From: a virus | Direction: 5' to 3' (one strand) | Virus record (IMG/VR): IMGVR_UViG_3300045988_121070 | Length of the DNA stretch: 64,000 nt | Shown here: in pieces, positions 1 to 64,000 of the stretch | How the letters are laid out: every line of letters begins with the position of its first letter | Position numbering within the stretch: position 1 is the first letter of the stretch | Translations under genes and position numbers: made by a program | The notes under the pieces: model-generated | Database searches by the model: none | Told to the model about the DNA's origin: nothing | Seen by the model: only the letters and a program-made list of their open reading frames with translations

Positions 1-32
1 GAGAAAAATAGTGTAATGAGTTAGAGAAAAAT

Positions 33-83
33 GGTATAGAGAGGTATAGAAAGGTATAGAAATGCGGTGTAGAAAGGTATAGA
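33..83. repeat. GGTATAGA-type octamer array (5 copies)
   Basis: ggtataga at 33, 43, 53 and 76, and ggtgtaga at 66. The first three are exactly 10 bp apart. Confidence 0.7.
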
Positions 84-97
84 GCGGTGATTTCGTT

Positions 98-150
98 CGA
101 CATGGCGGGTGTTTTGTGCGACATGGCAGGTGTTTTGTGCGGCATGGCGG
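98..150. repeat. Tandem 21-bp direct repeat CGACATGGCRGGTGTTTTGTG, about 2.5 copies
   Basis: 98-118 and 119-139 differ at one base. 140-150 is a partial third copy. Confidence 0.8.
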
Positions 151-157
151 AGATTAG

Positions 158-172
158 GGCGATAGAATCGCC
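158..172. promoter_or_regulatory. PAL-B palindrome GGCGAT-N3-ATCGCC
   Basis: ggcgatagaatcgcc followed by ttgcaaatgacgaaacaaag. Same module as 11 other copies. Confidence 0.6.
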
Positions 173-193
173 TTGCAAATGACGAAACAAAGA

Positions 194-213
194 CCCCACC
201 GATTTCGGTGGGG
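194..213 (-). repeat. GC hairpin family copy
   Basis: ccccaccgatttcggtgggg followed by agtaggggtta, just 3' of CDS 222..749. Confidence 0.6.
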
Positions 214-221
214 AGTAGGGG

Positions 222-749
222 TTATAGAATTTTCTTATTTTTGCGGCTGTATTCGAGCCATTTGAGTGAGGGGAAGTAGGTCGAGAGGTTGTCTTTGGTG
301 ACGGGAACTGTTATCCACTCATCGGTGCCCATATACATGACTTGTATCTGGAACGGAAAGGCTGTGAGGTCTTTGCTTGGGTTGGTGATTACACCACTGA
401 CCCATGGAGAGTAAGACTTGCCAGCGGTGAAAGGACCTGTGCATTCCATCCGTTTGGGTTTGATGAACTCCGTTGTATCGTTTTTGATAGCCTGAGTGTA
501 GCCAGAGATAACATCGCCAACGGCATTGACGATGTAGTAGTCCACGAGGATATATTTCAGGTCGCGGTCTGCAGTCACCTTGAATTTGGTATTGAGCATC
601 TTACGGCCAGGGAAAGCACCGAAAGGTTCATCCTTGCTCAGTTTGAACTTCGAGAACTCCACTTGGGCGTAGGCAGACTGCGGAAAGGCTGCTGTGACGC
701 AGCAGCATACCAAACAAGAAAGGAGGAGGGAAAATAATTGCTTTTTCAT
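222..749 (-). CDS. Exported or lipoprotein-like hypothetical protein
   Basis: 175 aa ORF with an N-terminal signal-like segment MKKQLFSLLLSCLVCCCVTAAFPQSAYA. Confidence 0.6.
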   Translation of the reverse strand: MKKQLFSLLLSCLVCCCVTAAFPQSAYAQVEFSKFKLSKDEPFGAFPGRKMLNTKFKVTADRDLKYILVDYYIVNAVGDVISGYTQAIKNDTTEFIKPKRMECTGPFTAGKSYSPWVSGVITNPSKDLTAFPFQIQVMYMGTDEWITVPVTKDNLSTYFPSLKWLEYSRKNKKIL

Positions 750-769
750 TGTTTGATGAATTTATGAAA

Positions 770-1078
770 TTATGATTTGGTGAAGATGGAGAGGGAGGCG
801 GAGAGGACGGTGCCACAATGGGGGCAGGTGAGGAGGGCGGAAGCACGAGGTCCGTCTTTCTCAGTTGAGAGTTGTTCCTGTTCCTCTTCGACTGGGTAGA
901 AGAGGTCGCGCACGTCGCATTCAAGTGCATCTGCAATCTGATAGAGGCTCTTGACGGTAGGGTTGCCGGTGACATAAGCGCTGACAGTCTGCGGTGTCAG
1001 TCCGATGCGCTCTGCTACGGTCTTTGAGGTCACGCCGTGCTCTGCAAAAGCACGATTGAGGTCTAATTTTGAGGTCAT
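770..1078 (-). CDS. XRE/Cro-CI family helix-turn-helix regulator
   Basis: From ATG 1078: MTSKLDLNRAFAEHGVTSKTVAERIGLTPQTVSAYVTGNPTVKSLYQIADALECDVRDLF, a typical HTH_3 pattern. C-terminal CPHCG. The track start at 1204 looks like an over-extension. Confidence 0.7.
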   Translation of the reverse strand: MTSKLDLNRAFAEHGVTSKTVAERIGLTPQTVSAYVTGNPTVKSLYQIADALECDVRDLFYPVEEEQEQLSTEKDGPRASALLTCPHCGTVLSASLSIFTKS

Positions 1079-1247
1079 AATCTTATTATATTTTGTTATT
1101 ATGGGTGCATAAGATAAGGATATATTTTGATATTTGCAAGAAAATGGGGGATTTTTTAGGAGAAAGAGGGCGAAAAAGGGGAAACGGCGATGGGTGGCAA
1201 ACAAAAAAAGGGGAAAAATTTGTCACGGGGGAATTGGGGAGAATGCG

Positions 1248-1255
1248 TAACTTTG
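1248..1255 (+). promoter_or_regulatory. Bacteroidota-type -7 box TAACTTTG
   Basis: Matches TAnnTTTG, 62 nt upstream of ATG 1317, in the divergent region between the HTH gene and the plus-strand genes. Confidence 0.45.
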
Positions 1256-1316
1256 CGGTGAGATAAAAAAATAGAAATTCCCGACAAAAGGAGGAATAAA
1301 CCAAAAAGGAAAAGGT

Positions 1317-1631
1317 ATGGCAAAGACACAGCCGAGTGAGCACTGGCAGAAGGTGCGCATGTTTGCCGAGAAATGGCAATGGCAGGATAAGCGCACGGGA
1401 CTGATGACGGTGGGGTACAATCCGCCACCTGGTGTGCAGAAGTTATCCAGGGTGCCTTTTTTCGTGCGTTACGTGACGAAGAAAGGGCGTTTGGAGAGTG
1501 GGATGGTTATCTCGTTGGAGGTGGACCGTCGCAAGCATTTGCGCCGAATAATGTTCGTGAACTCTGGAGAGATACGTTTCATTTGGGATTTCCTTATTGT
1601 GGATATCGACGGAACGAGGATTTACGGATAG
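1317..1631 (+). CDS. Hypothetical protein
   Basis: 104 aa ORF, one of only two convincing plus-strand genes, divergent from the HTH gene. Confidence 0.45.
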   Translation: MAKTQPSEHWQKVRMFAEKWQWQDKRTGLMTVGYNPPPGVQKLSRVPFFVRYVTKKGRLESGMVISLEVDRRKHLRRIMFVNSGEIRFIWDFLIVDIDGTRIYG

Positions 1632-1699
1632 AGGCCCAGCGCTAAAGCGCAGGGAACGGGACGAAGAAGAAGTATTATTAACCCTAAAATAGAGAATTT

Positions 1700-2269
1700 A
1701 TGTTCGGATTTTGGAAAAGGTGGCGTGAGAAGAGAGCCGCTAAGAAGAAGCGTAAGGACATGGTGCAGACCAGTCGAGTGTTTGGGTATTTAGAGCAGCT
1801 GTTTATGTCGAACATGCTGATATGGAATGCCCGTGAACGTCGTTTGTTTATTGCCGAGCCATTGGCTGTAGTATTCATCGGTCAGGGCTGGGAGCGTTGG
1901 CGTAACTTCCTGAATAATGCCTACCTTTATATGGTGTGGAAGTTACAGAACGAGAAGTGGGAGGAACATGCCCGTGAGTTGGAACAGGCAGCTATCCGTG
2001 AGCGCAAGGCTCAGGTGGTAGTATTGCCAAAAGCAGAAGCAGAGCGCATCCGTCGTGCTGTCCGTGCAGGGTTGCAGCCTGGTGCCGTGCAGTTGCCACC
2101 TATTGAGTCATTTGAGTTCTTTGTGTTGGCTGATCGTGCCGATGATGAGCACCGTGAGGCGATAGCCTATGTCGGTGAGTATGACCCTGACACGCGCAAG
2201 TTGGAAATGGTGGCATGGGAAGAGGTTAAGGATGCCGTGGCCAACATTCAGAAGAAAGACGGCGATTAA
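1700..2269 (+). CDS. Hypothetical protein
   Basis: 189 aa ORF. Its stop codon lies inside PAL-B 2261-2275 and is followed by a hairpin plus T-run. Confidence 0.55.
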   Translation: MFGFWKRWREKRAAKKKRKDMVQTSRVFGYLEQLFMSNMLIWNARERRLFIAEPLAVVFIGQGWERWRNFLNNAYLYMVWKLQNEKWEEHARELEQAAIRERKAQVVVLPKAEAERIRRAVRAGLQPGAVQLPPIESFEFFVLADRADDEHREAIAYVGEYDPDTRKLEMVAWEEVKDAVANIQKKDGD

Positions 2270-2275
2270 ATCGCC
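2261..2275. promoter_or_regulatory. PAL-B palindrome
   Basis: ggcgattaaatcgcc followed by ttgcaataaacaaaacaaag. Confidence 0.6.
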
Positions 2276-2295
2276 TTGCAATAAACAAAACAAAG

Positions 2296-2326
2296 GCCCC
2301 ACCGAGAACGGCGGGGCTTTTCTTTT
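2296..2326. terminator. Bidirectional intrinsic terminator between convergent genes
   Basis: gccccaccgagaacggcggggc followed by ttttctttt on plus. The minus-strand side is followed by ctttgttttgttt. Confidence 0.7.
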
Positions 2327-2879
2327 AGGCGGATTTCTTAGGCGCTTTTTTGGCGGCCTTTTTCTTTTTGGCATCAGCGACACGGATGCGGGCATTGATG
2401 GTGTCGGTGAGTTGGCTGATGCGGTCGGGGTCTTTGCCGAAGTAGGCTGTGTAGGAGCAGATGCCTGGTGTGACGGCTGAGAAGAGCGGGCCATTGACGA
2501 TGACGTTGCTCTGTTCGCCTTTGATGACCAGCAAACCGTAGTTGTCTGGGATGTCGGCACTATCTACGATGGTCAGTGTCAGTTCCTTGGGCAGTTCGTT
2601 GCGGATGAGTTCGCTTTGATCTGTTGCCGTGAGGATGGTAAGAGACTTCAGCCAGCCGCGTTTGTGGTACCACGCAAAGATGCGTAGGATAATCACGTCG
2701 ATAGCAAGCAGGCAGATGGTGATGTCGAGGTTGTTGCCGGCGAGGTAGCTCACAGCCTTCAGGATTTTCTCTACTGTCACATCGCCATTCGTCTGGAATG
2801 GCATCCACTCATATTTCTTCAGCAGTTGTGGCAGTGTGCGCTCGATGCAGCACGGTTCTTGGTAGTTGAATTTTTCCAT
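2325..2879 (-). CDS. Hypothetical protein with basic Lys/Ala C-terminal tail
   Basis: 184 aa ORF ending ADAKKKKAAKKAPKKSA. Confidence 0.6.
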   Translation of the reverse strand: MEKFNYQEPCCIERTLPQLLKKYEWMPFQTNGDVTVEKILKAVSYLAGNNLDITICLLAIDVIILRIFAWYHKRGWLKSLTILTATDQSELIRNELPKELTLTIVDSADIPDNYGLLVIKGEQSNVIVNGPLFSAVTPGICSYTAYFGKDPDRISQLTDTINARIRVADAKKKKAAKKAPKKSA

Positions 2880-2881
2880 AA

Positions 2882-3445
2882 CTATTCGTTTTTATATTTT
2901 TCGCGATTGACGCACAGTTGTCGTGGTGCGTTCTGTTCGATGTTAAGACCCATGACATGCCATTCGGCGTATTTTACGGGTGCGGAAGCCCATTCCGCGC
3001 TATCCAGTTGCAGACCAGCCAGCGCATCCATTGTCGGGCGGTCGTATGTAGTGCCGGTGATAGGGCATTTACCTGTACGTTTCAGTTCGCGGAGGTAAGA
3101 GAGCAGATCCTGGACGTAATCATCCATTGTCATCTGTACGTCAGCACCCAGTTCGTCATCCTGACGAGCCGATTTAGCCAGAGAGAACGATTTGGCACGT
3201 ATGAGGAAGTAGATAGCATGAGCATAGTTGACGACGTGGCTATTGGTGCCCTGTGCGTCAATCAGGATGGAGTACGCCATACATGGTGACTTTGCCGTGT
3301 TCTGGTTGCGCATGAATCCTGAGTTATCGTTGATGGTGCGGATTTCGTAGTATGCCTTATCCTTAGACCCCTTTTTAGGGTCGTGGCTGATAGGCTCATA
3401 GAGTTCTGCCCATTTTTCGAGTATTGCGCTGATGTTTGCTTTCAT
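2882..3445 (-). CDS. Hypothetical protein
   Basis: 187 aa ORF, tightly packed with its neighbours. Confidence 0.6.
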   Translation of the reverse strand: MKANISAILEKWAELYEPISHDPKKGSKDKAYYEIRTINDNSGFMRNQNTAKSPCMAYSILIDAQGTNSHVVNYAHAIYFLIRAKSFSLAKSARQDDELGADVQMTMDDYVQDLLSYLRELKRTGKCPITGTTYDRPTMDALAGLQLDSAEWASAPVKYAEWHVMGLNIEQNAPRQLCVNREKYKNE

Positions 3446-3462
3446 ACCTTATTATTTTAGGA

Positions 3463-3984
3463 CTATTCTTTGGGTTTGTGGATCATGTCTTCAAATTCCT
3501 TTTCGTCGATGTCGATATGGCGAGAAACCTTTGATGTAACAATCTTCTGTACGGCTCTTGCCCATGCAGCACCGTTGCATGAAGACTCGTTTTCGAGGAT
3601 AGACACCACTGTGCAGAGGACAAAGATAGCAGCTACATACTGTCCGAGGTGCAATCCTCCGAGGTGTCCGAGCAGTTGTTTATCAACACCCTCTGCCAGC
3701 AGTATGCAAAGCCATACGATAGCCAGGTCAGAGATCATCTTTGTCATGTGTGAGGACTTTAACTTACCATCGGCACCCGCATTCGGGTATTTCGCTTTTA
3801 TGCGGCGGTTTAAGCGCCATGCCGTGAGGCAGTCGATAAGTACAGCAAACGCACACATAGCGTGATAGGGTAGCGTTGGTTCCAACCACGTCCATAAAAT
3901 TCCCAGTCCGACTGCTATCAGTCGCGGTACTGAGCTGAAGAAGCTCTGAAAGAAGGTGTAGATACTATTCATTTTTTTTACCAT
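3463..3984 (-). CDS. Holin-like membrane protein
   Basis: Several hydrophobic segments and VSILENESS, which resembles the ILEN motif of the phage holin_4 family. ATG 3984 was chosen because the track start at 4020 overlaps the upstream gene. Confidence 0.5.
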   Translation of the reverse strand: MVKKMNSIYTFFQSFFSSVPRLIAVGLGILWTWLEPTLPYHAMCAFAVLIDCLTAWRLNRRIKAKYPNAGADGKLKSSHMTKMISDLAIVWLCILLAEGVDKQLLGHLGGLHLGQYVAAIFVLCTVVSILENESSCNGAAWARAVQKIVTSKVSRHIDIDEKEFEDMIHKPKE

Positions 3985-3988
3985 GTTT

Positions 3989-5026
3989 TTATATTGCGAG
4001 AGCAGCGAGTGGGCTGCCATTGATATCGAGTTGTACGGAGAACTCCACCTGCATGAAGTTTCCGCTTGTGCGGTCTATGCCATCCACCGTCTCATCAGGA
4101 ATGATATGGCATCCTATCCAATGTCCGTTGATTTTTATCCAGGCGAACTTTGCCATAATGAACTCGTGCATAAACCACGAGTGCCATGCCTCGTCGAGTG
4201 GTCCGCTGCATAGTTTCCATGTCTCGTAGTCGTTTTTCTTCGTGACGAGACCGCGAGAGAACGAGTTGAATGTCTCTTGTATGGAGCGGATGAACGACTC
4301 CTGTGTGACATTCGTCTCAGAGGTACGCAGAGACTTCACGCTGATGCTTTCGAGGCATCCGAGTCCGTTGACAAAGCGGAACTCGTAGCGGTCTTTCTGT
4401 CCTGCAGGCAGTGCATACACCTGACGACCATTAACAGTCTGCAGTCCCTCGTTGACGATGTTCACCACCGACGATGTAGGGCCATTGACGATGTTTCCGC
4501 TGCTGATAGGTTCGGCATAAGACTGCGGGCATACCATGCTCTCTCCGACAGCCACCACCTCCGGCATTGTGTTCGGTTTGCGAGTGAAGTGCTGTGCCGA
4601 CTTGCTGCCAGAGGACAGCAGGCGTTCCATGTCTGAGTAAGCACCCATGATGCAATACTGGATGGTGTCAATCGTCACTACCCCCACGTTGTCGTGAACC
4701 TCTCCATTCTGCATATACTCATCGCAGGCCGACAGTTTGTAACCGATACGCGGGTAGTTGGCAGGTGGGTTTACCGTGTACTCATACTTATCCGCCACAG
4801 CACGTAGTGCGCTGCTGATGTCAAACGTCAGAATCTCCCCCGACTCAGCCGGAGAAGACAGCGTAAGGTCGGCAAAGTTGATATCGACCCCTTCGAGGAA
4901 TGCCGATACCGTCAGTTTGACGCGATGGAAAGCACAGTCGCCATTGATGATAGCCGCTGTCACCTGATAGGTGATAGGGCTTCCTACGAGCGGTGATGCG
5001 CCTCTGATGAGTAATCCTTGTGCCAT
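3989..5026 (-). CDS. Hypothetical virion-associated protein
   Basis: 345 aa ORF in the structural gene string. Confidence 0.55.
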   Translation of the reverse strand: MAQGLLIRGASPLVGSPITYQVTAAIINGDCAFHRVKLTVSAFLEGVDINFADLTLSSPAESGEILTFDISSALRAVADKYEYTVNPPANYPRIGYKLSACDEYMQNGEVHDNVGVVTIDTIQYCIMGAYSDMERLLSSGSKSAQHFTRKPNTMPEVVAVGESMVCPQSYAEPISSGNIVNGPTSSVVNIVNEGLQTVNGRQVYALPAGQKDRYEFRFVNGLGCLESISVKSLRTSETNVTQESFIRSIQETFNSFSRGLVTKKNDYETWKLCSGPLDEAWHSWFMHEFIMAKFAWIKINGHWIGCHIIPDETVDGIDRTSGNFMQVEFSVQLDINGSPLAALAI

Positions 5027-5047
5027 ATACTTAGTTGAGCGTTAGGA

Positions 5048-5069
5048 CCCAGCCGAGAGAACGGCTGGG
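5048..5069 (-). repeat. GC hairpin family copy
   Basis: cccagccgagagaacggctggg followed by cacgtt. Intergenic. Confidence 0.7.
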
Positions 5070-5077
5070 CACGTTAG

Positions 5078-6916
5078 CTATTTATTTTCTTCGTTGTTTT
5101 GAGTTGTCACACCTGACTTTGAGCGGTCGAGCGTTGTCATTACCTCCTTTTGTACCTGCCATACCAGGTGGCGGTCCCACTTGTTGAAGCGCGAAAGCAC
5201 TTCGAGCGGTTTGAGCATGATGTTGATCTGCGGTGATTTCAGGATCAAGCGAAGCAGGAAGCGTTCGCGGATGTCCGTACCACCGTTGCTACCTACGAGA
5301 GACAGCGGCGAAGAACCCAGCAGGCGACCATCAAGACCCAGAGCCATGAATACCACTGATGACAGTTCAGCCGTCTCTTTCTCGTTGGCTGCCACCACAT
5401 CCTTGCTGTTGCTTTCTATCTCCACAATCTCGAAGCTCTTATGCTCCTTACCGTCCGTTCCCATGAACGTGAATGCCAGCAGAGACTGTCCGGCATTGTT
5501 GCGGTTGGCGAGCCACTGGTTAATCTGGGTGTAGAGTTTATCGCGTATCTCAGCCTGTTTCTTAGCATCAGCCTGTGCCTTTTTAGCCACGAATAGCTGC
5601 TGCATGTAATCGTTATGCAGATAGATGACACGTCCGATGACATTGCTGTTACGCTTGCGAGAGAGGCGGTCTGAGAATATCGTTGTGATGTATTCGTAGA
5701 TATCGCCACCAAAGATAGAGTACCAAGCAGGAGTTGGGTAATATGGGCGACCAGCGGTAGGATAGACCGTCGGCAATACAAAGTGCGTCGGTCTGTTTTT
5801 GACAGATACATTCTTCTGGCGAGCCTCACGTACCTTCTCCTCCAGTGAAGCAAGAGGAGATGGCACATGGAGGGCAGGTATAGCATTGATAGGCGCGTTA
5901 TTCTCTCCACCCTGTTCGATGAAGTATTTATCAAGCCATCTTGTAGAGCAGTACACGAAGTTAATCTTACCCATTTCATCCATACGCTCCATGCGGGTCG
6001 TATGGCATGAACGGTGGGCGATACCCGTCACGCGAGGAGTCCAAGTCTTCGTTTCGACAGGATTTCCATTCTCGTCGAGGTCTTGCTGGTTCAGCAACAA
6101 TTCTGGGAACGAGATACCAAACAGTTCCTGATCGAGCACCAGCGAAAGCCATGTCTGAGCGATATTGTTATTATCGAGGAACTTCTGCACCTCCTCATCG
6201 GTAGTTTTCCATACCTTATGTGCCTCTTGTAATTCCTTTATCTGTTCGTTGATAGACTCCACAAGTGCATCGTACACCTCAGAATTTTTCGCACCACGTC
6301 CCGTTACAGAGCCAACAGCAGCACCCATGCCTTCGCCCGATGATGAATCATCAGGAGTGGTGGCTTTTTGTTCGAGGTTCAGCAGCTGTGTCTGCAGGTC
6401 GATGATACGTCCACGCAGCCATTGTCCCGCATCCTTATAGCGGATGAGCTTCTGTGTGATGTTACCACCCACATACTGTGTGCAGTCGTACATCGGTTGC
6501 GGTCCGAGTCCCGCACAGAGATCCGTATTGAATTTGATACCTGCAGCCGTATAGGGCAGCATGTGTGTGAGCAGTGCCACGATGTTAGGCAGGTTGTTAC
6601 CATAGCCCCATTCTATCCATCCCAGGTTAGGCGTACCAATCTTATCCACTCCCTGTTGGCTTTCGTTTCCTGACGAAAAATAGAGCGTAGGTATAGACTT
6701 ACGCTGAGACTTACCATTCTCTGTGGCACCGGCGCGAAGCTGTGAGCCGATGAAGTCGCCCCATGTGATGTCGCTTGGTCCATCCAGATTATAATAGGAG
6801 CGGTCGCCAGGCAGGAGTACCGAGTAGTTACGGCGATGCAGGTCAGCAGCCTTTTTGATGAAGTTGCTGGCCTTTACGCGGGTGACGGGAGCAGAAGACT
6901 TTTTTGCCATATTCAT
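5078..6916 (-). CDS. Putative portal protein
   Basis: 612 aa. The size and the C-terminal segment ...LVGSNGGTDIRERFLLRLIL... resemble portal proteins. This is recollection only. Confidence 0.45.
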   Translation of the reverse strand: MNMAKKSSAPVTRVKASNFIKKAADLHRRNYSVLLPGDRSYYNLDGPSDITWGDFIGSQLRAGATENGKSQRKSIPTLYFSSGNESQQGVDKIGTPNLGWIEWGYGNNLPNIVALLTHMLPYTAAGIKFNTDLCAGLGPQPMYDCTQYVGGNITQKLIRYKDAGQWLRGRIIDLQTQLLNLEQKATTPDDSSSGEGMGAAVGSVTGRGAKNSEVYDALVESINEQIKELQEAHKVWKTTDEEVQKFLDNNNIAQTWLSLVLDQELFGISFPELLLNQQDLDENGNPVETKTWTPRVTGIAHRSCHTTRMERMDEMGKINFVYCSTRWLDKYFIEQGGENNAPINAIPALHVPSPLASLEEKVREARQKNVSVKNRPTHFVLPTVYPTAGRPYYPTPAWYSIFGGDIYEYITTIFSDRLSRKRNSNVIGRVIYLHNDYMQQLFVAKKAQADAKKQAEIRDKLYTQINQWLANRNNAGQSLLAFTFMGTDGKEHKSFEIVEIESNSKDVVAANEKETAELSSVVFMALGLDGRLLGSSPLSLVGSNGGTDIRERFLLRLILKSPQINIMLKPLEVLSRFNKWDRHLVWQVQKEVMTTLDRSKSGVTTQNNEENK

Positions 6917-6929
6917 TTCTTTTTTTGTG

Positions 6930-6957
6930 GCTGCGATAGTATCGCAGCATACGGAAC
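6930..6957 (-). promoter_or_regulatory. PAL-A palindrome GCTGCGATAGTATCGCAGC plus ATACGGAAC tail, in a 5' leader
   Basis: Perfect 19-bp palindrome between the -7 box at 6970 and ATG 6916. Confidence 0.65.
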
Positions 6958-6969
6958 TTTTTTATAGTG

Positions 6970-7006
6970 CAAAGATACAGATAGACACTGACGAGGACGG
7001 GACAAA
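6970..7006 (-). promoter_or_regulatory. Promoter module: -7 box TATCTTTG plus upstream box TTTGTCCCGTCCTCGTCA
   Basis: Minus-strand TATCTTTG matches TAnnTTTG. The same two-box module occurs at 15441, 28800 and 58951. Confidence 0.55.
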
Positions 7007-8152
7007 CTACTTTTTGTGGGACTGGGAGCGCATCTTACGGTTCAGAGCCTCTGTTTCCTCGTTGCGTCGAGTAATGTCTTCGAGTTGCTGGAGAATGGTA
7101 GAGTACGGTTCGCGTTCGATGTCCGTTGCCGTAGAGTGGAGGTACTTCTCCAGTGTTGCCGTTGTGCGGGCGTAGAGTAAGAGCGGGTTGACAGGTTTTT
7201 TGCTGCCTTTCACTTTCTGTACTTTGAAAACCTTTGGGTAAGTCTGATGCAAGTAGTGCATCATGCCCTGCCACCATAAGCATACCAGTTGCCAGTCTTT
7301 GTCGTCGAAGTTACGGAAGTACGGGCTATTATCCGAATGCTGGTTAGACTGATAGTGATAGTCCGTGATGGTCTGTCCCGTCTCTTCGTTGACGAAAGTT
7401 ATCTTACGGTTAAAGATAGTTGCCAGAAAGAGCGCCTTAGACAGATCCATGGCCTTTGTTGCCTTCAGGATGTCGGTAGCAGCCACTTTTCCTGACTGTC
7501 TCAGTTCGAGGAAGTGGTTTTGCTGTTCGATGAACATCTGCATATAGTCCTGAGCGAAGCGGTAGCGTCGCCATGAGAAGCCATCCATGAACGTGTTAGG
7601 ACCTTGGAATGTGACCCCGCTGGAGAAGCAGCGGGCACAGCGGCGGAAGAATCCACCAGAACGATGTCTTTTTACCGACGGAAACGGGAAGCGTTGGAGG
7701 AAGCTCTTGCTGTCACTATTCATCCAGTCGAGCATACCAGGAATGATACGCCCTGTGGCGAGGTCTTTATGCGGAGTGAGCCAATAATTGATTTGCCAGA
7801 TATAGAGCGAAAACGTATCGTCATGGCCGAGAATGGTACGGCGGAACCATGCACAGAAGCTGCGATAGTATCGCAGCATACGGAACCAGCGACTATATTC
7901 TTCATCGATAGTCCAGGGACGTAGGCGGCAGGTGTAGTATTGTTCTTCGACCGGCACACGCGGGTTTATTGGTTCCAGCACTTTGATATTGGTAAGACGC
8001 AGGAGCACCCCCACCTTTACCTCCATCATGTCGAACGGATGAAAGCGGTCTATCCGTGCCGAGCAATCCGTCAGCACGTCAGCGATAGCACGTAGGACAG
8101 GTAATGAACACTGGTTCCATGAGCGAGGCAGAGACAATTCAATTTTAGGCAT
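7007..8152 (-). CDS. Hypothetical protein containing an in-frame PAL-A copy
   Basis: 381 aa ORF. PAL-A at 7859-7886 is translated as RWFRMLRYYRSF. Confidence 0.6.
   Translation of the reverse strand: MPKIELSLPRSWNQCSLPVLRAIADVLTDCSARIDRFHPFDMMEVKVGVLLRLTNIKVLEPINPRVPVEEQYYTCRLRPWTIDEEYSRWFRMLRYYRSFCAWFRRTILGHDDTFSLYIWQINYWLTPHKDLATGRIIPGMLDWMNSDSKSFLQRFPFPSVKRHRSGGFFRRCARCFSSGVTFQGPNTFMDGFSWRRYRFAQDYMQMFIEQQNHFLELRQSGKVAATDILKATKAMDLSKALFLATIFNRKITFVNEETGQTITDYHYQSNQHSDNSPYFRNFDDKDWQLVCLWWQGMMHYLHQTYPKVFKVQKVKGSKKPVNPLLLYARTTATLEKYLHSTATDIEREPYSTILQQLEDITRRNEETEALNRKMRSQSHKK
7859..7886 (-). repeat. PAL-A copy inside a coding region
   Basis: gctgcgatagtatcgcagcatacggaac, identical to the copy at 6930. 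Confidence 0.7.
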
Positions 8153-8171
8153 TTTATATACGTTTTAGAGA

Positions 8172-8192
8172 CCCGCTGACGGAATCAGCGGG
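8172..8192 (-). repeat. GC hairpin family copy
   Basis: cccgctgacggaatcagcggg followed by cactgtg. Confidence 0.65.
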
Positions 8193-8200
8193 CACTGTGA

Positions 8201-10822
8201 TTATAGAACATAAAACTCCACTTCGAGGCTGTTCAAGCCATCTTTCGCAGAGACATTATAGGATAGTTTGTTGATGAAGCCCACCATACCGTTGATACGG
8301 AAGCGTCGCGTCCAATGGTTAGGCACGTCTGCCACCTGAGCGGCAGAGCAGTCTATGCGTATGCGGTATTTGCGGCGTTTGAGGATGAAGTTAGCATATT
8401 CCGATAGGAACGTGTCGAAGAGACCACGCGACTTGATTTTCTTCTCGATGTTACCCTGGCCATCCACTACGTCCGCATCCACCAATGGTGCATCAGCCCA
8501 TTCCGGCTGTACCCACGAGCGTATTTTCAGAGAGAAGCGTTCGCCCCCACCGATGCCAGGAGTCACACCGTTGTAGTCATATTCATTGCCCCACATATCG
8601 AGGCTGTCCGAGGTGAGCGCATAGAGACCCGCTACCGTGCGCCATTTACTGTTTCCGAAGCCGTCGTAGTTATGATCATACGTCTGTATGGTTGCATCCG
8701 TACCACCACCACGCATAATGGCGATAGCGAGGCCCCAATCCACCGACTGCAGCGGGCTATTTCCGTCATCCGACTGTGTTGGGTCATAATTCTCCACCAT
8801 GTTATCCAGCACCTCGTCGAAGTAGAACTCCGCCACGTTAGAAGCCAGTGTCTGACGTATGCGATGCTCCAGGAACTCATGTTCCATCTGTTCATCCACG
8901 AAAGCAGCGAGGATAGGCTGTTCCTGGTCAGCGTTCAGGATAATCTGGTAGCCGTCCGATTTCATCTGTCCCGACGCGGAATTGACCTCATTCTGATAGT
9001 TTACATCGTTGAACACCATCGGTACGAAATCCGACTTTATCTCCTCGATGAAGTCCTTGTTAAGATCCGAGCAGTCACCCAGTTCCACACCCTTATACTG
9101 TCCCACCTCGAAGAGCACAGGTTTCAGGTCCATTGCCGTTTCCGCGTCGCTGTTGACCTTGATGCGGTATTTGTTACCCGTTGCCTTATCCACATAGACG
9201 TTTGTGTTACCACTGGCATTGTTCTGTTGGGGAGTACGGAAAATCTCTTCGTAGTGCTTATCCGTGATGGTAGAACCCTGTGGGTAATCGATGTAGTCGT
9301 AGGACGTATCATAGTCCTTTTTGCCGGAGCGGATATTACCCTGCTGTTCCTTACTGCTGCTTTCCGCTGAGTAGCACATGCGCACACCCGTAATTTTCTC
9401 CGCTATTTTGTGCATGGATATTACACGTCCTGGGAAGTCGATAGGTTCCTGTGTGTCACGGAACACCTCACGGACGTAGTAAGCACGTACATGCTTCTTC
9501 TCGTAGTCATACTCGAAGCGGATGCCGAAAGAAGCCCAGAGGCTATCCAGTACCGTCTTTACCGACTCGTCGGGGAAGTTCTGGCTGTTAGCATACATGC
9601 GCATGATGTTGCCCGATACCGAGCGGCTACGCACGATAGACTCCACCATGATCGTGCTCACGCCATCCTTACCCACTTCTGCATGATGACGCACTCCGTT
9701 AGAGTCGATATAGTCCACGTTGTTGACCATACGGTTTCCGCCGTCGTGGAACTCAAAGTGAGCACCTGTGCCACGCGATGTCAGCCATGCGTTAATCTGT
9801 TCTATGGTGGTGAAGTACGGCACCTGGTTCGGGTACTTATATTCTTCGTCGTACTTACAATGCGTTGTAAAGAAACAAAGGTGACGCATATCCTCCACCT
9901 GGAGCAGTTCGCTATTGTCGAACGATACCCCCAGATAGGCAAAGAGACAGTCGAGGAAGTAGAGCACGTAGAAGCAGATGCCCGACTGTTGGCGGTCAGC
10001 ATCCAGCACCCAGTAAGGCCATTTGTTTTCAGGACCGCCACGTTTGGTAATCGGGTTGATGACATTAGAAGTCTTTTTCCCCTCGTCATCGAGGCCATAA
10101 TGGTAGTATGCCACGCGAGCGTTGCAATACTTCGCATTAGGGTATGGTTCGCTGACATTGATAAAGCTCTGGCGAATGGACGGTTTGTTACGTTTCTTGC
10201 CATCGTCGTAGTTCACTTCCGATGCCACTATTGCCTCTTCCTTGCTGCCAGTGGTGTTGCACTCAGCAGGGCAGGAAAAGCCCAGCGCCTGTGGCGTAAA
10301 TACCACCTCAGACGAATCCGTTGCCGACGGCCATTCGTCGGTGTCCGCCTTTTTACCATCCCATGTGATATGTACGTGATACTGATAGTTGATAGATGCA
10401 GAAACGGCACCAATCTTTTCGCCGATGAGTATTCTATCTTTGAGTGGGATGTCCTGACATTTCAGATCGCCTATGAGGTCGTCGATAGAGTGATCAGAAG
10501 CCGAGATATTCATGGTCAGCGCACCATCTATCTCTTCATCCTCGGCAGTTACAAGCGTACCAGAGCGGAACGGTTGGTTATCCACCACAATACGCATCTT
10601 GGTATGTTCGAGACCTACTGGACGGTCGATGTTCAGCGGGTCGTCGATATTCCCCAACAGAAAGCGATTACCCTCCATCGGCATCCGACAAGGGTATGAG
10701 AACATTTCGTTATCGTTGAAGAGCGGGTTTTGGTCGTCGATGTCTATGCTGAAGTCATCGGGGAGGTTCAGCGGGACTTGTTTGCCGTTCTTCAGGGCTG
10801 TAATGGCGATATGACTGTTCAT
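8201..10822 (-). CDS. Large structural protein (baseplate or tail-associated)
   Basis: 873 aa ORF in the structural string. No motif recognised. Confidence 0.6.
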   Translation of the reverse strand: MNSHIAITALKNGKQVPLNLPDDFSIDIDDQNPLFNDNEMFSYPCRMPMEGNRFLLGNIDDPLNIDRPVGLEHTKMRIVVDNQPFRSGTLVTAEDEEIDGALTMNISASDHSIDDLIGDLKCQDIPLKDRILIGEKIGAVSASINYQYHVHITWDGKKADTDEWPSATDSSEVVFTPQALGFSCPAECNTTGSKEEAIVASEVNYDDGKKRNKPSIRQSFINVSEPYPNAKYCNARVAYYHYGLDDEGKKTSNVINPITKRGGPENKWPYWVLDADRQQSGICFYVLYFLDCLFAYLGVSFDNSELLQVEDMRHLCFFTTHCKYDEEYKYPNQVPYFTTIEQINAWLTSRGTGAHFEFHDGGNRMVNNVDYIDSNGVRHHAEVGKDGVSTIMVESIVRSRSVSGNIMRMYANSQNFPDESVKTVLDSLWASFGIRFEYDYEKKHVRAYYVREVFRDTQEPIDFPGRVISMHKIAEKITGVRMCYSAESSSKEQQGNIRSGKKDYDTSYDYIDYPQGSTITDKHYEEIFRTPQQNNASGNTNVYVDKATGNKYRIKVNSDAETAMDLKPVLFEVGQYKGVELGDCSDLNKDFIEEIKSDFVPMVFNDVNYQNEVNSASGQMKSDGYQIILNADQEQPILAAFVDEQMEHEFLEHRIRQTLASNVAEFYFDEVLDNMVENYDPTQSDDGNSPLQSVDWGLAIAIMRGGGTDATIQTYDHNYDGFGNSKWRTVAGLYALTSDSLDMWGNEYDYNGVTPGIGGGERFSLKIRSWVQPEWADAPLVDADVVDGQGNIEKKIKSRGLFDTFLSEYANFILKRRKYRIRIDCSAAQVADVPNHWTRRFRINGMVGFINKLSYNVSAKDGLNSLEVEFYVL

Positions 10823-10836
10823 ATACTAATTATTTG

Positions 10837-10864
10837 GCTGCGATATTATCGCAGCATACGGGAC
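10837..10864 (-). promoter_or_regulatory. PAL-A copy, intergenic
   Basis: gctgcgatattatcgcagcatacgggac between stop 10864 and ATG 10822. Confidence 0.65.
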
Positions 10865-11604
10865 TATTCTATGACCAAGCGAGCCTGGTCGTTAAGTTTG
10901 ATACGTCGAGAGGTGAAGCTATTGATGACAGCATCGTTATAGGCGATGATGTCGAGGTGTCCTTTGTCATGCAGGACACCACCAGCGACATAGATGGTTG
11001 TAGAGTCGTAGCAAGTAATGTCACCTTTGCCGTTGACCACAGCACGGTCACGAGCGATAAGCGTACCCTGTTCTATGTTCGCACGAGCCGAGCCGGTGAC
11101 GGTGACGTTGGCACGAGCGCTGTTGATATGTACGCTGCTGTTATCGGTGACGGTCACGGGGAGGTCGCCGAGGACATAGACACGGTGGCGGCCACGGATG
11201 ACGAGGTGAGAGGTGTCACTACCTACGGGACGGTCGCCGATGAGTATCATGGCGTTGGTGGTAGGACCCAACGGAGAAGCGCTGGGCACGGTTGCTGCAT
11301 CGGAGGGCGAAATGGGAGATATAGGGTTTTCAGGATAGATACCGACGGGAGGAGCCTCGTTGTAATAGACACCGGCACGGATGATGTCTTCACGATAGAC
11401 AGGGTAGAGGTCGGCAAACGCTTTTATTACCTGTTCGGGTACTTCGTGGAGGACACCCGCCCAAAAGCGCTGCCATGCCGTCACCAGTTCGGGAACGGAA
11501 CGAGCAGCCTTGAACTGCTGTTGAGACTCCATGCAGTTGTCGGACTGAGCGAGGATGCCAATGCAGAGCTGCTGAAAGCGGTCGAAATATGGGTCTTTTT
11601 TCAT
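10864..11604 (-). CDS. Hypothetical protein with beta-helix-like repeats
   Basis: 246 aa. The C-terminal half has short repetitive V/I-x-G/N strands (VTVTDNSSVHINSARANVTVTGSARANIEQG...). Confidence 0.55.
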   Translation of the reverse strand: MKKDPYFDRFQQLCIGILAQSDNCMESQQQFKAARSVPELVTAWQRFWAGVLHEVPEQVIKAFADLYPVYREDIIRAGVYYNEAPPVGIYPENPISPISPSDAATVPSASPLGPTTNAMILIGDRPVGSDTSHLVIRGRHRVYVLGDLPVTVTDNSSVHINSARANVTVTGSARANIEQGTLIARDRAVVNGKGDITCYDSTTIYVAGGVLHDKGHLDIIAYNDAVINSFTSRRIKLNDQARLVIE

Positions 11605-11623
11605 AATCTTTATTTTTTATCTC

Positions 11624-11638
11624 GGCGACGGAATCGCC
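11624..11638. promoter_or_regulatory. PAL-B variant
   Basis: ggcgacggaatcgcc followed by gagcacacta. Confidence 0.5.
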
Positions 11639-11645
11639 GAGCACA

Positions 11646-14174
11646 CTACATTTGAACGATGTTGGGGATGGAAATACCATTGTACGAAGCCGTGATGATG
11701 AAGTTGACGATAGGGCCACTTCCCCATGATGGCGGCATGTCGTCGTTGGTGATGCGTATAGTGCGCGTCTGCGGTGTTGACGGCCAGTGTGCGTTAGGCC
11801 ATCCTTGATCAGCCTGGCGGTCAGCAGGAGTGCGCGTGTCGGTTTCTTCCCCATAGTTGCCCGTATAGCGAGACCATGACCAGTCAGAATCAGACAATTC
11901 GTTGGTGAGGTCGAAGTTGCCACACAGCAGGTGCGGGTCGAGAAACAGGTTGACGCTGCCAGGATATTGAGCAGCCGACGTGATGCGTTGTCCGCTCTCA
12001 TTGTAGAAAGCAATAGAGAGGTCGTTAACACCATACACCATGCCCCATGACGTACTGAGCGGATGCGGTTCCTCTCCGAGTGAGGAAGCCACCTTCAGAT
12101 ACCACTTACAACCTCCGTGAGTGACTGTAGGGTACTGACGCGGTGTTTTGGTGTATTCGGTGGCAGCGTCCCAGGGACCGAGGAACAATTCTTCTGCGTA
12201 GGCACGAGAGAGTACGAACGATGCCGAGGTAGTGAAAGTGTCGGTGGTGGTATCTGTTGTTACCTCACGCGATGCAGCCACCACGAATACAGCGCCCTTC
12301 TCCGGCACGTCCGAGAACTGGAAGTAGAGGGCAGACGGAATGCCGTCTGGGTAGCGTTGAGCGATAGCCGCATTCCATGCAGCATCCGCTGTTGCGTCAC
12401 CCGACTGACGAGTGATGTGCATGGTGTAGTTACCCGAAATAATATTCCCCTCCACGTCGCGCAGTACGAAGTCAGCCCTTTGCCGTTCTCCCTCCGCAAT
12501 AGTCCCGTCGGGACGTGACAGCTGGATGTCAATGCGATCAGAGAATCGCGTAAACATATCCACCACGCCATAGATGTGCGCATCCTTGGTGACGAAGCCC
12601 TCTCCGTTGAACTCCTTGCGCGTGATTTGTCCGTCGCGGTTTTCCAACATGGTAAAGCCGGTAAGGTCGCCCCAACCACCCATGAATGTATGTTCCTCCC
12701 ACTCCCAGGTGTTGACACCCTCGAAGCGAGCCATATACTTGGTGGTATAGACAAAGAAGTTCTGACGTTCAGGATGATCGACACCGAAGTAGCCAGAGAC
12801 AGACAGCACCGACCATTTTTCGGGAGCAGGAGAATAAGTAGCCGGAGAAGTATTGAACTGACGCATCTGTACGGTGACGAGACCATTTTGCAGGATGCGG
12901 TCTCCCTCCTGTGGCACGTAGCTGCTATCCTGAGCGATGTAGTAAGTCACATCCTCCACCACACGTTCAACGACGTTGGCCACGGCAATGGCGCGAGCGT
13001 AGATAGACTGGAATCCCGCACGGTTGATATTACCTCGGCGGTCATCGCTGCTGGTTGTAGCATTTTTAGAGCCATCCATGTTATGCCAGAAGCCACGCAG
13101 AATGTCGTTGACGATAAACTCACCAGGTTCGCCATCGTTCAGGTCGAGCACGAACTGGCAGGTATGATTTGTTTCGTCGTTGTCGATGATCTCCTTAACA
13201 CGGCCTTTACCGGCAGAGTCCCAACGAGTACCCGCCAATACCTCGATACTGTTGTATTTGAGCGTTGGTACCGAGAGTTCCTGTGACAGTTCCAGCGAGC
13301 GAGCGATAATAGTGCCATCCGGCAGTACACGAACACCCTGGCGCGAGCCAATACCCACCTGTATATCCTTTTCATAGTCGCCGAAGGTAACAGTACGTTT
13401 CAGTACCGTTTCCCCTTTGACCTGAATAGAGTTATTGAAGGTGATGTCGCCATTTGCTACGTCATCGTGCGTCTTCGACAGCCAATGGTCATCCGCATAC
13501 TTAGGCGTTACCAACGTGTCGTTAGAAGTCTCAGGAGTATTTTCGCCTGCCACCCCATTGATGGTGTGGCCATGAAGTACCAGTTGCGTGATGCTTGCCC
13601 ATGCCGTTGTCAATTTGTCGAAAATCGCCTCACTGATGGTCTTCAGAAACTTCACCTTATCGTTGGTGGCATTATATTCCCACCATGAGCCTTCACCACC
13701 GGCAGCAATGGCTTCGTCGGAAGCCAGTTTACCACAATCCACATCCTGCGTCCAGGTGCGGTTCTGTGTGACACCATTCACACGCGATGCACTGATGATG
13801 CCCTGTGTAAAGATGTAGTAATAGTCCAGTTTGTCTGCTACCTGGCGGCCCTGAGCATTATAGCCATAGATATCAATCTCTTCTGGAGAGAAGCACACCT
13901 GAGCGCGAGCGTCGGCAGCGTTAGACTTCGGGATGGCGATATACACCCAACGAGGGTTATCATCGTGGAATACCGTTGGTGACGAAATCAGTTGCCAACG
14001 GCGGTAGTTATGCGCGTTGTCGTACCCCAGTCCATCGATGCCCTTCATATAGCACATGACCATAGATCCATCCGCGCAGTTAGCATGGATGAAGTTACGG
14101 TCGCCGGCAGCGTTGAGCTGGATAAAGATGGCGCTGGTAGAGAACCAGTAATCAGAGGGACGTGCTTGGGTCAT
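11646..14174 (-). CDS. Large tail or receptor-binding structural protein
   Basis: 842 aa ORF in the tail string. Confidence 0.6.
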   Translation of the reverse strand: MTQARPSDYWFSTSAIFIQLNAAGDRNFIHANCADGSMVMCYMKGIDGLGYDNAHNYRRWQLISSPTVFHDDNPRWVYIAIPKSNAADARAQVCFSPEEIDIYGYNAQGRQVADKLDYYYIFTQGIISASRVNGVTQNRTWTQDVDCGKLASDEAIAAGGEGSWWEYNATNDKVKFLKTISEAIFDKLTTAWASITQLVLHGHTINGVAGENTPETSNDTLVTPKYADDHWLSKTHDDVANGDITFNNSIQVKGETVLKRTVTFGDYEKDIQVGIGSRQGVRVLPDGTIIARSLELSQELSVPTLKYNSIEVLAGTRWDSAGKGRVKEIIDNDETNHTCQFVLDLNDGEPGEFIVNDILRGFWHNMDGSKNATTSSDDRRGNINRAGFQSIYARAIAVANVVERVVEDVTYYIAQDSSYVPQEGDRILQNGLVTVQMRQFNTSPATYSPAPEKWSVLSVSGYFGVDHPERQNFFVYTTKYMARFEGVNTWEWEEHTFMGGWGDLTGFTMLENRDGQITRKEFNGEGFVTKDAHIYGVVDMFTRFSDRIDIQLSRPDGTIAEGERQRADFVLRDVEGNIISGNYTMHITRQSGDATADAAWNAAIAQRYPDGIPSALYFQFSDVPEKGAVFVVAASREVTTDTTTDTFTTSASFVLSRAYAEELFLGPWDAATEYTKTPRQYPTVTHGGCKWYLKVASSLGEEPHPLSTSWGMVYGVNDLSIAFYNESGQRITSAAQYPGSVNLFLDPHLLCGNFDLTNELSDSDWSWSRYTGNYGEETDTRTPADRQADQGWPNAHWPSTPQTRTIRITNDDMPPSWGSGPIVNFIITASYNGISIPNIVQM

Positions 14175-14177
14175 TTT

Positions 14178-15380
14178 TTATAGAGGGAGAGCAGGTGTTA
14201 CGAACATGACGGCATCGTCGCTATTGTTTTGGAATGAGGGGTTATAGTCATCGTCGGACCCAGCGGGCGAACCGCTGGACGCTGTAGCCACATAGAGTGG
14301 GGAAGAGGTGAAAGCCTCCAAAGCCTTTTCCGGCATGTCAGGCTGATGCTGCTGCAGATATTCCGAGAGGTCGGTGGTAAGACGTACAGCCTCGTTGCGA
14401 GCCGTCTCACGGCGAGGGTCTGTTGTCTTCAGCTGCATGGTACGCGCTTCGAGGTGATGCGCTACTGCCTTGCGGAGCTTGTGGATGATGCGGCGTAGGA
14501 GTTTTACATCCTTCTCACTGGCACAACCAGCGAGCACACTGTTATCCGTCTTCTGTGAGCACTCTATGAGGTAGTCGAGGAAGTCTTCACCAATGATCGG
14601 AGCGATGATGTCCTCCTGGATATAGCGGAGATCAGGAAGCATGGTGATAAATTTTTCGCGGGAGTCGTAGATGTTGAGATATTCCTGAAGGACTGTAGCA
14701 GAGGGGATGACGAGAGAGGCCGCGAGGTAGAAGTAGCGAGATTGAACCCAGAGAGCTGCTATCTCCGCTTTCTCGGTGGCGGGGTCTTCGTCAGCAGAGG
14801 GAGCAGCGGCAGAACCACTATCTGCGGAACTGTCATCGGAAGACCCCGATGGAGAACCATCGAGCACGGTGGCTGCAGGCGCTGGAGCCAGCGGATTGTC
14901 GGGGTTGGTTGGTGTAACCTCTTTGTACCACTGTTCGAGGAGCACGAGGAGGGCATTGATAGCCGCATGAGTCTCTTTGATGCAGGTTGATTTGTAGGCG
15001 GCGATTGCTTTGTCATCCGCTTTGCCGTAATCGTCGGCGGTAGAGATATTCACGCCGGAGCCATTGACGCTGACAGCCTGAATGTCGATAGCACGTCCGA
15101 GAGCATCGAAGGTGATGATGCGCTGGCAGACGGTGAGCAGCTGTGCGTAAGGCGGCATGTCTTCGCCTTTGGTGACAGTCTGGATGAACGTAGAGATACC
15201 ATCCTCGCTGTTACGGAGGTCGCGGTAGTATTTTACCAATGCCTCATAGAGCGGGGTGCCCAGTTTTTCGAGCAGGGTGTCCTTTTCAGAGCTTGCGATA
15301 TAGCCCTGAATGGTGTCGATGTGGTCGATGGCGTTTGCCGGTGAGTAGAGACGCAGCTCTTCGGTTGTGGAGATAAGCAT
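14178..15380 (-). CDS. Hypothetical structural protein with two in-frame hairpin inserts
   Basis: 400 aa. Hairpin copies at 14260-14278 (SSGSPAG) and 14847-14862 (LDGSPSG). Confidence 0.6.
   Translation of the reverse strand: MLISTTEELRLYSPANAIDHIDTIQGYIASSEKDTLLEKLGTPLYEALVKYYRDLRNSEDGISTFIQTVTKGEDMPPYAQLLTVCQRIITFDALGRAIDIQAVSVNGSGVNISTADDYGKADDKAIAAYKSTCIKETHAAINALLVLLEQWYKEVTPTNPDNPLAPAPAATVLDGSPSGSSDDSSADSGSAAAPSADEDPATEKAEIAALWVQSRYFYLAASLVIPSATVLQEYLNIYDSREKFITMLPDLRYIQEDIIAPIIGEDFLDYLIECSQKTDNSVLAGCASEKDVKLLRRIIHKLRKAVAHHLEARTMQLKTTDPRRETARNEAVRLTTDLSEYLQQHQPDMPEKALEAFTSSPLYVATASSGSPAGSDDDYNPSFQNNSDDAVMFVTPALPL
14260..14278 (-). repeat. GC hairpin family copy inside a CDS
   Basis: ccagcgggcgaaccgctgg followed by acgctgtag. 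Encodes SGSPAG. Confidence 0.65.
14847..14862 (-). repeat. GC hairpin family copy inside a CDS (different stem)
   Basis: cgatggagaaccatcg followed by agcacggtgg. Encodes DGSPS. Confidence 0.55.
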
Positions 15381-15397
15381 AACTTTTTCTTTTTATG

Positions 15398-15425
15398 GCT
15401 GCGATGGTATCGCAGCATACGGAAC
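15398..15425 (-). promoter_or_regulatory. PAL-A copy in a 5' leader
   Basis: gctgcgatggtatcgcagcatacggaac between the -7 box and ATG 15380. Confidence 0.65.
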
Positions 15426-15440
15426 ATACTTTTTATGACA

Positions 15441-15477
15441 CAAAGATACGAAGAAGAGGTGACGAGGGTGGGACAAA
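15441..15477 (-). promoter_or_regulatory. Promoter module: TATCTTTG plus TTTGTCCCACCCTCGTCAC
   Basis: Same architecture as 6970-7006. Confidence 0.55.
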
Positions 15478-15484
15478 GCGTGAC

Positions 15485-15499
15485 GGCGATGCAATCGCC
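15485..15499. promoter_or_regulatory. PAL-B copy
   Basis: ggcgatgcaatcgcc followed by ttgcaagagacgggaca. Confidence 0.6.
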
Positions 15500-15517
15500 T
15501 TGCAAGAGACGGGACAT

Positions 15518-15543
15518 AAAAAACCCAGCGGGGAACCGCTGGG
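15518..15543 (-). terminator. Intrinsic terminator after the endolysin gene
   Basis: On the minus strand, cccagcggttccccgctggg is followed by tttttt. Confidence 0.7.
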
Positions 15544-15551
15544 CACTGTGG

Positions 15552-16265
15552 TTAATATTTGTCGCAGTAGGCGAGGATGGCTTCTACGTGTAGGCGGGTG
15601 ATGGCTTGGCGGCCTACATCGGAGGTGAGGAATGCCACATCGCGGCGGTTGTCCTGGAAGAGGTTTTCCGTGAGGACTGCTGGGCAGGCCGTCTTACGGA
15701 GCACGAAGAGATTAGCTTCCATGTCGCGGTCGCCGTCGGACTTATCCATGCGGAAAGGCACCTGTTTCTCGGTGTAGTCGCCACGGCGCTTGCCTTCATC
15801 GATGATATCGACATAAGGGCGCAGGTTGGTGATAGCAGCATCGTAGAAGCATTCAGCGAGGCGGTCGGACTTTGTAGTGCCAGGAGTGGTGTAGCAGCAC
15901 CAGCCACCCGCGCCATGCCATTTGCCGTCATCGCCAGCGCCATTGACGTGAATAGAGACATAGAGGCAGTTGTCTTTGCCATACTGCTGACAGATTTTGT
16001 TGACCTGCTGACAGCGGTAGTTCAGTTCAGCAGCCTGTTCGCCATCCTTATAGCCGAGACGTTTGCGAGCATCCGTCCAGGGCTTCAGTGGTTGCAGTGG
16101 TGCATAGTCGGTGAAGCATGTGTAGCCATAGGTGCGTTCCATAATCGCTTTGATGTCAGCGATGAGTTCGCGAGAATAGACCGCCTCACGGAAAGCACCG
16201 TCAGGCGAGCATTTGCCTGGGGTGCTGTCAAGGTGAGCGGTACCGAAGATGATTACTTTTTTCAT
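15552..16265 (-). CDS. N-acetylmuramoyl-L-alanine amidase (endolysin)
   Basis: 237 aa. LYVSIHVNGAG and VLTENLFQDN match the Amidase_3 Zn-ligand pattern (H..E..H). Confidence 0.8.
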   Translation of the reverse strand: MKKVIIFGTAHLDSTPGKCSPDGAFREAVYSRELIADIKAIMERTYGYTCFTDYAPLQPLKPWTDARKRLGYKDGEQAAELNYRCQQVNKICQQYGKDNCLYVSIHVNGAGDDGKWHGAGGWCCYTTPGTTKSDRLAECFYDAAITNLRPYVDIIDEGKRRGDYTEKQVPFRMDKSDGDRDMEANLFVLRKTACPAVLTENLFQDNRRDVAFLTSDVGRQAITRLHVEAILAYCDKY

Positions 16266-16293
16266 TGATTTATGAATTTATGAATTTATGAAA

Positions 16294-19200
16294 TTAGTTA
16301 CGATGTGAAATAATATAAGCGTCGAAGTTAGTACCATCATAGACAATTTTCAGATGAACAGTATCGCCTGCAGCCATTTCTATTCCGTTTTGCTGATCGC
16401 CATAATCATTATTACGAATATGAGGACAATCCGTTGCTCCAGAACGATAGCCGAGTAGCCAGAAATGTGTACCAGCACTTGCCATAACATACATGTCAAA
16501 AGCAAAACGGCCCGTGCTGCCACATCCTAATAGCGAATAGATTGTGTATCTTGACGGCAAATACACAGATTGATATGTGCCGGAAATCAATACGTTGTTT
16601 CCTTGTTTAAGAGGAATTGCATTATTGCTTGAAGAGGGTGTAAAGATATTAAGTTTATATCCACACATAATGCCATTAAGAACACCATCGCCATTACCTC
16701 CGAAAGCACGGTCATATCCCCACGAGTTAGAATTACGGAAGTCAAAGATAATACCCGTAGCTTTTAAGGAGTCATTAGATGTATCAGTTAGGCGAACCAA
16801 CATTGGTTGACCGAGGCTACTCCATGTTCCAAGAATGGCCTGTTTTCCAGTTCCTCCGTTAAAACAGATAAACTCATCATATAGAGAAAGACCTTCATAA
16901 GTCGTAGCACCACCAGCATTAGCACGTCCAATTCTACCAGAAGCAAGTTCCCAACCTCCGATTTCTCCATATTCGATATTCGCATTCTGAAAAGTTCCAT
17001 CTTTCGATGTTATATTATCATACGTTCCGCCATTCGCTGTTACGTTGCCATTCTCATCGAGGGTAAATTTGCCGTTAGCACCTCTGATCTTAGAGACGGT
17101 GAGTTTGTCGGTAAAGATTTCCTCGGCAAACATGGCATCGACGATGGAGAATTTGAGGTTAGAGGCTTTTTCCCAGTGTTCGGTGTCGAGGTAAGGCTGT
17201 GTGGTAGAGAGGTAGCCTTGTGAGGTGGTACGCTTCTTCAGGCGGTACCACGTCTTGTTGGTGTTAGATGCACTGATGGCAGCCTGTATGGTGTCACGCT
17301 GTCCGTTGCAGTAGTAGTAACGTGTTCCTGAGCGCCATGTGCCACATGGGTTGTGATCGCAGTGCATATCATTGTCGCCTTCATGTTCGCACCATGGCGT
17401 AGCCATGATACACTCCTCCAATTTGGGGTTGCATATCTCCACATAGGTATTGAATATGCGGAAGAGGATTTTTTGGTCGGCAGCCGTGATCTCAGACTTA
17501 GTGAGGAACGTGACAGAGTGGTGCGTCCAACCGAGGTTGTCGGCCAGGTCGTCGTCATTGTCGAGATACCACTGTATGCCGGTATCACCAGGGAGGTTTG
17601 TCTTTACCACACCATCGACGAAGTAGGTAGTGCCACCAGCCACTGCAGACGGATAGCAATAGGTATCGAAACGGCTGTTGTTGGTGGTGCAAAGAATGCG
17701 CCACCAGTTGACCGTTACCGACTGTCCTGGGTCGCCGGCATGACCTGACGTTTTATAGGCATAGAAACCCATTTTATAGTAGCCGGCTCTTGTTACGGTG
17801 AGTATGCCCGTTGTTGCCGTTCCATCGGCTGTGGTGTCGATAGATGTTGATACGCAGATACCCCAGTCCTCCGTCTGTCCGTAGTCGCCAGAGTACCATA
17901 GATAGCCATTCAGTTGCACACCGGCATTCTTAGCAGCCTGAGAGCAGTGTCCGTTGAACTGGAGTTTATAGGAGCCGGCCTTCAGATAGATATTCTGGAA
18001 GAAGAAGCCGTAGGTATCGCCTGTGACATTGATATAGCGACGTGTGCGGCTATAGAATGACAGCGTGTAGTAGTTGGCAGGGCGTATCTTACCGATATTG
18101 CCAGGCGAGAACACCAGCTGCTGTAACATTTCGCGATAGGTGGCCGAAGAGGGGAAGATGCCCCATGCGTTATGCTGGCCACGCGCCTGTGGTATCACCT
18201 CTCCATTGGCAGTCATCCATTTATTCATAACATCCTCCGAGTCGAAAGCCGTTTGTTCGAGGAGGTTAGGCTGTATGCCCATGTTATACACCTGTACCAG
18301 TTTGATGATGTTCTTATTCATCGACGTGTCCTCGGTGTATTCTATATGTTCACACTGCCAGAGATACGGTTTCGCATTTGTTGGTGCCGTAGGACATCCA
18401 GAAGTTCCCTGCTTATACCATCCATTCGCCGTAGTGAGCGGTGTTGTAGGCGGTGTAGGCGTTGCCGTGAGGCAGTAGTAAAAGTCATCCACGCTAATGC
18501 CGTTACCAGGGTCGCCTTCCCCTTCAGGACCACGCGAGCCGTCGGTGATGATAGGTATCGTCTCACGATCGAGGCGTACCGAGCCAGACACACTACGAGC
18601 GCCACGCCATAGTTCGAGCACCAGAGAAGTATATCCATTGTTCGGGTACCACTGCGACACGGTAACACCCGATGTAGGAAGCACCGATGAAGGTGATGCC
18701 GCTCCGTTCCAGCCATAATAGAGATAATAGCCGGAGAGAGAAGAGTAGTTGGTGGTGGTGTTACCCTTAACCAGCTGTATTTGGCATGTGAGCGTGTAAG
18801 AACGCGTATTGATGTTGCCGTTGGCATTACGGTCGAATGGTAGGGTAGTCTGTGACGGCAGCAGCTGGTACAGTTCTGCATCCTCTCCCTTTCCTCCACT
18901 CTTCACAGCACAGATGGTAAAGACAGCCTCGCGGGTGCCATAGGTAGCATGAACAGCCCTAAAGGTAATCTCCGATATCTCAGCAGGAGTGGTGTCAGCC
19001 GCAATCGTGACGACGGGGTTCAGCGGGTCGTCGAGGTTGACAGTGAATCCCGACGGGATATTATTCGCCGTGATGGTGCATGACGAGCCGACGGCAGTGG
19101 TGCCATAGTACGCCTGCAGACCGAAGGAGAGTGTCTTTTGCGTCTCAACCTTACCCTGTTGGTTGACGGGGATAGCCGCCATTTCGTTGTCGATATCGAG

Positions 19201-20751
19201 TGAGAACGCATTAGCACCTGTGTTACCCTTCTGTCCGCTCTTGATGATAGGTATCGTCTCGCGGTCGAGGATGAGATCATCCGTGACGTTGTTAGCCACC
19301 GTTGTCTTAGCGATGCAGAACTCATAGGACGTATATGCCGTACTGGAAGACACCGTGATAGCCGACGAATACGCATACCATGCGCTCCACGATCCGTTAC
19401 TCAGGTAGCGGTAGAAGATGCGGTAGGTTGTATCGAATGCCGTTGTCTGGTTAGCCACCGTAGAGATAGTGCCATTATAGTTCTTAGAGTAACCACATGT
19501 CAGAGAATGCGATGACGGTGTGAGTGTGTCGCTGCTGTTGCGTGAGAATGCCAACGACTGATGAGACGGCAGCACCTTGTAGATGGTTGGCGATACACCA
19601 GGCGCACCAGCGCGTAGTGCGTTGAGCGTGAAAGCCACCTGATACGTCTTCTCGTTGTAAGTGACGGGAATGGTGATGATATAGCGCTCATCGGCGAGAG
19701 CAGTATTAGCCGAGAACTTCCATGAAACAGAAATGTTGCCAGATGACTGCGAAACGGTAGGTGTGACCCCAGCCAGTTTTACCGAGGCAGCTGTTGGAGC
19801 CGTGATGCCCGACGTAATCTGCGTAGCCCCCTTGTAGAGTTTCACGTTGACTACAATGGTTGTCGTTTTCGTCACCTTACCCGTGCTGTCACATGGCAGG
19901 CTATCCATTTCGTTGTCGAGGTCGAGAACAAAGGCATCGTCACCATCGCGTCCCCACACCGTAGGTCCAGACACCAGGTATTCCACTGACGTATTGCCAT
20001 TGCCATCGACAAATACCGTGCGCACACACTGGAAAAGGTAGCGGTTTGTCTCAGAGTAGCCACACTGTGAGAGCGCACTCCAGGTGTTCCATTCGTTGTC
20101 ATTGGTAGGTGTAGCGGGTACAGAGCCAGTGGTGTTCGCCTTGAAGCGCGTTGACTGACTCTGTATGCCACGTCCTGTGAGACCTTCGGCACCCTCTGCG
20201 ATAACGCGGATGTCGTGACGTTCCACCTCGATAGTGCCATAGAGCAGCACAAACGTGACGACCGACACGTTAGCCGTAGAGACATTTGTTCCGAGAGTAT
20301 AGGCAGCTGCTGTTGTGTCGCGGTACACCTTAACGCTGTAACCCGCCGGTGGTGTGGTGATACGTTCCGCCGAGCCGTCCGCATTACGTTTGATGAGTGA
20401 GCACGAGACGTTATCCGGTGTTACCGTATCATCCTGAGCCTTGATGATTGCCGAGTGAGACGGCACCAAGTCATAGTCATAGCCATTCTGTCCGAGTGAG
20501 CCACCGAACTCAATGACGGGATCGAGGTGAGAGCCGTCCGTGAGATACGTGATGCTCTTATGCCAAAGGTACGGAGCTGCAGACGTAGGTACGGGAGCCT
20601 GCTGTCCCTCCGGCACAAGCTGCCAGCGTGAGTCGTTGGCTGCGGGTTGAACCCCCGAAGCCTCGGTGATATAGTAATTATCTATATGGTCCACAGATAC
20701 CGTTGGTTTCTGTGCTGTGATAGCGAATGTCTGCGATATGACTGGTTTCAT
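16294..20751 (-). CDS. Tail fibre or large distal tail protein with internal repeats
   Basis: 1485 aa. Repeated modules LDLDNEMDSLPCDSTGKV / LDIDNEMAAIPVNQQGKV and DRETIPIIKSG / DRETIPIITDG. Confidence 0.7.
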   Translation of the reverse strand: MKPVISQTFAITAQKPTVSVDHIDNYYITEASGVQPAANDSRWQLVPEGQQAPVPTSAAPYLWHKSITYLTDGSHLDPVIEFGGSLGQNGYDYDLVPSHSAIIKAQDDTVTPDNVSCSLIKRNADGSAERITTPPAGYSVKVYRDTTAAAYTLGTNVSTANVSVVTFVLLYGTIEVERHDIRVIAEGAEGLTGRGIQSQSTRFKANTTGSVPATPTNDNEWNTWSALSQCGYSETNRYLFQCVRTVFVDGNGNTSVEYLVSGPTVWGRDGDDAFVLDLDNEMDSLPCDSTGKVTKTTTIVVNVKLYKGATQITSGITAPTAASVKLAGVTPTVSQSSGNISVSWKFSANTALADERYIITIPVTYNEKTYQVAFTLNALRAGAPGVSPTIYKVLPSHQSLAFSRNSSDTLTPSSHSLTCGYSKNYNGTISTVANQTTAFDTTYRIFYRYLSNGSWSAWYAYSSAITVSSSTAYTSYEFCIAKTTVANNVTDDLILDRETIPIIKSGQKGNTGANAFSLDIDNEMAAIPVNQQGKVETQKTLSFGLQAYYGTTAVGSSCTITANNIPSGFTVNLDDPLNPVVTIAADTTPAEISEITFRAVHATYGTREAVFTICAVKSGGKGEDAELYQLLPSQTTLPFDRNANGNINTRSYTLTCQIQLVKGNTTTNYSSLSGYYLYYGWNGAASPSSVLPTSGVTVSQWYPNNGYTSLVLELWRGARSVSGSVRLDRETIPIITDGSRGPEGEGDPGNGISVDDFYYCLTATPTPPTTPLTTANGWYKQGTSGCPTAPTNAKPYLWQCEHIEYTEDTSMNKNIIKLVQVYNMGIQPNLLEQTAFDSEDVMNKWMTANGEVIPQARGQHNAWGIFPSSATYREMLQQLVFSPGNIGKIRPANYYTLSFYSRTRRYINVTGDTYGFFFQNIYLKAGSYKLQFNGHCSQAAKNAGVQLNGYLWYSGDYGQTEDWGICVSTSIDTTADGTATTGILTVTRAGYYKMGFYAYKTSGHAGDPGQSVTVNWWRILCTTNNSRFDTYCYPSAVAGGTTYFVDGVVKTNLPGDTGIQWYLDNDDDLADNLGWTHHSVTFLTKSEITAADQKILFRIFNTYVEICNPKLEECIMATPWCEHEGDNDMHCDHNPCGTWRSGTRYYYCNGQRDTIQAAISASNTNKTWYRLKKRTTSQGYLSTTQPYLDTEHWEKASNLKFSIVDAMFAEEIFTDKLTVSKIRGANGKFTLDENGNVTANGGTYDNITSKDGTFQNANIEYGEIGGWELASGRIGRANAGGATTYEGLSLYDEFICFNGGTGKQAILGTWSSLGQPMLVRLTDTSNDSLKATGIIFDFRNSNSWGYDRAFGGNGDGVLNGIMCGYKLNIFTPSSSNNAIPLKQGNNVLISGTYQSVYLPSRYTIYSLLGCGSTGRFAFDMYVMASAGTHFWLLGYRSGATDCPHIRNNDYGDQQNGIEMAAGDTVHLKIVYDGTNFDAYIISHRN

Positions 20752-20763
20752 ACTTTTTATTTT

Positions 20764-21849
20764 TTAAGAGGCTGTAACGATGCCGTTGATCTTGTAGCCG
20801 TTGGCAGCTATGAAGTCGTAGGGCACAATCATGGTGGCACGGTTGTTAGCGATAGTCACTTCAGGCACGTTGCCCGTAATCTCGTTCTGTTGCCCATCGT
20901 AGAGGACTACGTTAAACGTCGTATATTGCGTATTGATGGCCGTCGGGTCCTCCATGGTAGCCACCCACATCGTGACGGTACACTGTTCACCAGGAGCCAG
21001 TTGTCCGCTGAAGTCAGAGTTGGAGCCATTGAGTGAGATATACAGGAACTCAGGATCCTGTGTGTCGTCGATAGAAGCGAAAGCCGTAGCCACGCGGTTT
21101 GTCATGGCGCTATCCGAGAAGAAGTCGCAGCGGATGATGATATTATCCGTCACATCAGCCTCGTTGATAGACAATGAGCGAGCGTTACGTGCTGCCACGA
21201 ACTCAGTGCCCGTTCCCGCATTGTACCATTTAGTGTACCACGTAGCAGGCTGTTGTCCGTCATCGCCATAAAGAGAAGCCGCAATCGTCACAGTCTGTCC
21301 CTTATCGGTGATGATAGCCGACTCAGGCGATAGCAGTCCGAGGAATCCCTGTGTGGTCATCTGTGCAATCTTGACATCAACCGCACACTGGAAGCCCATC
21401 TGTTTTCCAGCCACCTCTACCGAGCCTTCATAGCCGATTACATCGAGGTCGATATTCGTTGGGCTTGCGAGGTTGCTGATGATAGTCAGGCAGGGCAGTT
21501 GGTAGGAGTTACCACCCAGTGAAGCCGTTGTAGTGCCCACCTGAAACAGCGGGTCGCCAGCACCGTCGAGGAAGTTTGTTGACTTGTTATCCTGTCCGAA
21601 GACAATCTCCACATCATTATAGAGCCATTTCCCGTTGACAATGCCCGATGCCGAGATATACTGTACCCCTTTACGGATGACAGGATAAATCATAGGGCGT
21701 GTGGCAGCATCCGCTTTCCAGTCAGGTATGCAGCGCTGAGTGCCAGGGTTGTAGTTCTGTGACAGTGTTCCACTAATGCGGAGTGAGCCTTGCACGGTGA
21801 CACCCTCCTGGAGGGCAGTCAGTGCGAAGTGGTTGGAAATATTGTTCAT
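20764..21849 (-). CDS. Tail fibre-associated protein
   Basis: 361 aa ORF immediately upstream of the 1485 aa fibre gene. Confidence 0.55.
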   Translation of the reverse strand: MNNISNHFALTALQEGVTVQGSLRISGTLSQNYNPGTQRCIPDWKADAATRPMIYPVIRKGVQYISASGIVNGKWLYNDVEIVFGQDNKSTNFLDGAGDPLFQVGTTTASLGGNSYQLPCLTIISNLASPTNIDLDVIGYEGSVEVAGKQMGFQCAVDVKIAQMTTQGFLGLLSPESAIITDKGQTVTIAASLYGDDGQQPATWYTKWYNAGTGTEFVAARNARSLSINEADVTDNIIIRCDFFSDSAMTNRVATAFASIDDTQDPEFLYISLNGSNSDFSGQLAPGEQCTVTMWVATMEDPTAINTQYTTFNVVLYDGQQNEITGNVPEVTIANNRATMIVPYDFIAANGYKINGIVTAS

Positions 21850-21867
21850 ACTTATTGCTGATTAGGA

Positions 21868-21890
21868 CCCAGCCGAGAAGAACGGCTGGG
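21868..21890 (-). repeat. GC hairpin family copy
   Basis: cccagccgagaagaacggctggg followed by cacggtg, preceded by attagga. Confidence 0.7.
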
Positions 21891-21898
21891 CACGGTGT

Positions 21899-22384
21899 CT
21901 AATGAATGAGAATGGCGAGGATAAGCGTTGTGTAGCAGAACAGTTCGAGTACAAAGATGCCCTTACCTTCGAGCCATTTAGGTATAGGCGCGAAGACAAA
22001 GTAGAGCAGTGCGAACCATAGCAGCAGCCAGTAGGGGCTGATAATGAGCACACAGAGTTGAGAGAGCACTCCAGCAGCTACTGCCAACACCGAATGTGCC
22101 GTGTTAGGATCGTTGTGGATGAGCGGCAGGGTGCCTATGAATGCCAGTGATGCGATGAACAGAAACCCGACAAACTGGAACATAGAGCCATCCATAGCGT
22201 CGAGGAGGGCAGGGCATGTGCCGAAGGCGATAGCCCAGATGAACAGCGTCCAAAGGTACTGATATTTTCGCGGGAGGTTGAAGACCATGTGCGAGACTGA
22301 TGCCGGCAGTTCCTTATGGATGTAGATAGTGGTGCCCACGTAGAGCACTGCTATCAGGACTGAGATAAGAAGTAATGTTGTCAT
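21899..22384 (-). CDS. Multi-pass membrane protein
   Basis: 161 aa, about 5 hydrophobic segments. Confidence 0.6.
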   Translation of the reverse strand: MTTLLLISVLIAVLYVGTTIYIHKELPASVSHMVFNLPRKYQYLWTLFIWAIAFGTCPALLDAMDGSMFQFVGFLFIASLAFIGTLPLIHNDPNTAHSVLAVAAGVLSQLCVLIISPYWLLLWFALLYFVFAPIPKWLEGKGIFVLELFCYTTLILAILIH

Positions 22385-22401
22385 AACTTTGGGGTTTAGG
22401 A

Positions 22402-22421
22402 CCCCGCCGAGAACGGCGGGG
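22402..22421 (-). repeat. GC hairpin family copy
   Basis: ccccgccgagaacggcgggg followed by cacggtggtta. Confidence 0.7.
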
Positions 22422-22469
22422 CACGGTGGTTAATGATATCGAGATTGAATCGCGACGCAAGAGCGAAAC

Positions 22470-23159
22470 TTACTTGAAGACCAGCTTATCGGGGTAGCCA
22501 GTGGTGAAGTCGTAGGCGATGACAGCATCCGAGATTTCCATGGCGAGGATTTCCGCCTTATGAGCTGCTGTGCAGTCATAGCACTCAGAGGCATACACTT
22601 CGAGAGCGGCGAGCATCTGCAGACCGTCGTCGATAGCCAGTGTAAAGGACATGTTCTCGTACCAGAGCGTAGAAGTAGTCTTACCCATGGACTTCTCCGC
22701 GTTGAGACGTGCGATAAGACCATTACGCATATCCTTATCGAGCCACATATTGACACCCTGGTAGGTGAATTGGTTGACAGCATCCGAACTGTCATACGTT
22801 GCCAACTGAGCCAGTTTCATGGTCTTGGCGATAGCGAGGCGGTCGCCGGTGAGGATGCCCGCATCGACGAGTGTCAGCAGTGCTTCGGCAGCGATGGCTT
22901 CGGCAGCAGTGGCAGTGAGCAATTCACCATCGTACTCATGTGCGAGCAGTGCATCCTTGACGCGTTCGATGGTAAACGGGTTCTTCAGTCGTACCACGTA
23001 GGCACGGTAGAGTGTGCGAGTTTCCGGCTCCTGACCAGCGGGAGTCTCCTCTTGTGTGTTGACAGGCACCTGTTCCTCGGTGACGTTGAACGAGATACGC
23101 AGCACGTCGCCCTCCATGGTGGCGAGGTCGGGGCGTTCAAAAAATTCTGACTTTTTCAT
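22470..23159 (-). CDS. Hypothetical protein downstream of the DGR reverse transcriptase
   Basis: 229 aa ORF. Confidence 0.6.
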   Translation of the reverse strand: MKKSEFFERPDLATMEGDVLRISFNVTEEQVPVNTQEETPAGQEPETRTLYRAYVVRLKNPFTIERVKDALLAHEYDGELLTATAAEAIAAEALLTLVDAGILTGDRLAIAKTMKLAQLATYDSSDAVNQFTYQGVNMWLDKDMRNGLIARLNAEKSMGKTTSTLWYENMSFTLAIDDGLQMLAALEVYASECYDCTAAHKAEILAMEISDAVIAYDFTTGYPDKLVFK

Positions 23160-23196
23160 AATTCAATATTTTTAAAAGGGTTATTACTATGTGGGC

Positions 23197-23216
23197 CCCA
23201 GCCGATAACGGCTGGG
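23197..23216 (-). repeat. GC hairpin family copy
   Basis: cccagccgataacggctggg followed by agtggtggcta. Confidence 0.7.
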
Positions 23217-23224
23217 AGTGGTGG

Positions 23225-24571
23225 CTATTGGATGGCATAGTCGGGTAGGCCAGAAGTGTTGGTACGCACCAATGTGCCCTTGAATGGGAATCCGTCGTGA
23301 CTATTGATGTAGAACAGCGCCTGCGTGAGTTTCTGGTTATTGGTGAAGAACTTATACTTTTGTCCGTTCTCCTCCACCTGAATGACTGTTGCCGGTTTGT
23401 TGTATTTCGATTTCACGTCAAACTCAACATCCGTAAACACTATCTCGCGTCCACAGAGCATGGATGCCGATACCTTAGTACCTTCGAGGATGCGTTTACC
23501 CTCAGCGTCCTTTTTCTCAAATGCAGGAACATTCAGATCCTTATATGATTTCATTTTCATTACAGCGCACCAGAGGTTATAGCCATTGCAGTGCATGGCC
23601 CATCCTTTGTAGCTGGCAGCGGCACGATAGCGTTTCAGCGGGTCTTTGATGCGGTGCATCTTCTGCTTAAACTTCGCCTTCATGCGTTTGCGCAGCAGTG
23701 TGTGTTTGAAGAAAAACATATAGCCCACGAAGTCGAGTCGGTGTTTCTCGTCAATGATCTGCATTCCGATATTCTCATGCAGTGGCTGTTCCATGACCTC
23801 ATCGGCATACTTTTTGATGAAGTTGACCGCTTTCCACACCTCTTTCTTATTGGTGCCAACGATCACCATATCATCGCAGTATATCTCCATCCACACGTCG
23901 AAGAGCATCATTACCAGTCGGCACAGCGGGCATGTGTAGTAGTTGGCGATAGGCTGTATTGGGAACAGTCCGATGCCCAGTCCGCTGTCACATGCCGTCA
24001 CTATCTCACGGATGAGATAGCGGATGCCCTTATTGCCGAACTTCTTAGCCAGGTGGTTATACACCTTATCCTGGTCGATATTATGATAGAACTTCACGAA
24101 GTCCAGTTTGACGAAATAGATGCGGTCGTTATGCTTGCGGTGAATGTCGATATACCTTTTGGTACGACGAGCCGCGAAGTGCATCCCCTTACCTTTGATA
24201 GATGCCGAAGAGTCGTAGTAATACGCCCGCATCATGGTAGGCATAATGACCTGCATCAGTGCATGGTTCTCGATATGGTCAGGAAAATATGGCAGTTTAT
24301 GAAGCACACGGTCCTTCCCGCATGGACAGTGTCGTACACACTCATGTCCTGGGGAAGTATGGTATGCTTCATTTTTCAGCAAATCGTGCAAGAGATTGAG
24401 ATTGCCTTGTGGGTCGCGGTCGAACAAGCGTACTCCCTTGTGCGCATCCTTCCCCCGTCGAGCCTCTATGTCGGCTTGACGCAGGTTCAACGGGTCATAG
24501 ACCTGTTGGATGCGCAGTTTTCTATTCTTTCCGCGCAGGCGTTTCTTACGTTGATAAGCTAATTCTGCCAT
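23225..24571 (-). CDS. Reverse transcriptase of the diversity-generating retroelement
   Basis: 448 aa. RT motifs FVKLDFVKFYHNI and IYCDDMVIVG (YxDD box). Lies immediately 3' of a TR that matches two VRs. Confidence 0.85.
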   Translation of the reverse strand: MAELAYQRKKRLRGKNRKLRIQQVYDPLNLRQADIEARRGKDAHKGVRLFDRDPQGNLNLLHDLLKNEAYHTSPGHECVRHCPCGKDRVLHKLPYFPDHIENHALMQVIMPTMMRAYYYDSSASIKGKGMHFAARRTKRYIDIHRKHNDRIYFVKLDFVKFYHNIDQDKVYNHLAKKFGNKGIRYLIREIVTACDSGLGIGLFPIQPIANYYTCPLCRLVMMLFDVWMEIYCDDMVIVGTNKKEVWKAVNFIKKYADEVMEQPLHENIGMQIIDEKHRLDFVGYMFFFKHTLLRKRMKAKFKQKMHRIKDPLKRYRAAASYKGWAMHCNGYNLWCAVMKMKSYKDLNVPAFEKKDAEGKRILEGTKVSASMLCGREIVFTDVEFDVKSKYNKPATVIQVEENGQKYKFFTNNQKLTQALFYINSHDGFPFKGTLVRTNTSGLPDYAIQ

Positions 24572-24589
24572 TGTTTCTCTTCATTTATT

Positions 24590-24610
24590 CCCAGCGGGCG
24601 AACCGCTGGG
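24590..24610 (-). repeat. GC hairpin family copy
   Basis: cccagcgggcgaaccgctggg followed by cacagtagtggtta. Confidence 0.7.
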
Positions 24611-24944
24611 CACAGTAGTGGTTACTTTTGACACAGATGTGATGGGAGGGCCTTCTACATTTCTTGGCTCACGGGTGTTCGGTATATGCGTACAACTGCA
24701 TTGCTTACTTGCGCGAGGGGACTTTGTTGTCCGACGATGTGATAGCGCATCTTTGTGTCAGACTCATACCCAATGCCTTTTATCTTTGCTCTGTCAGGTA
24801 GAGAGGACAAAGGGGGGAAACCGCTTTGCACTCGCTAACCCTCCATCGAGACAGGCTCAATCGTGTGCTCATCCTCTTTGGCTTTCGCGAAGTCAGTGAG
24901 GACAAACAGTGGAAACATATCAGATAACTCTTTTTTTGTTCAAT

Positions 24945-25063
24945 GTAGATGTTCAGGCGAGCGCCGATGTTCGTGTTCGAGTTCGAGAAACCGTTATTCG
25001 AGTTCGCATACGAAAGACCGCATTGCGCACCGTTATTCGCGTTACCCCCGACGTTCAGCAGCT
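24945..25063 (-). repeat. DGR template repeat (TR)
   Basis: 119 nt. About 30 coding-strand adenines. Encodes the Asn-rich GGNANNGAQCGLSYANSNNGFSNSNTNIGARLNIY. Aligns to VR1 and VR2. Confidence 0.9.
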
Positions 25064-25293
25064 CCACGATATGTTGCCTTTTCCTCCGTTTCCCCGTTGA
25101 GCTGTAGAAGGCTCGAACAACCTATGTTGCTATTCTCTTTGGGGAAGGAGTCTATCAGTTTGTATGTTCAGGAAGTCAATCCCTGACATCAAGTGTCTCA
25201 GTAAGTCAATTTTTTATGGATGGTCACGCTCTTGTGACTTCACCTCTTGATGTGACTTTTTTAATTGTTATTACTCTTGTTACTTTTTTACAT

Positions 25294-25313
25294 CCCAGCC
25301 GAAACCGGCTGGG
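25294..25313 (-). repeat. GC hairpin family copy
   Basis: cccagccgaaaccggctggg followed by cactgtgg, between target 1 and the TR. Confidence 0.7.
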
Positions 25314-25375
25314 CACTGTGGCGAAAGCCGCAGAGAGGGAGCGAGCCGGATGCCGGCTGGCCAATGATTGTCCGC

Positions 25376-26629
25376 TTACGCGGAAATCATGGCCACCAGC
25401 TCCGCACCGCTCACGAATATCGGTTCTCCGTAGAAGGCCAGGCGAGCGCCGATGTTCGTGTACGAGGTCGAGAAACCGCTAGCCGAGTACGCAGACGAAA
25501 GACCGCATGGCGCACCGCTATCCGCGTAACCCCCGACGAACAGCAGCTGACCACCCGTAGCGAACCAATACCCATCGCAGTAGTATGTATTAGAACCGGC
25601 ACCAACAGCCTGGCATATCATATCCCAGTATTCGCCCAGTTCCATGCTCTTAGCATAAGTACCACTGCCACTCTGAGAAGAGAGGGCACAGACAAACTCA
25701 CGGCCTTCAGCGGTATTGCTGACAATATTGCCGTCATAGACGATAGCATAGCGCACGTCGTCGCGCATCTCGAAGCGGATGCCAGGACGGAACTCCCACA
25801 GTTTGCCCCATAGGTCCTCGAAGCCGAACAGCTTGACAGGATATTGGTCGCCGATGGTGGCATCCGTATAGAACACCTTACCTGAACCGTCGCCTAATGA
25901 CTTACAGAGGCCCATAGGCACGTTACGAGCAGCCTCCCATGAACTCGTCTGGAATCCAGCACCGATAACCTCCTGAGAGTTCAGCGAGCCATAGCGGGCC
26001 TGGAAGAGCGCATTGATAAGACAATGGAAGCCATAGTTAGCCAATCCCCACTGTGTGCCGAGCTGCTGTGCGCAGTTCCAGAAGGCGCTCATTGTCTTAG
26101 AATGGCCAGGAGCCACGTTCGGGCGTGAGTGTCCGGCACCGCCACCATCTACTGACATCTTGTAAGCACCTACCCAATGCGGTGAGCCAAAGACATGTCC
26201 TCCGTCAATAGGTACGAGACCGCCGAAGTTCAGCGTCTTGTTTTCTCCGAGGAAATGGCAGTCAGGCACATGGATCATCGTCTCACATGCTGCTTCTATA
26301 GCTGCTGTGACAGGTGTTGCATCCGCGAACTTATCCCATGTAGAGCCATTCAGTTTGGCAGCATATACCTTTCCGTCCTTGCGGAAAAACATATAGCCAC
26401 CCATCTGAGCCTGATAGAGTTCTGCAGCACCACGATTATTGACCGTGAATGCAGGGTTAGAGTTTTCTTCCAACGTGTGTTTGGAAGCGAGCGCACCGAC
26501 CACCGTTGACGGAATGGCCGCATTAGCAACCTCAGAAGGCATTGCTTCATAGAAGTTGCTTGCACTGGTGACACACAACACACGAGCGATGCCTTCACCA
26601 GGGTTGAGAGTTGTTTTTGCTTTCTTCAT
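25376..26629 (-). CDS. DGR target protein 1 (C-terminal variable, C-type-lectin/FGE-like domain), probable receptor-binding protein
   Basis: 417 aa. The C-terminus ...GGYADSGAPCGLSSAYSASGFSTSYTNIGARLAFY is encoded by VR1. Sits in the tail-fibre module. Confidence 0.85.
   Translation of the reverse strand: MKKAKTTLNPGEGIARVLCVTSASNFYEAMPSEVANAAIPSTVVGALASKHTLEENSNPAFTVNNRGAAELYQAQMGGYMFFRKDGKVYAAKLNGSTWDKFADATPVTAAIEAACETMIHVPDCHFLGENKTLNFGGLVPIDGGHVFGSPHWVGAYKMSVDGGGAGHSRPNVAPGHSKTMSAFWNCAQQLGTQWGLANYGFHCLINALFQARYGSLNSQEVIGAGFQTSSWEAARNVPMGLCKSLGDGSGKVFYTDATIGDQYPVKLFGFEDLWGKLWEFRPGIRFEMRDDVRYAIVYDGNIVSNTAEGREFVCALSSQSGSGTYAKSMELGEYWDMICQAVGAGSNTYYCDGYWFATGGQLLFVGGYADSGAPCGLSSAYSASGFSTSYTNIGARLAFYGEPIFVSGAELVAMISA
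25430..25548 (-). repeat. DGR variable repeat 1 (VR1)
   Basis: Hand alignment to the TR gives 119 nt with 16 differences. All 16 are at plus-strand T of the TR, which is coding-strand A. Confidence 0.9.
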
Positions 26630-26670
26630 TTCGTTTTATTTTAAAGGGTTATTATTAAAGCCTTTAGCGG

Positions 26671-26690
26671 CCCAGCCGAGAACGGCTGGG
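26671..26690 (-). repeat. GC hairpin family copy
   Basis: cccagccgagaacggctggg followed by agtggtggtta. Confidence 0.7.
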
Positions 26691-26698
26691 AGTGGTGG

Positions 26699-27883
26699 TT
26701 ATGTGCGAATGGCGATAGTGTTTCCGTCGGACAGTTGGATAAGTTCTCCGTCTTCATCGGCGAGGACATCATAGACTGTGCGTAGAGAGACAAATGGGTC
26801 CACGAGATATTTCACGCCGAACGTATTGAATAGTTTGTTGCCAGGCACCGTCACCTCCATGCCATACTCTCCGAGCATTTCAGGAGGATTTGTCGATCCC
26901 TGTTGACGTATGCCCCAGTTTGGCATGAGCCAGTGGCGTTTCTGTTCGGCAGTCATATCATTATGCTTTGCCACATGCACCATCATGCCAAACGTCATCC
27001 ATGCCGACTCTGGGAATACACGGTTGCCACCATAGGAGAACACCGTAGGCAGAATCTTAGGAAAGCGCCATGCAATAGCTGCTGTTGCCTCGTTATGGAT
27101 ATCTGGAGCCGCTGTTGACGTGCCGTTGTTTACACCAATGCGACAGCGCACCAGGATGTCCTCTATAAAGTCCATATCGACCGCCAGTGTCGCGCTATTC
27201 TTACCGTTGACATACCATAGGCAGTCTTCCGTGATGGCGAGCCATGTAGCGCCAGCATCCAGAGAGTAGTCCCAGAACCACGCCACCTGAGCCGTCTTAT
27301 CCACGCCACCCAGTCGTGCTTCCGCCTCGAAAGTGTAGATGGTGGTAGCAGCAGACAGCGGGAAGTGCTTACGAGTGCGGTCACACAGGATATTGATGCT
27401 CCACTGTTCGTCAGCCTGCAATACAGCCGACAATGAGAGCGTGTCGGACATGATCTGAGGAGAAGACGTGCGCGTGTCAACGAAGCGGCATTCACAATAC
27501 ACCTTGACACCATTCTGATGAGTGAAGTTCTTACGGACGTAGAGAAGATCGCCCACCAGGTAGTAGTCAGCCGTTGCATCCGTTGTCGTAACCTGCGTAT
27601 CGTTGACGTACCAGTATATCTGAGGTACGATGCTCTCCACGTCCAGGTTCTTATCGACATCGTATATCGTATATTCCGCTTGCAGTCGAAGTGCTCCATC
27701 CGTCTGTTGGCCATGCGCATCGATGACCGGCGCAATGGAATGATCCGGCAGCCACTCCTGTGTAGTCTGTCTATAAAACTGGAGTGATGACATGCCACCC
27801 AGAATAACGATTTTCATCGCCGTGTTCAGTGGGCGGAAAGTCGTCGAGACCGCAAACGGTTGTGAGTTTTGGAGTTGTTTCAT
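26699..27883 (-). CDS. Hypothetical tail-module protein
   Basis: ATG 27883 (MKQLQNSQPF...). The track start at 27919 lies inside the PAL-A palindrome. Confidence 0.6.
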   Translation of the reverse strand: MKQLQNSQPFAVSTTFRPLNTAMKIVILGGMSSLQFYRQTTQEWLPDHSIAPVIDAHGQQTDGALRLQAEYTIYDVDKNLDVESIVPQIYWYVNDTQVTTTDATADYYLVGDLLYVRKNFTHQNGVKVYCECRFVDTRTSSPQIMSDTLSLSAVLQADEQWSINILCDRTRKHFPLSAATTIYTFEAEARLGGVDKTAQVAWFWDYSLDAGATWLAITEDCLWYVNGKNSATLAVDMDFIEDILVRCRIGVNNGTSTAAPDIHNEATAAIAWRFPKILPTVFSYGGNRVFPESAWMTFGMMVHVAKHNDMTAEQKRHWLMPNWGIRQQGSTNPPEMLGEYGMEVTVPGNKLFNTFGVKYLVDPFVSLRTVYDVLADEDGELIQLSDGNTIAIRT

Positions 27884-27899
27884 ATCTTTTCTTTTAGAA

Positions 27900-27926
27900 C
27901 TGCGATCATATCGCAGCATACGAGAC
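27900..27926 (-). promoter_or_regulatory. PAL-A variant
   Basis: ctgcgatcatatcgcag followed by catacgagac. Confidence 0.55.
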
Positions 27927-27934
27927 TATTATTA

Positions 27935-27954
27935 CCCAGCGGAGAACCACTGGG
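27935..27954 (-). repeat. GC hairpin family copy
   Basis: cccagcggagaaccactggg followed by catagtgcta. Confidence 0.65.
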
Positions 27955-27961
27955 CATAGTG

Positions 27962-28777
27962 CTATTTAGGCAAAGCGAGGATGTCGTATTCAGCAAGCGA
28001 CTTGATAACGTAATCGACGATGACCGACGGATTGATAGAGATAGCCTTACCCTGGGCATTGATAGCCAGCAGGCGAGTTACATCAGCGCCATTGTTAGTC
28101 GTTGTTGCCGTCAGCGGCACGTATGTATTGGCAGCATCCGTAGATTTCAGGAATGGAGTGAGGTCTATCTGTCCTACCATCGGGTCCCAAATGGTGCCGT
28201 TCCACACGTAGTTCGTGCCAGCAGGAATTTTGCCATTCTCAGCCACCACATTATACATGTGTCCCTTCTTCATGCCCGAAGCAGGCAGGTGAGCAAAATC
28301 CTCCACCTGTCCCTCATAGGAGATAGCAGCACCCAGTGCGATAATCTTTGCCAGCAGTTCTGCGATAGCCGCCTGTACCTGAGTGGCCACCAGTCCGACG
28401 ATAGCCGTGAGGTTCACGTCAGCCGCCTGTCCCGACTTGCCGACATCCGATACTGTGTCGTCGATGATCTCGCGTACCTTACTCTCATCTATTGGTTCGT
28501 CACCACCATCCTCGATAGGTGTGACAGAAGCCGTTGCCGGTTTCTTGAATACAGCGAGGCGATAGGTCTTACCCTCCTCGGCCTTGGTGAAGTCGTAGGA
28601 AGCCTCCTTGTAGGTGAAGAACGAGTCTTTACGAAGCCATGAGCCATTATCTTGCAGCTCATCGATACTTACCACGTAATAGTCCTCCTTAGCGTAGGCG
28701 ACTGCGATGGTGTTTTTACCCGTAAATTGACCTGAGACAAATTTCGGGTGGGAATAGGAAAATTGCAGTTCAGTCAT
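27962..28777 (-). CDS. Hypothetical structural protein
   Basis: 271 aa ORF, first gene after the promoter module at 28800. Confidence 0.6.
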   Translation of the reverse strand: MTELQFSYSHPKFVSGQFTGKNTIAVAYAKEDYYVVSIDELQDNGSWLRKDSFFTYKEASYDFTKAEEGKTYRLAVFKKPATASVTPIEDGGDEPIDESKVREIIDDTVSDVGKSGQAADVNLTAIVGLVATQVQAAIAELLAKIIALGAAISYEGQVEDFAHLPASGMKKGHMYNVVAENGKIPAGTNYVWNGTIWDPMVGQIDLTPFLKSTDAANTYVPLTATTTNNGADVTRLLAINAQGKAISINPSVIVDYVIKSLAEYDILALPK

Positions 28778-28799
28778 ATCGAAAAAATTTATTTTTGCA

Positions 28800-28836
28800 C
28801 AAAGATACGAAGACGGGGTGACGAGGGCGGGACAAA
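28800..28836 (-). promoter_or_regulatory. Promoter module: TATCTTTG plus TTTGTCCCGCCCTCGTCAC
   Basis: The -7 box is 23 nt upstream of ATG 28777. Confidence 0.55.
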
Positions 28837-28838
28837 AA

Positions 28839-28860
28839 GCCCCACCGAAATCGGCGGGGC
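28839..28860 (-). repeat. GC hairpin family copy
   Basis: gccccaccgaaatcggcggggc followed by atggtgatta, 3' of the terminase gene. Confidence 0.65.
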
Positions 28861-28867
28861 ATGGTGA

Positions 28868-30904
28868 TTATTCGGGGAGCGGGAGGCACATGCCGGACAT
28901 GTTGGCGAGATGGTAGCGGCAGCCTATATATAGCGAGTCGAAAGCATCCGTGCCATCGGTACGGTATTCGAGGCGTACCGAGTCATCTTCACTCTCAGAC
29001 AGTTTTTCACCAGCTTTCCATTTACGGAAGCCACGATAGGACATCTGTACCTCGGCAGTGGTAAGAGCGACAATCAGTGCCTCGTTATTCTCGCGGTTGA
29101 TGCGGATAGCCGGATAGATAGCCCCTGCCAGAGACTCGTTGATATCCTTATATTTCTGTTGATGTTCCACCGGCGCACCCATATCAATGGCACGGACGTT
29201 CCAGCCGTAGTTTGTCAGTTCTGAGATTACCACATCCTTAAAGTCCTCAGCCCCTTCGAGTGCATAGCCACGGAATTTCGCTGTTGCATCGAAGAAAAAC
29301 ACCACCTCTTTATTTTTCTTCATGTGAGGTTTGTAGTAATGATGCCAGTCAGCCATCAGTTCACGCAACTTACGTTCATACTTCACGTACATAGACGAAA
29401 GCACGTTGAGACATTCCTGGTTGTCGCGTTTGTAAAGCTGTCCCGTGACTACCCAGTTGATGTTGGCGTTGTAATCGAGTGCGATATACAGCGGCAGTGC
29501 ATCCATCACGTCACCATCGAGGGTGCAGTCCTTCAGGTTTCCCAGTCCGTAGAAGTCAGGAGTCTCGTATTCCTCCTCGGTAACAGAACCACCGAGCACC
29601 GAAGAAGCCTTTTTCTTTGTGAAAGAGTTGTCGATGGCAGGGCAATCGTCGGGGATATATCCATGCACATTCTCGATGTCGAGGTTAGAGTAGAAGCCAT
29701 CGTTAGACTTCTGTACTTTTTTATTCAGAATAGATATGGCAAAGACCACCGGCGGCAGGTCACGCGCCATGCGAGCGATATACGAATCGCCAAGGATATC
29801 TATATTGTCAAGTGAGGAAGCCCTCCAAAAGCAGAAAGCGTTGCACTGCAATTCACGGATATGTCGCTGGTACGGTTTAGACTCCGATATCATCATCATG
29901 TCGAAGTCCTGTTCAGGCGTAATGAGATACTTATGACAAAACAGCAGTTCCGCTTCATCAGGAGAGATTAGTTTATAGTTGATCGCCATGTCGAGCATGG
30001 CCTTATTGATGCGTTTTCCGTAGTTAGGCAGGATTTTGAAAGGCCCCTCATGGTTAATCATCATGTTTGCCTTTGCCTGGATAGCCGCAATCTGTTCTGC
30101 AGGCAGCAGGATAGGCACACAGCCATCGCGTTCGGCATTACGCAACAGTTCGTTAGCCCACATAACCCTTTCCGCATAATCAGTGAGCAGCTGCTGTATC
30201 TCGCGGTACGTCTTATCTGCGAAGCGTCCAGACTCAGGGTGCATATCCAGTTTTTCCTCCTCCTTCTCCAGCCAGTTACCCTTTGCTGTGAGCGAAGCAT
30301 CAGAGGCGAAGAAAGTAGATTTGAATAGCGGGTTAGCATCAGAAAATGACGGGTCGCCGAGTGGATGCACGATACCTGACAGTGCCGGCATGATTTCGCC
30401 GTCGATCTTAGCCTTAGACATAAACTTACACTCATCCGCCACGATGCTGTTAGCCGTGATAGAGTTTGCAGAGCCGGTGACGGCGAGTGATATAAGTTGC
30501 CAGATAGTGCCATTAGCGAACCAGATGACGTTATCCCATGTCTTAGGCGTGATAACAGGCTTTTGTACCCATCGCGGCGGTTTTCCCCATCCGAAATGCC
30601 GTCCCTCCTGAATATTGAAAAAACGCTCAATGGCCGCAATGGTGCCAGGTACGGTACGTGTGTATAACTGTTTGCGGGAGTTACCCAGCCACAGGTTAGT
30701 GGCACGAGGCATAGACTGCGAGACGCGGTATATACGCGGTCCTATGGATCCGTCCGTCTTACCGAAACGTCGAGCAGCCAGCAGTCGCACATCCCTTGCA
30801 TTCGAGTAATAGATGCGCTGCTGCATCGGGTTCATATAAACGTCACGTCTCTTAGCCATTCTCGTCGAAGATATCCTTTTCGGGTTCAGGTTCTGGTTGT
30901 TCAT
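28868..30904 (-). CDS. terL: Terminase large subunit
   Basis: 678 aa. Walker A-like AARRFGKTDG, Walker B-like SIVADECKF, and a C-terminal nuclease-sized domain. Confidence 0.75.
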   Translation of the reverse strand: MNNQNLNPKRISSTRMAKRRDVYMNPMQQRIYYSNARDVRLLAARRFGKTDGSIGPRIYRVSQSMPRATNLWLGNSRKQLYTRTVPGTIAAIERFFNIQEGRHFGWGKPPRWVQKPVITPKTWDNVIWFANGTIWQLISLAVTGSANSITANSIVADECKFMSKAKIDGEIMPALSGIVHPLGDPSFSDANPLFKSTFFASDASLTAKGNWLEKEEEKLDMHPESGRFADKTYREIQQLLTDYAERVMWANELLRNAERDGCVPILLPAEQIAAIQAKANMMINHEGPFKILPNYGKRINKAMLDMAINYKLISPDEAELLFCHKYLITPEQDFDMMMISESKPYQRHIRELQCNAFCFWRASSLDNIDILGDSYIARMARDLPPVVFAISILNKKVQKSNDGFYSNLDIENVHGYIPDDCPAIDNSFTKKKASSVLGGSVTEEEYETPDFYGLGNLKDCTLDGDVMDALPLYIALDYNANINWVVTGQLYKRDNQECLNVLSSMYVKYERKLRELMADWHHYYKPHMKKNKEVVFFFDATAKFRGYALEGAEDFKDVVISELTNYGWNVRAIDMGAPVEHQQKYKDINESLAGAIYPAIRINRENNEALIVALTTAEVQMSYRGFRKWKAGEKLSESEDDSVRLEYRTDGTDAFDSLYIGCRYHLANMSGMCLPLPE

Positions 30905-31574
30905 CAGGCATCTGCCAGGTTCCCTCCGAGTTCTGTATCATATCAACAACCTGTTTGTCGGTAAGACCATAGCGACGAGCAAACTTCTTTTTCTCCTCGT
31001 CGGTATAGTTTACGCGGTCGCGCTTTACAACCGACACATCGCCTGTGATGTTGATTTCCGAATCCGGCATCTGTTCAGCCGCATTCTCTTTCTCCTGGAA
31101 GTTGTTATTGAGTTGCATTTTCAGGTCGGCACCCGACTTGACGCTGCGAGGGTCGCCCATTTTCATTCCCTCACGGATGAGCCAGTCGGAGGCATCCTGT
31201 ACCTTTGCCTTCTCGATATTCTCCGTTGGTACGTCGAAGCGTCCGATGATATGGTTGAAGAGCGCCACGTCGTTAGATATCTCCGTTGGTGTGCGAGGAA
31301 TACCAGGGCGTATGTTCATCGCATCGACATACTCAATGGCTTTGGAGTCGCCAGCTGCTGCTTTCTGAAGCAGTACGGGATATTCACGGGCAGCGATACG
31401 GCGCATGATGTCGGTTGGTCGTATCTGTTTATCTTGCAGCCATATTTTATACGCTTCGTAGGCGAGGAGCGCACGGAAACGCTGATCGGGTGACATAATC
31501 ATCTTATCGATGGTGATGCCACCCAGCAGCCAGCGTTCTACTTTGTCGAAATATTTTTCTGAGGGTTTTGACAT
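30852..31574 (-). CDS. Putative terminase small subunit or DNA-packaging accessory protein
   Basis: 240 aa ORF overlapping the terL start. The call rests on position only. Confidence 0.4.
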   Translation of the reverse strand: MSKPSEKYFDKVERWLLGGITIDKMIMSPDQRFRALLAYEAYKIWLQDKQIRPTDIMRRIAAREYPVLLQKAAAGDSKAIEYVDAMNIRPGIPRTPTEISNDVALFNHIIGRFDVPTENIEKAKVQDASDWLIREGMKMGDPRSVKSGADLKMQLNNNFQEKENAAEQMPDSEINITGDVSVVKRDRVNYTDEEKKKFARRYGLTDKQVVDMIQNSEGTWQMPDEQPEPEPEKDIFDENG

Positions 31575-31592
31575 GATGAGAAGGGGAGATAC

Positions 31593-31607
31593 GGCGATTT
31601 AATCGCC
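31593..31607. promoter_or_regulatory. PAL-B copy
   Basis: ggcgatttaatcgcc followed by tgacaaaaacgaaacaaggg. Confidence 0.6.
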
Positions 31608-31667
31608 TGACAAAAACGAAACAAGGGAGGCTATGGCATAGCCACATACGATACAGACGGGACAGAA

Positions 31668-31688
31668 CCCAGCGGGCGAACCGCTGGG
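31668..31688 (-). repeat. GC hairpin family copy
   Basis: cccagcgggcgaaccgctggg followed by cactgttgtta. Confidence 0.7.
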
Positions 31689-31696
31689 CACTGTTG

Positions 31697-32056
31697 TTAT
31701 GAGCGCATCTTAGCGTAGTGCTTACGCTTGCGCAAGTTATATTTATCCTTACCTGTGCGCATGAGATATTCGCCATAGTCCTTTGGCGACATGCCATAGT
31801 TGCCCGCCATGAGGTGAGTACCGAAGGGACCATAAGGATTGTTAGCGAACGTGCGTACCACCTTTGCTGGAGTGCGTGATGTAGCCTGCTGTCCCTGGTT
31901 GACAGAGCGCTGTGCAGGTGCTTTCTGTTCGATTTGGGGACTATTGGACTGAGCCGTCTGACTAATGACCTGCTGACCGGCAGGTGACGATATAAGGCCA
32001 CCCATGACGGCGGCAGCGCCTGCTAACATAGCAGACATGAGACTTTTCTTTTTCAT
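31697..32056 (-). CDS. Small hypothetical protein with N-terminal hydrophobic segment
   Basis: 119 aa, starting MKKKSLMSAMLAGAAAVMGGLISS. Confidence 0.45.
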   Translation of the reverse strand: MKKKSLMSAMLAGAAAVMGGLISSPAGQQVISQTAQSNSPQIEQKAPAQRSVNQGQQATSRTPAKVVRTFANNPYGPFGTHLMAGNYGMSPKDYGEYLMRTGKDKYNLRKRKHYAKMRS

Positions 32057-32077
32057 TGTTATTTGGCGTTTTTAGGA

Positions 32078-32097
32078 CCCAGCGGAAAACCGCTGGG
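32078..32097 (-). repeat. GC hairpin family copy
   Basis: cccagcggaaaaccgctggg followed by cacgttggtta. Confidence 0.7.
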
Positions 32098-32116
32098 CAC
32101 GTTGGTTATTTATGAC

Positions 32117-32131
32117 GGCGATGCAATCGCC
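32117..32131. promoter_or_regulatory. PAL-B copy
   Basis: ggcgatgcaatcgcc followed by taacaattaacgaaacagag. Confidence 0.6.
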
Positions 32132-32153
32132 TAACAATTAACGAAACAGAGAC

Positions 32154-33356
32154 CTAAGCCTTTTTTGAGGCATCCTTTTTTGCAGCCTTCTTAGCTGCTT
32201 TCTTTTCGGCTTTCTTAGCCTCGCGAGCGGCACGTTCAGCCTCCAATTTCGGTTTGATGTTCTTTTCGCAATCCTCTTTGGCAGCTTCGAGGATGGGGAG
32301 GTAAGTCTTTGCTTCCTCTTCACCAATCAGTTCTACCAATTCCTGATAGCGAGCCGTCATCGTCTCGATGCGCTTAGGCGTGTTATCCTTATCTTTACGC
32401 TGGAGGTATTTCACGATATCATCGACAGCCTTTTTCTTAGCTTCCGCCTTTTCGCGAGCCTCCTTCTGTACGGGGTCAGACTCTTTAATCATTTCGATAA
32501 CCTTAGCCTTGAAAGCCTCCTGGTTCTCCACCTTATCCCAATAGGGTCGAAGCGTAGTGCGGAGCGCCTTTGGATCGACCTTCTGAGCCTCGATAGACGC
32601 ACGGAAAGCCGTGTCCTCCTTCAGGCGCACATATACCGTGGCCATTTCGTTGTCAACACGCTCATAAATGCCCTCCACCTGTTTAGTGAGGCGGATAGCT
32701 TCTTCCGCATACGGAGCCACCTCCTGTTCAGGTTTGCCGGCGAGAGCCAGAGCCTTAGCCGTAGCGTCGGCATCCTCCTGACGAGTGCGCAAGTCGCGAA
32801 TCGTCTCGATAGCATTAGCGAGGTCTGGTGACATCAGCCACTTCAGCTGGTCGAGGTGCAGCATAGTACCACCACCCATAGAGCCAGCCACTGTCTCAGG
32901 AGCGGCAGCGTCGATGGTTGGGATGTCCGCCTTTTTACCGAAAAGCGTATCTTCGGCAGCCTCACGTTCCTGGCGTTCCTTTTCGGCAGCGAGGGCACGA
33001 GCAGCAGCTTCCTCCTTAGTGGGGCGGCCCACATGCGATGCGAGGAGAGCAGGGTCGGTGAGATCCACGGCAGGCACCGATGTCTTCAAGTCAGCGGTAA
33101 TCTTATCCGCATAGCGGCGGATGAGTTTCTTACGAGAAGCGTAGTCTTTGAAGCGCAGCGCCTCATTGACGAAAGCACGGCAGAAGGGGAAAGCAGCCAT
33201 GAGGTTCAGTCCCTTCTCGATCTGTTCACGTATGCCGGACGTGATGTTTCCCGCCTTTTCGATGACCGGCAGGTGTTCGGCATACCAGTTCTGGTAATCA
33301 GCGAGCCACGCCTTGCGTTCCTCTGCTGACATCTGGGTGAAATTTTTTGTATTCAT
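32154..33356 (-). CDS. Charged Lys/Glu/Ala-rich protein with basic AKKA tail
   Basis: 400 aa, ending AREAKKAEKKAAKKAAKKDASKKA. Confidence 0.6.
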   Translation of the reverse strand: MNTKNFTQMSAEERKAWLADYQNWYAEHLPVIEKAGNITSGIREQIEKGLNLMAAFPFCRAFVNEALRFKDYASRKKLIRRYADKITADLKTSVPAVDLTDPALLASHVGRPTKEEAAARALAAEKERQEREAAEDTLFGKKADIPTIDAAAPETVAGSMGGGTMLHLDQLKWLMSPDLANAIETIRDLRTRQEDADATAKALALAGKPEQEVAPYAEEAIRLTKQVEGIYERVDNEMATVYVRLKEDTAFRASIEAQKVDPKALRTTLRPYWDKVENQEAFKAKVIEMIKESDPVQKEAREKAEAKKKAVDDIVKYLQRKDKDNTPKRIETMTARYQELVELIGEEEAKTYLPILEAAKEDCEKNIKPKLEAERAAREAKKAEKKAAKKAAKKDASKKA

Positions 33357-33373
33357 ACTACCTTTGTTTTTAG

Positions 33374-33392
33374 GCTGCTGTGCTGCAGCAGC
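33374..33392 (-). promoter_or_regulatory. PAL-A-like variant palindrome
   Basis: gctgctgtgctgcagcagc followed by atactaaac, upstream of ATG 33356. Confidence 0.4.
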
Positions 33393-33461
33393 ATACTAAA
33401 CATTTAACACGATGCAAAAATAGGGGAAAATTTTTTGGAGGTGGGGACAAAAAAAAGGGAT

Positions 33462-33476
33462 GGCGATACAATCGCC
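33462..33476. promoter_or_regulatory. PAL-B copy
   Basis: ggcgatacaatcgcc followed by ttacaaaagaggggacgaaaa. Confidence 0.6.
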
Positions 33477-33522
33477 TTACAAAAGAGGGGACGAAAACCC
33501 AGCGGGGGGAATCGTTGGGCGC

Positions 33523-33552
33523 AAAAAAAAGTCCTACCGATTGCGGTAGGAC
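33523..33552 (-). terminator. Intrinsic terminator after CDS 33581..34156
   Basis: On the minus strand, gtcctaccgcaatcggtaggac is followed by tttttttt. Confidence 0.75.
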
Positions 33553-33580
33553 CTTTTTATGAGGTGAAAACCCTAAATAA

Positions 33581-34156
33581 TTAAGGGTTCTGTGTTTGAG
33601 CAGGATTAGCAGAAGCCAGGAGTGAATCCCAACCATCGTCAGGAGCAGTGACATAGAGGTTGTCATACAATACACCATTGAGGTGGAACTCCAGTGTAGT
33701 CTGACGGTCATCAGAAGTAGCAGCGCCCGTGTCGGACTTAATACCACCCTGTTCAGCCTTTACGCGGCGGTTAGGATCGTACATAATCTGCGTGTCGCCG
33801 GTGTTGCCATCAGGAACGATGATACCGATATTCAGATTGTTCAATGCACGAGACAGCTCAGAGGTCTTCTTATTGACCGCCTCGATGATAGCATTGTAGG
33901 TGAGGTTATAGCCACCGTTGGGACCCTGGCTCTCACCTTGGATCTGCTGGCTCTCATCCTTCAGGTCGAACTTATAGAGACCCTTACCTGACTTGAACGT
34001 AGGCACAGAGTAAGTATTACCCGTCAATTTGAGTGGTGTGAGGAGGTCAGACTTCACGAAGTAGTAAGCCACCGCAGAGGTACCACCGATATTCTCCAGG
34101 CAATTTTCCTCGTTCAGGTAGTTGTCGAGGTTAGGGCATGTTACTGTATCAGCCAT
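33581..34156 (-). CDS. Hypothetical head- or tail-associated protein
   Basis: 191 aa ORF directly downstream of the capsid gene, ending in a strong terminator. Confidence 0.6.
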   Translation of the reverse strand: MADTVTCPNLDNYLNEENCLENIGGTSAVAYYFVKSDLLTPLKLTGNTYSVPTFKSGKGLYKFDLKDESQQIQGESQGPNGGYNLTYNAIIEAVNKKTSELSRALNNLNIGIIVPDGNTGDTQIMYDPNRRVKAEQGGIKSDTGAATSDDRQTTLEFHLNGVLYDNLYVTAPDDGWDSLLASANPAQTQNP

Positions 34157-34198
34157 AATCTTGAAATTTTAATATTTGACGTTTAGTGTTTATAAGTA

Positions 34199-34218
34199 CC
34201 CAGCCGAGAGCGGCTGGG
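34199..34218 (-). repeat. GC hairpin family copy
   Basis: cccagccgagagcggctggg followed by cactatg. Confidence 0.65.
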
Positions 34219-34235
34219 CACTATGAGAGAGGAGA

Positions 34236-35513
34236 TTACGCGTTAGGAGCGAAGAATGCGGTGATAGCCATCGGCATACCTGTTGCTGTGATAGAGATCT
34301 CAGTGTCAGTCTTGCCGTTGCTCCAAGAGACAAACTTCTGGTTATCGCCAGGAACAGCCTTCAGCGTTACGATAGCGTTAGGAGCGAAGTCCAGAGGAGT
34401 ATTGTAAGCCTCTCCGTTGACCTGTACGGTACCCGTACCATCGATGCTTACCACGAGCTTAGAGTTCTCGTAGTCGCCATTGATGACGTTCTCAGCAATC
34501 GAGCCGTCGCTGATAGCGAAGACAGAAGCCAATGGGTTGAAGATACGAGTGCCCTGAATAGACTGAATCTGGAAGATTACATCCTGAGCATCCTCGTCGC
34601 TACCGAACTGTACCTTAACAAAAGTCTGATTGTTTTCAGAGTCAACTCCATACTGGAGGTTGTTAGGAATAGTTGCCATGAGGCGAGTTCCTACACCCCA
34701 AGCATCAGACGGACAGAACTCTACGCGAGGCATCTCAGGCACGGTGAAGTTGCCGTTAGGCAGGTAAGTCACCTTAGAGTTTCCGTGATACTTGTTAGAG
34801 TAGCCCTGTGCGATGTAGATACCACGCAGGATGTCACAGTGGAGCTTCACTACCTTCTGCTGGCGCAGACGAGCATCCCACTTCGTGTACCATTCAAGAA
34901 CGGTGTCGAAAGGAGTAGAGTCGTGAGCGTCGGTAGGAACACCGATAGCGTCGCAAGGAATGAGGTTGCCGTTGGTCTCGCTGATGATACCATCTGCGAT
35001 GTCGTGAGCGATGTCGGTGTGGAAACCGTCATAGAGCGAGAGCTTCTGCTTTGCCTCGTCAGGATCATCCTCATACTCCATGTTACCGAAGAAGAGGTTA
35101 GACTTCAGATCCTCGGCATAAGACTTCAGGATGGCCTCACATGCGACAGTAGAGAGAGGATAGTCGCCACCGGCCTTGCCATCGGTACCAAAGACAGTCT
35201 CAACATAGTTGTCGATATTGTCACGGTAACGGTTCCAAGTCAGCTTTGCGACCAGGGTGCGCTCCTTCAAGAAACCAATCTTGTTCTCCACAGGTGTACC
35301 CACCTTCTTACGACGGGTAGTGCCACCCTTACGGACGAGCAGATGGTCAGTTTTCTTGTACTGAACGCCAGAAATTACCTGAATGCCGAGGCGGTCGAGC
35401 AACTCAGGATCTTCGTAGGCAGGACCCATAACGATCTGCTTACCTACTTGCTCGGCTACGTGAGTCAGTGCCTCACGTCCGATGAACTCAGGTGCGTTGT
35501 TGTTGTTAGGCAT
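34236..35513 (-). CDS. Probable major capsid protein
   Basis: 425 aa ORF immediately after the protease/scaffold gene. The call rests on position and size. Confidence 0.6.
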   Translation of the reverse strand: MPNNNNAPEFIGREALTHVAEQVGKQIVMGPAYEDPELLDRLGIQVISGVQYKKTDHLLVRKGGTTRRKKVGTPVENKIGFLKERTLVAKLTWNRYRDNIDNYVETVFGTDGKAGGDYPLSTVACEAILKSYAEDLKSNLFFGNMEYEDDPDEAKQKLSLYDGFHTDIAHDIADGIISETNGNLIPCDAIGVPTDAHDSTPFDTVLEWYTKWDARLRQQKVVKLHCDILRGIYIAQGYSNKYHGNSKVTYLPNGNFTVPEMPRVEFCPSDAWGVGTRLMATIPNNLQYGVDSENNQTFVKVQFGSDEDAQDVIFQIQSIQGTRIFNPLASVFAISDGSIAENVINGDYENSKLVVSIDGTGTVQVNGEAYNTPLDFAPNAIVTLKAVPGDNQKFVSWSNGKTDTEISITATGMPMAITAFFAPNA

Positions 35514-35550
35514 AACTTTGATTTTTTAAAGGGTTAATAATTTGGAAATT

Positions 35551-37188
35551 TTACGCATTGATTTTTGCCATGTACTCCTTGCGGATGCGGGCATTCTCCA
35601 GAGGTGACTTTGTGTGGTCGTAAGCAGGCATACCACCCTCGGCCTTCTGTTCCTCGGCACCCTGGCCGTTGTTAGCAGGAGAGCCAGCAGGTACAGCAGC
35701 AGCAGCCGTTGTCAGTTGCTCAATCTGTCCCTTCTGGTCGGTGATGGTCTGATTAGCGGCGGCCAGTTGGTCCTTAACCTCCTTCAGTTCCTTTTCAGCC
35801 TTCTCGCGAGCAGCAATCTCAGCATTGAGTGCAGTGGTGTGCTCCTCTTTGAGCGTGTTGACAGCTTGCTCGTGTGCATCGTTCAATTCCTTCTCACGAG
35901 CAGAGACGGCATCTTTCTTAGTAGTCTCGGCCTGGCTGACTTGTGTCTTCAGACCCTCGATCAGTTTCAGAGCATCCGCCTTTTCAGTGGCGTTAGTCTC
36001 AAGTGTCTGGTTGAGTGCTTCGAGCATGTCGGGCACGAAGTGAGCGCCCTCAGCGTCCACTACCAGCTCAGGTACACCGCAAGCGGTGGCAATTTTTTCA
36101 TACTGTTTCATATTCTCATTGTTTAAGGGGTTGTTCTTTTCTCCCTCGGTGGCAGAACCACCGAGCACAGTGGCATCCGTGGCAGGAGTGGCAGCGGTGG
36201 CAGCTTCGGCTGCTGGTGCAGGTTCCTGTTCGGGTACATCATCTTCAGGAGCAACGGGAGCCACACGTTCGATAGGCTGTGCGGTGCCGTTGGCTACCTC
36301 GAAAGCACGGGTGATAACCTCTCCGAGTGTCATCTGGCCATCGCAGAGGATGCCCTTGACCTTTTCAGCCTCGAAGACCTTACCATGGATATGCTCATCC
36401 TTAGCAGCAGGAAAAGCCTTTTGGATGTCCGAGCGGAACTGTACGCCATCCTCCTTCAGTTCGTCGATGAGCACCTTATCATTCTTCGGGTCATCGGCGA
36501 GGTCACGATACCATTTGTTTTTGTCGTAGGACTCTGGATCGTAAAGTTCGTGGAACGTCTCGTTGGTGTATTTGTTGGTCGTACCGTTCTTTTCTGTGTA
36601 GAACACAGCCATGACACCGATAGAGCCAAACATGTCTTTGGGGTGCATGTAATACACCTCGTCACACTGAGAAGCCAGGTACATGGCAGCAGAGGCACAG
36701 AGACCATCGACGAAAGCATACACTTTCTGTCCGCGTTCGTGTGCATAGTCGATAGCCTGCTTAAAGTCGTTGATAGCCCAAGCGGAGCCACCAGGCGAGT
36801 TAATGACAAAGACATGTGCCTTACAGAACTCGTTATTAGCAGCCTCCATGAGCCAGTCGCGCAGATCCATCGAGCCATAGGAGCAGGCACCACCTTCGCG
36901 GGTGATAGGACCGGCCACCGGCATGACATTGACGAAAGGCGCATCCATGTCCTCCATCCACCAGCGGCTTTCTACCTTGCCTTGCTCAGTCACCTGGTAC
37001 TCCTTGATTTCGGGAGCGGCATCCTCGGCAGACTTGATGAGCTGCATGGCGTATGGCTTTTTCTTTTTGTCGAACTCCAAAGCGACGTGACCATTCAGGT
37101 TCTGTTCCCACATGGTACGAGAACCATGCACGTATTCCGGCATGATCATCCACTTCTTCGTTGACAGGATTTCTAATAGTCCATTCAT
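35551..37188 (-). CDS. S49 (SppA/ClpP-like) head maturation protease fused to a coiled-coil scaffold
   Basis: VINSPGGSAWAINDF...FVDGLCASAAMYLAS...GSIGV matches the S49 peptidase pattern. The C-terminal 200 aa are Ala/Glu/Lys coiled coil. Confidence 0.8.
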   Translation of the reverse strand: MNGLLEILSTKKWMIMPEYVHGSRTMWEQNLNGHVALEFDKKKKPYAMQLIKSAEDAAPEIKEYQVTEQGKVESRWWMEDMDAPFVNVMPVAGPITREGGACSYGSMDLRDWLMEAANNEFCKAHVFVINSPGGSAWAINDFKQAIDYAHERGQKVYAFVDGLCASAAMYLASQCDEVYYMHPKDMFGSIGVMAVFYTEKNGTTNKYTNETFHELYDPESYDKNKWYRDLADDPKNDKVLIDELKEDGVQFRSDIQKAFPAAKDEHIHGKVFEAEKVKGILCDGQMTLGEVITRAFEVANGTAQPIERVAPVAPEDDVPEQEPAPAAEAATAATPATDATVLGGSATEGEKNNPLNNENMKQYEKIATACGVPELVVDAEGAHFVPDMLEALNQTLETNATEKADALKLIEGLKTQVSQAETTKKDAVSAREKELNDAHEQAVNTLKEEHTTALNAEIAAREKAEKELKEVKDQLAAANQTITDQKGQIEQLTTAAAAVPAGSPANNGQGAEEQKAEGGMPAYDHTKSPLENARIRKEYMAKINA

Positions 37189-37283
37189 ACTTTTGCGAAT
37201 TAAATTCTACGGCAAAGGTATTGAATGCGTGTGATGAGAATGGGTGTGTTTTTCGAGGTGAAATGAGCGTTTTAGGGGAGGAC

Positions 37284-37298
37284 GGCGATAAAATCGCC
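37284..37298. promoter_or_regulatory. PAL-B copy
   Basis: ggcgataaaatcgcc followed by taacaataaacgaaacaaggg. Confidence 0.6.
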
Positions 37299-37362
37299 TA
37301 ACAATAAACGAAACAAGGGCGGAGAGGCCCAGCACTAAAGTGCGGAGAACGAGAACGAAAAA

Positions 37363-37384
37363 GCCCCACCGAAAACGGCGGGGC
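37363..37384 (-). repeat. GC hairpin family copy
   Basis: gccccaccgaaaacggcggggc followed by ggggtggta. A second partial copy lies at 37411-37428. Confidence 0.6.
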
Positions 37385-37448
37385 GGGGTGGTAGGAGCGG
37401 GAATGGTCAACGGGCGAACCGCTGGGCACCCTATACATTATATATATA

Positions 37449-37940
37449 TTAAGAGGTAGTGAGGGTGACGGGGTGAGACATCGAGAGCACCTTCACTTTC
37501 AGGAGGACGGACGAATTGGCTGACAGCTGTTCGTCGAGATCGATAGTGCTGCTGTTTGGCAATGCGTAGGACATATCCCTTGTGCCATCAGCATGAGTGT
37601 AAACACAGTGGAAGTCATGGCCTTGTAGTGCGTCAACAGCCCTTTCTGCAAGGGTTTTGTCATTTTTCATCGGGATTTGGAGGTCGTGCTTATAGACCGT
37701 TCCTGCCTGTTGGCGAGCCGTTGTCACCTTCAGGTTCGGGTTGTCGGATAATTCCGCCTCGTTATCGTCAGCAACAGACAGCGCCACCGACAGTGCCGGT
37801 GTGCCAGAGAAGAAGTTGTTTTCCACCAGCGACTGAATGTTGATGTTTGGCGGAATGGGAATAGAACATTGTGATGCCGGATAGATGTCGATGCGAACGA
37901 TATCATCCAGGCGCGACTCGCGGCAATTTTTTTCGTTCAT
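37449..37940 (-). CDS. Hypothetical protein
   Basis: 163 aa ORF. Confidence 0.55.
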   Translation of the reverse strand: MNEKNCRESRLDDIVRIDIYPASQCSIPIPPNINIQSLVENNFFSGTPALSVALSVADDNEAELSDNPNLKVTTARQQAGTVYKHDLQIPMKNDKTLAERAVDALQGHDFHCVYTHADGTRDMSYALPNSSTIDLDEQLSANSSVLLKVKVLSMSHPVTLTTS

Positions 37941-38075
37941 ACTTTTACTTTTTTTATGGGGTTATAACTCATCTGCAAGAGAACGTGACACGTTGTCAAC
38001 ATAAAAAACACGAAAATAGGGTTGTTTTTAATATTTTTTGTTGTATGATTTTGACATTTTTTACATTGAAAATTC

Positions 38076-38816
38076 TTATTTCTCATCATCATATTTAGGC
38101 AGTCCACCATAGCGCTCGTGTTTGTCGATGCGAGTAATGAGATCGTTGCCGATGATGGTAGGGTCCTGGACCAATCTCTTAGCCTCCTGTTTCCAGCGGT
38201 AGGACAGGCGGCGCAAGCCCTCGCGTTCGTTCTGGTTGTGCGACACAGGTATGTCGTATTCCATGAGAAAGCGCTCCAGTATTTCTACATTCGAGCGTTC
38301 GATATGATTTGCCTTTGCAAAAATCTCATTTTTTTCCACAAAGTCCATGTAACGGCGGATGAAGTTATTACGCAATATCTGGCGCAGTTGGTTAGCCGCA
38401 CGAGTATCGAGCGTGTAGGACTTGCTGATGCGTTGCACCCGTCCATCGATGAACACCTCACGCGGAACAGAGATACACAGGAACTCGTAAGCCTCCGTCT
38501 TTGTTTTGTTGGGCAGGCGTTCGAGGGTGCATATCTCGGCATAGGTTAGATAGTCGTCAGGATTGCGATTGATGATTGGTTTGCCACCGTTAGGCAGTCG
38601 GCCACGGAGCATGTTCTGCCATGAAGACTGAGAGTAACAAGAGGCACGATGCTGTTGTGCTTCAGGCACGATACGCAGTCCATTGGTGAGCACCACATAT
38701 TCCTCAGTATATTGTGAAAACTCGATAGGTGTGGTCATCGGTAGCGACTGACCATCGCCGACAGAGCGCATGAAAGCAGCGACATATTTAGATGTGCGCA
38801 GGTAGATGTTTGCCAT
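38076..38816 (-). CDS. Hypothetical protein
   Basis: ATG 38816 (MANIYLRTSKY...). The track start at 38837 overlaps the -7 box. Confidence 0.6.
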   Translation of the reverse strand: MANIYLRTSKYVAAFMRSVGDGQSLPMTTPIEFSQYTEEYVVLTNGLRIVPEAQQHRASCYSQSSWQNMLRGRLPNGGKPIINRNPDDYLTYAEICTLERLPNKTKTEAYEFLCISVPREVFIDGRVQRISKSYTLDTRAANQLRQILRNNFIRRYMDFVEKNEIFAKANHIERSNVEILERFLMEYDIPVSHNQNEREGLRRLSYRWKQEAKRLVQDPTIIGNDLITRIDKHERYGGLPKYDDEK

Positions 38817-38834
38817 AATTCCAATTTTATAATG

Positions 38835-38842
38835 CAAAGGTA
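38835..38842 (-). promoter_or_regulatory. -7 box TACCTTTG
   Basis: Matches TAnnTTTG, 19 nt upstream of ATG 38816. Confidence 0.45.
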
Positions 38843-38845
38843 AGA

Positions 38846-38866
38846 CCCGCTGACCAAATCAGCGGG
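38846..38866 (-). repeat. GC hairpin family copy
   Basis: cccgctgaccaaatcagcggg followed by caccctattc. Confidence 0.6.
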
Positions 38867-38870
38867 CACC

Positions 38871-39710
38871 CTATTCTTCTTCTTCGATTTTCAGTTTCAG
38901 TTCGTCACGGGTGATGTATTCGTTGCAGACAGCAGCAGGGAGGTAGGTATGGACGGTGAACGGATTAGCAGCCACGATGACCAATGTCTCACGGTTGTTA
39001 GCGCCCACCTCAGTCTGTGTGTCTTTCTTGATCCATGCGGTGACGATAGAACGAGCATCCTTGATGTCGTGTGCCCAGCAGACAAACTTACGTTTCTTGA
39101 CCCAGGCTTCTTTATTGTTGGTACCATCCACCCACATGTCAGCACGGGCATAGGTAGCCTGTACCTTGAACGGCATCTTTACAGGTGCATCCTTATCCTT
39201 TTCCAATGCCTCCTTTTCAGCCTGGATGTCAGCAGCTGTACGTCCGATGAAGGTGAGGTTGTCGAGCATTTCCACATCAAGGATATGGAATGAGGAAACA
39301 TGTTCGCCAAAGACCTCTTCTGTGGCACCCTCGGTGTAGTCGGTGGCAAGGTCGATAGCCTGGCGCATAGACTCCGCACGGCAGATAACCACACCCGTCT
39401 TAGAGCCGGATGACTTCATGGTGACTTTGACATGCACGAGGCGATAGAACTGGCGCAGTTCCTCGGCGCGTCCTGGAGTATTGGTGACGACGATTTCCTT
39501 GATGCCGTACTCCTCGATGTCCTTTACCATTTCAGAGTCCACGCGGGAGTCACGGTCATAGAGCACCTGGCTACGTTCGATGCTGATGATTTCCTGTGTG
39601 TCTTCATCCACAAAGTCCTCCATCCATTTCTTGCAGACATGTTCTGCGAGGAACATACCGATGCCGTCCTTTGGTGCGACGGTCTTTTTGAGATAATCTT
39701 TTCTGAGCAT
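38871..39710 (-). CDS. Hypothetical protein
   Basis: 279 aa ORF. Confidence 0.6.
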   Translation of the reverse strand: MLRKDYLKKTVAPKDGIGMFLAEHVCKKWMEDFVDEDTQEIISIERSQVLYDRDSRVDSEMVKDIEEYGIKEIVVTNTPGRAEELRQFYRLVHVKVTMKSSGSKTGVVICRAESMRQAIDLATDYTEGATEEVFGEHVSSFHILDVEMLDNLTFIGRTAADIQAEKEALEKDKDAPVKMPFKVQATYARADMWVDGTNNKEAWVKKRKFVCWAHDIKDARSIVTAWIKKDTQTEVGANNRETLVIVAANPFTVHTYLPAAVCNEYITRDELKLKIEEEE

Positions 39711-39727
39711 AACTGTTATTATTAGGA

Positions 39728-39747
39728 CCCAGCCGAGAACGGCTGGG
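39728..39747 (-). repeat. GC hairpin family copy
   Basis: cccagccgagaacggctggg followed by aggggttgcta. Confidence 0.7.
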
Positions 39748-39755
39748 AGGGGTTG

Positions 39756-39917
39756 CTATTCCTTGTTGCGGTGGCAGAATGCCTCACACCACATACGGCG
39801 GTTGACTGTTTCGCCCGTTGTGGGGCAGAAATAGCCACGCGGTTTTTTCGGTTCGCTGTTGGCGCATGTGGTGCAGTTGGTCGTTTCGGACCATCCATTG
39901 ACTATTGTTTCATTCAT
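39756..39917 (-). CDS. Small Cys-rich protein (53 aa, below the track cutoff)
   Basis: Hand translation: MNETIVNGWSETTNCTTCANSEPKKPRGYFCPTTGETVNRRMWCEAFCHRNKE. The start overlaps the stop of the upstream gene. Confidence 0.35.
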   Translation of the reverse strand: MNETIVNGWSETTNCTTCANSEPKKPRGYFCPTTGETVNRRMWCEAFCHRNKE

Positions 39918-40299
39918 AGAGTTTCTTCATTGCGTTACCCAATTCCTGTATGGCGGAAATGGTTTTTGTTATGGGTTTCTCGTTGGGAGAATCAGCGAGC
40001 ACTATTTTTTTCTGACAGAAGTCGGCAACGGCTTTTTCGAGACATGCGCCACGCGAAGTTTCGTAGTCTTTCATCAGATAGATAGCCTTGCAGAAGAATG
40101 CGAGGATCATGCAGTCGATGAATACCTGGAAACGATAAGGCATGATAGAGAAGAGCGGCTGGAACCAGCCGAACATCGTGGTAGGATTGACGGGTGTGTA
40201 GCCCAAGCAAAACACGATGTATTCTGCCATTCCAAAGCGATCCAGATAGTCGGTAGTGCCGGTGATGGGACCTGAGATATAGATACGGGGACGTTTCAT
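39910..40299 (-). CDS. DUF4406 / nucleoside 2-deoxyribosyltransferase-like protein
   Basis: The N-terminus MKRPRIYISGPITGT... matches the IYISGP(M/I)TG signature as I recall it. Confidence 0.55.
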   Translation of the reverse strand: MKRPRIYISGPITGTTDYLDRFGMAEYIVFCLGYTPVNPTTMFGWFQPLFSIMPYRFQVFIDCMILAFFCKAIYLMKDYETSRGACLEKAVADFCQKKIVLADSPNEKPITKTISAIQELGNAMKKLYE

Positions 40300-40694
40300 A
40301 GAGACATATCTTTAGACATTAACATAGAGAGACCAGCAACAATATCAAGAGCAGCTTCCATCATCTGTACGCCACCATGCAGGATTTGTGTGTAATAGGA
40401 AAGTTCCTTAAACTCTGGTGTATCTTTATCCATTGTTTTCAGTTTCTCAGCCATCTGCTTCAATGCAGTTGTAAGGAAACTTTTAGGCACTGATATATCC
40501 TTTAGGCATAGACTCAGTTGGCAGACATACATCAAGTAATCTGGCTTTGGCATAGAGACTGCAGGCTGCTGTTCTTTCAGCCGTTTGTAGTCTTGCAGCC
40601 AGGAGGCGAGTTGAGCATGGTCTAAGCCACACTCAGAGTCGGCGAGGATGTCGGCTTCGTCTATGCAGTGTTGTATTGCTTCGTCGAGTGTCAT
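40296..40694 (-). CDS. Hypothetical protein
   Basis: 132 aa ORF. Confidence 0.55.
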   Translation of the reverse strand: MTLDEAIQHCIDEADILADSECGLDHAQLASWLQDYKRLKEQQPAVSMPKPDYLMYVCQLSLCLKDISVPKSFLTTALKQMAEKLKTMDKDTPEFKELSYYTQILHGGVQMMEAALDIVAGLSMLMSKDMSL

Positions 40695-40701
40695 TGTTAT
40701 C

Positions 40702-40929
40702 TTATTTAGGGCAGCGATAGTATCGCTGCATACGGGACAATATTTTGTTTGTTTCTATCTCCAGTAGGTTAGCGACAGCCTGGTCACGAGTGGTAGCATA
40801 GCGAAAACGCTGTTTGCATCGCGAGCACTCGTAAAAGTGCTGTGTCTTTTTGTCGTAGTGGTGTACTTCGATAGGATGCAGCTTGTGACCGAGGATGATA
40901 CAGAGAACACGATGCCAATTCATATCCAT
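40702..40929 (-). CDS. Small zinc-ribbon-like protein
   Basis: 75 aa, H..H...CSRC. The C-terminus is encoded by PAL-A (SRMQRYYRCPK). Confidence 0.5.
   Translation of the reverse strand: MDMNWHRVLCIILGHKLHPIEVHHYDKKTQHFYECSRCKQRFRYATTRDQAVANLLEIETNKILSRMQRYYRCPK
40711..40738 (-). promoter_or_regulatory. PAL-A variant
   Basis: gcagcgatagtatcgctgcatacgggac. Confidence 0.6.
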
Positions 40930-41072
40930 GTATGACCATTAAAAGTTCTCGTAAAAACATGCGCGACACCATCAGGGTCGTAATAAAGTTTATACATCAC
41001 ATCGCCTTTTTGTGGCTTTGATGGCAGAACAGGTACATGGTACCCAGCAGGAGTCGTTACAAAATTACACAT
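40920..41072 (-). CDS. Small hypothetical protein (50 aa, below the track cutoff)
   Basis: Hand translation: MCNFVTTPAGYHVPVLPSKPQKGDVMYKLYYDPDGVAHVFTRTFNGHTWI. Start and stop overlap the neighbouring genes. Confidence 0.3.
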   Translation of the reverse strand: MCNFVTTPAGYHVPVLPSKPQKGDVMYKLYYDPDGVAHVFTRTFNGHTWI

Positions 41073-41073
41073 A

Positions 41074-41397
41074 TTATCTTATTTTTATACCTAAGTTACA
41101 TTCACCTGTAAAGATGCTGTTGACGCTGTTGTGCGAACATTCGGAACACATGGCACCATCGTCGTCTGGGAACGGACAGCCGAGAGAGGCGAGGTCTTTG
41201 CGCTCGATACCAGCATAAGGGTCGAAGCCCTTGCTGTTAATGCAGTGCTGAGTAGCGGGGTCGTCAGCGATTTCTTTGTCAGCACAGTGTGAACAGAGTT
41301 CGTGCGTATCATCGACCCACCAGCAATTACCATGTGTCGGGTTGTGACAGGGGTCGGTGTCTGTGCATCCGCATATTTTACATACTCCGTATGGCAT
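41074..41397 (-). CDS. Cys-rich hypothetical protein
   Basis: 107 aa with many CxxC pairs. Confidence 0.5.
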   Translation of the reverse strand: MPYGVCKICGCTDTDPCHNPTHGNCWWVDDTHELCSHCADKEIADDPATQHCINSKGFDPYAGIERKDLASLGCPFPDDDGAMCSECSHNSVNSIFTGECNLGIKIR

Positions 41398-41400
41398 ATT

Positions 41401-41890
41401 TTATCGATTTAGAATTAGATATTTACCTTGTATCGAGGATTGGCACAGGCGAGCGTCTGCTTCATAGCCGAAGGCGACGAGGACAGAACCGAAGAATGGG
41501 GAGCCGGTGGTGCCGTCTGGCTGAATGAACCTGATGCGGTGGCGCATGAAGATCAGCGACTTTGCCTTGGGGAAGATGACTTCCTGAAAGAGTAGGTTAT
41601 CAACCTGGTTCTTCAGTAAGGCGATACCATTGTTATGCTCTGCCAACTTCTCAACGAATGGACGCAGTAGGGAGCGGCTATATGGCGGGTTCATAAAGAC
41701 CAGTGCCGAGGAAGGCCATTCCTGAGCAAGCCCGTTTTGCTCCTTATTATACGATAGTGGCGCTATCTGATAGGGGGGGGGTAATTGGCGAACATGGGTC
41801 CAAATCAAATGGCCCCAACTCATCGATAACCCACTTTGGTGTGTACCACTCATCGGAACTTACTACGGGATTGCGCTGTGTCTTGTTCAT
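41401..41890 (-). CDS. Phage Dam-like N6-adenine DNA methyltransferase, split by a C9 tract
   Basis: From ATG 41890: MNKTQRNPVVSSDEWYTPKWVIDELGPFDLDPCSPITPP, then the tract at 41773-41781. The 41401..41853 frame continues PPYQIAPL...LVFMNPPYS. One C fewer joins the two frames. Confidence 0.7.
41773..41781 (-). repeat. Homopolymer: C9 on the coding strand (G9 on plus)
   Basis: Coding-strand context aattaCCCCCCCCCtatc. The frame is broken as sequenced. Confidence 0.9.
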
Positions 41891-41893
41891 TGC

Positions 41894-42115
41894 TTATCTT
41901 GAATTATAAAGTGTGAAAGTATCTGGAATAAAGTGGCAGAAGACCACTTGTTTTTTCTCGTCACAGCCGCCATAAAACGGGCAATCGTACTCCAACCACG
42001 AGCCGACATGAACTAAAGTCGGTCCTATTTTGCAGGTGTCACAAGTAGCCTTCATCCCATGCGGACAGGGAGTCTTACTACTTTTAGATTTCATCTTAAA
42101 CTTTATCTCCTCCAT
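41894..42115 (-). CDS. Small Cys-rich protein
   Basis: 73 aa ORF. Confidence 0.5.
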   Translation of the reverse strand: MEEIKFKMKSKSSKTPCPHGMKATCDTCKIGPTLVHVGSWLEYDCPFYGGCDEKKQVVFCHFIPDTFTLYNSR

Positions 42116-42350
42116 TCTCTTTTACTTCATCAGGATTGTAGGGTTGGCCACAGAAAGGGCAATACTTCGGATAGAGGTTAATGTCCTTTGGGTTCTTCGC
42201 ACGAGAGCCATCCCTTTTGCTGGGATAGTAATAACCAGTAACGACCATACGAGCGGTGCCGTCACTCATCAGCGCATAGTTAGCAAGAGCAGAGTCATTG
42301 AATTTCTCCTTCAGTTGCTTATTCCAGTTGTTAATACAATTACATGCCAT
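42096..42350 (-). CDS. Small hypothetical protein
   Basis: 84 aa ORF with a C-terminal CPFCG. Confidence 0.5.
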   Translation of the reverse strand: MACNCINNWNKQLKEKFNDSALANYALMSDGTARMVVTGYYYPSKRDGSRAKNPKDINLYPKYCPFCGQPYNPDEVKENGGDKV

Positions 42351-42597
42351 AATTTTTGCGTAAAAATTTGTCTAAGGATGCGAGAGAATTTTCTATTATA
42401 ATGATAACGATAGCCAATGCGCCAAAAAGACTGATGAAAGGAAGACAGGCAATCATCCAATCTCTCATATATGAAGAATGGAGGCGCTGACCATTTTTAA
42501 CCAGGCGAGAAATCTTCACAAGCTGGAATACTGATACTATAAGCATCGGTATCAAACAGCCGTAGAAGAGAATATCAAAAAACAAATCTTTCGTCAT
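42340..42597 (-). CDS. Small membrane protein
   Basis: 85 aa, two hydrophobic segments. Confidence 0.5.
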   Translation of the reverse strand: MTKDLFFDILFYGCLIPMLIVSVFQLVKISRLVKNGQRLHSSYMRDWMIACLPFISLFGALAIVIIIIENSLASLDKFLRKNYGM

Positions 42598-43186
42598 TTT
42601 TACTTAGGAGTTTGAAGGTGTAGGCCACGACTGTAGGGTTGCTTTCCCAGGTGCCTTTGCCACAGATACTGTTGAACATGTCGGCGAATGCTTCGCGGGG
42701 GTTACAGTGGACGTAGTGGAAGATATGGACGTGGTACTTACCGTTAGCGAGACGCTTACGTTTGATGTCTATCCAGGTATAGTCGCCCTCTTCGCCCGTT
42801 TCGAGGTTCCGGCATGGAACGTCACCATGAACGATACCCTCACGCATGATGTCGGCATCAGATATATCCTGAAGGAGCTGGTTGCGCTTCTCGATGATTT
42901 CTATACGATGCTGCATCAGTTCTGGACGCACGTAGAGTTTGTTTTCCCAGCCAGGGTGACGGGTAGGGTCTTCACAATCGAGTTCACGTTTTAGGCGATT
43001 GAGGTAGGCTTGTTTCTCTACATCAGGAAGACCGCGATAGATGAAACCGTAGGCTTCGGAAATAGCCAGGACTTCGCCCACGTCATACTGGCGATCTGTA
43101 GTCAGTCGGCGTGTGTTGTCCTTCAGTCCCTCAATGATAAGTTGGGTGAGAGCCTGACGGAAACGGATAGAGCGTAACTTATTCAT
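42575..43186 (-). CDS. ASCH-domain-like protein
   Basis: 203 aa. KDNTRR...VGEVLAI...LQDISDADIMREG resembles the ASCH pattern. Recollection only. Confidence 0.45.
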   Translation of the reverse strand: MNKLRSIRFRQALTQLIIEGLKDNTRRLTTDRQYDVGEVLAISEAYGFIYRGLPDVEKQAYLNRLKRELDCEDPTRHPGWENKLYVRPELMQHRIEIIEKRNQLLQDISDADIMREGIVHGDVPCRNLETGEEGDYTWIDIKRKRLANGKYHVHIFHYVHCNPREAFADMFNSICGKGTWESNPTVVAYTFKLLSKNDERFVF

Positions 43187-43746
43187 TGCTTTATCTTTTG
43201 CAGGCGTTCGTCAATAAATTCGAGGTCATCATCATGGTATGTCATACCATTCTCGGTGTTGTGCCACATATTATAGTATGTGGTGTGGAAGAAGTCGATG
43301 GGGTGATCATCGACCAGCACTTCCTCGTCGGTATCGATGACACGGGCACGGATTTTGGGCCAATCCTTTTTATGTGCCATGCGACGCATCCAGTCCTCGT
43401 GTTTCTGACGGATAGACTCAGGATTGCGCCACTTGCATTCGTCGCAGCGGTAGTGGCCCATTCCGTCGCAAGAGCCTTCAGGCGTACCTTTTTCGTAATC
43501 GTCACAGTCGAAGTCATCGGCAGGCGATGCCAGTACCCGCTGGTTATCTTTGCCAAAAGAGGGCTGCTGAATAATCATTACCTTGGGAGCCAGTTTGCTC
43601 ATGCCTTGCATGAAGCTGGTCATTACAGGCATAGGGCATGGTTCATTAGACATCCGTCGGATGTTGACCATAGCAAGGCTTTTGCCTTCGTCCTCTGTCA
43701 CAAGGTCGAGCGCTATATAGACGCGATAGTTTTTCTTGTTTGCCAT
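43183..43746 (-). CDS. Hypothetical protein
   Basis: 187 aa ORF. Confidence 0.55.
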   Translation of the reverse strand: MANKKNYRVYIALDLVTEDEGKSLAMVNIRRMSNEPCPMPVMTSFMQGMSKLAPKVMIIQQPSFGKDNQRVLASPADDFDCDDYEKGTPEGSCDGMGHYRCDECKWRNPESIRQKHEDWMRRMAHKKDWPKIRARVIDTDEEVLVDDHPIDFFHTTYYNMWHNTENGMTYHDDDLEFIDERLQKIKQ

Positions 43747-43748
43747 TG

Positions 43749-43994
43749 TTAATTCTTTAATATGAGCCGGAGAGCGAAAAGGGCGTTACCAGCATCGCCT
43801 ACACGGACTACTTCGTTATATACTCGTTCAAGACTTCGAGGATTGACCTCTTTAAACTTGTTCATTTCAGGGACGGTCAGTTTGTGACCTGCAATCGTAG
43901 CGATTTTGAAGATCATGGCGGTGCGGCTGAGACCGTTGCCTGCAAAGGGTGATTTTGCCCCCCCCTGATGCTTGGATGTTTGAAATATATTCAT
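43749..43994 (-). CDS. Small hypothetical protein containing an in-frame G8 tract
   Basis: 81 aa. KHQGGAKSPF is encoded across the tract at 43958-43965. Confidence 0.45.
   Translation of the reverse strand: MNIFQTSKHQGGAKSPFAGNGLSRTAMIFKIATIAGHKLTVPEMNKFKEVNPRSLERVYNEVVRVGDAGNALFALRLILKN
43958..43965 (-). repeat. Homopolymer: G8 on the coding strand
   Basis: Plus strand gattttgCCCCCCCCtgatg. In frame as sequenced. Confidence 0.9.
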
Positions 43995-44049
43995 GGGATT
44001 TTGAGGTTTTAAAGTCGCGATAAAATCGCGACATACAAGAAACGGGACA

Positions 44050-44412
44050 TTATTCGACTGGAATTACATTGGTAATGTCGTAGGCTTCACCACCTTTGCC
44101 AAAATCAACAGAGACACAACGGTCAGGACCACACCAGAAAACACCTGTATCGGCGAGAGTACCACGTTGTTTGCCAACCATGACCTTTTGACCTTTGCTT
44201 AACTTGCCGAACCATCGCTGTTGGAGAGTTTTACTCCAGATGACTTCAAGGCGTTTGCCGCTATGGTCGTAGTGTACTGCCATGCCACCGAAGGTTGGTT
44301 CAAGAGCTTCTACCTTTTCGACGATCTGACGTTTAGAGAGGACAACATCAAAGTCCAGTTTTGCCAGTAGTGCATCTGGCAGTTTTTTACGAATTGCTGT
44401 TATAGGTTCCAT
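44050..44412 (-). CDS. Hypothetical protein
   Basis: 120 aa ORF. Confidence 0.55.
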   Translation of the reverse strand: MEPITAIRKKLPDALLAKLDFDVVLSKRQIVEKVEALEPTFGGMAVHYDHSGKRLEVIWSKTLQQRWFGKLSKGQKVMVGKQRGTLADTGVFWCGPDRCVSVDFGKGGEAYDITNVIPVE

Positions 44413-44413
44413 A

Positions 44414-45181
44414 TTAAAATAATGTTTGTTGTGATAATTCTATTTTGATATTCTTCTCAGCCATTGCGAAATACTCAGGATGAATTTCAAAGCCAATGTA
44501 ATGGCTTTTCTCCTTGATAGCTGCTATGGCTGTTGTTCCGCTACCTATGAAAGGGTCGAGAATTACCCCCCCCCGTGGCACGAAAAAATGTATGAGCGTC
44601 TGAGGTAAAAGAAGCGGGAATGCTGCCCGATGCTTACCTTTGTGGTTCTTTCCAATTCTCAACACATTGGATAGTTTACCACGTTCAGCGTTCAATAGAG
44701 GAAACTGGCGGCCTTTACAGTCGTGCTTATCGAAAGCGATGATAAATTCATACTCACAGTTGAGCACTCCTGAGTGCATGGCCGGTTCAGACGATTTCTT
44801 ATCCCAGATAAGGATATCACGGATGCGGTCAGCATAGTGGCCAAAGATTTTCATCAGAGCCACCTTATTACCTGTTATCATCATTATGTTATAGAAGACA
44901 GGTCCATTGCTGACACGTAACATTTCGTCGATACACTGACATTGCCAGTTGAAATAGTCATCCATTGACATTGCATCATTCACACGGTTGTCGTAACGAT
45001 TAGCAGGGAGGCCGGTATAACCAAACGTCTCTCCTTTCGTCCATTTGGTATATTTACCAGAATGGATGCGTAGGCCGAAGTTATAAGGCGGTGAAGTGAT
45101 AACAGCATTTACGCTGTTATCCTCCATCTGCCTCATTCCTTCGAGACAATCCATGTTGTATATGGTGTCAATGTTCATCAT
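44414..45181 (-). CDS. N4-cytosine/N6-adenine DNA methyltransferase (beta class)
   Basis: From ATG 45181: MMNIDTIYNMDCLEGM...VITSPPYNF (motif IV) ... ILDPFIGSGTTAIAA (motif I). The track N-terminal extension to 45358 is an out-of-frame read through VR2. Confidence 0.8.
   Translation of the reverse strand: MMNIDTIYNMDCLEGMRQMEDNSVNAVITSPPYNFGLRIHSGKYTKWTKGETFGYTGLPANRYDNRVNDAMSMDDYFNWQCQCIDEMLRVSNGPVFYNIMMITGNKVALMKIFGHYADRIRDILIWDKKSSEPAMHSGVLNCEYEFIIAFDKHDCKGRQFPLLNAERGKLSNVLRIGKNHKGKHRAAFPLLLPQTLIHFFVPRGGVILDPFIGSGTTAIAAIKEKSHYIGFEIHPEYFAMAEKNIKIELSQQTLF
44566..44574 (-). repeat. Homopolymer: G9 on the coding strand
   Basis: Encodes PRGGV just before motif I. In frame as sequenced. Plus-strand context aattaCCCCCCCCCgtgg. 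Confidence 0.9.
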
Positions 45182-45182
45182 A

Positions 45183-46010
45183 TTACTTCTGCTCTTCAGG
45201 AATTGGTTTGAAGACCAGGGCCGACCATAGCGCAGCGAATTGGCGACCAGCGTATTTCGCAAGTTCGCTCGATTTGAAGGCCAGGCGAGCGCCGAAGCAC
45301 GCGTTCGAGCGCGAGAAACCGAGACTCGAGTCCGCAGCCGAAAGACCGCAGCGCGCACCGCTAGCCGCGAGACCCCCGACGATCAGCAGCTGTGCCTTAT
45401 CATCCTCACTCATTTCGTCTATCTCCTTCTGGGTATAGAGGTAGAAGTAAGGATAGTAGCGATATTCATCCTCAGTGAATTGTGGCACCCATCCTTCATT
45501 GAGGGCATAGGTGATGATGCGGAGCTGGATGTAAGCAAGCAGGTCAGGTGTACGTGGCGAATTAAACCAGAGGTCTATCATCAGTTCGTTAGCCAGTTTG
45601 TCGCCAGCCTGAGCACGGCGATTGAGGTCATTGCAAGCATCCTCAAAGGTCTTGATGCGTTCTGTGACGGGGCGGTTGTCTGGAGTTTCTGTTTCATCCG
45701 CAGGTATGATGCAAGACCAATCCTCTGCCAAAATATCCTCCCATGAGGGAATGTAGTAGGTGGCAGAAGCCGGTGTTTTACCGTCGTCTGTGAAGGTAAT
45801 CATAATCACCTGGTCGTGGTAGGATATTTCGCCACTTCCAACGGTGCTAATCTTTGGTTTGATAGATGCTGGCAGGGATGTCATCTTTGGCACCACATCC
45901 TTTGCTATACATTGGGGGATCTGCATGACGATTTCCTGATTGTCATGCCACGTAGAACGGGAGGCATGGCCACCCTTTTTCAGACATTCAATAACTGCTG
46001 GAAAATTCAT
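45183..46010 (-). CDS. DGR target protein 2: DUF2829-like N-terminal domain fused to a VR-bearing C-type-lectin/FGE-like domain
   Basis: From ATG 46010: MNFPAVIECLKKGGHASRSTWHDNQ...ATYYIPSWEDILAEDWSCI. The C-terminal GGLAASGARCGLSAADSSLGFSRSNACFGARLAFK is encoded by VR2. Confidence 0.8.
   Translation of the reverse strand: MNFPAVIECLKKGGHASRSTWHDNQEIVMQIPQCIAKDVVPKMTSLPASIKPKISTVGSGEISYHDQVIMITFTDDGKTPASATYYIPSWEDILAEDWSCIIPADETETPDNRPVTERIKTFEDACNDLNRRAQAGDKLANELMIDLWFNSPRTPDLLAYIQLRIITYALNEGWVPQFTEDEYRYYPYFYLYTQKEIDEMSEDDKAQLLIVGGLAASGARCGLSAADSSLGFSRSNACFGARLAFKSSELAKYAGRQFAALWSALVFKPIPEEQK
45276..45391 (-). repeat. DGR variable repeat 2 (VR2), about 20 kb from the TR
   Basis: Hand alignment to TR 24948-25063 gives 116 nt with 23 differences. 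22 are at coding-strand A of the TR. One is a non-adenine change. Confidence 0.85.
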
Positions 46011-46029
46011 ATTACTTTTGGTTATTAGA

Positions 46030-46049
46030 CCCCGCCGTTCTCGGCGGGG
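46030..46049 (-). repeat. GC hairpin family copy with inverted loop
   Basis: ccccgccgttctcggcgggg followed by catgggtta. Confidence 0.6.
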
Positions 46050-46055
46050 CATGGG

Positions 46056-46886
46056 TTATTGTTTTGTATCGGCGACAGAATCGCCGAGCACACTGTTATG
46101 TAGATCGGGACAGATAGACCAATCACGGCAGAAGCGGCGGATAGACTCTTTCCAAAGGATGCGGAAGTTGTGCTCTTTGGAGAGGCGCTGCACTTCACGG
46201 ATGAAGCGCTCGCACTGGGCGGAGTCGTAGCGTTTCTTGCTGTAAGGAGAGAGTAGGCCAATGCGGAACTCCTGGCAGTCGGAGGCAATGGTGCGGATGA
46301 TTGCCAGTGAGGAAACGAAGTCGATGACCGGCTCCATGCTGGCAAAGGTGCGGAACTGCATCTTTGAGAGATAGATAAGTGCTGTCTGACGCGATACGTT
46401 AGCCGGAGCACCAGGTTCGAGTTCGTCGTGGCCGGTGAGTGTGAAGCCGATGGTGAGGAGGTCACGGTGTGCATAGAGTGTGCCCATTACCCAATCCTCA
46501 CGTACCCACCATGTAGCCTTGGTGAGGATGATGACGGGCACCTGTTGGCTGAAGGCATATTCTATGCAGCTCAGGGTGAGCGTGATTTCCTCACGCAGCA
46601 TCGGGTCTGTTGAGAAAGAAAAGAACAGCCCGCCATCGGCGGTAATCTGGTCACGATATTTATCAAGTTCTTGGCAGAAAAGATGATACGCTTTCTTAGG
46701 ATCACCACCGAGTAGGGCCTTAATCTCTGGCACATCCTTACCGAGAGTATGGCCAAACACACCACGCTTACAGTAGCAGTAGGTACAGGAATGAGAGCAG
46801 CCGTTGTAGAGGTTGCAAGCCCATGTGCTGTATTCTGCAGCAGCACCGTTAGGGCGGTAGATGGCGAGGTTCTTTGTTTTACTCAT
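46056..46886 (-). CDS. Radical SAM domain protein
   Basis: 276 aa. CSHSCTYC fits the CxxxCxxC cluster in NLYNGCSHSCTYCYCK. Confidence 0.75.
   Translation of the reverse strand: MSKTKNLAIYRPNGAAAEYSTWACNLYNGCSHSCTYCYCKRGVFGHTLGKDVPEIKALLGGDPKKAYHLFCQELDKYRDQITADGGLFFSFSTDPMLREEITLTLSCIEYAFSQQVPVIILTKATWWVREDWVMGTLYAHRDLLTIGFTLTGHDELEPGAPANVSRQTALIYLSKMQFRTFASMEPVIDFVSSLAIIRTIASDCQEFRIGLLSPYSKKRYDSAQCERFIREVQRLSKEHNFRILWKESIRRFCRDWSICPDLHNSVLGDSVADTKQ
46071..46085. promoter_or_regulatory. PAL-B variant inside the 3' end of a CDS
   Basis: ggcgacagaatcgcc followed by gagcacactg. Confidence 0.45.
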
Positions 46887-46934
46887 TTATCATAATTATT
46901 ATTATATTGCAGTGGATATAACGCATCCATATAC

Positions 46935-47394
46935 TTAACTTTCGGCGGTTTGGCGAGCCTTTTCGCAGACGAAAATCAGTGCTTGTTTGAGGACACCTGT
47001 TGCTGTTTCCCACTGACGTTGCAGTGCGTTGATAGCCACTTTCTTCTCGTGTTTGAGGTCATAGATTTTCTTCTGCATATTGATGTCATTAAGTTGCATC
47101 TGATGATCGAGATTGTGCATTTCCTGACGCAGTGCTAATGCTTTTTCGCGCTCATCGGGTGTGCCACCAGAGGGCAGTTGTGACCGTTTGAGGTCGATAA
47201 GGCAGATGATGCGGTTGCGTTCTACCTGCTGTTCGGTACGGACGTTGAACACGTCATTGTCGCACTTGGTGCGGATCTGCATGATAGCTTCATCACGGTA
47301 GGTATTGACTTTACCAAACCATGCTCGTACTTCTTCCTCGGAGAGCTGTTTCAGGTCTTCCAGGGGGGGGGTAATTTACGAAATTTTGTTCCAT
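46935..47394 (-). CDS. Coiled-coil hypothetical protein, split by a C9 tract near its 5' end
   Basis: From ATG 47394: MEQNFVNYPP, then the tract at 47363-47371. One C fewer continues LEDLKQLSEEEVRAWFGKVNTYRDEAIMQIRTK... into track ORF 46935..47282. Confidence 0.45.
47363..47371 (-). repeat. Homopolymer: C9 on the coding strand (G9 on plus)
   Basis: Coding-strand context aaattaCCCCCCCCCtgg. Confidence 0.9.
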
Positions 47395-47430
47395 TGTTGT
47401 AAGATATTAAGAAATTGATACTATTGAGAG

Positions 47431-47448
47431 CCAGCCGAGAGCGGCTGG
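47431..47448 (-). repeat. GC hairpin family copy
   Basis: ccagccgagagcggctgg followed by gcactctata. Confidence 0.6.
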
Positions 47449-47453
47449 GCACT

Positions 47454-48386
47454 CTATACAAGCGTAGCTGCTTCTCCGGCATAGATGCGCATGGCCGGAA
47501 GAATGGCATCGTGAATGAGTTGAGCAGCGATGTGGGCATTAGGATGCGGTTTGCCTGTCTCTCCAGTAAGACGGAGGCGCATGATGTTACGCCACTCGAA
47601 GACGTTATAGGTGTAGGCGACGCGTGTTCCAGCGTCGAGTACCAGAAATCCTCGTGCATCCTGAGCAGGAAGACCGAGTAAAAGGGCGAGTTTATAGGCC
47701 CATTCGCTACACTTCCACATGACACGGGCCAACAGTCGCTTAGACCAGTGAGCGCACTGGAACCAATGCGGCAGACAGATGGTAATACCACCCTTTTTGC
47801 CGAAGTTGACATAGCGGGTAGATTGTTCTGCGATGTTGTTGGGCGATGTGCGGTTTAGTTCACGGCTGGTAGATATCTGCGTGGTGACGCAAACCGTATA
47901 ACGCACCAGGTTCATAGCTGCTGGGAAATTATCAGACGTAGCGTGTTCGACGAACTGCTGGAGTGTCACCTCGTATGGACGCAGCTTTTCTTCGATGCTG
48001 GGACTATCCATGAGATACTGGATGTTGGTGCTGATATAATAGCAGCGTGTCTTTGCCTTTTTATCCTTATGATAGCGGATGCCCACATAGGGTGTGTTTG
48101 TGAGGACCGTAAAGAGCCAAAGCGGTGGTTGAGAGGACGCTTTCTTACCACCATTGCTGGGTGTAGCGTTAGTCAGTTCTGAAGGAACAACATCAGAAAT
48201 AATGAAGTAACGTGATCCATGTCTGAACATCGACAGATGGTTACGTTTCTTCAACATTTCGCAGAACTCTTCTGCGGTTTTCTTGCCGCCTTCAGAGGCA
48301 TAGCAGAGACGGGCAGCCCGTGCTACCTGTTCGTGCCAGTCTTCAGGAGCCGGCCAAAGTTCGACTGATGGTTTGATGAGATACAT
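47454..48386 (-). CDS. thyX: ThyX-like flavin-dependent thymidylate synthase family protein
   Basis: 310 aa. NHLSMFRHGS and SRELNRTSPNNIAEQSTRY resemble the ThyX H-S-x-x-E-H and RHRxxSxxxxSxRY motifs, but with substitutions. Confidence 0.55.
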   Translation of the reverse strand: MYLIKPSVELWPAPEDWHEQVARAARLCYASEGGKKTAEEFCEMLKKRNHLSMFRHGSRYFIISDVVPSELTNATPSNGGKKASSQPPLWLFTVLTNTPYVGIRYHKDKKAKTRCYYISTNIQYLMDSPSIEEKLRPYEVTLQQFVEHATSDNFPAAMNLVRYTVCVTTQISTSRELNRTSPNNIAEQSTRYVNFGKKGGITICLPHWFQCAHWSKRLLARVMWKCSEWAYKLALLLGLPAQDARGFLVLDAGTRVAYTYNVFEWRNIMRLRLTGETGKPHPNAHIAAQLIHDAILPAMRIYAGEAATLV

Positions 48387-48393
48387 ATTTTAT

Positions 48394-49386
48394 TTATCTG
48401 AGAGTTATGCCCACTTCCTTACACCTGGCAAAGAAATAGTTGATGGTGATGGTTGTGGGATTGTTGTTGTAATCGAATTTGCGCTGACAGTCGGTAGCGT
48501 TATACTTAGAGCTGATGGCAGACACACGATGGAAGAACTTACTACCCCATGGTTCAGGGAGTGTGGCCAGTGACATGCCGAGACGAATCCATACGTCGTA
48601 ATCGTTGGTGATATCGGTGTGTGTCAGTTCCAGTTTCTGCACCAGGCGCTCCACCTTATTGATAAGATCATCGTCCGTCTCGATGCGCTGTGTATAGACA
48701 GCAGCTTTCGGTGCCAACATCTGTTCGCCGAGGTCCACTCCAGAGTACGGAATGGCGTTGACGTTGATGTATGGCTTATCGTCGTAGGAGGCGAAGCGGA
48801 TGCGCGTGGTGTCAGCACATTTGCGGTCGAGTGTGATGCCGAGAGCACCATATTCGCGGATGAGTGCGGCAAACTGTTGGCGATGGTATTGCGGGTATGC
48901 CAGCGGTATGAGAGCGAAATAGCCCGTTCCTGAGCATGACTTCATCAGCAGTGCCACCTCTGGGCGGTGTCGGAGTGTGCGCAGGATAACCTTCATGTCA
49001 GCGAGCGACTGGTTATCCTGGTGATCGATGTCGATGCAAAGGAAGCCTGTGTGTTGCTGCAGATGAGCCTGGCGGCGCGACACATTCTCATAGCGCTGGT
49101 ATTTCTCATTCCACACCTCGCGAAGTTCAAAGAGGCCGGACAATGTGGCTCCAGGCAGGAGCGTCTTCGTCTGGCGGTAGTCATCCCGTGCCTTTGCCTC
49201 CTTTTCGCCATACTGAGCCACCATCGCCCTCAGTTTTTCGACCACAGGTTTCCAGCGGTCCGTCAGACAGAACTCGCGGATGGTCATCTGCTGGATGATC
49301 TCGCCAGTTTCCATGTCAACGAATCGCCCATAGTTGTCATGGGCATCAGTATAGACAGAGCAGAGAACGTCGAACGGGTCAGTCAT
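48394..49386 (-). CDS. VirE/BT4734-like N-terminal domain protein (putative primase)
   Basis: 330 aa. LLPGATLSGLF...HTGFLCIDIDH...LMKSCSGTGYFALIP resembles the Bacteroides mobile-element primase-like family. Recollection only. Confidence 0.5.
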   Translation of the reverse strand: MTDPFDVLCSVYTDAHDNYGRFVDMETGEIIQQMTIREFCLTDRWKPVVEKLRAMVAQYGEKEAKARDDYRQTKTLLPGATLSGLFELREVWNEKYQRYENVSRRQAHLQQHTGFLCIDIDHQDNQSLADMKVILRTLRHRPEVALLMKSCSGTGYFALIPLAYPQYHRQQFAALIREYGALGITLDRKCADTTRIRFASYDDKPYINVNAIPYSGVDLGEQMLAPKAAVYTQRIETDDDLINKVERLVQKLELTHTDITNDYDVWIRLGMSLATLPEPWGSKFFHRVSAISSKYNATDCQRKFDYNNNPTTITINYFFARCKEVGITLR

Positions 49387-49389
49387 ACC

Positions 49390-49776
49390 TTATTTATTTT
49401 TATAATAGCGGTGGGTTAAAGCCCAGAACCATTCTACGGTGATATTGAGGAACCATGCTCCGAATAAGCCGGTACCAAAGAGCCAGAACGAGCGCCAGAA
49501 CATGAACGAGAGGCCGAAGGCGGTAGCAGCCATCAGCAGCTGTAAGCAGAACTCGGTAAAGTAGTCCTTTGCGAAATAACTGTGTCGCCAGCGCCATTCC
49601 TTTTCGTTGGAGGGGTCTTTGGCGAACTGAATCGTGATGCAGCCCACTGTTGAGAATGCTCCGAGGATGAGTCCGACAATGAATGAAGCACCCTGGATGA
49701 ATGGATGTTGCCATAGGAATATACCGATGATGGCGGAGAGGAATACCCAGTTGAGTAGGATGAGATAATGTTTCAT
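49390..49776 (-). CDS. Membrane protein
   Basis: 128 aa, four hydrophobic segments. Confidence 0.55.
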   Translation of the reverse strand: MKHYLILLNWVFLSAIIGIFLWQHPFIQGASFIVGLILGAFSTVGCITIQFAKDPSNEKEWRWRHSYFAKDYFTEFCLQLLMAATAFGLSFMFWRSFWLFGTGLFGAWFLNITVEWFWALTHRYYKNK

Positions 49777-49804
49777 ATCTAAGATTATATTTGTTATTTT
49801 GGCG

Positions 49805-49812
49805 CAAAATTA
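49805..49812 (-). promoter_or_regulatory. -7 box TAATTTTG
   Basis: Matches TAnnTTTG, 29 nt upstream of ATG 49776, at the head of the replication/modification gene string. Confidence 0.4.
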
Positions 49813-50445
49813 AAGATAAACTTTGATTTTACAAAATAAAATACCAATTATTTTCTGATTTGATATAAGTTTTAACACTTCCGAGGGAGATTTTTCCCTG
49901 AACGAGGAGATTTTCTTCCTTGAACTATCAAAATAACTTTTTGCAGCCCCATCCATCGGAACATGCAAGGTTGAAATTCGGGTAAAAAGTCGTGGAGAGT
50001 TACGGAAAGTTGTCAAAAAGACGTTTTGTTTTTCGTGTAAGTCGCTGATATTCATAGTGTTATTATGGTAAAAGTTATTTTACCACCTTTTTCTTCAAAC
50101 TTTAGCGCATACAGGAGAAAAATAGAAATTCAGAAATAACACTGAAAAGGAGCAAAACACGCCGCTTAACTGCTAACCCCGTTCCCCCACAACTTATTGA
50201 TACTCAAAGGAGAAAGCGGAGCTTTCGCTTTATTGCTCAATCACTTTTAGGGTGCGGGATTTTATTTTTTCTCCAAAAGAATTTTTCGCAAAATTAGGAT
50301 GAGGTATGCCAAAATAATGTCATTTTGACTTTTTGGAGGGAGAAAATGGGCGCGAGGTGCGGTAGATAGGGAGAAGTGAGGGAGAATGATGCCATCCTTG
50401 AAATTACTTTTGCCGTCACTGAGGGGTGCGGGGTGGATAGATAGA

Positions 50446-50465
50446 CCCAGCCGAGAACGGCTGGG
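50446..50465. repeat. GC hairpin family copy
   Basis: cccagccgagaacggctggg followed by agtggctg, in the non-coding hub. Confidence 0.65.
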
Positions 50466-50573
50466 AGTGGCTGAAGAGTCCTGGCCGCTATGACATAGCG
50501 ACATACAGAACGGGAGCGGGAAAATAATTAGAAAATAGTGGCGAGAAAGTTTGCGTATGTCGCGGAAAATGAT

Positions 50574-50581
50574 TATCTTTG
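50574..50581 (+). promoter_or_regulatory. Plus-strand -7 box TATCTTTG
   Basis: Identical octamer to the minus-strand promoter modules, but oriented on plus. Confidence 0.45.
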
Positions 50582-50587
50582 CACCAT

Positions 50588-50727
50588 AGATTAAATTGGG
50601 GTAATATGCGCCTTTTGTCGCTATATGGAAGATAGCGGCGTTGCCGCTATGAATGATACCACCGTAGGTGCCCGCCAGTGACACCGACACTGACACAGCG
50701 CCCAGCCGAGAACGGCTGGGCTTTTTG
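50588..50727 (+). ncRNA. Candidate small RNA (about 140 nt) between a plus-strand -7 box and a plus-strand terminator
   Basis: Only 9- and 18-codon ORFs. Internal perfect hairpin atagcggc-gtt-gccgctat. Ends in gcccagccgagaacggctgggc followed by ttttt. Confidence 0.3.
50700..50727 (+). terminator. Plus-strand intrinsic terminator
   Basis: gcccagccgagaacggctgggc followed by tttttga. Confidence 0.65.
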
Positions 50728-50785
50728 ATTAGTAACGAGCCACAGGGAGAGTACGGAGAGGATATTACCAACAGAGCGCGGAGGT

Positions 50786-50800
50786 GGCGATACAATCGCC
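50786..50800. promoter_or_regulatory. PAL-B copy
   Basis: ggcgatacaatcgcc followed by acacaatagacgaaacgggg. Confidence 0.6.
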
Positions 50801-50975
50801 ACACAATAGACGAAACGGGGAGAGAGAATAATTGTAAAGAACGCCAGAAAGGGCGCGAGAGAGAATATTACCAACGGAGCGCAAGAGAGGATATTAGTAA
50901 AGGCGGTGGCCGTGCTTCACAGCACAGCCACCGAACGAAAGAATTACCGACAGAGCGGTAGTACAAGATGTATCT

Positions 50976-52229
50976 CTACTTAAAGCGGGAGAGGAGCAGG
51001 GTACTATTGGTACCACCGAAGCCGAAGGCGTTGCAGAGAATGGTCTGTAACGGGGTGATGGTTGGCGCTGTTGGAATGCGCAGAGCTGCTGCCGTCTCGT
51101 CAGGGTGCTGGAGGTTGATGTGAGGCGTTACGAATCCGCCTTGCATCTGTATCAGGGCATATACTACCTGGGACACGCCGGACATCCAGCATTCGTGGCC
51201 GGTGAGGGCCTTTGTGCTGATGACAAAGGGACGGCTATCACCATTTGCAGCGGCATAGCCACTACCTACGGAAAAGAGGCGGCGGATGGCTTCTGCCTCG
51301 GCGCGGTCGCCATCTGGGGTCGATGTGGCGTGAGCCATGATAGCGGAGATACCAGGACCCAGCGGAGAACCGCTGGGCACAGTGGCGGCAGACAGAGCGG
51401 CGAGCATAGAGCGGTAGATAGCATCAGCGGAGGGTGTTGCGAGGTCGGGACTGGTGGTGAAGCCGTAGCCTTTGACCGTGGCCAAGGGTTTGCGATTGCC
51501 CATAGCGGCATGGGCTGCTGTTTCGAGAATGACGCAGGCAGCACCACCAGAAGGCACGAGGCCGTCGCGGTCGCGGTCGAATGGTCGTGATGCAGCGGTG
51601 GGGTTGTCGGTGCGGTGACTGAAGATGCCGAGCGCATCAAAGGAGGTATAGGCATGTAGGCCCACTTCCTGAGCGCCCACCACTATGCAGCAGTCGAGTT
51701 TGCCGGACTGGATAAGCGAATGAGCGAGACCGATAGCATGACCGCCACCGGCGCAGGCTGCAGAGACGGTAAAGGAGAGACCACCGATGCCAAAGATAGA
51801 AGCCAGCGACATAGAGACCGAGCTGTTGAGTGTGCGGAACACCATGCCGGCACCGAGTCGGCGCGAGTCATGGTATTCAGCCATGATAGCCTCTGTCTCA
51901 GCGAGGGCACCAGCGGTGCTGTCATTGCTAACAATAAGTCCGCAGCGGTAGAGGTCGGCCACTGGAGCCATAGCAAGCGCTTCCTTCATGGCCATGTAGC
52001 CATATTCGCCTGGTTCGGAGAGAGTGATGCGCTGTGAGCGTCGCAATCCCTGAGCTTTGATGTCAGGACGCGGGACGATACCCGTGAGGGGTGACTGGTA
52101 GCCGTAGGCGGTACGCTCAGGATCGATGCCGATGCCACTCTTTCCGAGACGGAGAGACTGAGCCACCTCCTGAACGGACTGGCCGATGCAGGACCAGATG
52201 CCCATGCCCGTGATTACTGTGCGTCGCAT
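50976..52229 (-). CDS. Beta-ketoacyl-ACP synthase (KAS I/II, FabB/FabF-like)
   Basis: 417 aa. Active-site Cys in FTVSAACAGG, His in MAHATSTP and GHECW, and a C-terminal NAFGFGGTNSTLLL. Confidence 0.85.
   Translation of the reverse strand: MRRTVITGMGIWSCIGQSVQEVAQSLRLGKSGIGIDPERTAYGYQSPLTGIVPRPDIKAQGLRRSQRITLSEPGEYGYMAMKEALAMAPVADLYRCGLIVSNDSTAGALAETEAIMAEYHDSRRLGAGMVFRTLNSSVSMSLASIFGIGGLSFTVSAACAGGGHAIGLAHSLIQSGKLDCCIVVGAQEVGLHAYTSFDALGIFSHRTDNPTAASRPFDRDRDGLVPSGGAACVILETAAHAAMGNRKPLATVKGYGFTTSPDLATPSADAIYRSMLAALSAATVPSGSPLGPGISAIMAHATSTPDGDRAEAEAIRRLFSVGSGYAAANGDSRPFVISTKALTGHECWMSGVSQVVYALIQMQGGFVTPHINLQHPDETAAALRIPTAPTITPLQTILCNAFGFGGTNSTLLLSRFK
51358..51377 (-). repeat. GC hairpin family copy inside the KAS gene
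   Basis: cccagcggagaaccgctggg followed by cacagtgg. Encodes VPSGSPLGP just before the MAHATST motif. Confidence 0.7.
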
Positions 52230-52477
52230 AGGCTGGGTTTTTGTTCGATGATAGAACGGATGAGGTCACGCAAGGTATGCGTGTTCTTTGCATTCGTCAT
52301 ATCGAGTTTGACGTTAAAGTTTGTTTCGCACATCATAATGAAGTCCACGATGTCGATAGAGTCGAGGTTGAGATCTTCGTGAAGATTGTCGTCGAGGTGA
52401 ATATCCTCGGCGGGAGGCATGTTGTCGAAATGGGCTGTCAGGAGCGCCACGATGCGAGGGAAAAGTTTTTCTTCCAT
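52214..52477 (-). CDS. Acyl carrier protein
   Basis: 87 aa. The DLNLDSIDIVDF phosphopantetheine-site pattern (DSxD). Overlaps the KAS start. Confidence 0.75.
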   Translation of the reverse strand: MEEKLFPRIVALLTAHFDNMPPAEDIHLDDNLHEDLNLDSIDIVDFIMMCETNFNVKLDMTNAKNTHTLRDLIRSIIEQKPSLCDAQ

Positions 52478-52508
52478 GATTTGATGAATTTATGAATTTA
52501 TGAATGAC

Positions 52509-52523
52509 GGCGATTAAATCGCC
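52509..52523. promoter_or_regulatory. PAL-B copy
   Basis: ggcgattaaatcgcc followed by tggcaatagacgaaacagag. Confidence 0.6.
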
Positions 52524-52551
52524 TGGCAATAGACGAAACAGAGCAGCGAGA

Positions 52552-52571
52552 CCCAGCCGATAACGGCTGGG
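52552..52571 (-). repeat. GC hairpin family copy
   Basis: cccagccgataacggctggg followed by catgtggcta, 3' of the tape measure gene. Confidence 0.7.
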
Positions 52572-52578
52572 CATGTGG

Positions 52579-55500
52579 CTAACCTTTCCAGAGGCGGTCG
52601 CCGGAGTTGCGGCGCATGAAGTTAGCGCCATCCTGAGACTCCTGCGTGATGCCACCACGTCCGTATTTATTGACATGGAGGCCGTTGCGCTTGATAGCCA
52701 GCATGACGGCGGTAAACTCGGAGAGCGTAGAACGGAGGCCGTCGATATCCTCTTTGGTGATGGTGTTGTCCGACGGAGAACCGTCGGGAGTGGTGGTGCC
52801 ATCAGTGCCGAGGAAATCAGAGAGGTTGCCTTCGTCGTAGGTGCGGTAGGCATGGCCATTTGAGTAGTTTTTGTCGAACTTCACGATAGCCGCGAGGAGG
52901 TCGGGACGAGCCATCTGCATGGCAGCCGTCGTTTCGCGTCCAATCACCATTTCTGGGCCACGTTCTCCGACGAGAGACGGTTGACCGTTGACCATGGTCG
53001 CTATGGGCGATGTGACGAGACCCGTCTGCAGTTGTGGTACCTGGCGAGCCTGATAGACATAGCCATCCGTACCGAGGACGGGTGTGCGGTCGCCACCATA
53101 GCCAGCGGGCGAACCGCTGGAAGCGGGTGTAGCAGAGGGAGAGTAGCCGGATGGAGAGGGACTTCCGGCGGAAGAACCGCCGGACACACTCTGGACGTTA
53201 CCACTGTCATAGGTGAGCATACCAGTGGCGAGTTTGACGTTAGGAGTTGCAGCATCAGCGCCACCACTCTCGTCACCACCAAAGGCGAGTCCGATAGCCC
53301 ATGATAGCAATCCCATCAACAAGGCGGTGATGACACCGATGAGCGGAATACCCCACCATCCGAGGGTGCCAATGATCTTAGCAGCACCACCAGCGATACC
53401 GAGACCCACCTTACCAGTGGTAGCCCCCGCTTCCTCTGCCAGTTCGGTAGCATTCGAGGTAGAGTGCTGTGTGAGGCGGGCAGCATCGCCCGTTGCCTGA
53501 GCCGTGAGCATCAGCGTCTGGTAGAGTTGCTGTATCTGCAACATCGTAGCCTGGTGCATGGTCTCGTCGGCTTCTTCCTGACGATAGTAGAGCTGCTTAG
53601 TGACGCGACGTGTGAGGTCTTGTGCGATGAGTTGCAGAGACATCTTCACATACGACTTCAGCATATCCTTCAGGAGGTCTTTGAATTTGACATCCGACTG
53701 TTCGGTGTCGTAGATCATATTACCCAGCGACTCCCCTACCCCTTCAGCGAACGTGTTAAGCGGTTCAGAGAAGTTTTGGAGGAGAGACACGCGCTCTTGG
53801 AACTTACGTGCCACCGAGTCGGCCATTTCAGACTGAGCCTCCATCATCTGACGTTTAGCATCCGTCAGCTGCTGTTCAGAGATTTTATCCTGTTCACGCA
53901 GACGCGCCATATCCTCATAATAGAGACGGGCGCGTTCAGCCAGCAGGCGATAGCGCAAGATTTCAGGGTCAGAATCCATATTCCAGGACATGCCCATCTG
54001 CTGTCCCACGTTCTTATCCGACTCGAAGCGTTGCGTATCGCTGTTGATGGTTGACAGCTGCTGTGTCGATTTGTCGATACTCTGAATGGTAGGATTGTTA
54101 TTGAAAACAAAATCCGCACGGCGCTTTGCCTCGTCGTAGGCTTTCTTCTGAGCATCCGTATAAGCATCCGAGTATTCAATCAGTTTCTGGTAGAACACCT
54201 TGAACTGGTCGGCAGACATGTTGAGCAGCGAAGAAAGGCCCGTACCAGCGAGATATGACTTATACTCTTTACCGAAGAGGATGGTAAGCACCTTATCCGG
54301 CGCATCCTCACTATTCGCATCGACAGAGAGCAGTTCCACGATGTTTTCGCGAGTAGCGGTGAAAGCCTTTTGCCACTGAGCGGTGCGGTCGTCGATGAAC
54401 TGCTGGATAGCCTCGTTATTACCCTTCTGCGACCACCCCATCATCTGAGCGATCTGTTCGGAAGTCAATTCGGCGACACCAAACTGTTCCATCTGGTTCT
54501 CGTAGTCGAGGTTGACCTTCCCCGTATAGTTCTTTTCCAGGAGCACCTTCTGACGGTCCTGGTAAGCCTTATTCTGCTGGTTGGCGTTTTTCAATTCGTT
54601 TTCTGTAGCCTTACGCCATATCTGATCGAGCAATACAGAACCATTCTGTCCCAACTCCTTAGAAAGCGTGGTAATCATGTCCTTCAGTTTCTCGACATCA
54701 TTATGGATAATGTTATCGAGCAGCTGCGTGGACTGATTTGTGCCGTCAGCAGACAGCGGTTCGTAGAGGTCGTTAAGCATCGACTGGCGGAACTGTGCCC
54801 AATCGTTCTCAGTACCCGCAATCGCCTGACGGACGTTAGCCAGTGCATTGTTCATGCGGATTGTCATGCCGTCCACCAGTTTCTTCTGGAGTTCAGAATC
54901 CATGCCCGTCTTTGTCGCCATTTCCGTGATGGCAGCAATCTGACGCTCGTAGTAATTCTTGACGTTATCGACAATCGCCTGAGCCTTGCCCTGTTCCTCT
55001 CTCATTTCCTGACGGAGCGCCTTGCGACGGGCTGCCTCTTCCGCCTTACGGCGACGTTCTGCCTCCTTATCGGGTGCATCGTTATCAAGAGCACCAGGAG
55101 ACTCGTCTTCGGTGGCGGTAACGAGATCGTCTTCAAACGGCTTCCACTTTTTGTTGACGCGGTTCATGGCGTTGGTAGCCGAGTAAGCCTGCGTAGCATA
55201 ACGGGTGGCAGCATAAAGCATCCGTTCGGCCTGGGTAAGGGCGCGGGTGTTGTTGGCACGGACCTCATTTGGTGTAAGTGTGCTTTCAGGACCGCTATTC
55301 ATTCGCATGTCGCGAACATAGCCATGCACATCGAACCATTCCGTCGGTGACTTGCTGGAACGAGACTTGTAAGCATCAGCGGCTATTTCGCCATTGACAC
55401 CCAGTTTCCTTGCCAGGTCCTTGTTGATTTCTTCAACAGACTTGCCGGCTTTCTGCATATCATCGACATAGGCTTTGAGCCATGTGCCGTTGTAGGGAGA

Positions 55501-58395
55501 GCCACCCGCCACGTTATCGTATTCCGTGAGGCGGTCGGCAGACCATCCGACACGAGGAGCCACCTGAGAGGTAATGTCCTTTTCCTTCATCTGAAGGGCG
55601 ATCTTCGCACGGAGTTGCTTCACCACCTCCTTGTAAGCCTTTGCTACATCATAGGCAGTAGATTTTTCGGTGAGCATCTTCGAGAGATACTGGCCATACT
55701 CCTTGTTAAAGTTACGAATAGCAGCCGCACGTTGACGTGAGCCGTTGGCTGCTTCGTCGATAGCCTTCTTAAAGCGTTTCAGACGGTCATCAGCGATGGC
55801 AAACTCACGGTTGAAGTCAGACATCGTGCTATTGAAGCCCTGCATCCATGTAGTAGCCTTTTGTCCGCTCTTAATGACAGAACCGATAGCAATAGCGAGG
55901 CCCGTCAGAAGCGAGATACAGAGACCGATGACATTCATCTTCTGAGCCGTGTTCAGAGCGTGCCATGCAGCCACAAGTCCCTTAGTCTGGAGCGTGGCCA
56001 ATACCGAAGCCTTACCCATGAGACCGATAGACGATGCCAAACCGATGATAGCCACCGAAGCACCCTTGAAGAGCAATCCCGTAAGAATAGCCGGCAGGAG
56101 TGCGAGGAGTATCTTCAATTCAGCAGCAATCAGTCCGAGGAGGTTTTTCATTATCCACATGGAAGCCTCGTTGGAAGTCATGGACTTTGAGAGGTCGTAC
56201 CATGCCTGGGCCATCTGTTTTACCATATCGACACCCTCTGGGTTGGTGAAAGCCTTTGCCCAGAGGTTATTACCCTTTTCGAGGATAGCGTTAGCAGTGT
56301 CCTGTTTCAGAGCATACTCATTGGTGAGAGACGTTGCCTCTGCGAAAGCCTCGTTAGACTCTTCGACATGCGCACGGACCGTATCGACATTCTTAGACAT
56401 GGTAGCCATGACACCGATAAGGCGCTGACCTTCAGAGCCGAGGTCTTTCCAGATGTTGCCGAGGGCATTCATGTTACCCTTTTCACGCATCTTTTCCATT
56501 ATCTGAAGAATGGCCTCCATTGCCTTACCCTGTTGGAAAAGGTTATTGATTGTGCCCTTCTCCATGTTCAACTGCTGTTCGATGAGATTATGGTTGGTTT
56601 GCAGCGACGTGAAGAGTTTACCGAATGCCGTGGCCGCTACTTCAGGAGCCTGGCCGAGCGCATCGGCAGCAGAGCCGAGTGCCAGCAGTTCTGGCGTAGT
56701 GATGCCCGTGATGCGGGAAAGACCCGTGAGGCGTTTAGCGAAGTCAACGATATGTGTTCCTGATGCAGTAGAAGTGGCCGACAGTTGGTTGATAGCCGAG
56801 CCGACAGACAGCATGGAGCGTTCGACACCCAGTTTGGGGATAAGTCCCATGGTATCGACGAGTTTGGAAATTTGCAAGAGGCTGTCATCGCCGAGGTCGT
56901 CGGAGAGCGCCACCTTTACCTGGTCGGCAGCACGGACGAAAGCCGACATACCTTCGACACCATACTGTCCAAAGCCCATTTTACCACCCTGGTAGGCGAG
57001 GTCGGCGAGATCCTGCACCGTAGAGCGCGTGTTTATCTTAGCCAGGCTTTCAGACAATTCGTTGACCTCCTTGGTGGCGAGGCCCGTCACCTTACGGATG
57101 TCTGCGAGTTGGTCAGAATAAGCCAGGTTGCTTTGCAGCATCCCCTGCAGTTTCTGCTGGGCGATAGAAAACAGTTGGAAGACACCGAAGTACATGGAGA
57201 TATTGCGAAACGTCGTTTTCCATGCAGACCCCTGACGGTTGATAGCGCCGGTGGTACGTTCTATTTCCCCACGTATGGCTGCCAGCTGCTTCTGTTTGTC
57301 GATATACTGCTGTTGGTCGCGGTTGAGTTTAGCCATTTCCGTCTCTAACTGCTTTGCCGCCTTTTGGAGTGTTTCGAGCGGAGCCTTGCGGAGGTTAGCC
57401 GGCTGGAGGAGGTTGCCGATATCAACCAGTTCGTGATCAACACCCGCGAGGATGTTTTGCAGCTGCTTCATCTGTTCGTTGAGTTTCTTGCGGGCCGTAT
57501 CGCCTGTGCCGAGGTTGCTCAACTTACGCTGTATCTCATCGATGGCAGCTTTTATTTCCTTTGGTGAGAACTTTTTAGGATCGAGGATGATATTGTCAGC
57601 CTTCTGCTGGAGTTGGTCGGTGGTGAGTTCTATCTGTTTCTCCTTACCCGCGATAGCATCCAGTTGGTCGTCACACTTCTTCAGTTCAGCATTGATGCGC
57701 TCGATCTCAGCAGCCACGTTGCCGGAAGCGGGGAGGATGCCACCTTTGCCCAACTGGTCACGATAACTGGCGAGGTTGGCACGAGCAGAGCGGAGCGCAT
57801 CAGCAGAAGCCCCACCACCACTGATTGTAGCGACAGCGCGGCGAGCCTGTTCGTTTTGCAGTTGATGAAGGATATTGACCTGCGACTGATAGGCGCTGCT
57901 GGTTTTCTGTGTAGAAGCCACCAACTGCTTCTGCTGATTGATGGCGCGTTGCAACCAGGAATCCGTCTGTGTGGAGAGTTCGCCCATGTGCTTTTTGATG
58001 TTCAGCATTTCGCCCTGCATGACCTTGATTTGGTCGGTGATAGCCTTATATTTCTGGCGCAGTTCTTCGAGTTTAGGGCTACTCTCGCTGGTGCGTGACA
58101 TTTCCTTTTTGACCTGACGAAGCGCCTGGTTCAGTTGAGACAGCGACGCATTAGAGAGGTTGGTAATGACCTTCTCCACCTTTTTCATGTCCGCCTCCTG
58201 CTGTTTGATGAGCGCACGGAGGTCGGCCATTTCCTTTTGCAGTTTCTGGGCACGTTGTGCGCCCGTTGCTGTGGAAGTGTTGATGGCATTATACGCCTTT
58301 TCCAGGCGCGACAGTTCGTTGCGCATGGCTTTGACGGCTGCTACTGGTTGTGCGGAGTCCGCACTGATCTTGATGTATATCTGTTTATCGGCCAT
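52579..58395 (-). CDS. Tail tape measure protein
   Basis: 1938 aa. Coiled-coil N-terminus. The core region LADIRKVTGLATKEVNELS...VDFAKRLTG...AATAFGKLF is typical of the TP901-type tape measure core. Hydrophobic segments in the middle. Confidence 0.85.
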   Translation of the reverse strand: MADKQIYIKISADSAQPVAAVKAMRNELSRLEKAYNAINTSTATGAQRAQKLQKEMADLRALIKQQEADMKKVEKVITNLSNASLSQLNQALRQVKKEMSRTSESSPKLEELRQKYKAITDQIKVMQGEMLNIKKHMGELSTQTDSWLQRAINQQKQLVASTQKTSSAYQSQVNILHQLQNEQARRAVATISGGGASADALRSARANLASYRDQLGKGGILPASGNVAAEIERINAELKKCDDQLDAIAGKEKQIELTTDQLQQKADNIILDPKKFSPKEIKAAIDEIQRKLSNLGTGDTARKKLNEQMKQLQNILAGVDHELVDIGNLLQPANLRKAPLETLQKAAKQLETEMAKLNRDQQQYIDKQKQLAAIRGEIERTTGAINRQGSAWKTTFRNISMYFGVFQLFSIAQQKLQGMLQSNLAYSDQLADIRKVTGLATKEVNELSESLAKINTRSTVQDLADLAYQGGKMGFGQYGVEGMSAFVRAADQVKVALSDDLGDDSLLQISKLVDTMGLIPKLGVERSMLSVGSAINQLSATSTASGTHIVDFAKRLTGLSRITGITTPELLALGSAADALGQAPEVAATAFGKLFTSLQTNHNLIEQQLNMEKGTINNLFQQGKAMEAILQIMEKMREKGNMNALGNIWKDLGSEGQRLIGVMATMSKNVDTVRAHVEESNEAFAEATSLTNEYALKQDTANAILEKGNNLWAKAFTNPEGVDMVKQMAQAWYDLSKSMTSNEASMWIMKNLLGLIAAELKILLALLPAILTGLLFKGASVAIIGLASSIGLMGKASVLATLQTKGLVAAWHALNTAQKMNVIGLCISLLTGLAIAIGSVIKSGQKATTWMQGFNSTMSDFNREFAIADDRLKRFKKAIDEAANGSRQRAAAIRNFNKEYGQYLSKMLTEKSTAYDVAKAYKEVVKQLRAKIALQMKEKDITSQVAPRVGWSADRLTEYDNVAGGSPYNGTWLKAYVDDMQKAGKSVEEINKDLARKLGVNGEIAADAYKSRSSKSPTEWFDVHGYVRDMRMNSGPESTLTPNEVRANNTRALTQAERMLYAATRYATQAYSATNAMNRVNKKWKPFEDDLVTATEDESPGALDNDAPDKEAERRRKAEEAARRKALRQEMREEQGKAQAIVDNVKNYYERQIAAITEMATKTGMDSELQKKLVDGMTIRMNNALANVRQAIAGTENDWAQFRQSMLNDLYEPLSADGTNQSTQLLDNIIHNDVEKLKDMITTLSKELGQNGSVLLDQIWRKATENELKNANQQNKAYQDRQKVLLEKNYTGKVNLDYENQMEQFGVAELTSEQIAQMMGWSQKGNNEAIQQFIDDRTAQWQKAFTATRENIVELLSVDANSEDAPDKVLTILFGKEYKSYLAGTGLSSLLNMSADQFKVFYQKLIEYSDAYTDAQKKAYDEAKRRADFVFNNNPTIQSIDKSTQQLSTINSDTQRFESDKNVGQQMGMSWNMDSDPEILRYRLLAERARLYYEDMARLREQDKISEQQLTDAKRQMMEAQSEMADSVARKFQERVSLLQNFSEPLNTFAEGVGESLGNMIYDTEQSDVKFKDLLKDMLKSYVKMSLQLIAQDLTRRVTKQLYYRQEEADETMHQATMLQIQQLYQTLMLTAQATGDAARLTQHSTSNATELAEEAGATTGKVGLGIAGGAAKIIGTLGWWGIPLIGVITALLMGLLSWAIGLAFGGDESGGADAATPNVKLATGMLTYDSGNVQSVSGGSSAGSPSPSGYSPSATPASSGSPAGYGGDRTPVLGTDGYVYQARQVPQLQTGLVTSPIATMVNGQPSLVGERGPEMVIGRETTAAMQMARPDLLAAIVKFDKNYSNGHAYRTYDEGNLSDFLGTDGTTTPDGSPSDNTITKEDIDGLRSTLSEFTAVMLAIKRNGLHVNKYGRGGITQESQDGANFMRRNSGDRLWKG
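52770..52787 (-). repeat. GC hairpin family copy inside the tape measure gene (different stem)
   Basis: ccgacggagaaccgtcgg followed by gagtggtgg. Encodes PDGSPSD. Confidence 0.6.
53102..53120 (-). repeat. GC hairpin family copy inside the tape measure gene
   Basis: ccagcgggcgaaccgctgg. Encodes SSGSPAG. Confidence 0.6.
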
Positions 58396-58407
58396 AGGAG
58401 GTAGATA

Positions 58408-58932
58408 TTAGAATTGGAACACGAGTGGTGGCAGGTCTTCAATATCACGGAACACCTCTACGGAGAGTTCGCGTCCGTAGAAGTCTTCGTAATAGCGCTG
58501 CATACGAGAGGCGACATGACGTGCCTCCATCATTATTGAGGGTCGGCTTGTTTCGCCCATAACGGCGAGCCACTGGCGCACATAGCGGCGGTTGTGGCGA
58601 GCCTTGCGGTCGCGGCGTACCACGTCGAGCGGTCGGCCACCGACAGTACCCATATCGACAAAGCGGAGGTAGTCACGGAAACCGAGGCTGATTGCTTCGT
58701 GGCCAGGGGTGGCATCGATGCGCGAGGTGAACGAGCGAGCACCTTTGCCGGTGGCATACCATCCGCCATGGTCTTTGCGGTACTCGTTGACCTTACGGAA
58801 GCCAGGGTAGATTTCCGTTGGGAAGACGTGCTGTGTCTGCATGTTCGCCTGGAGTGCTTGCACGGCATCCATGGCAAAGCGGCGCAGAACCACGTTCGGG
58901 CGACGCATTGGTTTTTCGAGTTGTGCTGCCAT
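58408..58932 (-). CDS. Hypothetical protein upstream of the tape measure gene
   Basis: 174 aa ORF, first gene after the promoter module at 58951. Confidence 0.6.
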   Translation of the reverse strand: MAAQLEKPMRRPNVVLRRFAMDAVQALQANMQTQHVFPTEIYPGFRKVNEYRKDHGGWYATGKGARSFTSRIDATPGHEAISLGFRDYLRFVDMGTVGGRPLDVVRRDRKARHNRRYVRQWLAVMGETSRPSIMMEARHVASRMQRYYEDFYGRELSVEVFRDIEDLPPLVFQF

Positions 58933-58950
58933 ATAATGCTTATTTTGTTA

Positions 58951-58987
58951 CAAAGATACAAAGAAGCGGCAGCGAGGACGGGACAAA
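58951..58987 (-). promoter_or_regulatory. Promoter module: TATCTTTG plus TTTGTCCCGTCCTCGCTGC
   Basis: The -7 box is 19 nt upstream of ATG 58932. Confidence 0.55.
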
Positions 58988-59003
58988 GAGACTTTGGAGG
59001 GAC

Positions 59004-59018
59004 GGTGATAAAATCGCC
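59004..59018. promoter_or_regulatory. PAL-B variant
   Basis: ggtgataaaatcgcc followed by ttgcaatagacggaacaaaa. Confidence 0.5.
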
Positions 59019-59034
59019 TTGCAATAGACGGAAC

Positions 59035-59060
59035 AAAAAACCGCTGGCAGAACCAGCGGG
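59035..59060 (-). terminator. Intrinsic terminator closing the cassette array
   Basis: On the minus strand, cccgctggttctgccagcgg is followed by tttttt, directly after the C12 stop. Confidence 0.7.
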
Positions 59061-59064
59061 AACA

Positions 59065-59307
59065 CTAAAAGAAGTATTCGATAAGGAGGACGGTTTTGGG
59101 GTAGTGAGCGAGAGAGAGGATGTCTTCAGGCAGCTGCATGGCATCGTAGCGGGTGTTTAGGGTGCAAGCGACACCTCCTGATGCTACGTTGACGGGGACT
59201 ATTTGCCCCCCCCCCCTAAACAGCCTTGGAGGTGCGGAGGTAGTTTGGGAAAGCGGGAGAGCTGTCATGCTATGACAGCATACGGAACGACTTTTCTTAT
59301 AGGTCAT
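59065..59307 (-). CDS. Cassette C12: TRD-like mini-ORF, G11 tract, in frame
   Basis: MTYKK, then an in-frame PAL-A variant, then ...PPRLFRGGGQIVPVNVASGGVACTLNTRYDAMQ...KTVLLIEYFF stop. Tract at 59206-59216. Confidence 0.5.
   Translation of the reverse strand: MTYKKSRSVCCHSMTALPLSQTTSAPPRLFRGGGQIVPVNVASGGVACTLNTRYDAMQLPEDILSLAHYPKTVLLIEYFF
59261..59288 (-). repeat. PAL-A variant inside cassette C12
   Basis: gctgtcatgctatgacagcatacggaac. Confidence 0.55.
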
Positions 59308-59550
59308 ATTCAATAAATACACATTGGGATGTTTCGCCGGCCATTAGAGCAGAAGCGACACGGCCATCCTCCTTGACACGAGCACGGCGGAGTTTGGAGG
59401 TAGGGTAAGCCATATCGAAGACCCCATTGGGGAGGCATTCGATATATCCGCTTTCGGTGGCCTGGCGGACTTGGAGCACGATTTGCCCCCCCTATTGGCG
59501 ATGGTAAGGAACGGGCGACGCAGTTCATAGTGATGGACGTTAGAACTCAT
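59297..59550 (-). CDS. Cassette C11: TRD-like mini-ORF, G7 tract, out of frame
   Basis: From ATG 59550: MSSNVHHYELRRPFLTIANRGG, then the tract at 59486-59492. One extra G gives RGGQIVLQVRQATESGYIE...RVASALMAGETSQCVFIEYDL stop. Confidence 0.5.
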
Positions 59551-59715
59551 ATTCAATCAAGACATAAGGAGTGGTGTTATACATGCCTGTATCGGAATCT
59601 TTGCCAATACCCCCCCTGAAAACGAGGTAATGGTGTTGCAGATCTGCTTCAAGTTGTAACGGAGAACCAGACCTTTCGTATCACGAATCCAGCCGATGAA
59701 GTTATAGGTTGTCAT
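59540..59715 (-). CDS. Cassette C10: TRD-like mini-ORF, G7 tract, out of frame
   Basis: From ATG 59715: MTTYNFIGWIRDTKGLVLRYNLKQICNTITSFSGG, then the tract at 59610-59616. One extra G gives GIGKDSDTGMYNTTPYVLIEYEF stop. Confidence 0.5.
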
Positions 59716-59848
59716 ATTCTATCAGGAGGCAATGAGGACATTTATAATCAGTAGCACGAAGTGCCGGAGAGACCAAAAGCCATTTGCCCCCCCCTGACTT
59801 CCATTCAAAAGCGTGGGATAAAGGATGAACGCCTACCTTATAAATCAT
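59702..59848 (-). CDS. Cassette C9: TRD-like mini-ORF, G8 tract, in frame
   Basis: MIYKVGVHPLSHAFEWKSGGGKWLLVSPALRATDYKCPHCLLIEYDNL stop. SPALRATDYK resembles the SPTLTARDYK motif of C5-MTase TRDs. Tract at 59787-59794. Confidence 0.55.
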   Translation of the reverse strand: MIYKVGVHPLSHAFEWKSGGGKWLLVSPALRATDYKCPHCLLIEYDNL

Positions 59849-59991
59849 ATTCTATCAGGATATACCCCCCCCCCATTTGCGGCCAACACCGTTTGGACGA
59901 TGCCGGCAGTACCTTGAACATTACCATCAAAACCATTACGGAAGGTATCGTAATATAGGTTCCCAATACGAAGGATGTTGCTATAAATCAT
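59838..59991 (-). CDS. Cassette C8: TRD-like mini-ORF, G10 tract, out of frame
   Basis: From ATG 59991: MIYSNILRIGNLYYDTFRNGFDGNVQGTAGIVQTVLAANGGG, then the tract at 59865-59874. One G fewer gives YILIEYDL stop. Confidence 0.5.
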
Positions 59992-60282
59992 ATTCGATAA
60001 TTACATTATTGACGTGAGCGGTGATGATTGTAGCAGAGGGGTTACGAAAATAATTACAGACGAGTTCGGGCACCCCCCCATCTTAGCATCCTGACGGTAG
60101 AAACGGAGGTCGCCATTCGGGAGCCAGTGAGCAGCGATGATATCACGGCGAGAAAGACCAAGCCGAGAACGGCTGGGAGTGGTGGCGGAGGAACCAGCGG
60201 GGGAACCGCTGGACGCTGTGGAATTGGGGGCTGCGATAGTATCGCAGCATACGGGACAATCTACAATTCTCTTTCTATCCAT
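59981..60282 (-). CDS. Cassette C7: TRD-like mini-ORF with an in-frame PAL-A plus two hairpins, G7 tract, out of frame
   Basis: MDRKRIVD, then a 35-codon insert, then SRRDIIAAHWLPNGDLRFYRQDAKMGG, then the tract at 60073-60079. One extra G gives VPELVCNYFRNPSATIITAHVNNVIIEYDL stop. Confidence 0.5.
60158..60212 (-). repeat. Two GC hairpin family copies inside cassette C7
   Basis: ccaagccgagaacggctgg at 60158-60176 and ccagcgggggaaccgctgg at 60194-60212. Confidence 0.65.
60230..60257 (-). repeat. PAL-A copy inside cassette C7
   Basis: gctgcgatagtatcgcagcatacgggac. Confidence 0.7.
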
Positions 60283-60520
60283 ACGAGGTTATCTTTTTGC
60301 ACGGAGGTGATGGTGTTTGTGACTTGGGCGGAACCGAGTTCGATAACTTGGTGAAAGTTGCGGTCAGCATGAGCACCACGGAATGAGAGGCAGTCGAGGT
60401 CACGATTAACCTGCGAACATATACGGACAGAAGCGGCACGGCTGTCTGGGTCTCGGTCGTAGAGGTAGGTCATGGTTTGCCCCCCCTACCTCGGCTTGCT
60501 GAGATACGGACTTTGGCCAT
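60261..60520 (-). CDS. Cassette C6: TRD-like mini-ORF, G7 tract, out of frame
   Basis: From ATG 60520: MAKVRISASRGRGG, then the tract at 60480-60486. One extra G gives QTMTYLYDRDPDSRAASVRI...AQVTNTITSVQKDNLVWIEREL stop. The distal part also has its own ATG at 60473. Confidence 0.5.
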
Positions 60521-60542
60521 GTCTGCGGACGGTTCAGTATCT

Positions 60543-60731
60543 TTAATCAAGAGCATATTCTACTAATAAGAGGTTATCTTTCTGAATGCCAGTGATAGTG
60601 TTAGAGCAGCCATCGGTTGCAGGGAGCAAAAAACGGTCGGAGAAACGGCAATGCCCCCCCCTATCTCCGTAGATACGGCGCACGGCTTTTGCGTGAGCGG
60701 TGCGGACAGCACGGAGGATAGAAGCCCCACC
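60543..60731 (-). CDS. Cassette C5: TRD-like segment with no start codon of its own, G8 tract, in frame
   Basis: GGASILRAVRTAHAKAVRRIYGDRGGHCRFSDRFLLPATDGCSNTITGIQKDNLLLVEYALD stop. Its frame stays open back through both hairpins into the core gene (track ORF 60543..60866). Tract at 60654-60661. Confidence 0.5.
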   Translation of the reverse strand, partial: GGASILRAVRTAHAKAVRRIYGDRGGHCRFSDRFLLPATDGCSNTITGIQKDNLLLVEYALD

Positions 60732-60779
60732 GAAAACGGCGGGGAGTGACGGCTTAGACCCGCTGGGAGAACCAGCGGG
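60725..60779 (-). repeat. Two GC hairpin family copies between the MTase core stop and cassette C5
   Basis: ccccaccgaaaacggcgggg at 60725-60744 and cccgctgggagaaccagcggg at 60759-60779. Confidence 0.7.
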
Positions 60780-60783
60780 CACA

Positions 60784-62151
60784 CTAACCTTTGGCACGGA
60801 TGGCTGCGATTTCTTCATCAGAGAGTTTGTGATCGGTGACGGTGTAGTAAATCTTAGCGGCAGCATCCGTCTCGTTTTTGGAGAGGAACTTTATCACGCT
60901 GTCCGGCTTCAGGAAGAACTTTTCACTAACCTCCTCTTCGAGAATGTCAGCGATGCAGGTGGTGAGTTCAAAGGGACGCGGGAACTCATACTGCGTATCG
61001 CCGAGGATATCCTGACGGATGGAGATCATATAGACCCGTTCGCGGTTCTGAGCTACGCCATAGTGTTTGCTGTTCAGAATGCCAAACTTCGTTTTCTTCT
61101 CACGTTTCTCTTTGCCCCAGGGGTAAGGGAATGACGGTGCGAGGAAGTTGACATAGCCATGTTTCTCCAGTAGGGCGCACCATTCTTTGAAGTCGGGCAT
61201 GTTGACGCTGTTAATGAGGGCAGAGACATTTTCCTGAAGGAGGATTTTCGGGCGCATCTGTTCAACAGCCTTTTCGGTGTACCAAAGGACTGCAGAGCGG
61301 GTGTCAGAGCCTTTTTTGATGCCCGCACGTTTTCCCGCCTGACTGATGGACTGACAGGGCGTGGAGTAAGTCAAGAAATCGATGTCAGCATCCGAGAGGT
61401 CGCTCCAGTCACATTTGGTCATGTCGCCCCTATTGAGGGAGGCATACTGCGGGAAGAGCAAGTTATGAGCAACCACGGCAGGCTGTTCATTGATTGGCCT
61501 TTTGCTTTCGGGGTCGAACTCAGCCCATGCCACGAGTTCATAGGCGAAATCAGGATAACGCTCACGGAGCATGTCAAAGGCTATGCACTGGGAGTCATAG
61601 CCAGAGCAAAGCGTAACCACCTTCAGAGGCTGTTCGCAGAAATTGCGAGACATCTGGAAAGTGGGTAGCGCAAACATATCCTGCACTTCACCAGGTATGC
61701 GGCGGTCGGTGGGGAATAAAAAAGCCTCGTAGATATACATGAGGACATCGCAGACGATTGAATTGCCAGCGAGCTTGTAGTGGTTGGAGTTGGAGATTAT
61801 CTGCACGGGGCCAAAACGCTCTTCGGTTTTGGCGGCCTTGATTTTTTCGTAAGCAAGGGTGTAGTTCTGACGGAGGAGTTCTATTTCCTCGGCATCATCA
61901 TCCTCTTCATCCCCAGCGACGGAATCACTGGGCACAGTATCTGGAGCATCTGCAGGTGCTTCGTTTTCTTCATCTGAGGGAGGTGTTTCGAGGCTTTCCA
62001 AAGAATCGCGGAAGGCTTCTTCTACTTCTTTCATTGTTGCCGAGGGTTCCAAACCGAACACGCTTAACTCATTATCGACATCAACGAAAGCGGTGTATGA
62101 CTTTTGTTCAGTAGCCATCAACTGAGAAATCTGGCGTTCAGGAACGCCCAT
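60784..62151 (-). CDS. DNA (cytosine-5) methyltransferase catalytic core, circularly permuted (motif X precedes motif I)
   Basis: YKLAGNSIVCDVL (X), VTLCSGYDSQ (I), TYSTPCQSIS (IV), ILLQENVSAL (VI), GVAQNRERVY (VIII). As sequenced the ORF begins at MGVPE, in the middle of motif IX. Confidence 0.85.
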   Translation of the reverse strand: MGVPERQISQLMATEQKSYTAFVDVDNELSVFGLEPSATMKEVEEAFRDSLESLETPPSDEENEAPADAPDTVPSDSVAGDEEDDDAEEIELLRQNYTLAYEKIKAAKTEERFGPVQIISNSNHYKLAGNSIVCDVLMYIYEAFLFPTDRRIPGEVQDMFALPTFQMSRNFCEQPLKVVTLCSGYDSQCIAFDMLRERYPDFAYELVAWAEFDPESKRPINEQPAVVAHNLLFPQYASLNRGDMTKCDWSDLSDADIDFLTYSTPCQSISQAGKRAGIKKGSDTRSAVLWYTEKAVEQMRPKILLQENVSALINSVNMPDFKEWCALLEKHGYVNFLAPSFPYPWGKEKREKKTKFGILNSKHYGVAQNRERVYMISIRQDILGDTQYEFPRPFELTTCIADILEEEVSEKFFLKPDSVIKFLSKNETDAAAKIYYTVTDHKLSDEEIAAIRAKG

Positions 62152-62155
62152 TAGC

Positions 62156-62465
62156 CTATAGCATTCGGGGGGGGGTAAGTTTTCGGATGTCGAAGTACCT
62201 CACGGGGTGCTTCGGATCCTTTTTGCCCTGGAGGTCAGGGTGGTTGTCGGGATAAATTTTTGCAATCATACGCTCTTTATGTTTAATATCAAATCTTTCT
62301 TCACAAACAAAATAATGATTACGGGCAGAGATACCCGCCAGAATCGTTACAGCGATGCCATGATGCGACCGCTGATTATAGGTGTCGAGCATTTCGCCGT
62401 GAAAGTTCGGTCGCCATTGCCCCCCCCCTAATCATGGCATTCAGCCGAGAATTAAAATGGTTCAT
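62156..62465 (-). CDS. Cassette C4: TRD-like segment plus the first half of motif IX, cut by two 9-nt tracts
   Basis: From ATG 62465: MNHFNSRLNAMIRGG, then G9 at 62420-62428. One G fewer gives QWRPNFHGEMLDTYNQRSHHGIAVTILAG...YFDIRKLTPP, then coding-strand C9 at 62167-62175. One C fewer gives ECYRLMGVPERQ, continuous with the core. Confidence 0.6.
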
Positions 62466-62650
62466 AAGTCATATTCTATTAAAACGACAGTCATTGGGAA
62501 GTGTGCAAGCGTCAGGATATTCGTAGGTCCGACAGCATCGTAACGAGTGGTAAGGGTAGCAGCGCAGCCGTCGGCTGTGACATTGACAGGAGCGATTTGC
62601 CCCCCCCTGGTAGTGCGGAATGCACCGATGTTTGTTATCTTACAGATCAT
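62462..62650 (-). CDS. Cassette C3: TRD-like mini-ORF, G8 tract, in frame
   Basis: MICKITNIGAFRTTRGGQIAPVNVTADGCAATLTTRYDAVGPTNILTLAHFPMTVVLIEYDL stop. Tract at 62600-62607. Confidence 0.55.
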   Translation of the reverse strand: MICKITNIGAFRTTRGGQIAPVNVTADGCAATLTTRYDAVGPTNILTLAHFPMTVVLIEYDL

Positions 62651-62849
62651 ATTCAATCAATACGCCAGTGGCACCACGAGTGGTTTTTAGAAGAAAATTA
62701 GCGACACTACTTTTCTGATACTGAGCTTTGATGGTTCGACATACCCCCCCCTGATAAGCGTTAATAAGCCCCAGCCGAGAACGGCTGGGAGTGGTGTTTT
62801 TTTGAGCTGCGATGGTATCGCAGCATACGGGACACTTTTCATAGGTCAT
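62640..62849 (-). CDS. Cassette C2: TRD-like mini-ORF with an in-frame PAL-A plus hairpin, G8 tract, in frame
   Basis: MTYEK, then a 23-codon insert (CPVCCDTIAAQKNTTPSRSRLGL), then INAYQGGVCRTIKAQYQKSSVANFLLKTTRGATGVLIEYDL stop. Tract at 62744-62751. Confidence 0.55.
   Translation of the reverse strand: MTYEKCPVCCDTIAAQKNTTPSRSRLGLINAYQGGVCRTIKAQYQKSSVANFLLKTTRGATGVLIEYDL
62770..62789 (-). repeat. GC hairpin family copy inside cassette C2
   Basis: cccagccgagaacggctggg followed by agtggtg. Confidence 0.7.
62806..62833 (-). repeat. PAL-A copy inside cassette C2
   Basis: gctgcgatggtatcgcagcatacgggac. Confidence 0.7.
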
Positions 62850-62987
62850 ACTCGATGAGAATTTTGGGTTTGTCTGTATCGTGGCCATTGCCCCCCCTGC
62901 GAGACAGAGGGCGATACCTTTTGGGGACACCACTATGCCGTTTTGGGAAGGGCTATAACGACCGAGGATGATAGGACGTGTGACCAT
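62839..62987 (-). CDS. Cassette C1: TRD-like mini-ORF, G7 tract, out of frame
   Basis: From ATG 62987: MVTRPIILGRYSPSQNGIVVSPKGIALCLAGG, then the tract at 62891-62897. One extra G gives GNGHDTDKPKILIEYDL stop. As sequenced it reads through into the C2 frame (track ORF 62640..62987). Confidence 0.5.
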
Positions 62988-62988
62988 A

Positions 62989-63177
62989 TTACAAGAGTAG
63001 GATGATGACGATAATCAACAGCACGGCAAAGGTGCGAGAACGACGGGGGCGGATGTCGCCACGGATGTAGGACTTTGTGGAGATCCTGGTGGGTGACGGG
63101 AGTGGACGCTTGATGTCGTAGGGATCGATGCGTTCGAGTCGTCGGGGGTCGTGGTTCTTTTTCTTCTGATGCTTCAT
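62989..63177 (-). CDS. Small basic protein with a C-terminal hydrophobic anchor
   Basis: 62 aa ending FAVLLIIVIILLL. Start and stop are coupled to the neighbouring genes. Confidence 0.4.
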   Translation of the reverse strand: MKHQKKKNHDPRRLERIDPYDIKRPLPSPTRISTKSYIRGDIRPRRSRTFAVLLIIVIILLL

Positions 63178-63590
63178 TCGTGATTGGACTGGGTGGCGGA
63201 CCAGCGGAGGTTAGAGAAATGATTATTGGTGCGGTTGCCATCGATGTGGATGACGTGGGGAAGGTTGTCGGGGTTAGGGACAAAGGCTTCTGCCACGAGG
63301 CGATGCACCTTAAAGTTCTTACCAGCGAGACGGACACGGCGATAGCCTTTGCCGTTGAAAGATGCTATCTCCTTGCAGAGAGCGCCAGGACTCGATGGAG
63401 AACCATCGAGCACGTTGGCTGTAGGAGCTGATAGGACACGGCCATCTTTCGCAATGAAATAGGATGTGCGGCCATGCTGGAAGAAGCAGGCCACCTCTAT
63501 ACGGTGAGTAACACCAGGACAGTTGGTGACACAGCCCTCATCAGCAACAAGTGACTTTGCGATAAAATCACAGTTATACATCTTATCCAT
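63174..63590 (-). CDS. HNH homing-type endonuclease
   Basis: From ATG 63590: MDKMYNCDF...HRLVAEAFVPNP...VIHIDGNRTNNHFSNLRW (HNH_3 pattern). Contains hairpin copy 63391-63410 (LDGSPSS). Confidence 0.75.
   Translation of the reverse strand: MDKMYNCDFIAKSLVADEGCVTNCPGVTHRIEVACFFQHGRTSYFIAKDGRVLSAPTANVLDGSPSSPGALCKEIASFNGKGYRRVRLAGKNFKVHRLVAEAFVPNPDNLPHVIHIDGNRTNNHFSNLRWSATQSNHE
63391..63410 (-). repeat. GC hairpin family copy inside the HNH gene (different stem)
   Basis: ctcgatggagaaccatcgag followed by cacgttgg. Confidence 0.6.
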
Positions 63591-64000
63591 TACTTTGTGC
63601 CGGTATGTCCGTAACCGCCATCGCCACGTTCGGTATCGTCGAGGACTGTCACGGGGTTCCACTCTGCCTGTTCGTAGGATGCGATAACCAGTTGGGCAAT
63701 GCGTTCGCCGTCGGCAATCTCGAAGGGGATGTTGCTTAGATTGATGAGCAGCACACCGATTTCACCACGATAGTCGGCATCGATCGTGCCTGGTGCGTTG
63801 AGCACGGTGATACCATGTTTGAGAGCGAGGCCGGAGCGTGGGCGCACCTGAGCCTCGTAGCCTGCAGGGAGTGCGATATACAGGCCGGTGGGGACTAACA
63901 CACGCTCCATGGGTTGCAGGACGATAGGCTCTGTGATGTTCGCACGAAGATCCATGCCGGCAGACTGAGCTGTGGCATATTCGGGAAGTGGGTGGTGGGA
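63590..64000 (-). CDS. dut: dUTPase, 5' end beyond the window
   Basis: ...[17 protein letters not shown]...[10 protein letters not shown]...[11 protein letters not shown]...RIAQLVI...[10 protein letters not shown] are classic dUTPase motifs. The frame is open to the window edge. Confidence 0.85.

Follow-up and report, generated by a model that had tools for sequence, protein, structure and literature searches.

A two-target diversity-generating retroelement in a human-gut phage, with a tail-fibre-like and a Tad2-like-domain protein as targets

The locus described here places a reverse transcriptase (RT) gene beside long repeats in the tail-fibre module of an uncultivated human-gut phage with a genome of ~104 kb, raising the question of whether it is an active diversity-generating retroelement (DGR) and, if so, which proteins it rewrites. 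The window, by which we mean the whole 64,000-nucleotide stretch that was analysed, comes from a phage whose host is probably a member of the Bacteroidota; a nucleotide search of GenBank phages with the DGR region and 24 kb of the genome returned no match. Taken as a whole, the locus is best explained as an active DGR with two targets, a reading to which we assign a probability of about 0.92. It is a known kind of system with one unusual target, since it rewrites the tip of a tail fibre and, in addition, a protein with a Tad2-like domain.

Repeats and adenine-specific variation

The repeats, their 3' ends and the two genes that carry the variable copies are as follows.

24945-25063, minus strand: TR, 119 nt with 30 adenines, mostly in AAY codons
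25430-25548, minus strand: VR1, in the 3' part of target 1
45276-45391, minus strand: VR2, corresponding to TR positions 1-116
24948..24965, minus strand: IMH*-like 3' end of the TR, GGCGCTCGCCTGAACATC, with 3 fixed differences from every VR copy
25433..25450, minus strand: IMH-like 3' end of VR1, GGCGCTCGCCTGGCCTTC
45276-45293, minus strand: IMH-like end of VR2
25376..26629, minus strand: target 1, a 417-aa tail-fibre-like protein with a variable C-terminal domain of predicted C-type-lectin fold
45183..46010, minus strand: target 2, a 275-aa non-structural protein carrying VR2, whose homologs start MNF...

A software repeat search recovered the pair 24938-25063 and 25423-25548, and alignment bore out the description of TR and VR1 in the first-pass annotation as collinear over 119 nt (offset +485, 0 gaps, 16 mismatches). 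The claim made there by hand, that all 16 differences fall at adenines of the TR coding (minus) strand, holds under software alignment (16/16; hypergeometric P=5.4e-12, 30 A in 119 nt), with A>T 6, A>G 5 and A>C 5. Three of these 16 (TR positions 111, 112 and 114) are to be set apart, however, as the TR reads AACA where every VR in every genome reads GCCT; they are the fixed difference between IMH and IMH* and not outcomes of mutagenesis, a share of the 3' A-mismatch signal that the annotation had not separated. VR2, which it had also named, exists ~20 kb from the cassette (offset +20328), and 22 of its 23 mismatches to the TR lie at A sites, the remaining one being T>G. A 13-mer (GGCGCTCGCCTGG) described as invariant in TR, VR1 and VR2 is so over its first 12 nt, while base 13 is A in the TR and G in both VRs. 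The G/C-rich 3' element accordingly ends ...CTGGCCTTC in VR1 and VR2 (IMH) and ...CTGAACATC in the TR (IMH*): GGCGCTCGCCTG is common to TR and VRs, and leads into GCCT in every copy of VR1 and VR2 and into AACA in every TR. The peptide encoded by the TR is rich in Asn codons, as quoted previously, and because its adenines sit in AAY (also CAA, TAT, ACG and ATC) codons no stop codon can arise; by our own calculation ~1e14 peptides are possible.

Comparison between 13 near-identical genomes from independent gut metagenomes provides a population test. The TR is identical (119/119) in all 13, even where RT identity falls to 92%, and the same genomes hold 11 distinct VR1 and 4 distinct VR2 sequences. 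Every one of the 26 TR adenines that lie upstream of the IMH varies between genomes, compared with 2 of the 87 other positions, and two genomes (L001 and L002) differ at 14 VR1 positions despite 99.4% identity over 21 kb. Between genomes of independent samples the TR is constant and the VRs vary at adenine sites: the element is a bona fide DGR, evidently and recently active.

Reverse transcriptase, RNA elements and cassette layout

The cassette and its surroundings contain the following further features.

23225..24571, minus strand: DGR RT, 448 aa, with YCDD, motif IGLFPIQ, and matches to Pfam RVT_1 and phrog_1423
23228..23539, minus strand: C-terminal extension of the RT (~aa 345-448), OB-like, predicted beta1-beta2-beta3-alpha-beta4-beta5
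22470..23159, minus strand: DUF4376 protein, encoded by the next gene downstream after the RT (Pfam match 6e-05, just under the gathering score)
24650..24871, minus strand: structured RNA-like element in the TR-RT spacer, with conserved blocks and pairing in 9 lineages
25339..25412, minus strand: long hairpin 3' of VR1, 31 bp in the window, with the target 1 stop codon in its tetraloop (GTAA)
25294..25313, minus strand: copy, in the target 1-TR interval, of the intergenic hairpin CCCAGCCG-N4-CGGCTGGG that recurs throughout the genome

The RT proposed from its YCDD box is indeed an intact minus-strand ORF, matching phrog_1423 (4e-63) as well as RVT_1. Its best PDB sequence match is bRT 8ub7 (1.7e-17, full length; group II RT 8e-4), and 8ub7 is also the top Foldseek match to its AF2 model (pLDDT 86; E=1.3e-16, TM 0.76). 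By sequence and predicted structure the enzyme thus appears nearest to the Bordetella phage bRT, within the DGR group, and its tblastn relatives include the RTs of Hankyphage, LoVEphage, crAss-like phages and Bordetella phage. DGR RTs carry the signature [I/V/L]GxxxSQ in place of QGxxxSP; the motif here, IGL(F/Y)PIQ, keeps the Ile, the Gly and the final Gln, with Ser replaced by Ile in 42 of 43 clade members. An NCBIfam scan gave sub-threshold group II, retron and DRT matches only, and no DGR-specific model. Residues R88 (bRT R74), I200 (bRT I181) and Q206 are conserved in the 43 clade members, in which the catalytic YCDD is invariant, and the equivalent bRT positions are important for adenine mutagenesis (PMC7826257). 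The C-terminal extension is modelled with pLDDT ~90 over aa 370-440 and matches phrog_19665, with no match among Pfam families or PDB sequences. It is conserved in the clade and in the Hankyphage RT (alignment to aa 441) and missing from bRT; 120/120 listed RT homologs are ~445-465 aa long.

Avd is common in DGRs but not universal. Here, in a point that goes beyond the first-pass annotation, Avd (PF05635) found no match in the 42 small ORFs of the window, nor in ~18 kb of flanking genome, and the TR-RT and target 1-TR spacers contain no ORF conserved in any relative. A 46-aa basic ORF (25224-25364) and a TR-frame ORF (24780-25067) were considered as Avd-like and rejected, neither being conserved in relatives. 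This DGR may be independent of Avd. It is a tentative and rather doubtful extension that the RT clade at large works without Avd, in which case its own OB-like C-terminal domain and the structured RNA may stand in for it.

That RNA, likewise absent from the first-pass annotation, lies in the TR-RT spacer. Across 9 lineages (RTs 55-92% identical) near-invariant blocks are separated by hairpin inserts of variable length, 96.8% of cells are paired as against 26-43% in slid controls, and compensatory changes occur in spacer helix 7 (3 pairs) and in the helix between the TR 3' end and the spacer (1 pair), the spacer 3' end (ARTGTAGAAGGC) being able to pair with the TR 3' end. By analogy, the element is a candidate counterpart of the BPP-1 'Sp' region. 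An Rfam scan of 22000-27000 found no match (neither group II intron nor retron ncRNA), and nhmmer found none for the spacer RNA in the Hankyphage, LoVEphage, cr10_1 and fEV-1 loci. The hairpin 3' of VR1 is present in 9/9 lineages with differing, covarying arm sequences (15-31 bp, z -4 to -8); it was scored sequence by sequence rather than from the MAFFT alignment, because indels put the latter out of register. Of the 60 gene ends of the window it has the strongest fold (-26.0 kcal/mol; mean -7.9, sd 5.3), and the same gene-end folding finds no comparable hairpin downstream of VR2. We regard it as a candidate target-recognition cruciform. The shorter intergenic hairpin, which occurs 21 times in the window where 0.24 copies would be expected, likely separates the target 1 transcript from the TR-RT unit at its 25294..25313 copy. 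The TR-RT cassette as a whole is placed between the fibre gene (target 1) and the DUF4376 gene. DUF4376 has been reported in tail-fibre chaperones and receptor-binding proteins, so the idea that its product is a new DGR accessory factor was dropped; by analogy it is probably a tail-fibre chaperone for target 1.

In the scheme we propose, the TR would be transcribed together with the conserved structured spacer (~220 nt) 3' of it, giving an RNA intermediate from which the adjacent DGR-clade RT would make cDNA, primed through the TR-end/spacer duplex and faithful except opposite adenines, where any base could be inserted. The cDNA would then replace the homologous VR at the 3' end of either of two genes, with directionality set by the difference between IMH and IMH*, and at VR1 the stop-codon hairpin would probably aid target recognition. 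The biological roles that we infer for the two targets complete the scheme.

Two other accounts of the locus were weighed. Paralogous or recombining repeats, or assembly artefacts, could lie beside an unrelated RT of a retron, group II intron or defence system, as the weak sub-threshold NCBIfam matches and a database protein joining both targets (P0083) might suggest; but adenine specificity is strict over three repeat copies and 13 genomes, the longest exact stretch common to TR and VRs (~15 nt) is too short for de Bruijn chimeras, bRT is the closest match to the RT by sequence as well as by structure, and Rfam gives no group II intron or retron RNA. The adenine-specificity, RT and Rfam tests refute this account, which we hold to be vanishingly improbable. 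A DGR that was active in an ancestor and is now inert, its VR differences being inherited lineage markers, would fit the missing Avd match (small ORFs and spacers of the window) and the Ile in place of the signature-motif Ser. Set against this are 11 distinct VR1 among 13 genomes that are 97-99.4% identical elsewhere, the 14 VR1 differences within the closest of these comparisons (L001/L002), a TR without a single change where the RT has diverged by 8%, an intact RT ORF with YCDD, R88 and I200 invariant in 43 homologs, and clear constraint on the spacer RNA and hairpin. A fossil element is accordingly quite improbable, and we retain the active DGR.

The two target proteins

Target 1, the 417-aa protein of ORF 25376-26629 that had been placed in the tail module, occupies a tail-module position and matches the tail protein family phrog_5302 (9e-36). 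VR1 ends 18 codons ahead of its stop. The target 1 profile matches TaqVP 5vf4 (2.5e-6) over a GNVWEW-like motif and the VR, so that the C-terminal domain, for which a C-type-lectin (CLec) or FGE-like fold had been suggested, can be assigned the former by homology. Homologous C-termini sit just upstream of the RTs in cr10_1 and fEV-1. As a tail-fibre-like receptor-binding protein with a CLec tip, target 1 would most likely shift in adsorption specificity when VR1 is diversified.

Target 2, which the first-pass annotation had not distinguished from tail proteins, is of a different nature. It carries one further feature.

45714..46010, minus strand: Tad2-like (DUF2829, PF11195) N-terminal domain of target 2, Pfam 4.5e-11

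We take the gene to start at 46010; a 289-aa reading was rejected because its first 14 codons are a copy of the intergenic hairpin. Residues 1-99 score 43.6 bits against PF11195 (cut-off 25) and align over their full length with the solved Tad2 sponges 8wjd, 9eib and 8v3e. VR2 lies near the 3' end of the gene, and profile-profile comparison aligns the two targets over the 44-residue VR alone: they share the templated 40-residue module, but the scaffolds that carry it are unrelated. The target 2 gene, 20 kb off, belongs to a module of nucleotide metabolism and DNA modification and not to a structural one, its neighbours being a radical-SAM-like gene and an N6/N4 DNA methyltransferase. The AF2 model (pLDDT 60, VR loop <50, with low confidence over the Tad2-like domain as well) is too poor for the variable domain to be given a fold; it produced a weak Foldseek match to Tad2 (E=0.5) and no CLec fold, and a search of PDB sequences with the target 2 profile returned nothing relevant. 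The closest standalone homologs of the Tad2-like domain are 65-72% identical. Fusion of this domain to a DGR variable domain is confined to this lineage, and we found no description of it in the literature. One database protein, P0083, combines targets 1 and 2 in a chimera formed by way of the VR.

Those Tad2 homologs that have been tested act as sponges for immune signals and are versatile in function (PMC12393519), and target 2 most likely has an intracellular part in phage-host conflict. That the DGR retunes it as a diversified Tad2-type immune-signal sponge is a narrower and somewhat unlikely proposal, under which its binding partners may be, for example, variable host defence proteins or signals. 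A role outside counter-defence, with the Tad2-like domain as a tetramerising or adaptor scaffold for an adhesion or virion protein, or as a neutral recent shuffle, is a serious contender whose chances fall a little short of even. It would accord with the poor target 2 model, with restriction of the fusion to one 50%-identity cluster and with the variable domain occurring mostly without Tad2 (in ~200-aa forms and with other N-termini). Yet homologs as distant as 65% identity preserve the fusion in frame across linkers of differing length, with PF11195 carried by 14 of the 120 best clusters (654 sequences), and both the sponge activity of tested Tad2 homologs and the genomic setting of target 2 speak for counter-defence, as does the homologous target of LoVEphage/Quimbyvirus, which lies among methyltransferases and a tRNA ligase (PMC8008677).

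Relation to described systems

DGRs of gut Bacteroidota phages are well documented, so the presence of one here is in itself unsurprising. Among described systems, those of Quimbyvirus/LoVEphage and Hankyphage are the closest relatives of the present DGR. LoVEphage/Quimbyvirus (~71-75 kb Bacteroides phages; Benler 2021, PMC8008677; MW660583) share the two-target layout with a fibre-like target beside TR-RT, and the LoVEphage 'tail collar fiber protein' is 33% identical to target 1 over its full length. Their second target is remote and non-structural and, as here, has DNA methyltransferase and radical SAM neighbours, and its variable domain shares 47% identity with aa 131-280 of target 2; the LoVEphage TR peptide is homologous and both its VRs carry adenine-specific mismatches. 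They differ in their backbone, with no nucleotide match to this phage, in an RT split over overlapping ORFs where ours is one intact ORF, in VR2 being on the opposite strand (here the same), and in a second target without the Tad2-like domain. The RT of Hankyphage (Bacteroides phage p00) gives the most complete alignment among annotated phages (29% over aa 21-441, with the C-terminal extension covered), the locus runs VR-TR-RT-DUF4376 (DUF4376 1e-06) as it does here, and the VR/TR ends are homologous (IGSRLAF; CTGGCCTTC vs CTGAAC...). The C-terminus of the Hankyphage target can be aligned with aa 175-416 of target 1, and Avd is similarly not detectable by homology. Hankyphage, however, is temperate and Mu-like, with a genome of 43 kb and one target of 2,200 aa, and the spacer RNA of the present clade is not detectable in it by nhmmer.

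Likeness to the prototype BPP-1 (mtd-avd-TR-brt) extends to RT fold and key residues, adenine mutagenesis, AAY codons, a G/C-rich IMH with TR-specific differences, a hairpin 3' of the VR, a CLec-fold tail-fibre target and an RNA spacer 3' of the TR that pairs with the TR end. BPP-1, in contrast, has one target and requires Avd, encoded between VR and TR, and its bRT (328 aa) is without the OB-like domain. The BPP-1 hairpin is reportedly short and not centred on the stop codon, unlike that at VR1. Departures of the present element from the textbook cassette are thus the lack of a detectable Avd, the OB-like RT domain, the spacer RNA, the stop-codon hairpin and the Tad2-like fusion. The first four could explain Hankyphage-type DGRs without recognisable Avd, and could serve engineering; the dozens of near-identical genomes, with one TR and many VRs, are an unusually clean natural data set. 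The fusion gives a functional handle on the puzzling family of second, non-structural DGR targets that came to notice with Quimbyvirus, and since the variable domain is joined to a recognisable anti-defence domain, the idea that DGRs also diversify phage counter-defence becomes testable at the bench. If true, a phage would be retuning an anti-immunity factor at the speed of mutagenic homing.

More distant likenesses concern single components. TaqVP (PDB 5vf4) aligns with target 1 at the GNVWEW-type motif and a C-terminal variable segment ending GARxAF, with only ~30 bits of similarity, and is a bacterial protein that, unlike target 1, is not part of a tail. Known Tad2/DUF2829 anti-Thoeris sponges (SPO1 Tad2, SptTad2, ModTad2, HgmTad2), with which target 2 aa 1-99 aligns end to end, are standalone proteins of ~90-100 aa, a family characterised by oligomerisation and by sequestering nucleotide signals of immunity, whereas the domain here, with putative ligand binding, is fused to a DGR-diversified one. 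The Bacuni phages of Bacteroides uniformis (PMC8143477), in which, unlike here, Avd is annotated, resemble this phage by description in having a DGR that has one target next to it and another far off.

The two-target retroelement and its variable repeats

A repeat search of the window recovers a direct repeat (24938-25063 and 25423-25548) within a diversity-generating retroelement (DGR) region, every gene of which is carried on the minus strand. The features concerned are as follows.

22470-23159, minus strand: DUF4376 gene
23225-24571, minus strand: reverse transcriptase (RT)
24945-25063, minus strand: TR
25376-26629, minus strand: target 1
25430-25548, minus strand: VR1, within target 1
45183-46010: target 2
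45276-45391: VR2, within target 2

The first-pass annotation had described, by hand, a 119-nt TR collinear with VR1 and differing from it only at adenines. Software alignment bears this out: 24945-25063 and 25430-25548 align at an offset of +485 with zero gaps, and 16/16 mismatches fall at an A of the TR coding strand (A>T 6, A>G 5, A>C 5), a confinement with a hypergeometric P of 5.4e-12 for 30 A in the 119-nt TR. VR2, a third copy of the repeat, has 22 mismatches at adenine sites and one T>G. By inspection, the adenines of the TR, which encodes the peptide LLNVGGNANNGAQCGLSYANSNNGFSNSNTNIGARLNIY, are located in AAY, CAA, TAT, ACG and ATC codons, for which mutation to a stop is impossible. 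The 13-mer previously called invariant is so for only 12 nt, its last base differing between the TR (A) and the VRs (G).

In place of the read pile-ups suggested earlier, we used comparison between genomes. The exact RT protein is present in at least 91 blocks of a public assembly collection, on 100-105 kb contigs from human-gut metagenomes, and also in IMG/VR. Thirteen genomes have the TR of the window unchanged, three of them with an RT of only 92% identity, and their VR1s comprise 11 distinct sequences; VR2 is represented by four distinct sequences among five genomes. Every one of the 26 adenines in TR positions 1-110 is polymorphic across the VRs, against only 2/87 non-adenine TR positions (50 and 54). 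The adenine differences at positions 111, 112 and 114 (TR AACA, VR GCCT) are fixed in all VR1 and VR2 of all genomes, and so match what is expected of IMH, the VR 3′ element, against its TR counterpart IMH*, not mutagenesis. Two related loci, L001 and L002, are 99.4% identical across 21 kb, yet 14 VR1 sites differ. Given this divergence and the many VR1s on one TR, VR diversification is recent compared with genome divergence. The initial observation is confirmed and its interpretation as a DGR supported; we put the probability of a recently active, two-target DGR in the window at about 0.92.

At TR position 54 (window 25010), directly 5′ of a variable adenine, T>G recurs in VR2 of the window and of two other loci (L027, L030) and in VR1 of a third (L021); it could be a low-frequency non-adenine RT error or the remnant of an older TR.

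The TR of L002 itself (L002:9509-9627, ERZ28614710 scaffold_238, equivalent to window 24945-25063) carries 11 substitutions, 11/11 at adenines, while retaining the TR-type IMH* end. The VR1 of L002 does not match this altered TR, and elsewhere L002 and its sibling L001 share 99.4% identity. The pattern resembles mutagenic homing into the template, or VR-to-TR conversion; an assembly chimera does not easily explain it, as the exact stretches common to the repeats are too short for a simple chimera at this site. Another locus, L023 (RT 92% identical), has a TR with three adenine-site changes and one T>A. The apparently adenine-mutagenised TR of L002 merits follow-up.

Reverse transcriptase, relatives and the first target

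The RT is identified by Pfam RVT_1 and phrog_1423 (4e-63). Its best match among all PDB sequences is bRT, the DGR RT of Bordetella phage BPP-1 (8ub7, E=1.7e-17, full length), followed by a group II intron RT (8e-4). An AF2 model from 43 homologs (pLDDT 86) likewise has 8ub7 as its best Foldseek match (E=1.3e-16, TM 0.76 on bRT), with group II, DRT9, G2L4 and retron RTs ranked below. Residues R74 and I181 of bRT promote adenine mutagenesis (PMC7826257); the aligned R88 and I200, and also YCDD, are invariant in 43/43 members of the clade grouping with the window RT. The signature motif [I/V/L]GxxxSQ appears in this clade as IGL(F/Y)PIQ, keeping the DGR-type first and last residues with Ile in place of Ser. 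By tblastn the most complete match is the Hankyphage RT (29% identity, aa 21-441), the others including those of LoVEphage (32%, two pieces), crAss-like cr50_1 (34%, aa 29-345) and Bordetella phages.

A ~100-aa C-terminal extension of the RT is conserved and confidently predicted to adopt a β1-β2-β3-α-β4-β5 (OB-like) arrangement, and a search for sequence-level annotation of it found none. Neither the 42 small ORFs of the window nor ~18 kb of flanking genome contain PF05635 (Avd), and relatives have no conserved ORF in either spacer (VR1-TR, TR-RT). An Avd was proposed in the original Hankyphage paper from size and pI alone, and Pfam detects none in that cassette. It is a matter of speculation that the OB-like extension substitutes for Avd. 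The apparent Avd independence, taken with this domain and a dedicated RNA, is worth pursuing.

The window is phage DNA: along with tail and lysis genes it encodes a tape measure, a head protease and several DNA methyltransferases. GenBank phages contain nothing that matches it at the nucleotide level, and its protease has distant homologs only, in Bacteroidota phages. Its DGR is a further example of a well-known type, the nearest described relatives being the two-target DGR of Quimbyvirus/LoVEphage and that of Hankyphage. In LoVEphage, a target 2 homolog (47% identity) is a true second DGR target, with 19/19 VR2 mismatches to the LoVEphage TR at adenines; it lies on the opposite strand, surrounded by methyltransferases, radical SAM genes and RtcB. 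This agrees with the published description of a non-structural Quimbyvirus DGR target in a defence-related island (PMC8008677).

Target 1 (417 aa) had been assigned to the tail module, and its match to a tail PHROG (9e-36) and the other tail genes around it uphold this. Along its entire length it shares 33% identity with the LoVEphage ‘tail collar fiber protein’. The last ~240 residues can be aligned both with the variable end of the Hankyphage target and with tail-fibre C-termini situated immediately upstream of an RT, in crAss-like cr10_1 and in Yersinia phage fEV-1. A profile of target 1 and aligned relatives matches PDB 5vf4 (E=2.5e-6), the C-type-lectin-fold DGR variable protein TaqVP (10.1101/432187), the alignment spanning a GNVWEW-like motif (GFEDLWGKLWEF) and the VR (...GARLAF). 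The natural inference is that VR1 diversification amounts to diversified receptor binding.

Directly after the RT comes the DUF4376 gene. Tail-fibre chaperones and receptor-binding proteins are reported to carry DUF4376, and the gene product is a probable tail-fibre chaperone, which places the TR-RT cassette between the fibre gene and its probable chaperone; the unit seems to travel as an insert between the two. A Hankyphage DUF4376 gene (L084:5781-6266) likewise directly follows the RT, an order shared despite 29% RT identity and unrelated phage backbones.

Probable spacer RNA and hairpins

Between lineages with RTs only 55-92% identical, the TR-RT spacer consists of near-invariant blocks with variable hairpin inserts between them. 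A structure derived by hand reaches 96.8% pairing, compared with 26-43% for slid controls. Compensatory changes occur at three pairs of a hairpin whose loop is invariant, and in a helix joining the TR 3′ end (ACAYT) to the spacer 3′ end (ARTGT), an arrangement reminiscent of how TR and Sp interact in the DGR RNA of BPP-1. Support for a structured spacer RNA is moderate, since the structure was derived from the same sequences. Rfam contains no match to it, and nhmmer detects the element in the window's RT clade only.

Downstream of the VR1 IMH, after ~20 nt, comes a long hairpin that holds the target 1 stop codon in its loop. All 9/9 lineages of the clade have it, with arms of 15-31 bp that differ in sequence (z -4 to -8), and at -26.0 kcal/mol it is the strongest structure when 60 gene ends of the window are compared (-7.9, sd 5.3). 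By analogy with the target-site cruciform of BPP-1 it probably aids homing. VR2 has no such hairpin but is diversified. The only other hairpin across a stop codon among the 60 ends is that of gene 31504-32001 (20 pairs, -14.4 kcal/mol).

A separate intergenic hairpin family, CCCAGCCG-N4-CGGCTGGG, has 21 copies in the window against 0.24 expected (e.g. at 22402, 23197, 25294, 26671, 34199, 39728, 46030, 50446, 52552 and 62770), with compensatory stem variants (CCCCGCCG/CGGCGGGG, CCCAGCGG/CCGCTGGG). Copies usually lie directly past gene stops without a T-run, and the element is therefore probably a terminator, processing or stabilising element of the phage.

Target 2 and its Tad2-like domain

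We take target 2 as 275 aa (45183-46010) because homologs begin at this Met, the next one in the longest ORF. A 289-aa reading was rejected, its first 14 codons being an intergenic hairpin copy (46030-46049): within 46011-46052 the longest ORF starts inside the hairpin, and MPRRERRG... is translated hairpin. Automatic gene calls in public assemblies, at 247 aa, place the start 28 codons too far downstream and cut into the Tad2-like domain, so that it goes unrecognised in many database entries.

Over residues 1-99 there is a match to Pfam Tad2-like/DUF2829 (43.6 bits, cut-off 25), and these residues align end to end with the solved Tad2 sponges 8wjd, 9eib and 8v3e. Residues 105-266 (119-280 in 289-aa numbering) match phrog_11581, of unannotated function; the AF2 model of target 2 was too poor for a fold to be assigned to its variable domain. 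Targets 1 and 2 have in common only the templated module of 40-44 residues.

The variable-domain family is large (3,954 matches; 1,387 at E<=0.001 among 50%-identity representatives, a count that takes in matches to the Tad2-like half), and the domain mostly occurs in ~200-aa proteins or behind other N-termini. Only one cluster among 1.84 billion representatives covers both halves of target 2, and PF11195 is found in 14/120 best clusters (654 sequences). Standalone Tad2-like proteins are 65-72% identical to the N-terminal half, and the fusion stays in frame with differing linker lengths down to 65% identity (database protein P0025, 413 member sequences). By these searches the Tad2-like fusion is rare. 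No GenBank phage covers at least 80% of the protein, no paper connecting DGRs with Tad2 or DUF2829 was found in the literature, and fusions go unmentioned in a recent survey of Tad2 diversity.

In the family alignment and in loci L030 and L031, the N-terminal region is a swap hotspot, close relatives of the phage having a 25-residue β segment, an unannotated ~120-aa domain or a Tad2-like domain before the same variable domain. A further database protein, P0083, has the target 2 body followed, after the VR, by the target 1 C-terminal tail (…FYGEPIFVSGAELVAMISA), either through VR1/VR2 recombination or as an assembly chimera across the shared repeat.

Target 2 is flanked by a radical-SAM-like gene on one side and an N6/N4 DNA methyltransferase on the other, with ThyX and a primase near. 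Diversification of a counter-defence protein by the DGR is a tentative, rather doubtful reading. The Tad2-like fusion on the second target deserves further study. The window encodes at least three DNA methyltransferases (N6/N4, C5 and Dam-type; 44414-45127, 60784-62151 and one Dam-family ORF), together with ThyX, dUTPase/dCTP-deaminase-like and radical-SAM-like genes, a set that suggests an extensive capacity for DNA modification or anti-restriction in the surroundings of target 2.

Follow-up and report, generated by a model that had tools for sequence, protein, structure and literature searches.

Length-variable G/C tracts as probable contingency switches of a phage DNA methylation toolkit

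In this study, we asked why the long G/C homopolymers of a phage genome are gathered in its DNA methylation genes and what a change in their length would mean for these genes. A scripted scan of the window, by which we mean the whole stretch of 64,000 nt analysed here, found 17 G/C runs of 7–11 nt and no others of 7 nt or more, in exact agreement with the runs and lengths listed in a sequence-only reading of the same DNA. The distribution of G/C run lengths is bimodal, with 22 runs of 5 nt and 2 of 6 nt (two G6, zero C6) followed by 5, 5, 5, 1 and 1 runs of 7, 8, 9, 10 and 11 nt, respectively; the counts of A/T runs decay geometrically with zero excess. Against a null model of 200 dinucleotide-preserving shuffles, 17 runs of at least 7 nt were observed versus 3.6 ± 1.7 expected, 12 of at least 8 nt versus 0.75 ± 0.78, and 7 of at least 9 nt versus 0.14, which bears out the earlier statements that the 12 runs of 8 nt or more exceed chance and that the tracts are non-random and clustered. 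The other 51.9 kb of the window hold two G/C runs of at least 6 nt where 12.7 were expected (minimum 5 among the 200 shuffles), and therefore such runs are avoided outside the tract regions. Comparable tracts in the structural genes, named beforehand as the observation that would speak against this clustering, were absent from the scripted scan.

All 17 tracts lie inside ORFs. They are carried by a Dam-like and an N6/N4 methylase gene, by two small genes without known function, by the junction of a C5 methylase and by 12 mini-genes for single target-recognition domains (TRDs). The earlier statement that the tracts are confined to the two DNA-modification blocks thereby receives one correction, as 15 of the 17 tracts are in methylase genes or TRD mini-genes and two (43958 and 47363) are located in the small genes. 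The four carriers outside the TRD array are the following.

41401..41890 (-): Dam-like N6-adenine methylase gene; C9 tract at 41773..41781 on the coding strand, in-frame length C8, OFF
43749..43994 (-): 81-aa gene without known function; G8 tract at 43958..43965, codons 10–12, in frame, ON
44414..45181/45358 (-): beta-class N6/N4 methylase gene; G9 tract at 44566..44574, in frame, ON
46935..47394 (-): 152-aa gene without known function (MEQNFVNYPP..); C9 tract at 47363..47371, codons 8–10, in-frame length C8, OFF

The Dam-like methylase belongs to PF05869 in Pfam and, when corrected to C8, matches PHROG 111 (E 7e-39); its frame breaks between DLDPCSPITPP and YQIAP, and a relative (L010) has C8 at this tract. 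In the N6/N4 methylase (PF01555, E 3e-29), G9 encodes R-G-G just upstream of motif I (VILDPFIGSGTT) and can be derived from G8 by an A>G change of a flanking base; across contigs this tract has lengths of 7–10 in the same context, and there G8 alone is in frame. Pfam and PHROG searches with the 81-aa gene and a family search with the 152-aa gene gave no match. The tract of the former is G8, G10 and G7 in three relatives (L008, L010 and L016, respectively), and that of the latter is found as C7, C8, C9, C10 and C11.

Replication genes lie on one side of the methylation genes and the tape-measure gene on the other, and a restriction gene was not seen in their neighbourhood. A BT4734-like primase domain hints at a host among the Bacteroidota; no prophage or host was found in a contig scan with the C5 methylase core, no cultured phage matched positions 40–64 kb of the window by megablast, and Rfam and tRNA scans of the window returned nothing.

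The C5 methylase gene itself carries two tracts.

60784..62465 (-): U4-core, predicted circularly permuted C5-cytosine methylase, 559 aa if both tracts are 8 nt
62420-62428 (-): U4-core tract 1, G9 at the start of U4, OFF
62167-62175 (-): U4-core tract 2, C9 at the TRD/motif IX junction, OFF

This protein belongs to family PF00145 (E 6e-40), and its order is an N-terminal TRD (U4) followed by motifs IX (RKLTPPECYRLMGVPE), X (GNSIV), I (LCSGYDS), IV (TPCQSIS), VI (ENV) and VIII (QNRERV). Once re-ordered, it aligns to residues 55–124, 150–288 and 294–314 of M.HhaI. An intact 559-aa ORF is present in the relative L017, and homologues range from 434 to 630 aa, a spread that reflects different junction states. 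Judged by these motifs, U4-core is a type H circular permutant C5 methylase with predicted activity. It shares the order TRD-IX-X-I..VIII with the known type H enzymes M.BssHII, M.Alw26I, M2.Eco31I, M.Esp3I and M2.BsaI (PMC5944983); those, however, have a single TRD, belong to Type II/IIS restriction-modification systems and come without extra TRD genes or homopolymers. With the junction tract OFF, translation from the sole start codon (MGVPE) would omit part of motif IX, and for this reason the window genome may lack an active core.

On both sides of the core lie stand-alone mini-genes, 12 in all and 48–107 aa in length, each consisting of one TRD with one frame-setting tract.

62839..62987 (-): U1, TRD mini-gene, 49 aa at G8; tract 62891-62897, G7, OFF
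62640..62858 (-): U2, TRD mini-gene; tract 62744-62751, G8, ON
62462..62650 (-): U3, TRD mini-gene, 62 aa; tract 62600-62607, G8, ON
60543..60866 (-): D1, TRD mini-gene, start overlapping the 3' end of the core gene; tract 60654-60661, G8, ON
60261..60556 (-): D2, TRD mini-gene, 98 aa; tract 60480-60486, G7, OFF
59981..60282 (-): D3, TRD mini-gene, 100 aa; tract 60073-60079, G7, OFF
59838..59991 (-): D4, TRD mini-gene, 50 aa; tract 59865-59874, G10, in-frame length G9, OFF
59702..59848 (-): D5, TRD mini-gene, 48 aa; tract 59787-59794, G8, ON
59540..59715 (-): D6, TRD mini-gene, 58 aa; tract 59610-59616, G7, OFF
59297..59550 (-): D7, TRD mini-gene, 84 aa; tract 59486-59492, G7, OFF
59065..59307 (-): D8, TRD mini-gene, 80 aa; tract 59206-59216, G11 (8+3), ON
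59041-59059: terminator hairpin after D8

Two alignments carry this assignment. U1 aligns to TRD residues ~226–271 of M.HhaI and ends exactly where motif IX starts, and in all 10 of the long PF00145 methylase hits that were sampled, a profile of the D7 family matched the variable region; in-frame D7 homologues form conserved stand-alone ORFs of 82–85 aa in 52 protein clusters. The remaining cassettes were assigned by their common GGQ, T(L/I)T and GGG motifs and by their boundaries. On this basis, the mini-genes are predicted stand-alone TRDs of the permuted C5 methylase. Consistent with the variability of TRDs, Pfam searches on ten cassettes gave zero matches; the D7 family profile, run against the PDB, retrieved chance hits only, and U3 and D6 chimeras compared with PDB sequences gave no alignment through the M.HhaI TRD. 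The confidence of AlphaFold2 models was low, with a pLDDT of 50.8 for the D7 cassette and of 52.5 for a 568-aa U4-core homologue (~30 in its TRD region). What the cassettes are had been missed by the sequence-only reading. Recoding of stop codons was considered and rejected, as all three stops end cassettes.

The stop/ATG overlap between cassettes is conserved in relatives. This distinguishes the array from the multispecific C5 methylases of the Bacillus phages SPR, phi3T, rho11s and H2, which are associated with the names of Trautner and Noyer-Weidner and which reportedly also include silent 'pseudo-domains'. In both cases a phage methylase core serves, or in the present phage would serve, several TRDs, each with its own target; however, the TRDs of the SPR/phi3T enzymes are always expressed, as tandem units of a single polypeptide located between its motifs VIII and IX, whereas those described here are separate ORFs flanking a permuted core on both sides with one putative switch each, separated by stop codons with an overlapping ATG in the window, in relatives and in stand-alone homologues.

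At 14 of the 17 sites the in-frame length is G/C8, two sites require 9 and one requires 11. Seven tracts are ON in the window, and the other 10 miss the frame by ±1 (OFF); once the run length alone is corrected, every site in the window and in each relative gives a complete ORF. Other lengths are found at these sites in independent metagenomes as well as in relatives that are 98% and 68% identical, and this length comparison, a check suggested by the sequence-only reading, confirms that the tracts are conserved in position and variable in length. Between the window and either of two relatives (L001 or L002), every coding frameshift indel sits in a tract. Two contigs from sister samples, L017 and L018, differ over 4,509 nt by 0 substitutions and 6 indels, all of them ±1 changes in G tracts. 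Lengths were taken from consensus assemblies, in which some length calls could be assembly noise, and it is from these that we infer heterogeneity within populations and switching rates. The sites combine the features of a contingency locus: a run of at least 7 nt in an ORF, a length that toggles the frame, and length polymorphism at conserved sites in excess of other mutation.

We propose, with a probability of roughly 0.8, that the tracts are contingency loci that switch a phage methylation toolkit as an anti-restriction hedge, with a two-component C5 methylase as the working model. According to this proposal, each run is placed within its ORF such that one length class, usually 8 nt, would keep the frame, and slipped-strand mispairing during replication would lengthen or shorten the run by a base at a rate far above that of ordinary mutation, so that each gene would flip reversibly between ON and OFF. 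A dedicated slippage mechanism, as suggested earlier, is not needed; no dedicated machinery was found, and ordinary replication slippage on G8 suffices. The switched set would comprise the Dam-like adenine methylase, the beta-class N6/N4 methylase, the C5 core, the 12 TRD mini-genes and the two genes without known function, and the tract at the TRD/motif IX junction would act as master switch of the C5 core. The products of the mini-genes probably work in trans with a single catalytic core, such that one large-domain protein would pair with whichever TRD mini-proteins are in frame. In this way, gains and losses of single bases would probably turn the methylation specificities ON or OFF individually and randomly among the phages of a population, which would form a mosaic of specificities (up to 2^17 genotypes in principle) and hedge against the varied restriction-modification and methylation-dependent restriction systems of its hosts. 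The proposal is based on the tracts and their frame logic, on their hypermutability compared with substitutions, on selection for the homopolymer, on the TRD identity of the cassettes and on the permuted core; assembly of the mini-proteins with the core in trans and an anti-restriction benefit of switching are what we infer. For the design in its fullest form in this phage clade, i.e. a permuted catalytic subunit with a junction switch of its own, programmed in trans by at least a dozen interchangeable TRD-only mini-proteins of 48–107 aa, each with a G/C8 switch and a G(n)YA flank, and used for combinatorial, reversible and heritable epigenetic bet-hedging, we consider the chances to be about even.

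It seems unlikely that full-length proteins are instead made from the 'OFF' alleles by programmed recoding, that is by polymerase stuttering or -1/+1 ribosomal frameshifting, with the run tuning expression. Such a process would fit the finding that G7, an OFF length that would have to gain a base or be read with a -1 shift, is the commonest state (4 of 6 near-identical genomes for D2 and 3 of 3 genomes not selected for in-frame D7 for D7), and G GGG GGN formally fits the pattern X XXY YYZ. However, deviations occur in both directions (G7, G9, G10, C9, C10 and C11), one and the same site is both ON and OFF in otherwise identical DNA, and no conserved stimulatory RNA structure was seen downstream of the tracts, nor did Rfam return one. 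The cassettes that are OFF in the window have dN/dS values of 0.05–0.43 and the cassettes are otherwise intact in all genomes compared; by these measures they are under purifying selection. This would be expected if OFF alleles were still translated in full, but reversible switching at the DNA level already accounts for it. Some slippage at the level of expression may well occur alongside the switching of the DNA.

Similarly improbable is the idea that the cassettes are silent donors, which recombine into the TRD slot fused to the core in the style of pilS/pilE or an hsdS shufflon, with the G run and the ATTGAATATGA end as recombination boundaries. The cassette ends are indeed conserved, the order of the cassettes is shuffled between the two arrays in relatives, and the U2 slot contains different TRD types in near-identical genomes, the type in the relatives L001, L002 and L017–L019 being another than that of the window. 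Furthermore, one cassette is fused in frame to the C-terminus of the core in the relative L005, and the tract in the N6/N4 methylase joins a conserved downstream half to at least six unrelated upstream halves. Yet each cassette has retained an ATG start of its own that overlaps the stop of the preceding one, and ahead of the run it has an N-terminal segment that is intact and under selection; in all relatives examined, the N-terminal slot fused to the core is occupied by the same U4 family. The last cassette retains the IEY motif without a downstream start, and the motif is therefore a protein feature; the copies are all direct repeats, so that exchange would delete rather than invert material; and no recombinase gene was found in the locus. 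A distant relative (L045) has a core without fused TRD as well as stand-alone TRD ORFs, and it is free of homopolymers there.

A somewhat smaller chance is left to the possibility that the length differences are sequencing or assembly errors and that all genes are truly in frame at G8 without any switching. Homopolymers are error-prone, the contigs are consensus sequences and the deviations are mostly ±1 around 8. Against this, six of twelve tracts differ by ±1 between L017 and L018, which have no substitutions, and a third contig (L019) repeats L018 exactly, tract lengths included. A/T runs of 7–8 nt show no such indels, and tract lengths span 6–11 nt with +2 and +3 changes included. Errors would also leave unexplained why the rarest Gly codon is doubled in each cassette and why G/C runs are purged elsewhere. 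Two-colour polyG read artefacts were rejected, since the tracts are embedded in conserved coding context across many datasets.

We read 98 unique long tracts of the window and related genomes in G-strand orientation. In 97% of them the tract is followed at +1 by a pyrimidine, and in 97% the base at +2 is A (TA in 56 and CA in 37); after G3-4 runs, YA is seen in 22%. Shared flanks had been claimed before, and the conservation is stronger than that claim. The G(n)YA flank is a nucleotide-level feature for which neither coding nor the switch model gives an explanation, and a mechanistic constraint on it is possible. The mini-gene tracts sit on a Gly-Gly motif, and most tracts encode R/Q/S-G-G-(Q/V) or a GGG motif after 'TL', as is also found in canonical TRDs such as that of M.HhaI. 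GGG is nevertheless the rarest Gly codon (4.8% of Gly codons), codon usage predicts GGGGGG in ~0.2% of Gly-Gly dipeptides, and in long ORFs GGGGGG encodes 1 of 77 such dipeptides, that one being a tract. As GGG is rare and the runs outlast saturated synonymous divergence (they persist where dS is saturated), the homopolymer itself appears to be selected for. That the runs are simply inherited coding of conserved Gly-Gly/Pro-Pro motifs in paralogous cassettes, with no selection for mutability, is very improbable despite the shared motifs and the paralogy, because 76 of 77 Gly-Gly dipeptides avoid GGGGGG, tracts are also present in unrelated genes, L017 and L018 differ in their tracts alone, L045 encodes the same Gly-Gly motifs as GGA GGT and GGT GGA, and frames are broken at 10 of 17 sites in the window. 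A single common origin of all tracts, another earlier suggestion, was rejected; five or more unrelated types of gene contain tracts, these fall on two distinct Gly motifs of the TRDs and also occur as Pro-Pro C runs, and L045 has the same gene architecture without them.

Hypermutable polyG tracts have been described in Campylobacter Fletchervirus phages (Sorensen et al. 2021, as cited in PMC12633550 and PMC12823448), and contingency loci in T2/T4 (PMC12633550). Like the former, the present phage has G runs of 7–11 nt within ORFs, whose length sets the frame and would give phenotypic subpopulations. In the accounts cited, however, the Fletchervirus tracts belong to receptor-binding protein genes and host recognition, whereas those studied here are located in TRD mini-genes and DNA methylases, reach a much higher number per locus and have a conserved G(n)YA flank. 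Bordetella phage BPP-1 (as cited in PMC12633550) is a similar case, in which a tail-gene diversity-generating retroelement and a G tract within a methylase gene occur in the same phage, but BPP-1, as described there, has a single tract in one gene and no TRD array. Active C5 methylases made from separate polypeptides, roughly a large and a small domain, are known from the naturally bisected M.AquI and from engineered large-domain and TRD fragments of permuted M.MpeI/M.SssI, which complement each other (PMC5944983), and the same is predicted here. The beta subunit of M.AquI comprises part of the variable region plus motifs IX–X and has a single partner, whereas the small subunit of the present system would be a TRD alone, taken from a library of a dozen. 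In the literature, we found no description of TRD mini-gene arrays, of polyG arrays in phage methylases or of a Type I-style specificity-subunit design for C5 enzymes.

Phages face many host restriction systems, and self-methylation protects them yet exposes them to other defences. In Neisseria, Haemophilus, Helicobacter and Moraxella, phase-variable methylases (Type III mod, Type I hsdS/hsdM) form phasevarions, in which repeats in methylase or specificity genes likewise lead to random ON/OFF methylation specificity. Those systems are chromosomal restriction-modification components that methylate adenine and regulate genes. A phasevarion is part of a cellular restriction-modification system controlling a regulon, whereas the genes described here lie in a phage genome with no restriction gene nearby; they are orphan phage methylases without restriction partner, and their C5 specificity modules would be switched singly.

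If our proposal is true, more than a dozen specificities would be switched randomly, by one base each, giving the phage a broad and shifting host range with its gene content unchanged, and bet-hedging by contingency loci, familiar from the surface and restriction genes of bacteria, would then include the epigenetics of a virus. As a fast-evolving barcode, the tract pattern could also help to track phage lineages in metagenomes. If the TRD genes work in trans, they would be a natural plug-in system for cytosine-methylation specificity, which could aid the engineering of targeted methylases.

In this study, scanning the window by script (64 kb, 50.8% G+C, every gene on the minus strand) recovered all 17 G/C runs listed by the sequence-only reading, with the lengths claimed and no further run of 7 nt or longer. 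Run lengths are bimodal, with 22 runs of 5 nt and 2 of 6 nt, then 5, 5, 5, 1 and 1 for 7, 8, 9, 10 and 11 nt. Against a null model of 200 dinucleotide-preserving shuffles of the window, we observed 17 runs of at least 7 nt (expected 3.6 ± 1.7), 12 of at least 8 nt (0.75 ± 0.78) and 7 of at least 9 nt (0.14); A/T runs showed no excess. The proposed clustering in two DNA-modification blocks was also borne out: long runs lie in two places and are scarce in the other 51.9 kb, where 2 runs of at least 6 nt stand against 12.7 expected (shuffle minimum 5). Positions 1-41000 and 48000-58900, outside the methylation blocks, hold 17 runs of at least 5 nt against 54 expected. The genome therefore purges G/C homopolymers generally and keeps long ones in two places, and this avoidance suggests that slippage on G/C runs is a real hazard for this replication system.

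All 17 tracts lie within coding sequence on the minus strand, in the following genes:

Block 1, tract at 41773, minus strand: Dam-like adenine methylase (PF05869; PHROG 111, E 7e-39 with the run set to C8)
Block 1, tract at 44566, minus strand: beta-class N6/N4 methylase (PF01555, E 3e-29), run directly 5' of motif I (VILDPFIGSGTT)
Block 1, tracts at 43958 and 47363, minus strand: two small genes of unassigned function (81 and 152 aa), run close to the 5' end
Centre of block 2 (59,065-62,987), minus strand: C5-cytosine methylase core (PF00145, E 6e-40) with circularly permuted motifs

At the N terminus of the core is a recognition domain, U4. Motifs IX (RKLTPPECYRLMGVPE) and X (GNSIV) come next, and beyond a linker lie motifs I (LCSGYDS), IV (TPCQSIS), VI (ENV) and VIII (QNRERV); the arrangement is the 'type H' order of M.BssHII and a few other enzymes (PMC5944983). 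It is flanked by small ORFs, or cassettes, of 48-107 aa, three upstream (U1-U3) and eight downstream (D1-D8), which start at an ATG overlapping the end of the preceding ORF and end in (L/V)(L/I)IEY(D/E)x-stop. Each carries one G run; one more lies in the fused U4, and a C run lies at the U4/motif IX junction. Next to the block 1 methylases are a protein with a Tad2-like domain (Thoeris anti-defence 2; 45183-46052), a weak match to radical-SAM proteins (46056-46886) and a thymidylate synthase of ThyX-like type (47454-48386), which point to a broader setting of anti-defence and nucleotide modification.

When run length alone is altered, with one value per site, the ORFs become intact and overlap in a compact array. 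Fourteen sites are in frame at 8 nt, D4 and the N6/N4 methylase at 9 nt, and D8 at 11 nt (8+3). In the window seven tracts keep their gene in frame (U2, U3, D1, D5, D8, the N6/N4 methylase and the 81-aa gene) and ten are off by one base (U1, U4, the core junction, D2, D3, D4, D6, D7, the Dam-like methylase and the 152-aa gene). With C9 at the junction, the sole start codon left for the core is the Met within RLMGVPE, and C5 methylation may therefore be altogether off in this genome. At U1, where the run is G7, the first 30 codons read on in frame across a linker of 14 codons into U2 and form a fusion ORF of 115 aa (62640-62987), so that the OFF state of one cassette may yield a hybrid product rather than a simple truncation.

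Three families of short perfect hairpins were also seen, within the N-terminal regions of certain cassettes and beyond the core:

62806-62824, 60230-60248 and 59261-59279: GCTG(CGAT/TCAT)-loop-(ATCG/ATGA)CAGC, with compensatory change
60759-60779, 60194-60212 and 59041-59059: CCCGCTGG-N5-CCAGCGGG
62770-62789: CCCAGCCG-TTCT-CGGCTGGG

They were not found at the same places in relatives, and a T run accompanies the last copy only; they resemble palindromic insertions that keep the frame, or else RNA processing or terminator elements.

Individual cassettes gained nothing from Pfam, a PDB profile search or AlphaFold2. When the core was put in canonical order with U1 between motifs VIII and IX, the chimera aligned without a break to residues 150-288 of M.HhaI; U1 (IILGRYSPSQNGIVVSPKGIALCLAGGGNGHDTDKPKILIEYDL) spans the HhaI recognition domain (GIVGKGGQGERIYSTRGIAITLSAYGGGIFAKTGGYLVNGKT) and ends exactly where RKLHPREC starts. 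A profile of the D7 family found 570 matches among 1.84 billion representative proteins, many of them short stand-alone ORFs and many others internal to proteins of 200-860 aa; all ten long matches sampled were PF00145 methylases, matched in their variable region ahead of motif IX. The G runs encode either of two conserved glycine motifs, a (R/K)GGQ loop, whose Gln corresponds to HhaI Gln237, or GGG after T-L/I-T. On this sequence evidence, we regard the cassettes as target-recognition domains of C5 methylases.

Only 52 of the window's 1,081 glycine codons (4.8%) are GGG, fewer than for any other glycine codon, and in long ORFs GGGGGG encodes only one of 77 Gly-Gly dipeptides, that of the N6/N4 methylase tract. 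Between the window and relatives with 68% identical cores, cassette dN is 0.13-0.41 and dN/dS 0.05-0.43, with dS saturated (>1 or not computable), and these values take in cassettes whose frame is broken in the window. The cassettes are thus maintained genes, not pseudogenes, and their glycine codons nonetheless remain GGG. A distant relative, L045 (Logan SRR31618311, 1900-3712; 44.7% G+C), shares these components, namely an N6/N4 methylase, a permuted core and stand-alone ORFs for recognition domains of the D7-like and U3-like kinds; its Gly-Gly motifs read GGA GGT and GGT GGA and its junction ACG CCA TTT, all without homopolymers. The tracts are thus an extra layer that the window's clade has gained, rather than a side effect of coding. 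The L045 core is itself broken by a stop between ..FPEPIAL and LEDVLEEEV.., which may reflect another natural split or an error in assembly.

The shared flanks noted earlier hold up in a larger sample: a run is followed by YA in 97% of long tracts as against 22% after G3-4 runs. Among 98 unique long tracts from the window and relatives L001-L044, taken on the G strand, the first base after the run is C or T in 97% and the second is A in 97% (TA 56, CA 37), and the base ahead of the run is A in 61% and T in 27% (A/T in 88%). G(n)YA occurs in all three codon phases (CAG GGG GGG GTA, GGG GGG GGG TAT, GGG GGG GGT ATT, AGG GGG GGG CAA), and coding-strand C runs in unrelated genes are flanked as TTA-C(n), so the flank is a nucleotide-level feature. 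Cassette paralogy and codon usage account for part of it, not all.

That the tracts would be fixed in position and variable in length among relatives was clearly confirmed. Five IMG/VR loci with cores 98% (L001, L002) and 68% (L003-L005) identical share the architecture, with 12-13 tracts apiece at homologous positions and of differing lengths, and the block 1 relatives L008-L016 keep all four tracts at 7-11 nt. Across 6-9 near-identical genomes each site occurs in at least two length states (range 6-11 nt). Over 4,055 nt the window and L001 differ by 94 substitutions and seven indels, six in tracts and one in a terminator T run; against L002, every frameshifting coding indel falls in a tract. 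We consider the comparison of L017, L018 and L019 the decisive one: L017 and L018, from two sister samples, differ over 4,509 nt by no substitutions and six indels, each ±1 in a G tract, whereas L018 and L019 show no difference over 3,639 nt, tract lengths included. L017 has the full-length 559-aa U4-core ORF. Tract length therefore evolves far more quickly than every other character, and the lengths called are reproducible.

These tracts are most likely contingency loci, at which replication slippage would shift a run by one base and so flip its gene reversibly ON or OFF. Recoding by transcriptional or ribosomal slippage at the tracts may contribute, and it is notable that the G7 state predominates; however, recoding cannot explain length deviations in both directions, nor ON and OFF alleles in otherwise identical DNA. 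Gene conversion from silent cassettes is weakened, since every cassette has its own start, the fused slot holds the U4 family in all relatives examined, all copies are directly oriented and the L045 core lacks a recognition domain. In favour of module exchange, an identical G(n)TAATTCTCGACCCTTT (GG-VILDPF, N6/N4 motif I) follows at least six unrelated upstream sequences (window 44566-44574, L027, L034, L035, L037, L041, L042 and L044); the N6/N4 tract therefore marks a module junction, where recognition halves appear to be exchanged, and modules are thus indeed swapped at or near tracts over evolutionary time. Pure sequencing error is an unlikely source of the length differences, given the comparisons of the window with L001 and L002 and among L017-L019, and would leave the existence of the runs unexplained.

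With the tracts as contingency loci, the switched set would be a methylation repertoire of two amino-methylases, the master junction of the C5 core and a dozen recognition domains. That these domains stand alone is argued by the starts and stops of the free cassettes, by their common C-terminal IEY motif (retained by the last one, which has no dependent downstream start), by their order in relatives, shuffled between the upstream and downstream arrays, by D7 homologues as ORFs of 82-85 aa in 52 clusters, and by the L045 core, which begins about 13 residues ahead of motif IX with no fused recognition domain. The small domain of a C5 methylase amounts essentially to the recognition domain, and a permuted core is a contiguous large domain. 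Large-domain and small-domain fragments, from naturally bisected enzymes or engineered as pairs, complement each other (PMC5944983). Taken together, these points make plausible a two-component C5 methylase, whose catalytic core would be programmed in trans by any recognition mini-protein that is in frame. In some relatives (L005 at about 7356; proteins P0079 and P0170) the core C-terminus passes through a G tract into a recognition domain (..DEEIRRARGE-GG-QIGG..IIIEYEL) or ends ..VRQGGHIAG, so that a recognition domain can be fused to the core at its N terminus or its C terminus, with a tract as the gate in each case.

The window also holds a diversity-generating retroelement (23225-26629, minus strand), with a reverse transcriptase at 23225-24571 (PHROG 1423, E 4e-63), a template repeat at 24938-25063 and a variable repeat at 25423-25548, at the 3' end of a tail gene (25376-26629). 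The repeats (126 nt, 85% identity) mismatch at template adenines in 17 of 19 cases, the target being the C-terminus of the tail protein. The phage thus unites such an element with polyG switches, a combination also reported from the Bordetella phage BPP-1.

In bacteria, phase-variable methylases are a classic phenomenon, and multispecific phage, permuted and split C5 methylases each exist separately. Earlier reports cover polyG switches in receptor-binding genes of Campylobacter Fletchervirus, contingency loci in T2/T4 and a polyG in a methylase of BPP-1 (PMC12633550). In full-text literature searches we found neither stand-alone recognition-domain genes arrayed round a permuted core nor a phage with 15 switches in methylation genes described. 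From what is established of phage anti-restriction, we propose that the benefit would be bet-hedging, with protection from restriction-modification set against exposure to methylation-dependent restriction, and it is the two-component architecture that could prove categorically new.

Follow-up and report, generated by a model that had tools for sequence, protein, structure and literature searches.

One phage DGR with two targets: a tail protein and a remote protein in which a Tad2-like domain is fused to a hypervariable module

Phage DGRs have so far been understood almost entirely as tropism-switching devices on tail proteins. Tad2 (SPO1 Tad2, HgmTad2/AcrIIA7, SptTad2 and MoTad2) is a homotetramer that sequesters immune nucleotides, with anti-Thoeris, anti-CBASS and anti-Pycsar activity. 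LoVEphage is among the most prevalent gut phages and is inducible from cultured isolates. Non-adjacent phage DGR targets in general are noted in a passage of a 2018 paper (PMC5758913), and passages of a 2025 paper note second VRs near methyltransferases or counter-defence genes in four Bacteroidota prophage species (PMC12629997). A large DGR survey was blind to non-adjacent targets (PMC8144416), and another survey reported none directed against an established anti-defence protein (bioRxiv 10.64898/2026.03.05.709809). Our full-text literature searches that combined DGR with DUF2829 or Tad2 returned no paper on a fusion of the two. Distal second VRs near methyltransferases are already known; what is new here is a Tad2 fusion and the delimitation of the second-target family.

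We analyzed a 64,000-nucleotide stretch of viral DNA, here called the window (IMG/VR virus record IMGVR_UViG_3300045988_121070). It belongs to a gut Bacteroidota phage of roughly 105 kb whose DGR targets include a tail receptor-binding protein, and all genes considered here are carried by the minus strand. The core of the DGR consists of the following features:

23225-24571, minus strand: DGR reverse transcriptase (RT), 448 aa (PF00078, RVT_1, 30.8 bits versus a cut-off of 29.6; phrog_1423, E = 4.3e-63)
24948-25063, minus strand: template repeat (TR), with the 3' end AACATC as IMH* (ungapped comparison with the VRs)
25376-26629, minus strand: primary DGR target gene, 417 aa, tail-protein family (phrog_5302 tail protein, E = 8.9e-36)
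25433-25548, minus strand: VR1, variable repeat of the adjacent primary target (16 differences from TR, all at adenines)

The RT adjoins the TR in the same genome, and the ORF map contains no Avd-like gene between VR1 and the RT. This is one Avd-less DGR of the Bacteroidota-phage type, with the order target-TR-RT. A nucleotide search of GenBank phages with the region gave no match, so there is no close isolate among them.

The single TR rewrites two genes, the adjacent tail protein through VR1 and a 275-aa protein 20 kb away through VR2. An earlier sequence-only reading had placed the second gene about 20 kb from TR and RT, outside the tail module and behind a radical-SAM gene, and all three placements were borne out: the RT and the primary target are ~20 kb distant, and the gene sits in a replication/DNA-modification block that also holds two methyltransferases. 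Its features and surroundings are as follows:

44414-45181, minus strand: N6/N4 DNA methyltransferase directly downstream of the VR2 gene (PF01555, E = 1.3e-29)
45183-46010, minus strand: VR2 target gene, 275 aa, two domains, stop codon within the coordinates (ORF listing; likely ATG at 46010)
45186-45671, minus strand: hypervariable module, residues ~114-275, phrog_11581 family (phrog_11581, E = 2.7e-46; family alignment)
45276-45391, minus strand: VR2, variable repeat whose last 6 nt, GCCTTC, are IMH-like (116 nt, 23 differences from TR)
45711-46010, minus strand: Tad2-like domain (PF11195/DUF2829), residues 1-100 (Pfam, PDB sequence matches, Foldseek)
46030-46049, minus strand: perfect 8-bp GC hairpin, CCCCGCCG-AGAA-CGGCGGGG, between the radical-SAM stop and the VR2-gene start (read from the sequence)
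46056-46886, minus strand: radical-SAM protein directly upstream of the VR2 gene (PF04055, E = 1e-4, below the cut-off; weak NCBIfam rSAM_PA0069 match)

Translational coupling of the VR2 gene to the methyltransferase had also been proposed. The TAA-T-ATG junction is there, with the methyltransferase ATG one base past the VR2-gene stop, but it is not conserved, and the methyltransferase is missing in a close relative (L002).

The ORF of the VR2 gene is open up to an ATG at 46052 (45183-46052), and the 275-aa product from the ATG at 46010 opens MNFPAV. Many gene callers begin it at Met29 (247-aa products), with loss of the Pfam hit, and annotation can in this way hide such cases. Met29 was rejected as the true start: residues 1-28 are conserved in relatives, some of which have His or Arg in place of Met29, so the start lies upstream. 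The product is a fusion in which residues 1-100 belong to the Tad2 family and residues ~114-275 are a member of phrog_11581, with the C-terminal ~38 codons forming the VR. It has no signal peptide and no membrane segment.

We looked into how VR2 relates to the TR. The counts given by the sequence-only reading were reproduced exactly: VR2 departs from the TR at 23 of 116 nt, 22 of these positions are among the 29 adenines of the TR (Fisher exact test, P value = 1.2e-16), and the sole non-adenine difference is T54>G. Three of the 22 (AACATC in TR, GCCTTC in both VRs) constitute the fixed IMH*/IMH difference and are not diversified; GCCTTC, preceded by the GC-rich CGGCGCTCGCCTG, ends every copy of VR1 and VR2 in the window and its relatives, versus AACATC in the TR. 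A local BLAST search with the 3' end of the VR2 gene found two further copies (25433-25549 and 24954-25063). VR2 is in frame at the 3' end of its ORF, the TR adenines are distributed over codon positions 1, 2 and 3 as 14, 14 and 1, and the ten AAY codons of the TR allow about 7e14 possible peptides.

VR2 might have received cDNA once, or have arisen by duplication, and now be a non-functional target. Such a relic would fit with the T54>G change, which two relatives share and which homing has not reset, with the 20 kb that separate VR2 from the TR, and with the flank downstream of VR2, where folding revealed no DGR-type hairpin of significance (z = -0.2, versus z = -2.4 for VR1). The relatives, however, tell against it. 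Invariance of VR2 among them, which would mark a fossil VR, was not observed: in five related phages VR2 is variable at 25 of the 29 TR-adenine positions versus 2 of the 87 other positions. No two close relatives have the same VR2, the differences falling almost exclusively on TR adenines, and the TR itself is nearly invariant; in one relative the TR carries a private T>A change, and exactly this position varies in both VR1 and VR2 of that phage. Within 90%-identity protein clusters, VR2 is hypervariable, with 7 to 9 residues per AAY-templated codon and at most 3 elsewhere. Furthermore, the IMH-like end is the same in VR2 and VR1, and LoVEphage and other lineages show this arrangement too, built on TR sequences that are unrelated. 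The relic reading is already largely refuted, and we consider it very improbable. The dN/dS of the VR is 1.8 to 5 (against L003, 20 nonsynonymous changes to 0 synonymous), and that of residues 1-100 is 0.06 to 0.26, the value of 0.06 for the Tad2-like domain coming from a comparison with one fusion orthologue in which dS is saturated. These comparisons indicate that VR2 is actively and repeatedly re-templated from its cognate TR and that purifying selection acts on the Tad2-like domain and the scaffold.

The N terminus had been likened to DUF2829, and an HMM search confirmed the match (PF11195 on residues 1-99, E = 4.5e-11, 43.6 bits versus a cut-off of 25, profile positions 1-71 of 73). PDB sequence matches of the domain are SptTad2, Tad2, ModTad2, HgmTad2 and SPO1 Tad2. 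The predicted fold agrees: the only significant Foldseek matches are to SPO1 Tad2 (8smg/8smf/8sme, probability 1.00, TM(target) 0.59 to 0.69), with a pLDDT of about 53 to 86 for the domain and of 63 for the full-length AF2 model. The nearest relatives are standalone Tad2-like proteins of 103 to 117 aa (65 to 79% identity), and C-terminal fusions occur elsewhere in the subfamily (for example, PF11195+PF21825 proteins of ~173 aa). The conserved gcADPR-binding set of HgmTad2 (W21, N22, G23, S90, T92, D93 and others) was not found complete in the window domain. In the HMMER alignment to HgmTad2, the contacts W21, S and D are kept, T92 is replaced by E, and ~3 of 12 are identical; the diphosphate-binding loop W21-N22-G23 reads W-H-D (H22-D23), and the subfamily consensus at the loop is W-D-G-D-K. 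With a signal-binding loop that differs from the canonical motif, the domain cannot be taken to act as a sponge and may not be one.

In a correction to the sequence-only reading, the hypervariable surface is on the separate phrog_11581 module and not on the Tad2-like domain. The module consists of a helical scaffold (IKTFEDAC ... LRII..ALNEGW.P.F ... EYRYYP.F), the VR and a conserved C-terminal helix, and motifs of the scaffold recur across the family (IKTFEDAC ... ALNEGW ... EYRYYPWF ... G.RLAF ... YAG.QF). This family comprises at least 7,435 clusters at E ≤ 1e-3, all from Bacteroidota phages and none with a Pfam domain, and a scan of genome contigs likewise found the module in Bacteroidota genomes only, with no copy of the full fusion. 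At least five unrelated N-terminal forms exist; alternative extensions (forms of about 290 to 400 aa) gave no informative domain against Pfam, NCBIfam or PHROGs. A module-only AF2 model (144 sequences; pLDDT 73.5, pTM 0.69) had a better scaffold than the full-length model and a VR core that was not better (pLDDT 30 to 45). Neither a sequence-profile search of the PDB nor Foldseek matched the module to any structure, solved C-type-lectin targets included, and the structural matches in BFVD were uncharacterised phage proteins only.

In addition to the window and four relatives, the module is the carrier of a remote VR in six other loci (L011, L015, L020, L023, L025 and L043). We paired TRs at other loci from 10-kb flanks, and for most loci the TR, if any, lies beyond these flanks. 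The LoVEphage protein CAJ1313343.1 is both a homologue of the module and a remote DGR target, all 11 of its mismatches falling on adenines of a TR ~16 kb away. The neighbours of the module include YqaJ, methylases, dUTPase, MazG, PNK3P, MBL-fold, NinG and VRR-NUC genes and never tail genes. As judged from its sequence and gene context, the module is a dedicated, recurrent, non-adjacent and non-tail DGR target in phages of Bacteroidota. For such phages it is therefore not unusual that a remote target lies among methyltransferases.

The Tad2 fusion is limited to one lineage (one 50%-identity cluster). Two sister phages (L004 and L005) are 93 to 95% identical to the window and collinear with it, except that 590 nt replace the 333 nt of the fused Tad2-like domain. 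These 590 nt hold a separate gene that matches AcrIIA7 (9kzr, E = 1e-43) and HgmTad2 (8kbi, E = 3e-39), so that in the same slot an AcrIIA7/HgmTad2 orthologue stands immediately upstream of the module, which is unfused. The swap has its break-points at the conserved ...RPVTERIKTFEDAC junction, a natural recombination site. An origin of the fusion by simple deletion between adjacent genes, as they stand in L004, was rejected; the two Tad2-like domains are only 23% identical, which indicates that the cassette was replaced. A Tad2-like gene as a general neighbour of the module was also rejected, since it is seen only in the window's own phage group and the neighbours in other lineages are unrelated; the Rosetta-stone argument is thus local and not family-wide. 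The association could be local history. Nevertheless, with a separate orthologue upstream of the unfused module in the sister phages and a single polypeptide in the window, the functions of Tad2 and the module appear to be linked.

The best explanation, to which we give about an even chance, is one Avd-less DGR with two targets, the second of them an early, intracellular protein of counter-defence. Early expression and an intracellular location are suggested by the early-gene surroundings, the lack of a signal peptide or membrane segment and the lack of a conserved virion-anchoring N terminus, and we infer that the protein is probably of this kind. It would be made early, stay inside the infected cell and act in counter-defence. 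Its hypervariable module would offer a surface that can adapt to bind a polymorphic host component, with a host defence protein as the most plausible candidate. The Tad2-like domain would either sequester a nucleotide immune signal or tetramerise and so lend avidity to the variable module. The VR may serve to adapt the protein to host immune components, as the sequence-only reading had suggested, an idea strengthened by the AcrIIA7/HgmTad2 orthologue in the sister-phage slot. A further-reaching version, which we regard as possible but rather doubtful, sees the module as a DGR-programmed intracellular binder, an antibody-like counter-immunity repertoire against polymorphic host defence proteins. 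The fused Tad2-family sponge or tetramerisation domain of the window lineage would then allow one polypeptide to target a variable immune component and to neutralise or titrate its signal.

The VR2 protein could instead be virion associated or secreted, serving as a second receptor-binding protein or as a decoration protein whose gene lies apart from the tail genes, and gene position alone can be compatible with a virion protein. VR2 would then diversify binding to the host surface or to mucus glycans as VR1 does, and the Tad2-like domain would do no more than oligomerise the protein or attach it. Those phage DGR targets that have been characterised are receptor-binding proteins, and most of the annotated ones count as tail proteins (PMC8144416, PMC12636319); VR2 and the VR1 of the tail protein share almost the same peptide scaffold, and one distant homologue, in phage Versailles, is annotated as "tail protein". 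The tail family phrog_5302 also matches residues 192-248 weakly (E = 1e-3), but this match is confined to the TR-derived stretch. Moreover, the family always lies amid replication, recombination and nucleotide-metabolism genes, its members have no shared N terminus (at least five unrelated forms), and in phages 93 to 95% identical elsewhere it is precisely the N terminus, the would-be virion dock, that is swapped. Together with the missing signal peptide and membrane segment, these observations make a virion or secreted role unlikely.

The counter-defence reading also has to be weighed against a role in host takeover, in which the module binds a variable host replication, transcription or metabolic factor and the Tad2 fusion arose neutrally as cassettes were shuffled in a hotspot for accessory genes. 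The confinement of the fusion to a single lineage, the ordinary DNA-metabolism neighbours elsewhere, the non-canonical signal-binding loop and the swap break-points at the conserved junction would all be expected. However, the dN/dS of 0.06 for the fused Tad2-like domain, at saturated dS, points to strong purifying selection over a long divergence, and a Tad2-family domain is present in both alternative cassettes, which is unlikely were the slot indifferent to its content. Housekeeping host factors, moreover, are too little polymorphic to reward a ~1e14-fold diversification. We give a non-defence role only a small share of our belief.

The same TR rewrites a receptor-binding protein and a predicted nonstructural early protein, and the Tad2-like domain, from a validated anti-defence family, is the only recognisable domain so far on any member of the second-target family. 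The fusion is thus a first domain-level clue to what this very large family may do. Since LoVEphage carries the same module, the role of second DGR targets in gut phages becomes directly testable. Cultivable carriers of the module also include the Bacteroides/Phocaeicola '-TP' phages. If the antibody-like reading is true, the thousands of unfused family members from Bacteroidota phages would make up a large class of adaptive anti-defence proteins that has gone unrecognised, and an anti-defence repertoire would be diversified in step with the tail receptor-binding protein from the same TR. Overall, the sequence-only reading was partly supported; every part that could be checked holds, and three corrections were needed.

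Compared with Tad2 sponges, the window domain has an HMM match above the cut-off and the same predicted fold, comes from an early accessory region of a Bacteroidota phage and, like the cyclic-dinucleotide-binding HgmTad2 and SptTad2, has a long beta2-beta5 insertion (bioRxiv 10.1101/2023.11.15.567273). Unlike these standalone proteins of roughly 90 to 105 aa, it is fused to a 160-aa C-terminal module that contains the hypermutated region, its diphosphate loop is W-H-D and not W-N-G, and most other ligand contacts differ. With Mtd of Bordetella phage BPP-1 and other C-type-lectin DGR targets (TvpA and the crAss-like tail-collar fibre), the VR2 protein shares a C-terminal VR with AAY codons templated by TR adenines, a 3' IMH-like difference and a conserved Gly/Ala/Ser scaffold between the variable codons. 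In contrast to them, it is non-tail and non-surface by gene context, non-adjacent and without Avd, and a small helical domain without detectable similarity to the solved C-type-lectin targets precedes the VR. In the putative conflict or antigen-sensor proteins of multicellular bacteria, as portrayed in a PNAS 2024 paper (PMC10907252), a DGR likewise acts on an intracellular immune-conflict protein and not on an adhesin; those are cellular and on the side of defence, whereas the VR2 protein is phage encoded, small and, if our interpretation is right, on the side of counter-defence. The closest systems are those of PMC12629997 and PMC5758913, in which, as far as the relevant passages describe them, one TR likewise has two targets, a tail gene next to it and another gene 10 to 20 kb off, in an early region by methyltransferases. 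Whereas these passages give no family definition, fold, domains or Tad2 for the second target, the target in the window carries a domain of an anti-defence family, and its own family is delimited here (phrog_11581, at least 7,400 clusters, Bacteroidota only).

All genes in the part of the window around VR2 lie on the minus strand, and the open reading frame (ORF) at 45183-46052 ends at its 3' side in a G+C-rich stretch, of which local BLAST found two further copies (25433-25549 and 24954-25063). We set the borders of the template repeat (TR) and of the two variable repeats (VR1 and VR2) by ungapped comparison, and we list them with the RT.

24948-25063, minus strand: TR
25433-25548, minus strand: VR1, 3' end of the gene for a 417-aa phrog_5302 (tail family) protein
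45276-45391, minus strand: VR2, 3' part of ORF 45183-46052
23225-24571, minus strand: RT, which comes after the TR

Over 116 nt, the TR and VR2 showed 23 differences: 22 lie among the 29 TR adenines, and the last is a T54>G change (Fisher P = 1.2 × 10−16), exactly as counted in the sequence-only reading. Three of the 22 adenine differences form a fixed contrast of AACATC in the TR with GCCTTC in both VR1 and VR2, the predicted IMH*/IMH pair. The TR adenines fall at codon positions 1 and 2, and its 10 AAY codons allow ~7 × 10^14 possible peptides. No Avd-like gene was found between TR and RT in the ORF map or family scans; an Avd-less target-TR-RT order is that of DGR lineage 3, which occurs in Bacteroides and relatives (PMC5758913). 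A strong hairpin lies 3' of VR1 (25357-25420; DNA fold, −22 kcal/mol; z = −2.4), perhaps as terminator of the target gene or perhaps as an element by which the DGR recognises its target. The sequences 3' of the TR and of VR2 have no comparable fold.

We used the pattern of the TR's non-adenine positions to retrieve all three repeats (TR, VR1, and VR2) of related phages from IMG/VR. The TR was nearly invariant among these phages, and five VR2 copies were variable at 25 of the 29 TR-adenine positions versus 2 of the 87 others. One relative carries private changes in its TR, as follows.

L066 2555-2700: TR of IMGVR_UViG_3300011005_000586, with AA>CT near the 5' end, A>G, and T50>A

Its own VR1 and VR2 were both altered at exactly the position of the T>A change, where the new adenine had become a variable position in both, which indicates that VR2 was re-templated from its own TR. 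In three fusion clusters at 90% identity (13 to 15 members each), every AAY-templated codon held 7 to 9 residues, and other columns held at most 3. The dN/dS ratio against orthologues was 1.8 to 5 for the VR (20 nonsynonymous and 0 synonymous changes versus the homologous locus L003), 0.13 to 0.21 for the scaffold, and 0.06 to 0.26 for the N-terminal domain. The sequence-only reading had named invariance of VR2 across reads and relatives as the mark of a fossil; variation among relatives, within-cluster diversity, TR tracking, and dN/dS all led us to reject a fossil VR2. The T54>G change, also present in VR2 of locus L064, was common to two relatives, and three others lacked it. Either an inherited point mutation was left in place by later homing (perhaps because cDNA replaced only part of the VR), or the RT made a recurrent error at a non-A base.

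Residues 1 to 99 of the VR2 protein matched Pfam PF11195 (Tad2-like, formerly DUF2829) at 43.6 bits (gathering score, 25), so the earlier assignment to DUF2829 stands. The same residues matched the sequences of the solved structures SptTad2, Tad2, ModTad2, HgmTad2, and SPO1 Tad2, and the sole significant Foldseek match in the PDB for an AF2 model of the protein (pLDDT, 63 overall and ~53 to 86 in this domain) was SPO1 Tad2 (probability, 1.00; TM, 0.59 to 0.69). These matches and the model indicate that the domain belongs to the Tad2 fold and family. Its nearest relatives were standalone Tad2-like proteins of 103 to 117 aa (65 to 79% identity); also near were ~173-aa PF11195+PF21825 fusions from phage contigs, and homologues at 36 to 40% identity occurred in Bacteroides phages DAC/SJC and a crAss-like phage. 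HgmTad2 contacts its ligand through W21-N22-G23 (the diphosphate loop) and S90/T92/D93 (bioRxiv 10.1101/2023.11.15.567273). Since these align to W-H-D and S/E/D in the window protein, ligand binding by its domain cannot be assumed; the subfamily consensus is W-D-G-D-K.

Residues 1 to 28 were conserved among orthologues and Met29 was His or Arg in some, which supports a start at 46010. Many automatic gene calls start at Met29 (242 to 247 aa; homologues P0001 and P0005 to P0008), which cuts the Tad2 helix short, and no Pfam domain is listed in their precomputed annotation. Such miscalls are likely one reason why Tad2 fusions escape DGR-target and anti-defence surveys. Between the radical SAM stop and the start of the VR2 gene lies a GC hairpin of 8 perfectly paired bp around a 4-nt loop (CCCCGCCG-AGAA-CGGCGGGG, 46030-46049). 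It falls within the upstream alternative start (ATG 46052) and could act in termination, attenuation, or RNA stability.

The variable repeat sits outside the Tad2-like domain, on a separate C-terminal module. Residues ~105 to 266 matched phrog_11581 (unknown function; E = 2.7 × 10−46), a family of 3,762 clusters by single-sequence search and at least 7,435 by profile search; representatives at the 50% identity level number 1,387, matches to the Tad2 half included. Members are mostly 190 to 205 aa long, were matched by no Pfam or NCBIfam model, and share a conserved order of IKTFEDAC, a three-helix segment (LRII..ALNEGW.P.F), EYRYYPWF, the hypervariable stretch, and G.RLAF...YAG.QF. A second AF2 model (144 sequences) gave a scaffold with pLDDT of 79 to 96 (pTM, 0.69) and a VR core that was not confident. 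Neither the module's AF2 model nor a profile search of PDB sequences found a match in the PDB, and BFVD matches were uncharacterised phage proteins only. A scan of genome contigs placed the family in Bacteroidota only (Bacteroides, Phocaeicola, Prevotella, Lepagella, Rikenellaceae, Flavobacterium, Chitinophagales, and Sphingobacterium). Other N-terminal extensions in the family had no recognisable domain, which leaves the Tad2 fusion as the family's one clue to function.

The gene scan and the junction sequence confirmed the neighbours described earlier, a radical SAM gene upstream and a coupled N6/N4 methyltransferase gene downstream (TAA-T-ATG). This coupling is not conserved: the methyltransferase is missing from locus L002, otherwise 95 to 96% identical to the window, where ~142 nt replace the 818 nt at 44428-45245. 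Across lineages, the genes immediately flanking the module belonged to replication, recombination, and nucleotide metabolism (YqaJ, C5 and Dam methylases, dUTPase, MazG, PNK3P, NinG, VRR-NUC, and MBL-fold), with no tail genes among them. Directly upstream of the module in another lineage (L008 to L010) is a 319-aa metallo-beta-lactamase (MBL)-fold protein (e.g., L008 1273-2232), and one upstream neighbour in the batch scan weakly matched the anti-Pycsar Apyc1 family (E ~ 1 × 10−3). The latter is plausibly one of four MBL-fold proteins and is possibly another anti-defence neighbour. The early block of the VR2 gene holds two further genes that point to extensive DNA modification by the phage.

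41401-41853: second DNA methyltransferase (phrog_111)
39910-40299: nucleoside 2-deoxyribosyltransferase-like protein

A 545-aa ORF at 35551-37188 is better read as a head-maturation (ClpP-like) protease than as a terminase, from ~27% identity to such proteases in phages of Flavobacterium, Cellulophaga, and Porphyromonas. These matches fit a Bacteroidota host and show the lack of any closely related isolate. A 1,938-aa ORF (52579-58395) lies upstream of the replication genes.

The window and its sister phages L004 and L005 were collinear at 93 to 95% nucleotide identity from ThyX through the methyltransferase, except that the 333 nt for the fused Tad2-like domain (46007-45675) are replaced in the sisters by 590 nt, which hold a short beta-hairpin N-terminus of the module and a separate gene in the same slot.

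L004 9447-9950: separate Tad2-like gene
L005 5739-6200: separate Tad2-like gene

This gene is Tad2-like (E = 2.5 × 10−22), keeps the canonical W-N-G and S-Q-T-D ligand motifs intact, and has as close orthologues AcrIIA7 (9kzr; E = 1 × 10−43) and HgmTad2 (8kbi; E = 3 × 10−39), proteins shown by experiment to counter CRISPR, Thoeris, and CBASS (PMC13133391; bioRxiv 10.1101/2023.11.15.567273). The fused and separate domains are only 23% identical, which rules out fusion by deletion between adjacent genes. The slot difference is a cassette replacement, and with either cassette a Tad2-family domain comes immediately before the module. Among the 1.84 billion representatives of the library, only one 50%-identity cluster contains the fusion. 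P0025, a fusion orthologue 65% identical (cluster of 413 sequences), showed saturated dS and a Tad2-domain dN/dS of 0.06; judged by such comparisons, the fusion is old and maintained.

We compared 60 IMG/VR loci carrying a homologue with themselves for adenine-specific TR/VR pairs. In L011, L015, L020, L023, and L025, the module gene held a VR whose TR lay ~10 kb off on the opposite strand; in L043, the distance was 6 kb. In a distant branch (L048 to L054), the module was the primary target, with two VR copies directly upstream of TR and RT; in L048 (9749-10861), these copies are in two small tandem genes. A further remote target is found in LoVEphage.

L001 5875-6459 (OY725593.1 57015-57599): LoVEphage module gene, remote target of the TR at OY725593.1 41085-41196

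Its 194-aa "hypothetical protein" (CAJ1313343.1), which the GenBank record does not annotate as a DGR target, carries a VR whose 11 mismatches to the TR are all at adenines; the TR is ~16 kb away, and the gene is on the opposite strand. These TR/VR pairs indicate that DGRs have repeatedly taken the module as a non-adjacent target.

In the window phage, two proteins are diversified by one TR. The second is a non-tail protein that joins a Tad2-family domain to a dedicated hypervariable module, and both halves of it are under selection. We see an even chance that this is an early intracellular counter-defence protein: it would be made early, stay in the infected cell, and act there in counter-defence, its module would bind a polymorphic host component, and its Tad2-like domain would add signal sequestration or tetramer-based avidity. 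The gene context, an N-terminus swapped between near-identical phages, and the absence of export signals make a virion-associated adhesin improbable. We also consider it unlikely that the protein has an intracellular role outside defence and that the fusion is fortuitous, while a relic VR is scarcely credible.

A 2018 catalogue covers non-adjacent targets within prophages (PMC5758913), and second VRs close to counter-defence genes have been noted in four Bacteroidota prophage species (PMC12629997); the general arrangement was therefore already known. The largest metagenomic DGR survey states its inability to detect such targets (PMC8144416), and among 2,548 DGR-bearing vOTUs, a cohort study from 2026 reports none with a DGR aimed at known anti-defence proteins (bioRxiv 10.64898/2026.03.05.709809). 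New here are the delimitation of a target family, its fusion to a Tad2-family domain, the AcrIIA7/HgmTad2 gene adjoining the module in sister phages, and the evidence that VR2 tracks its TR.
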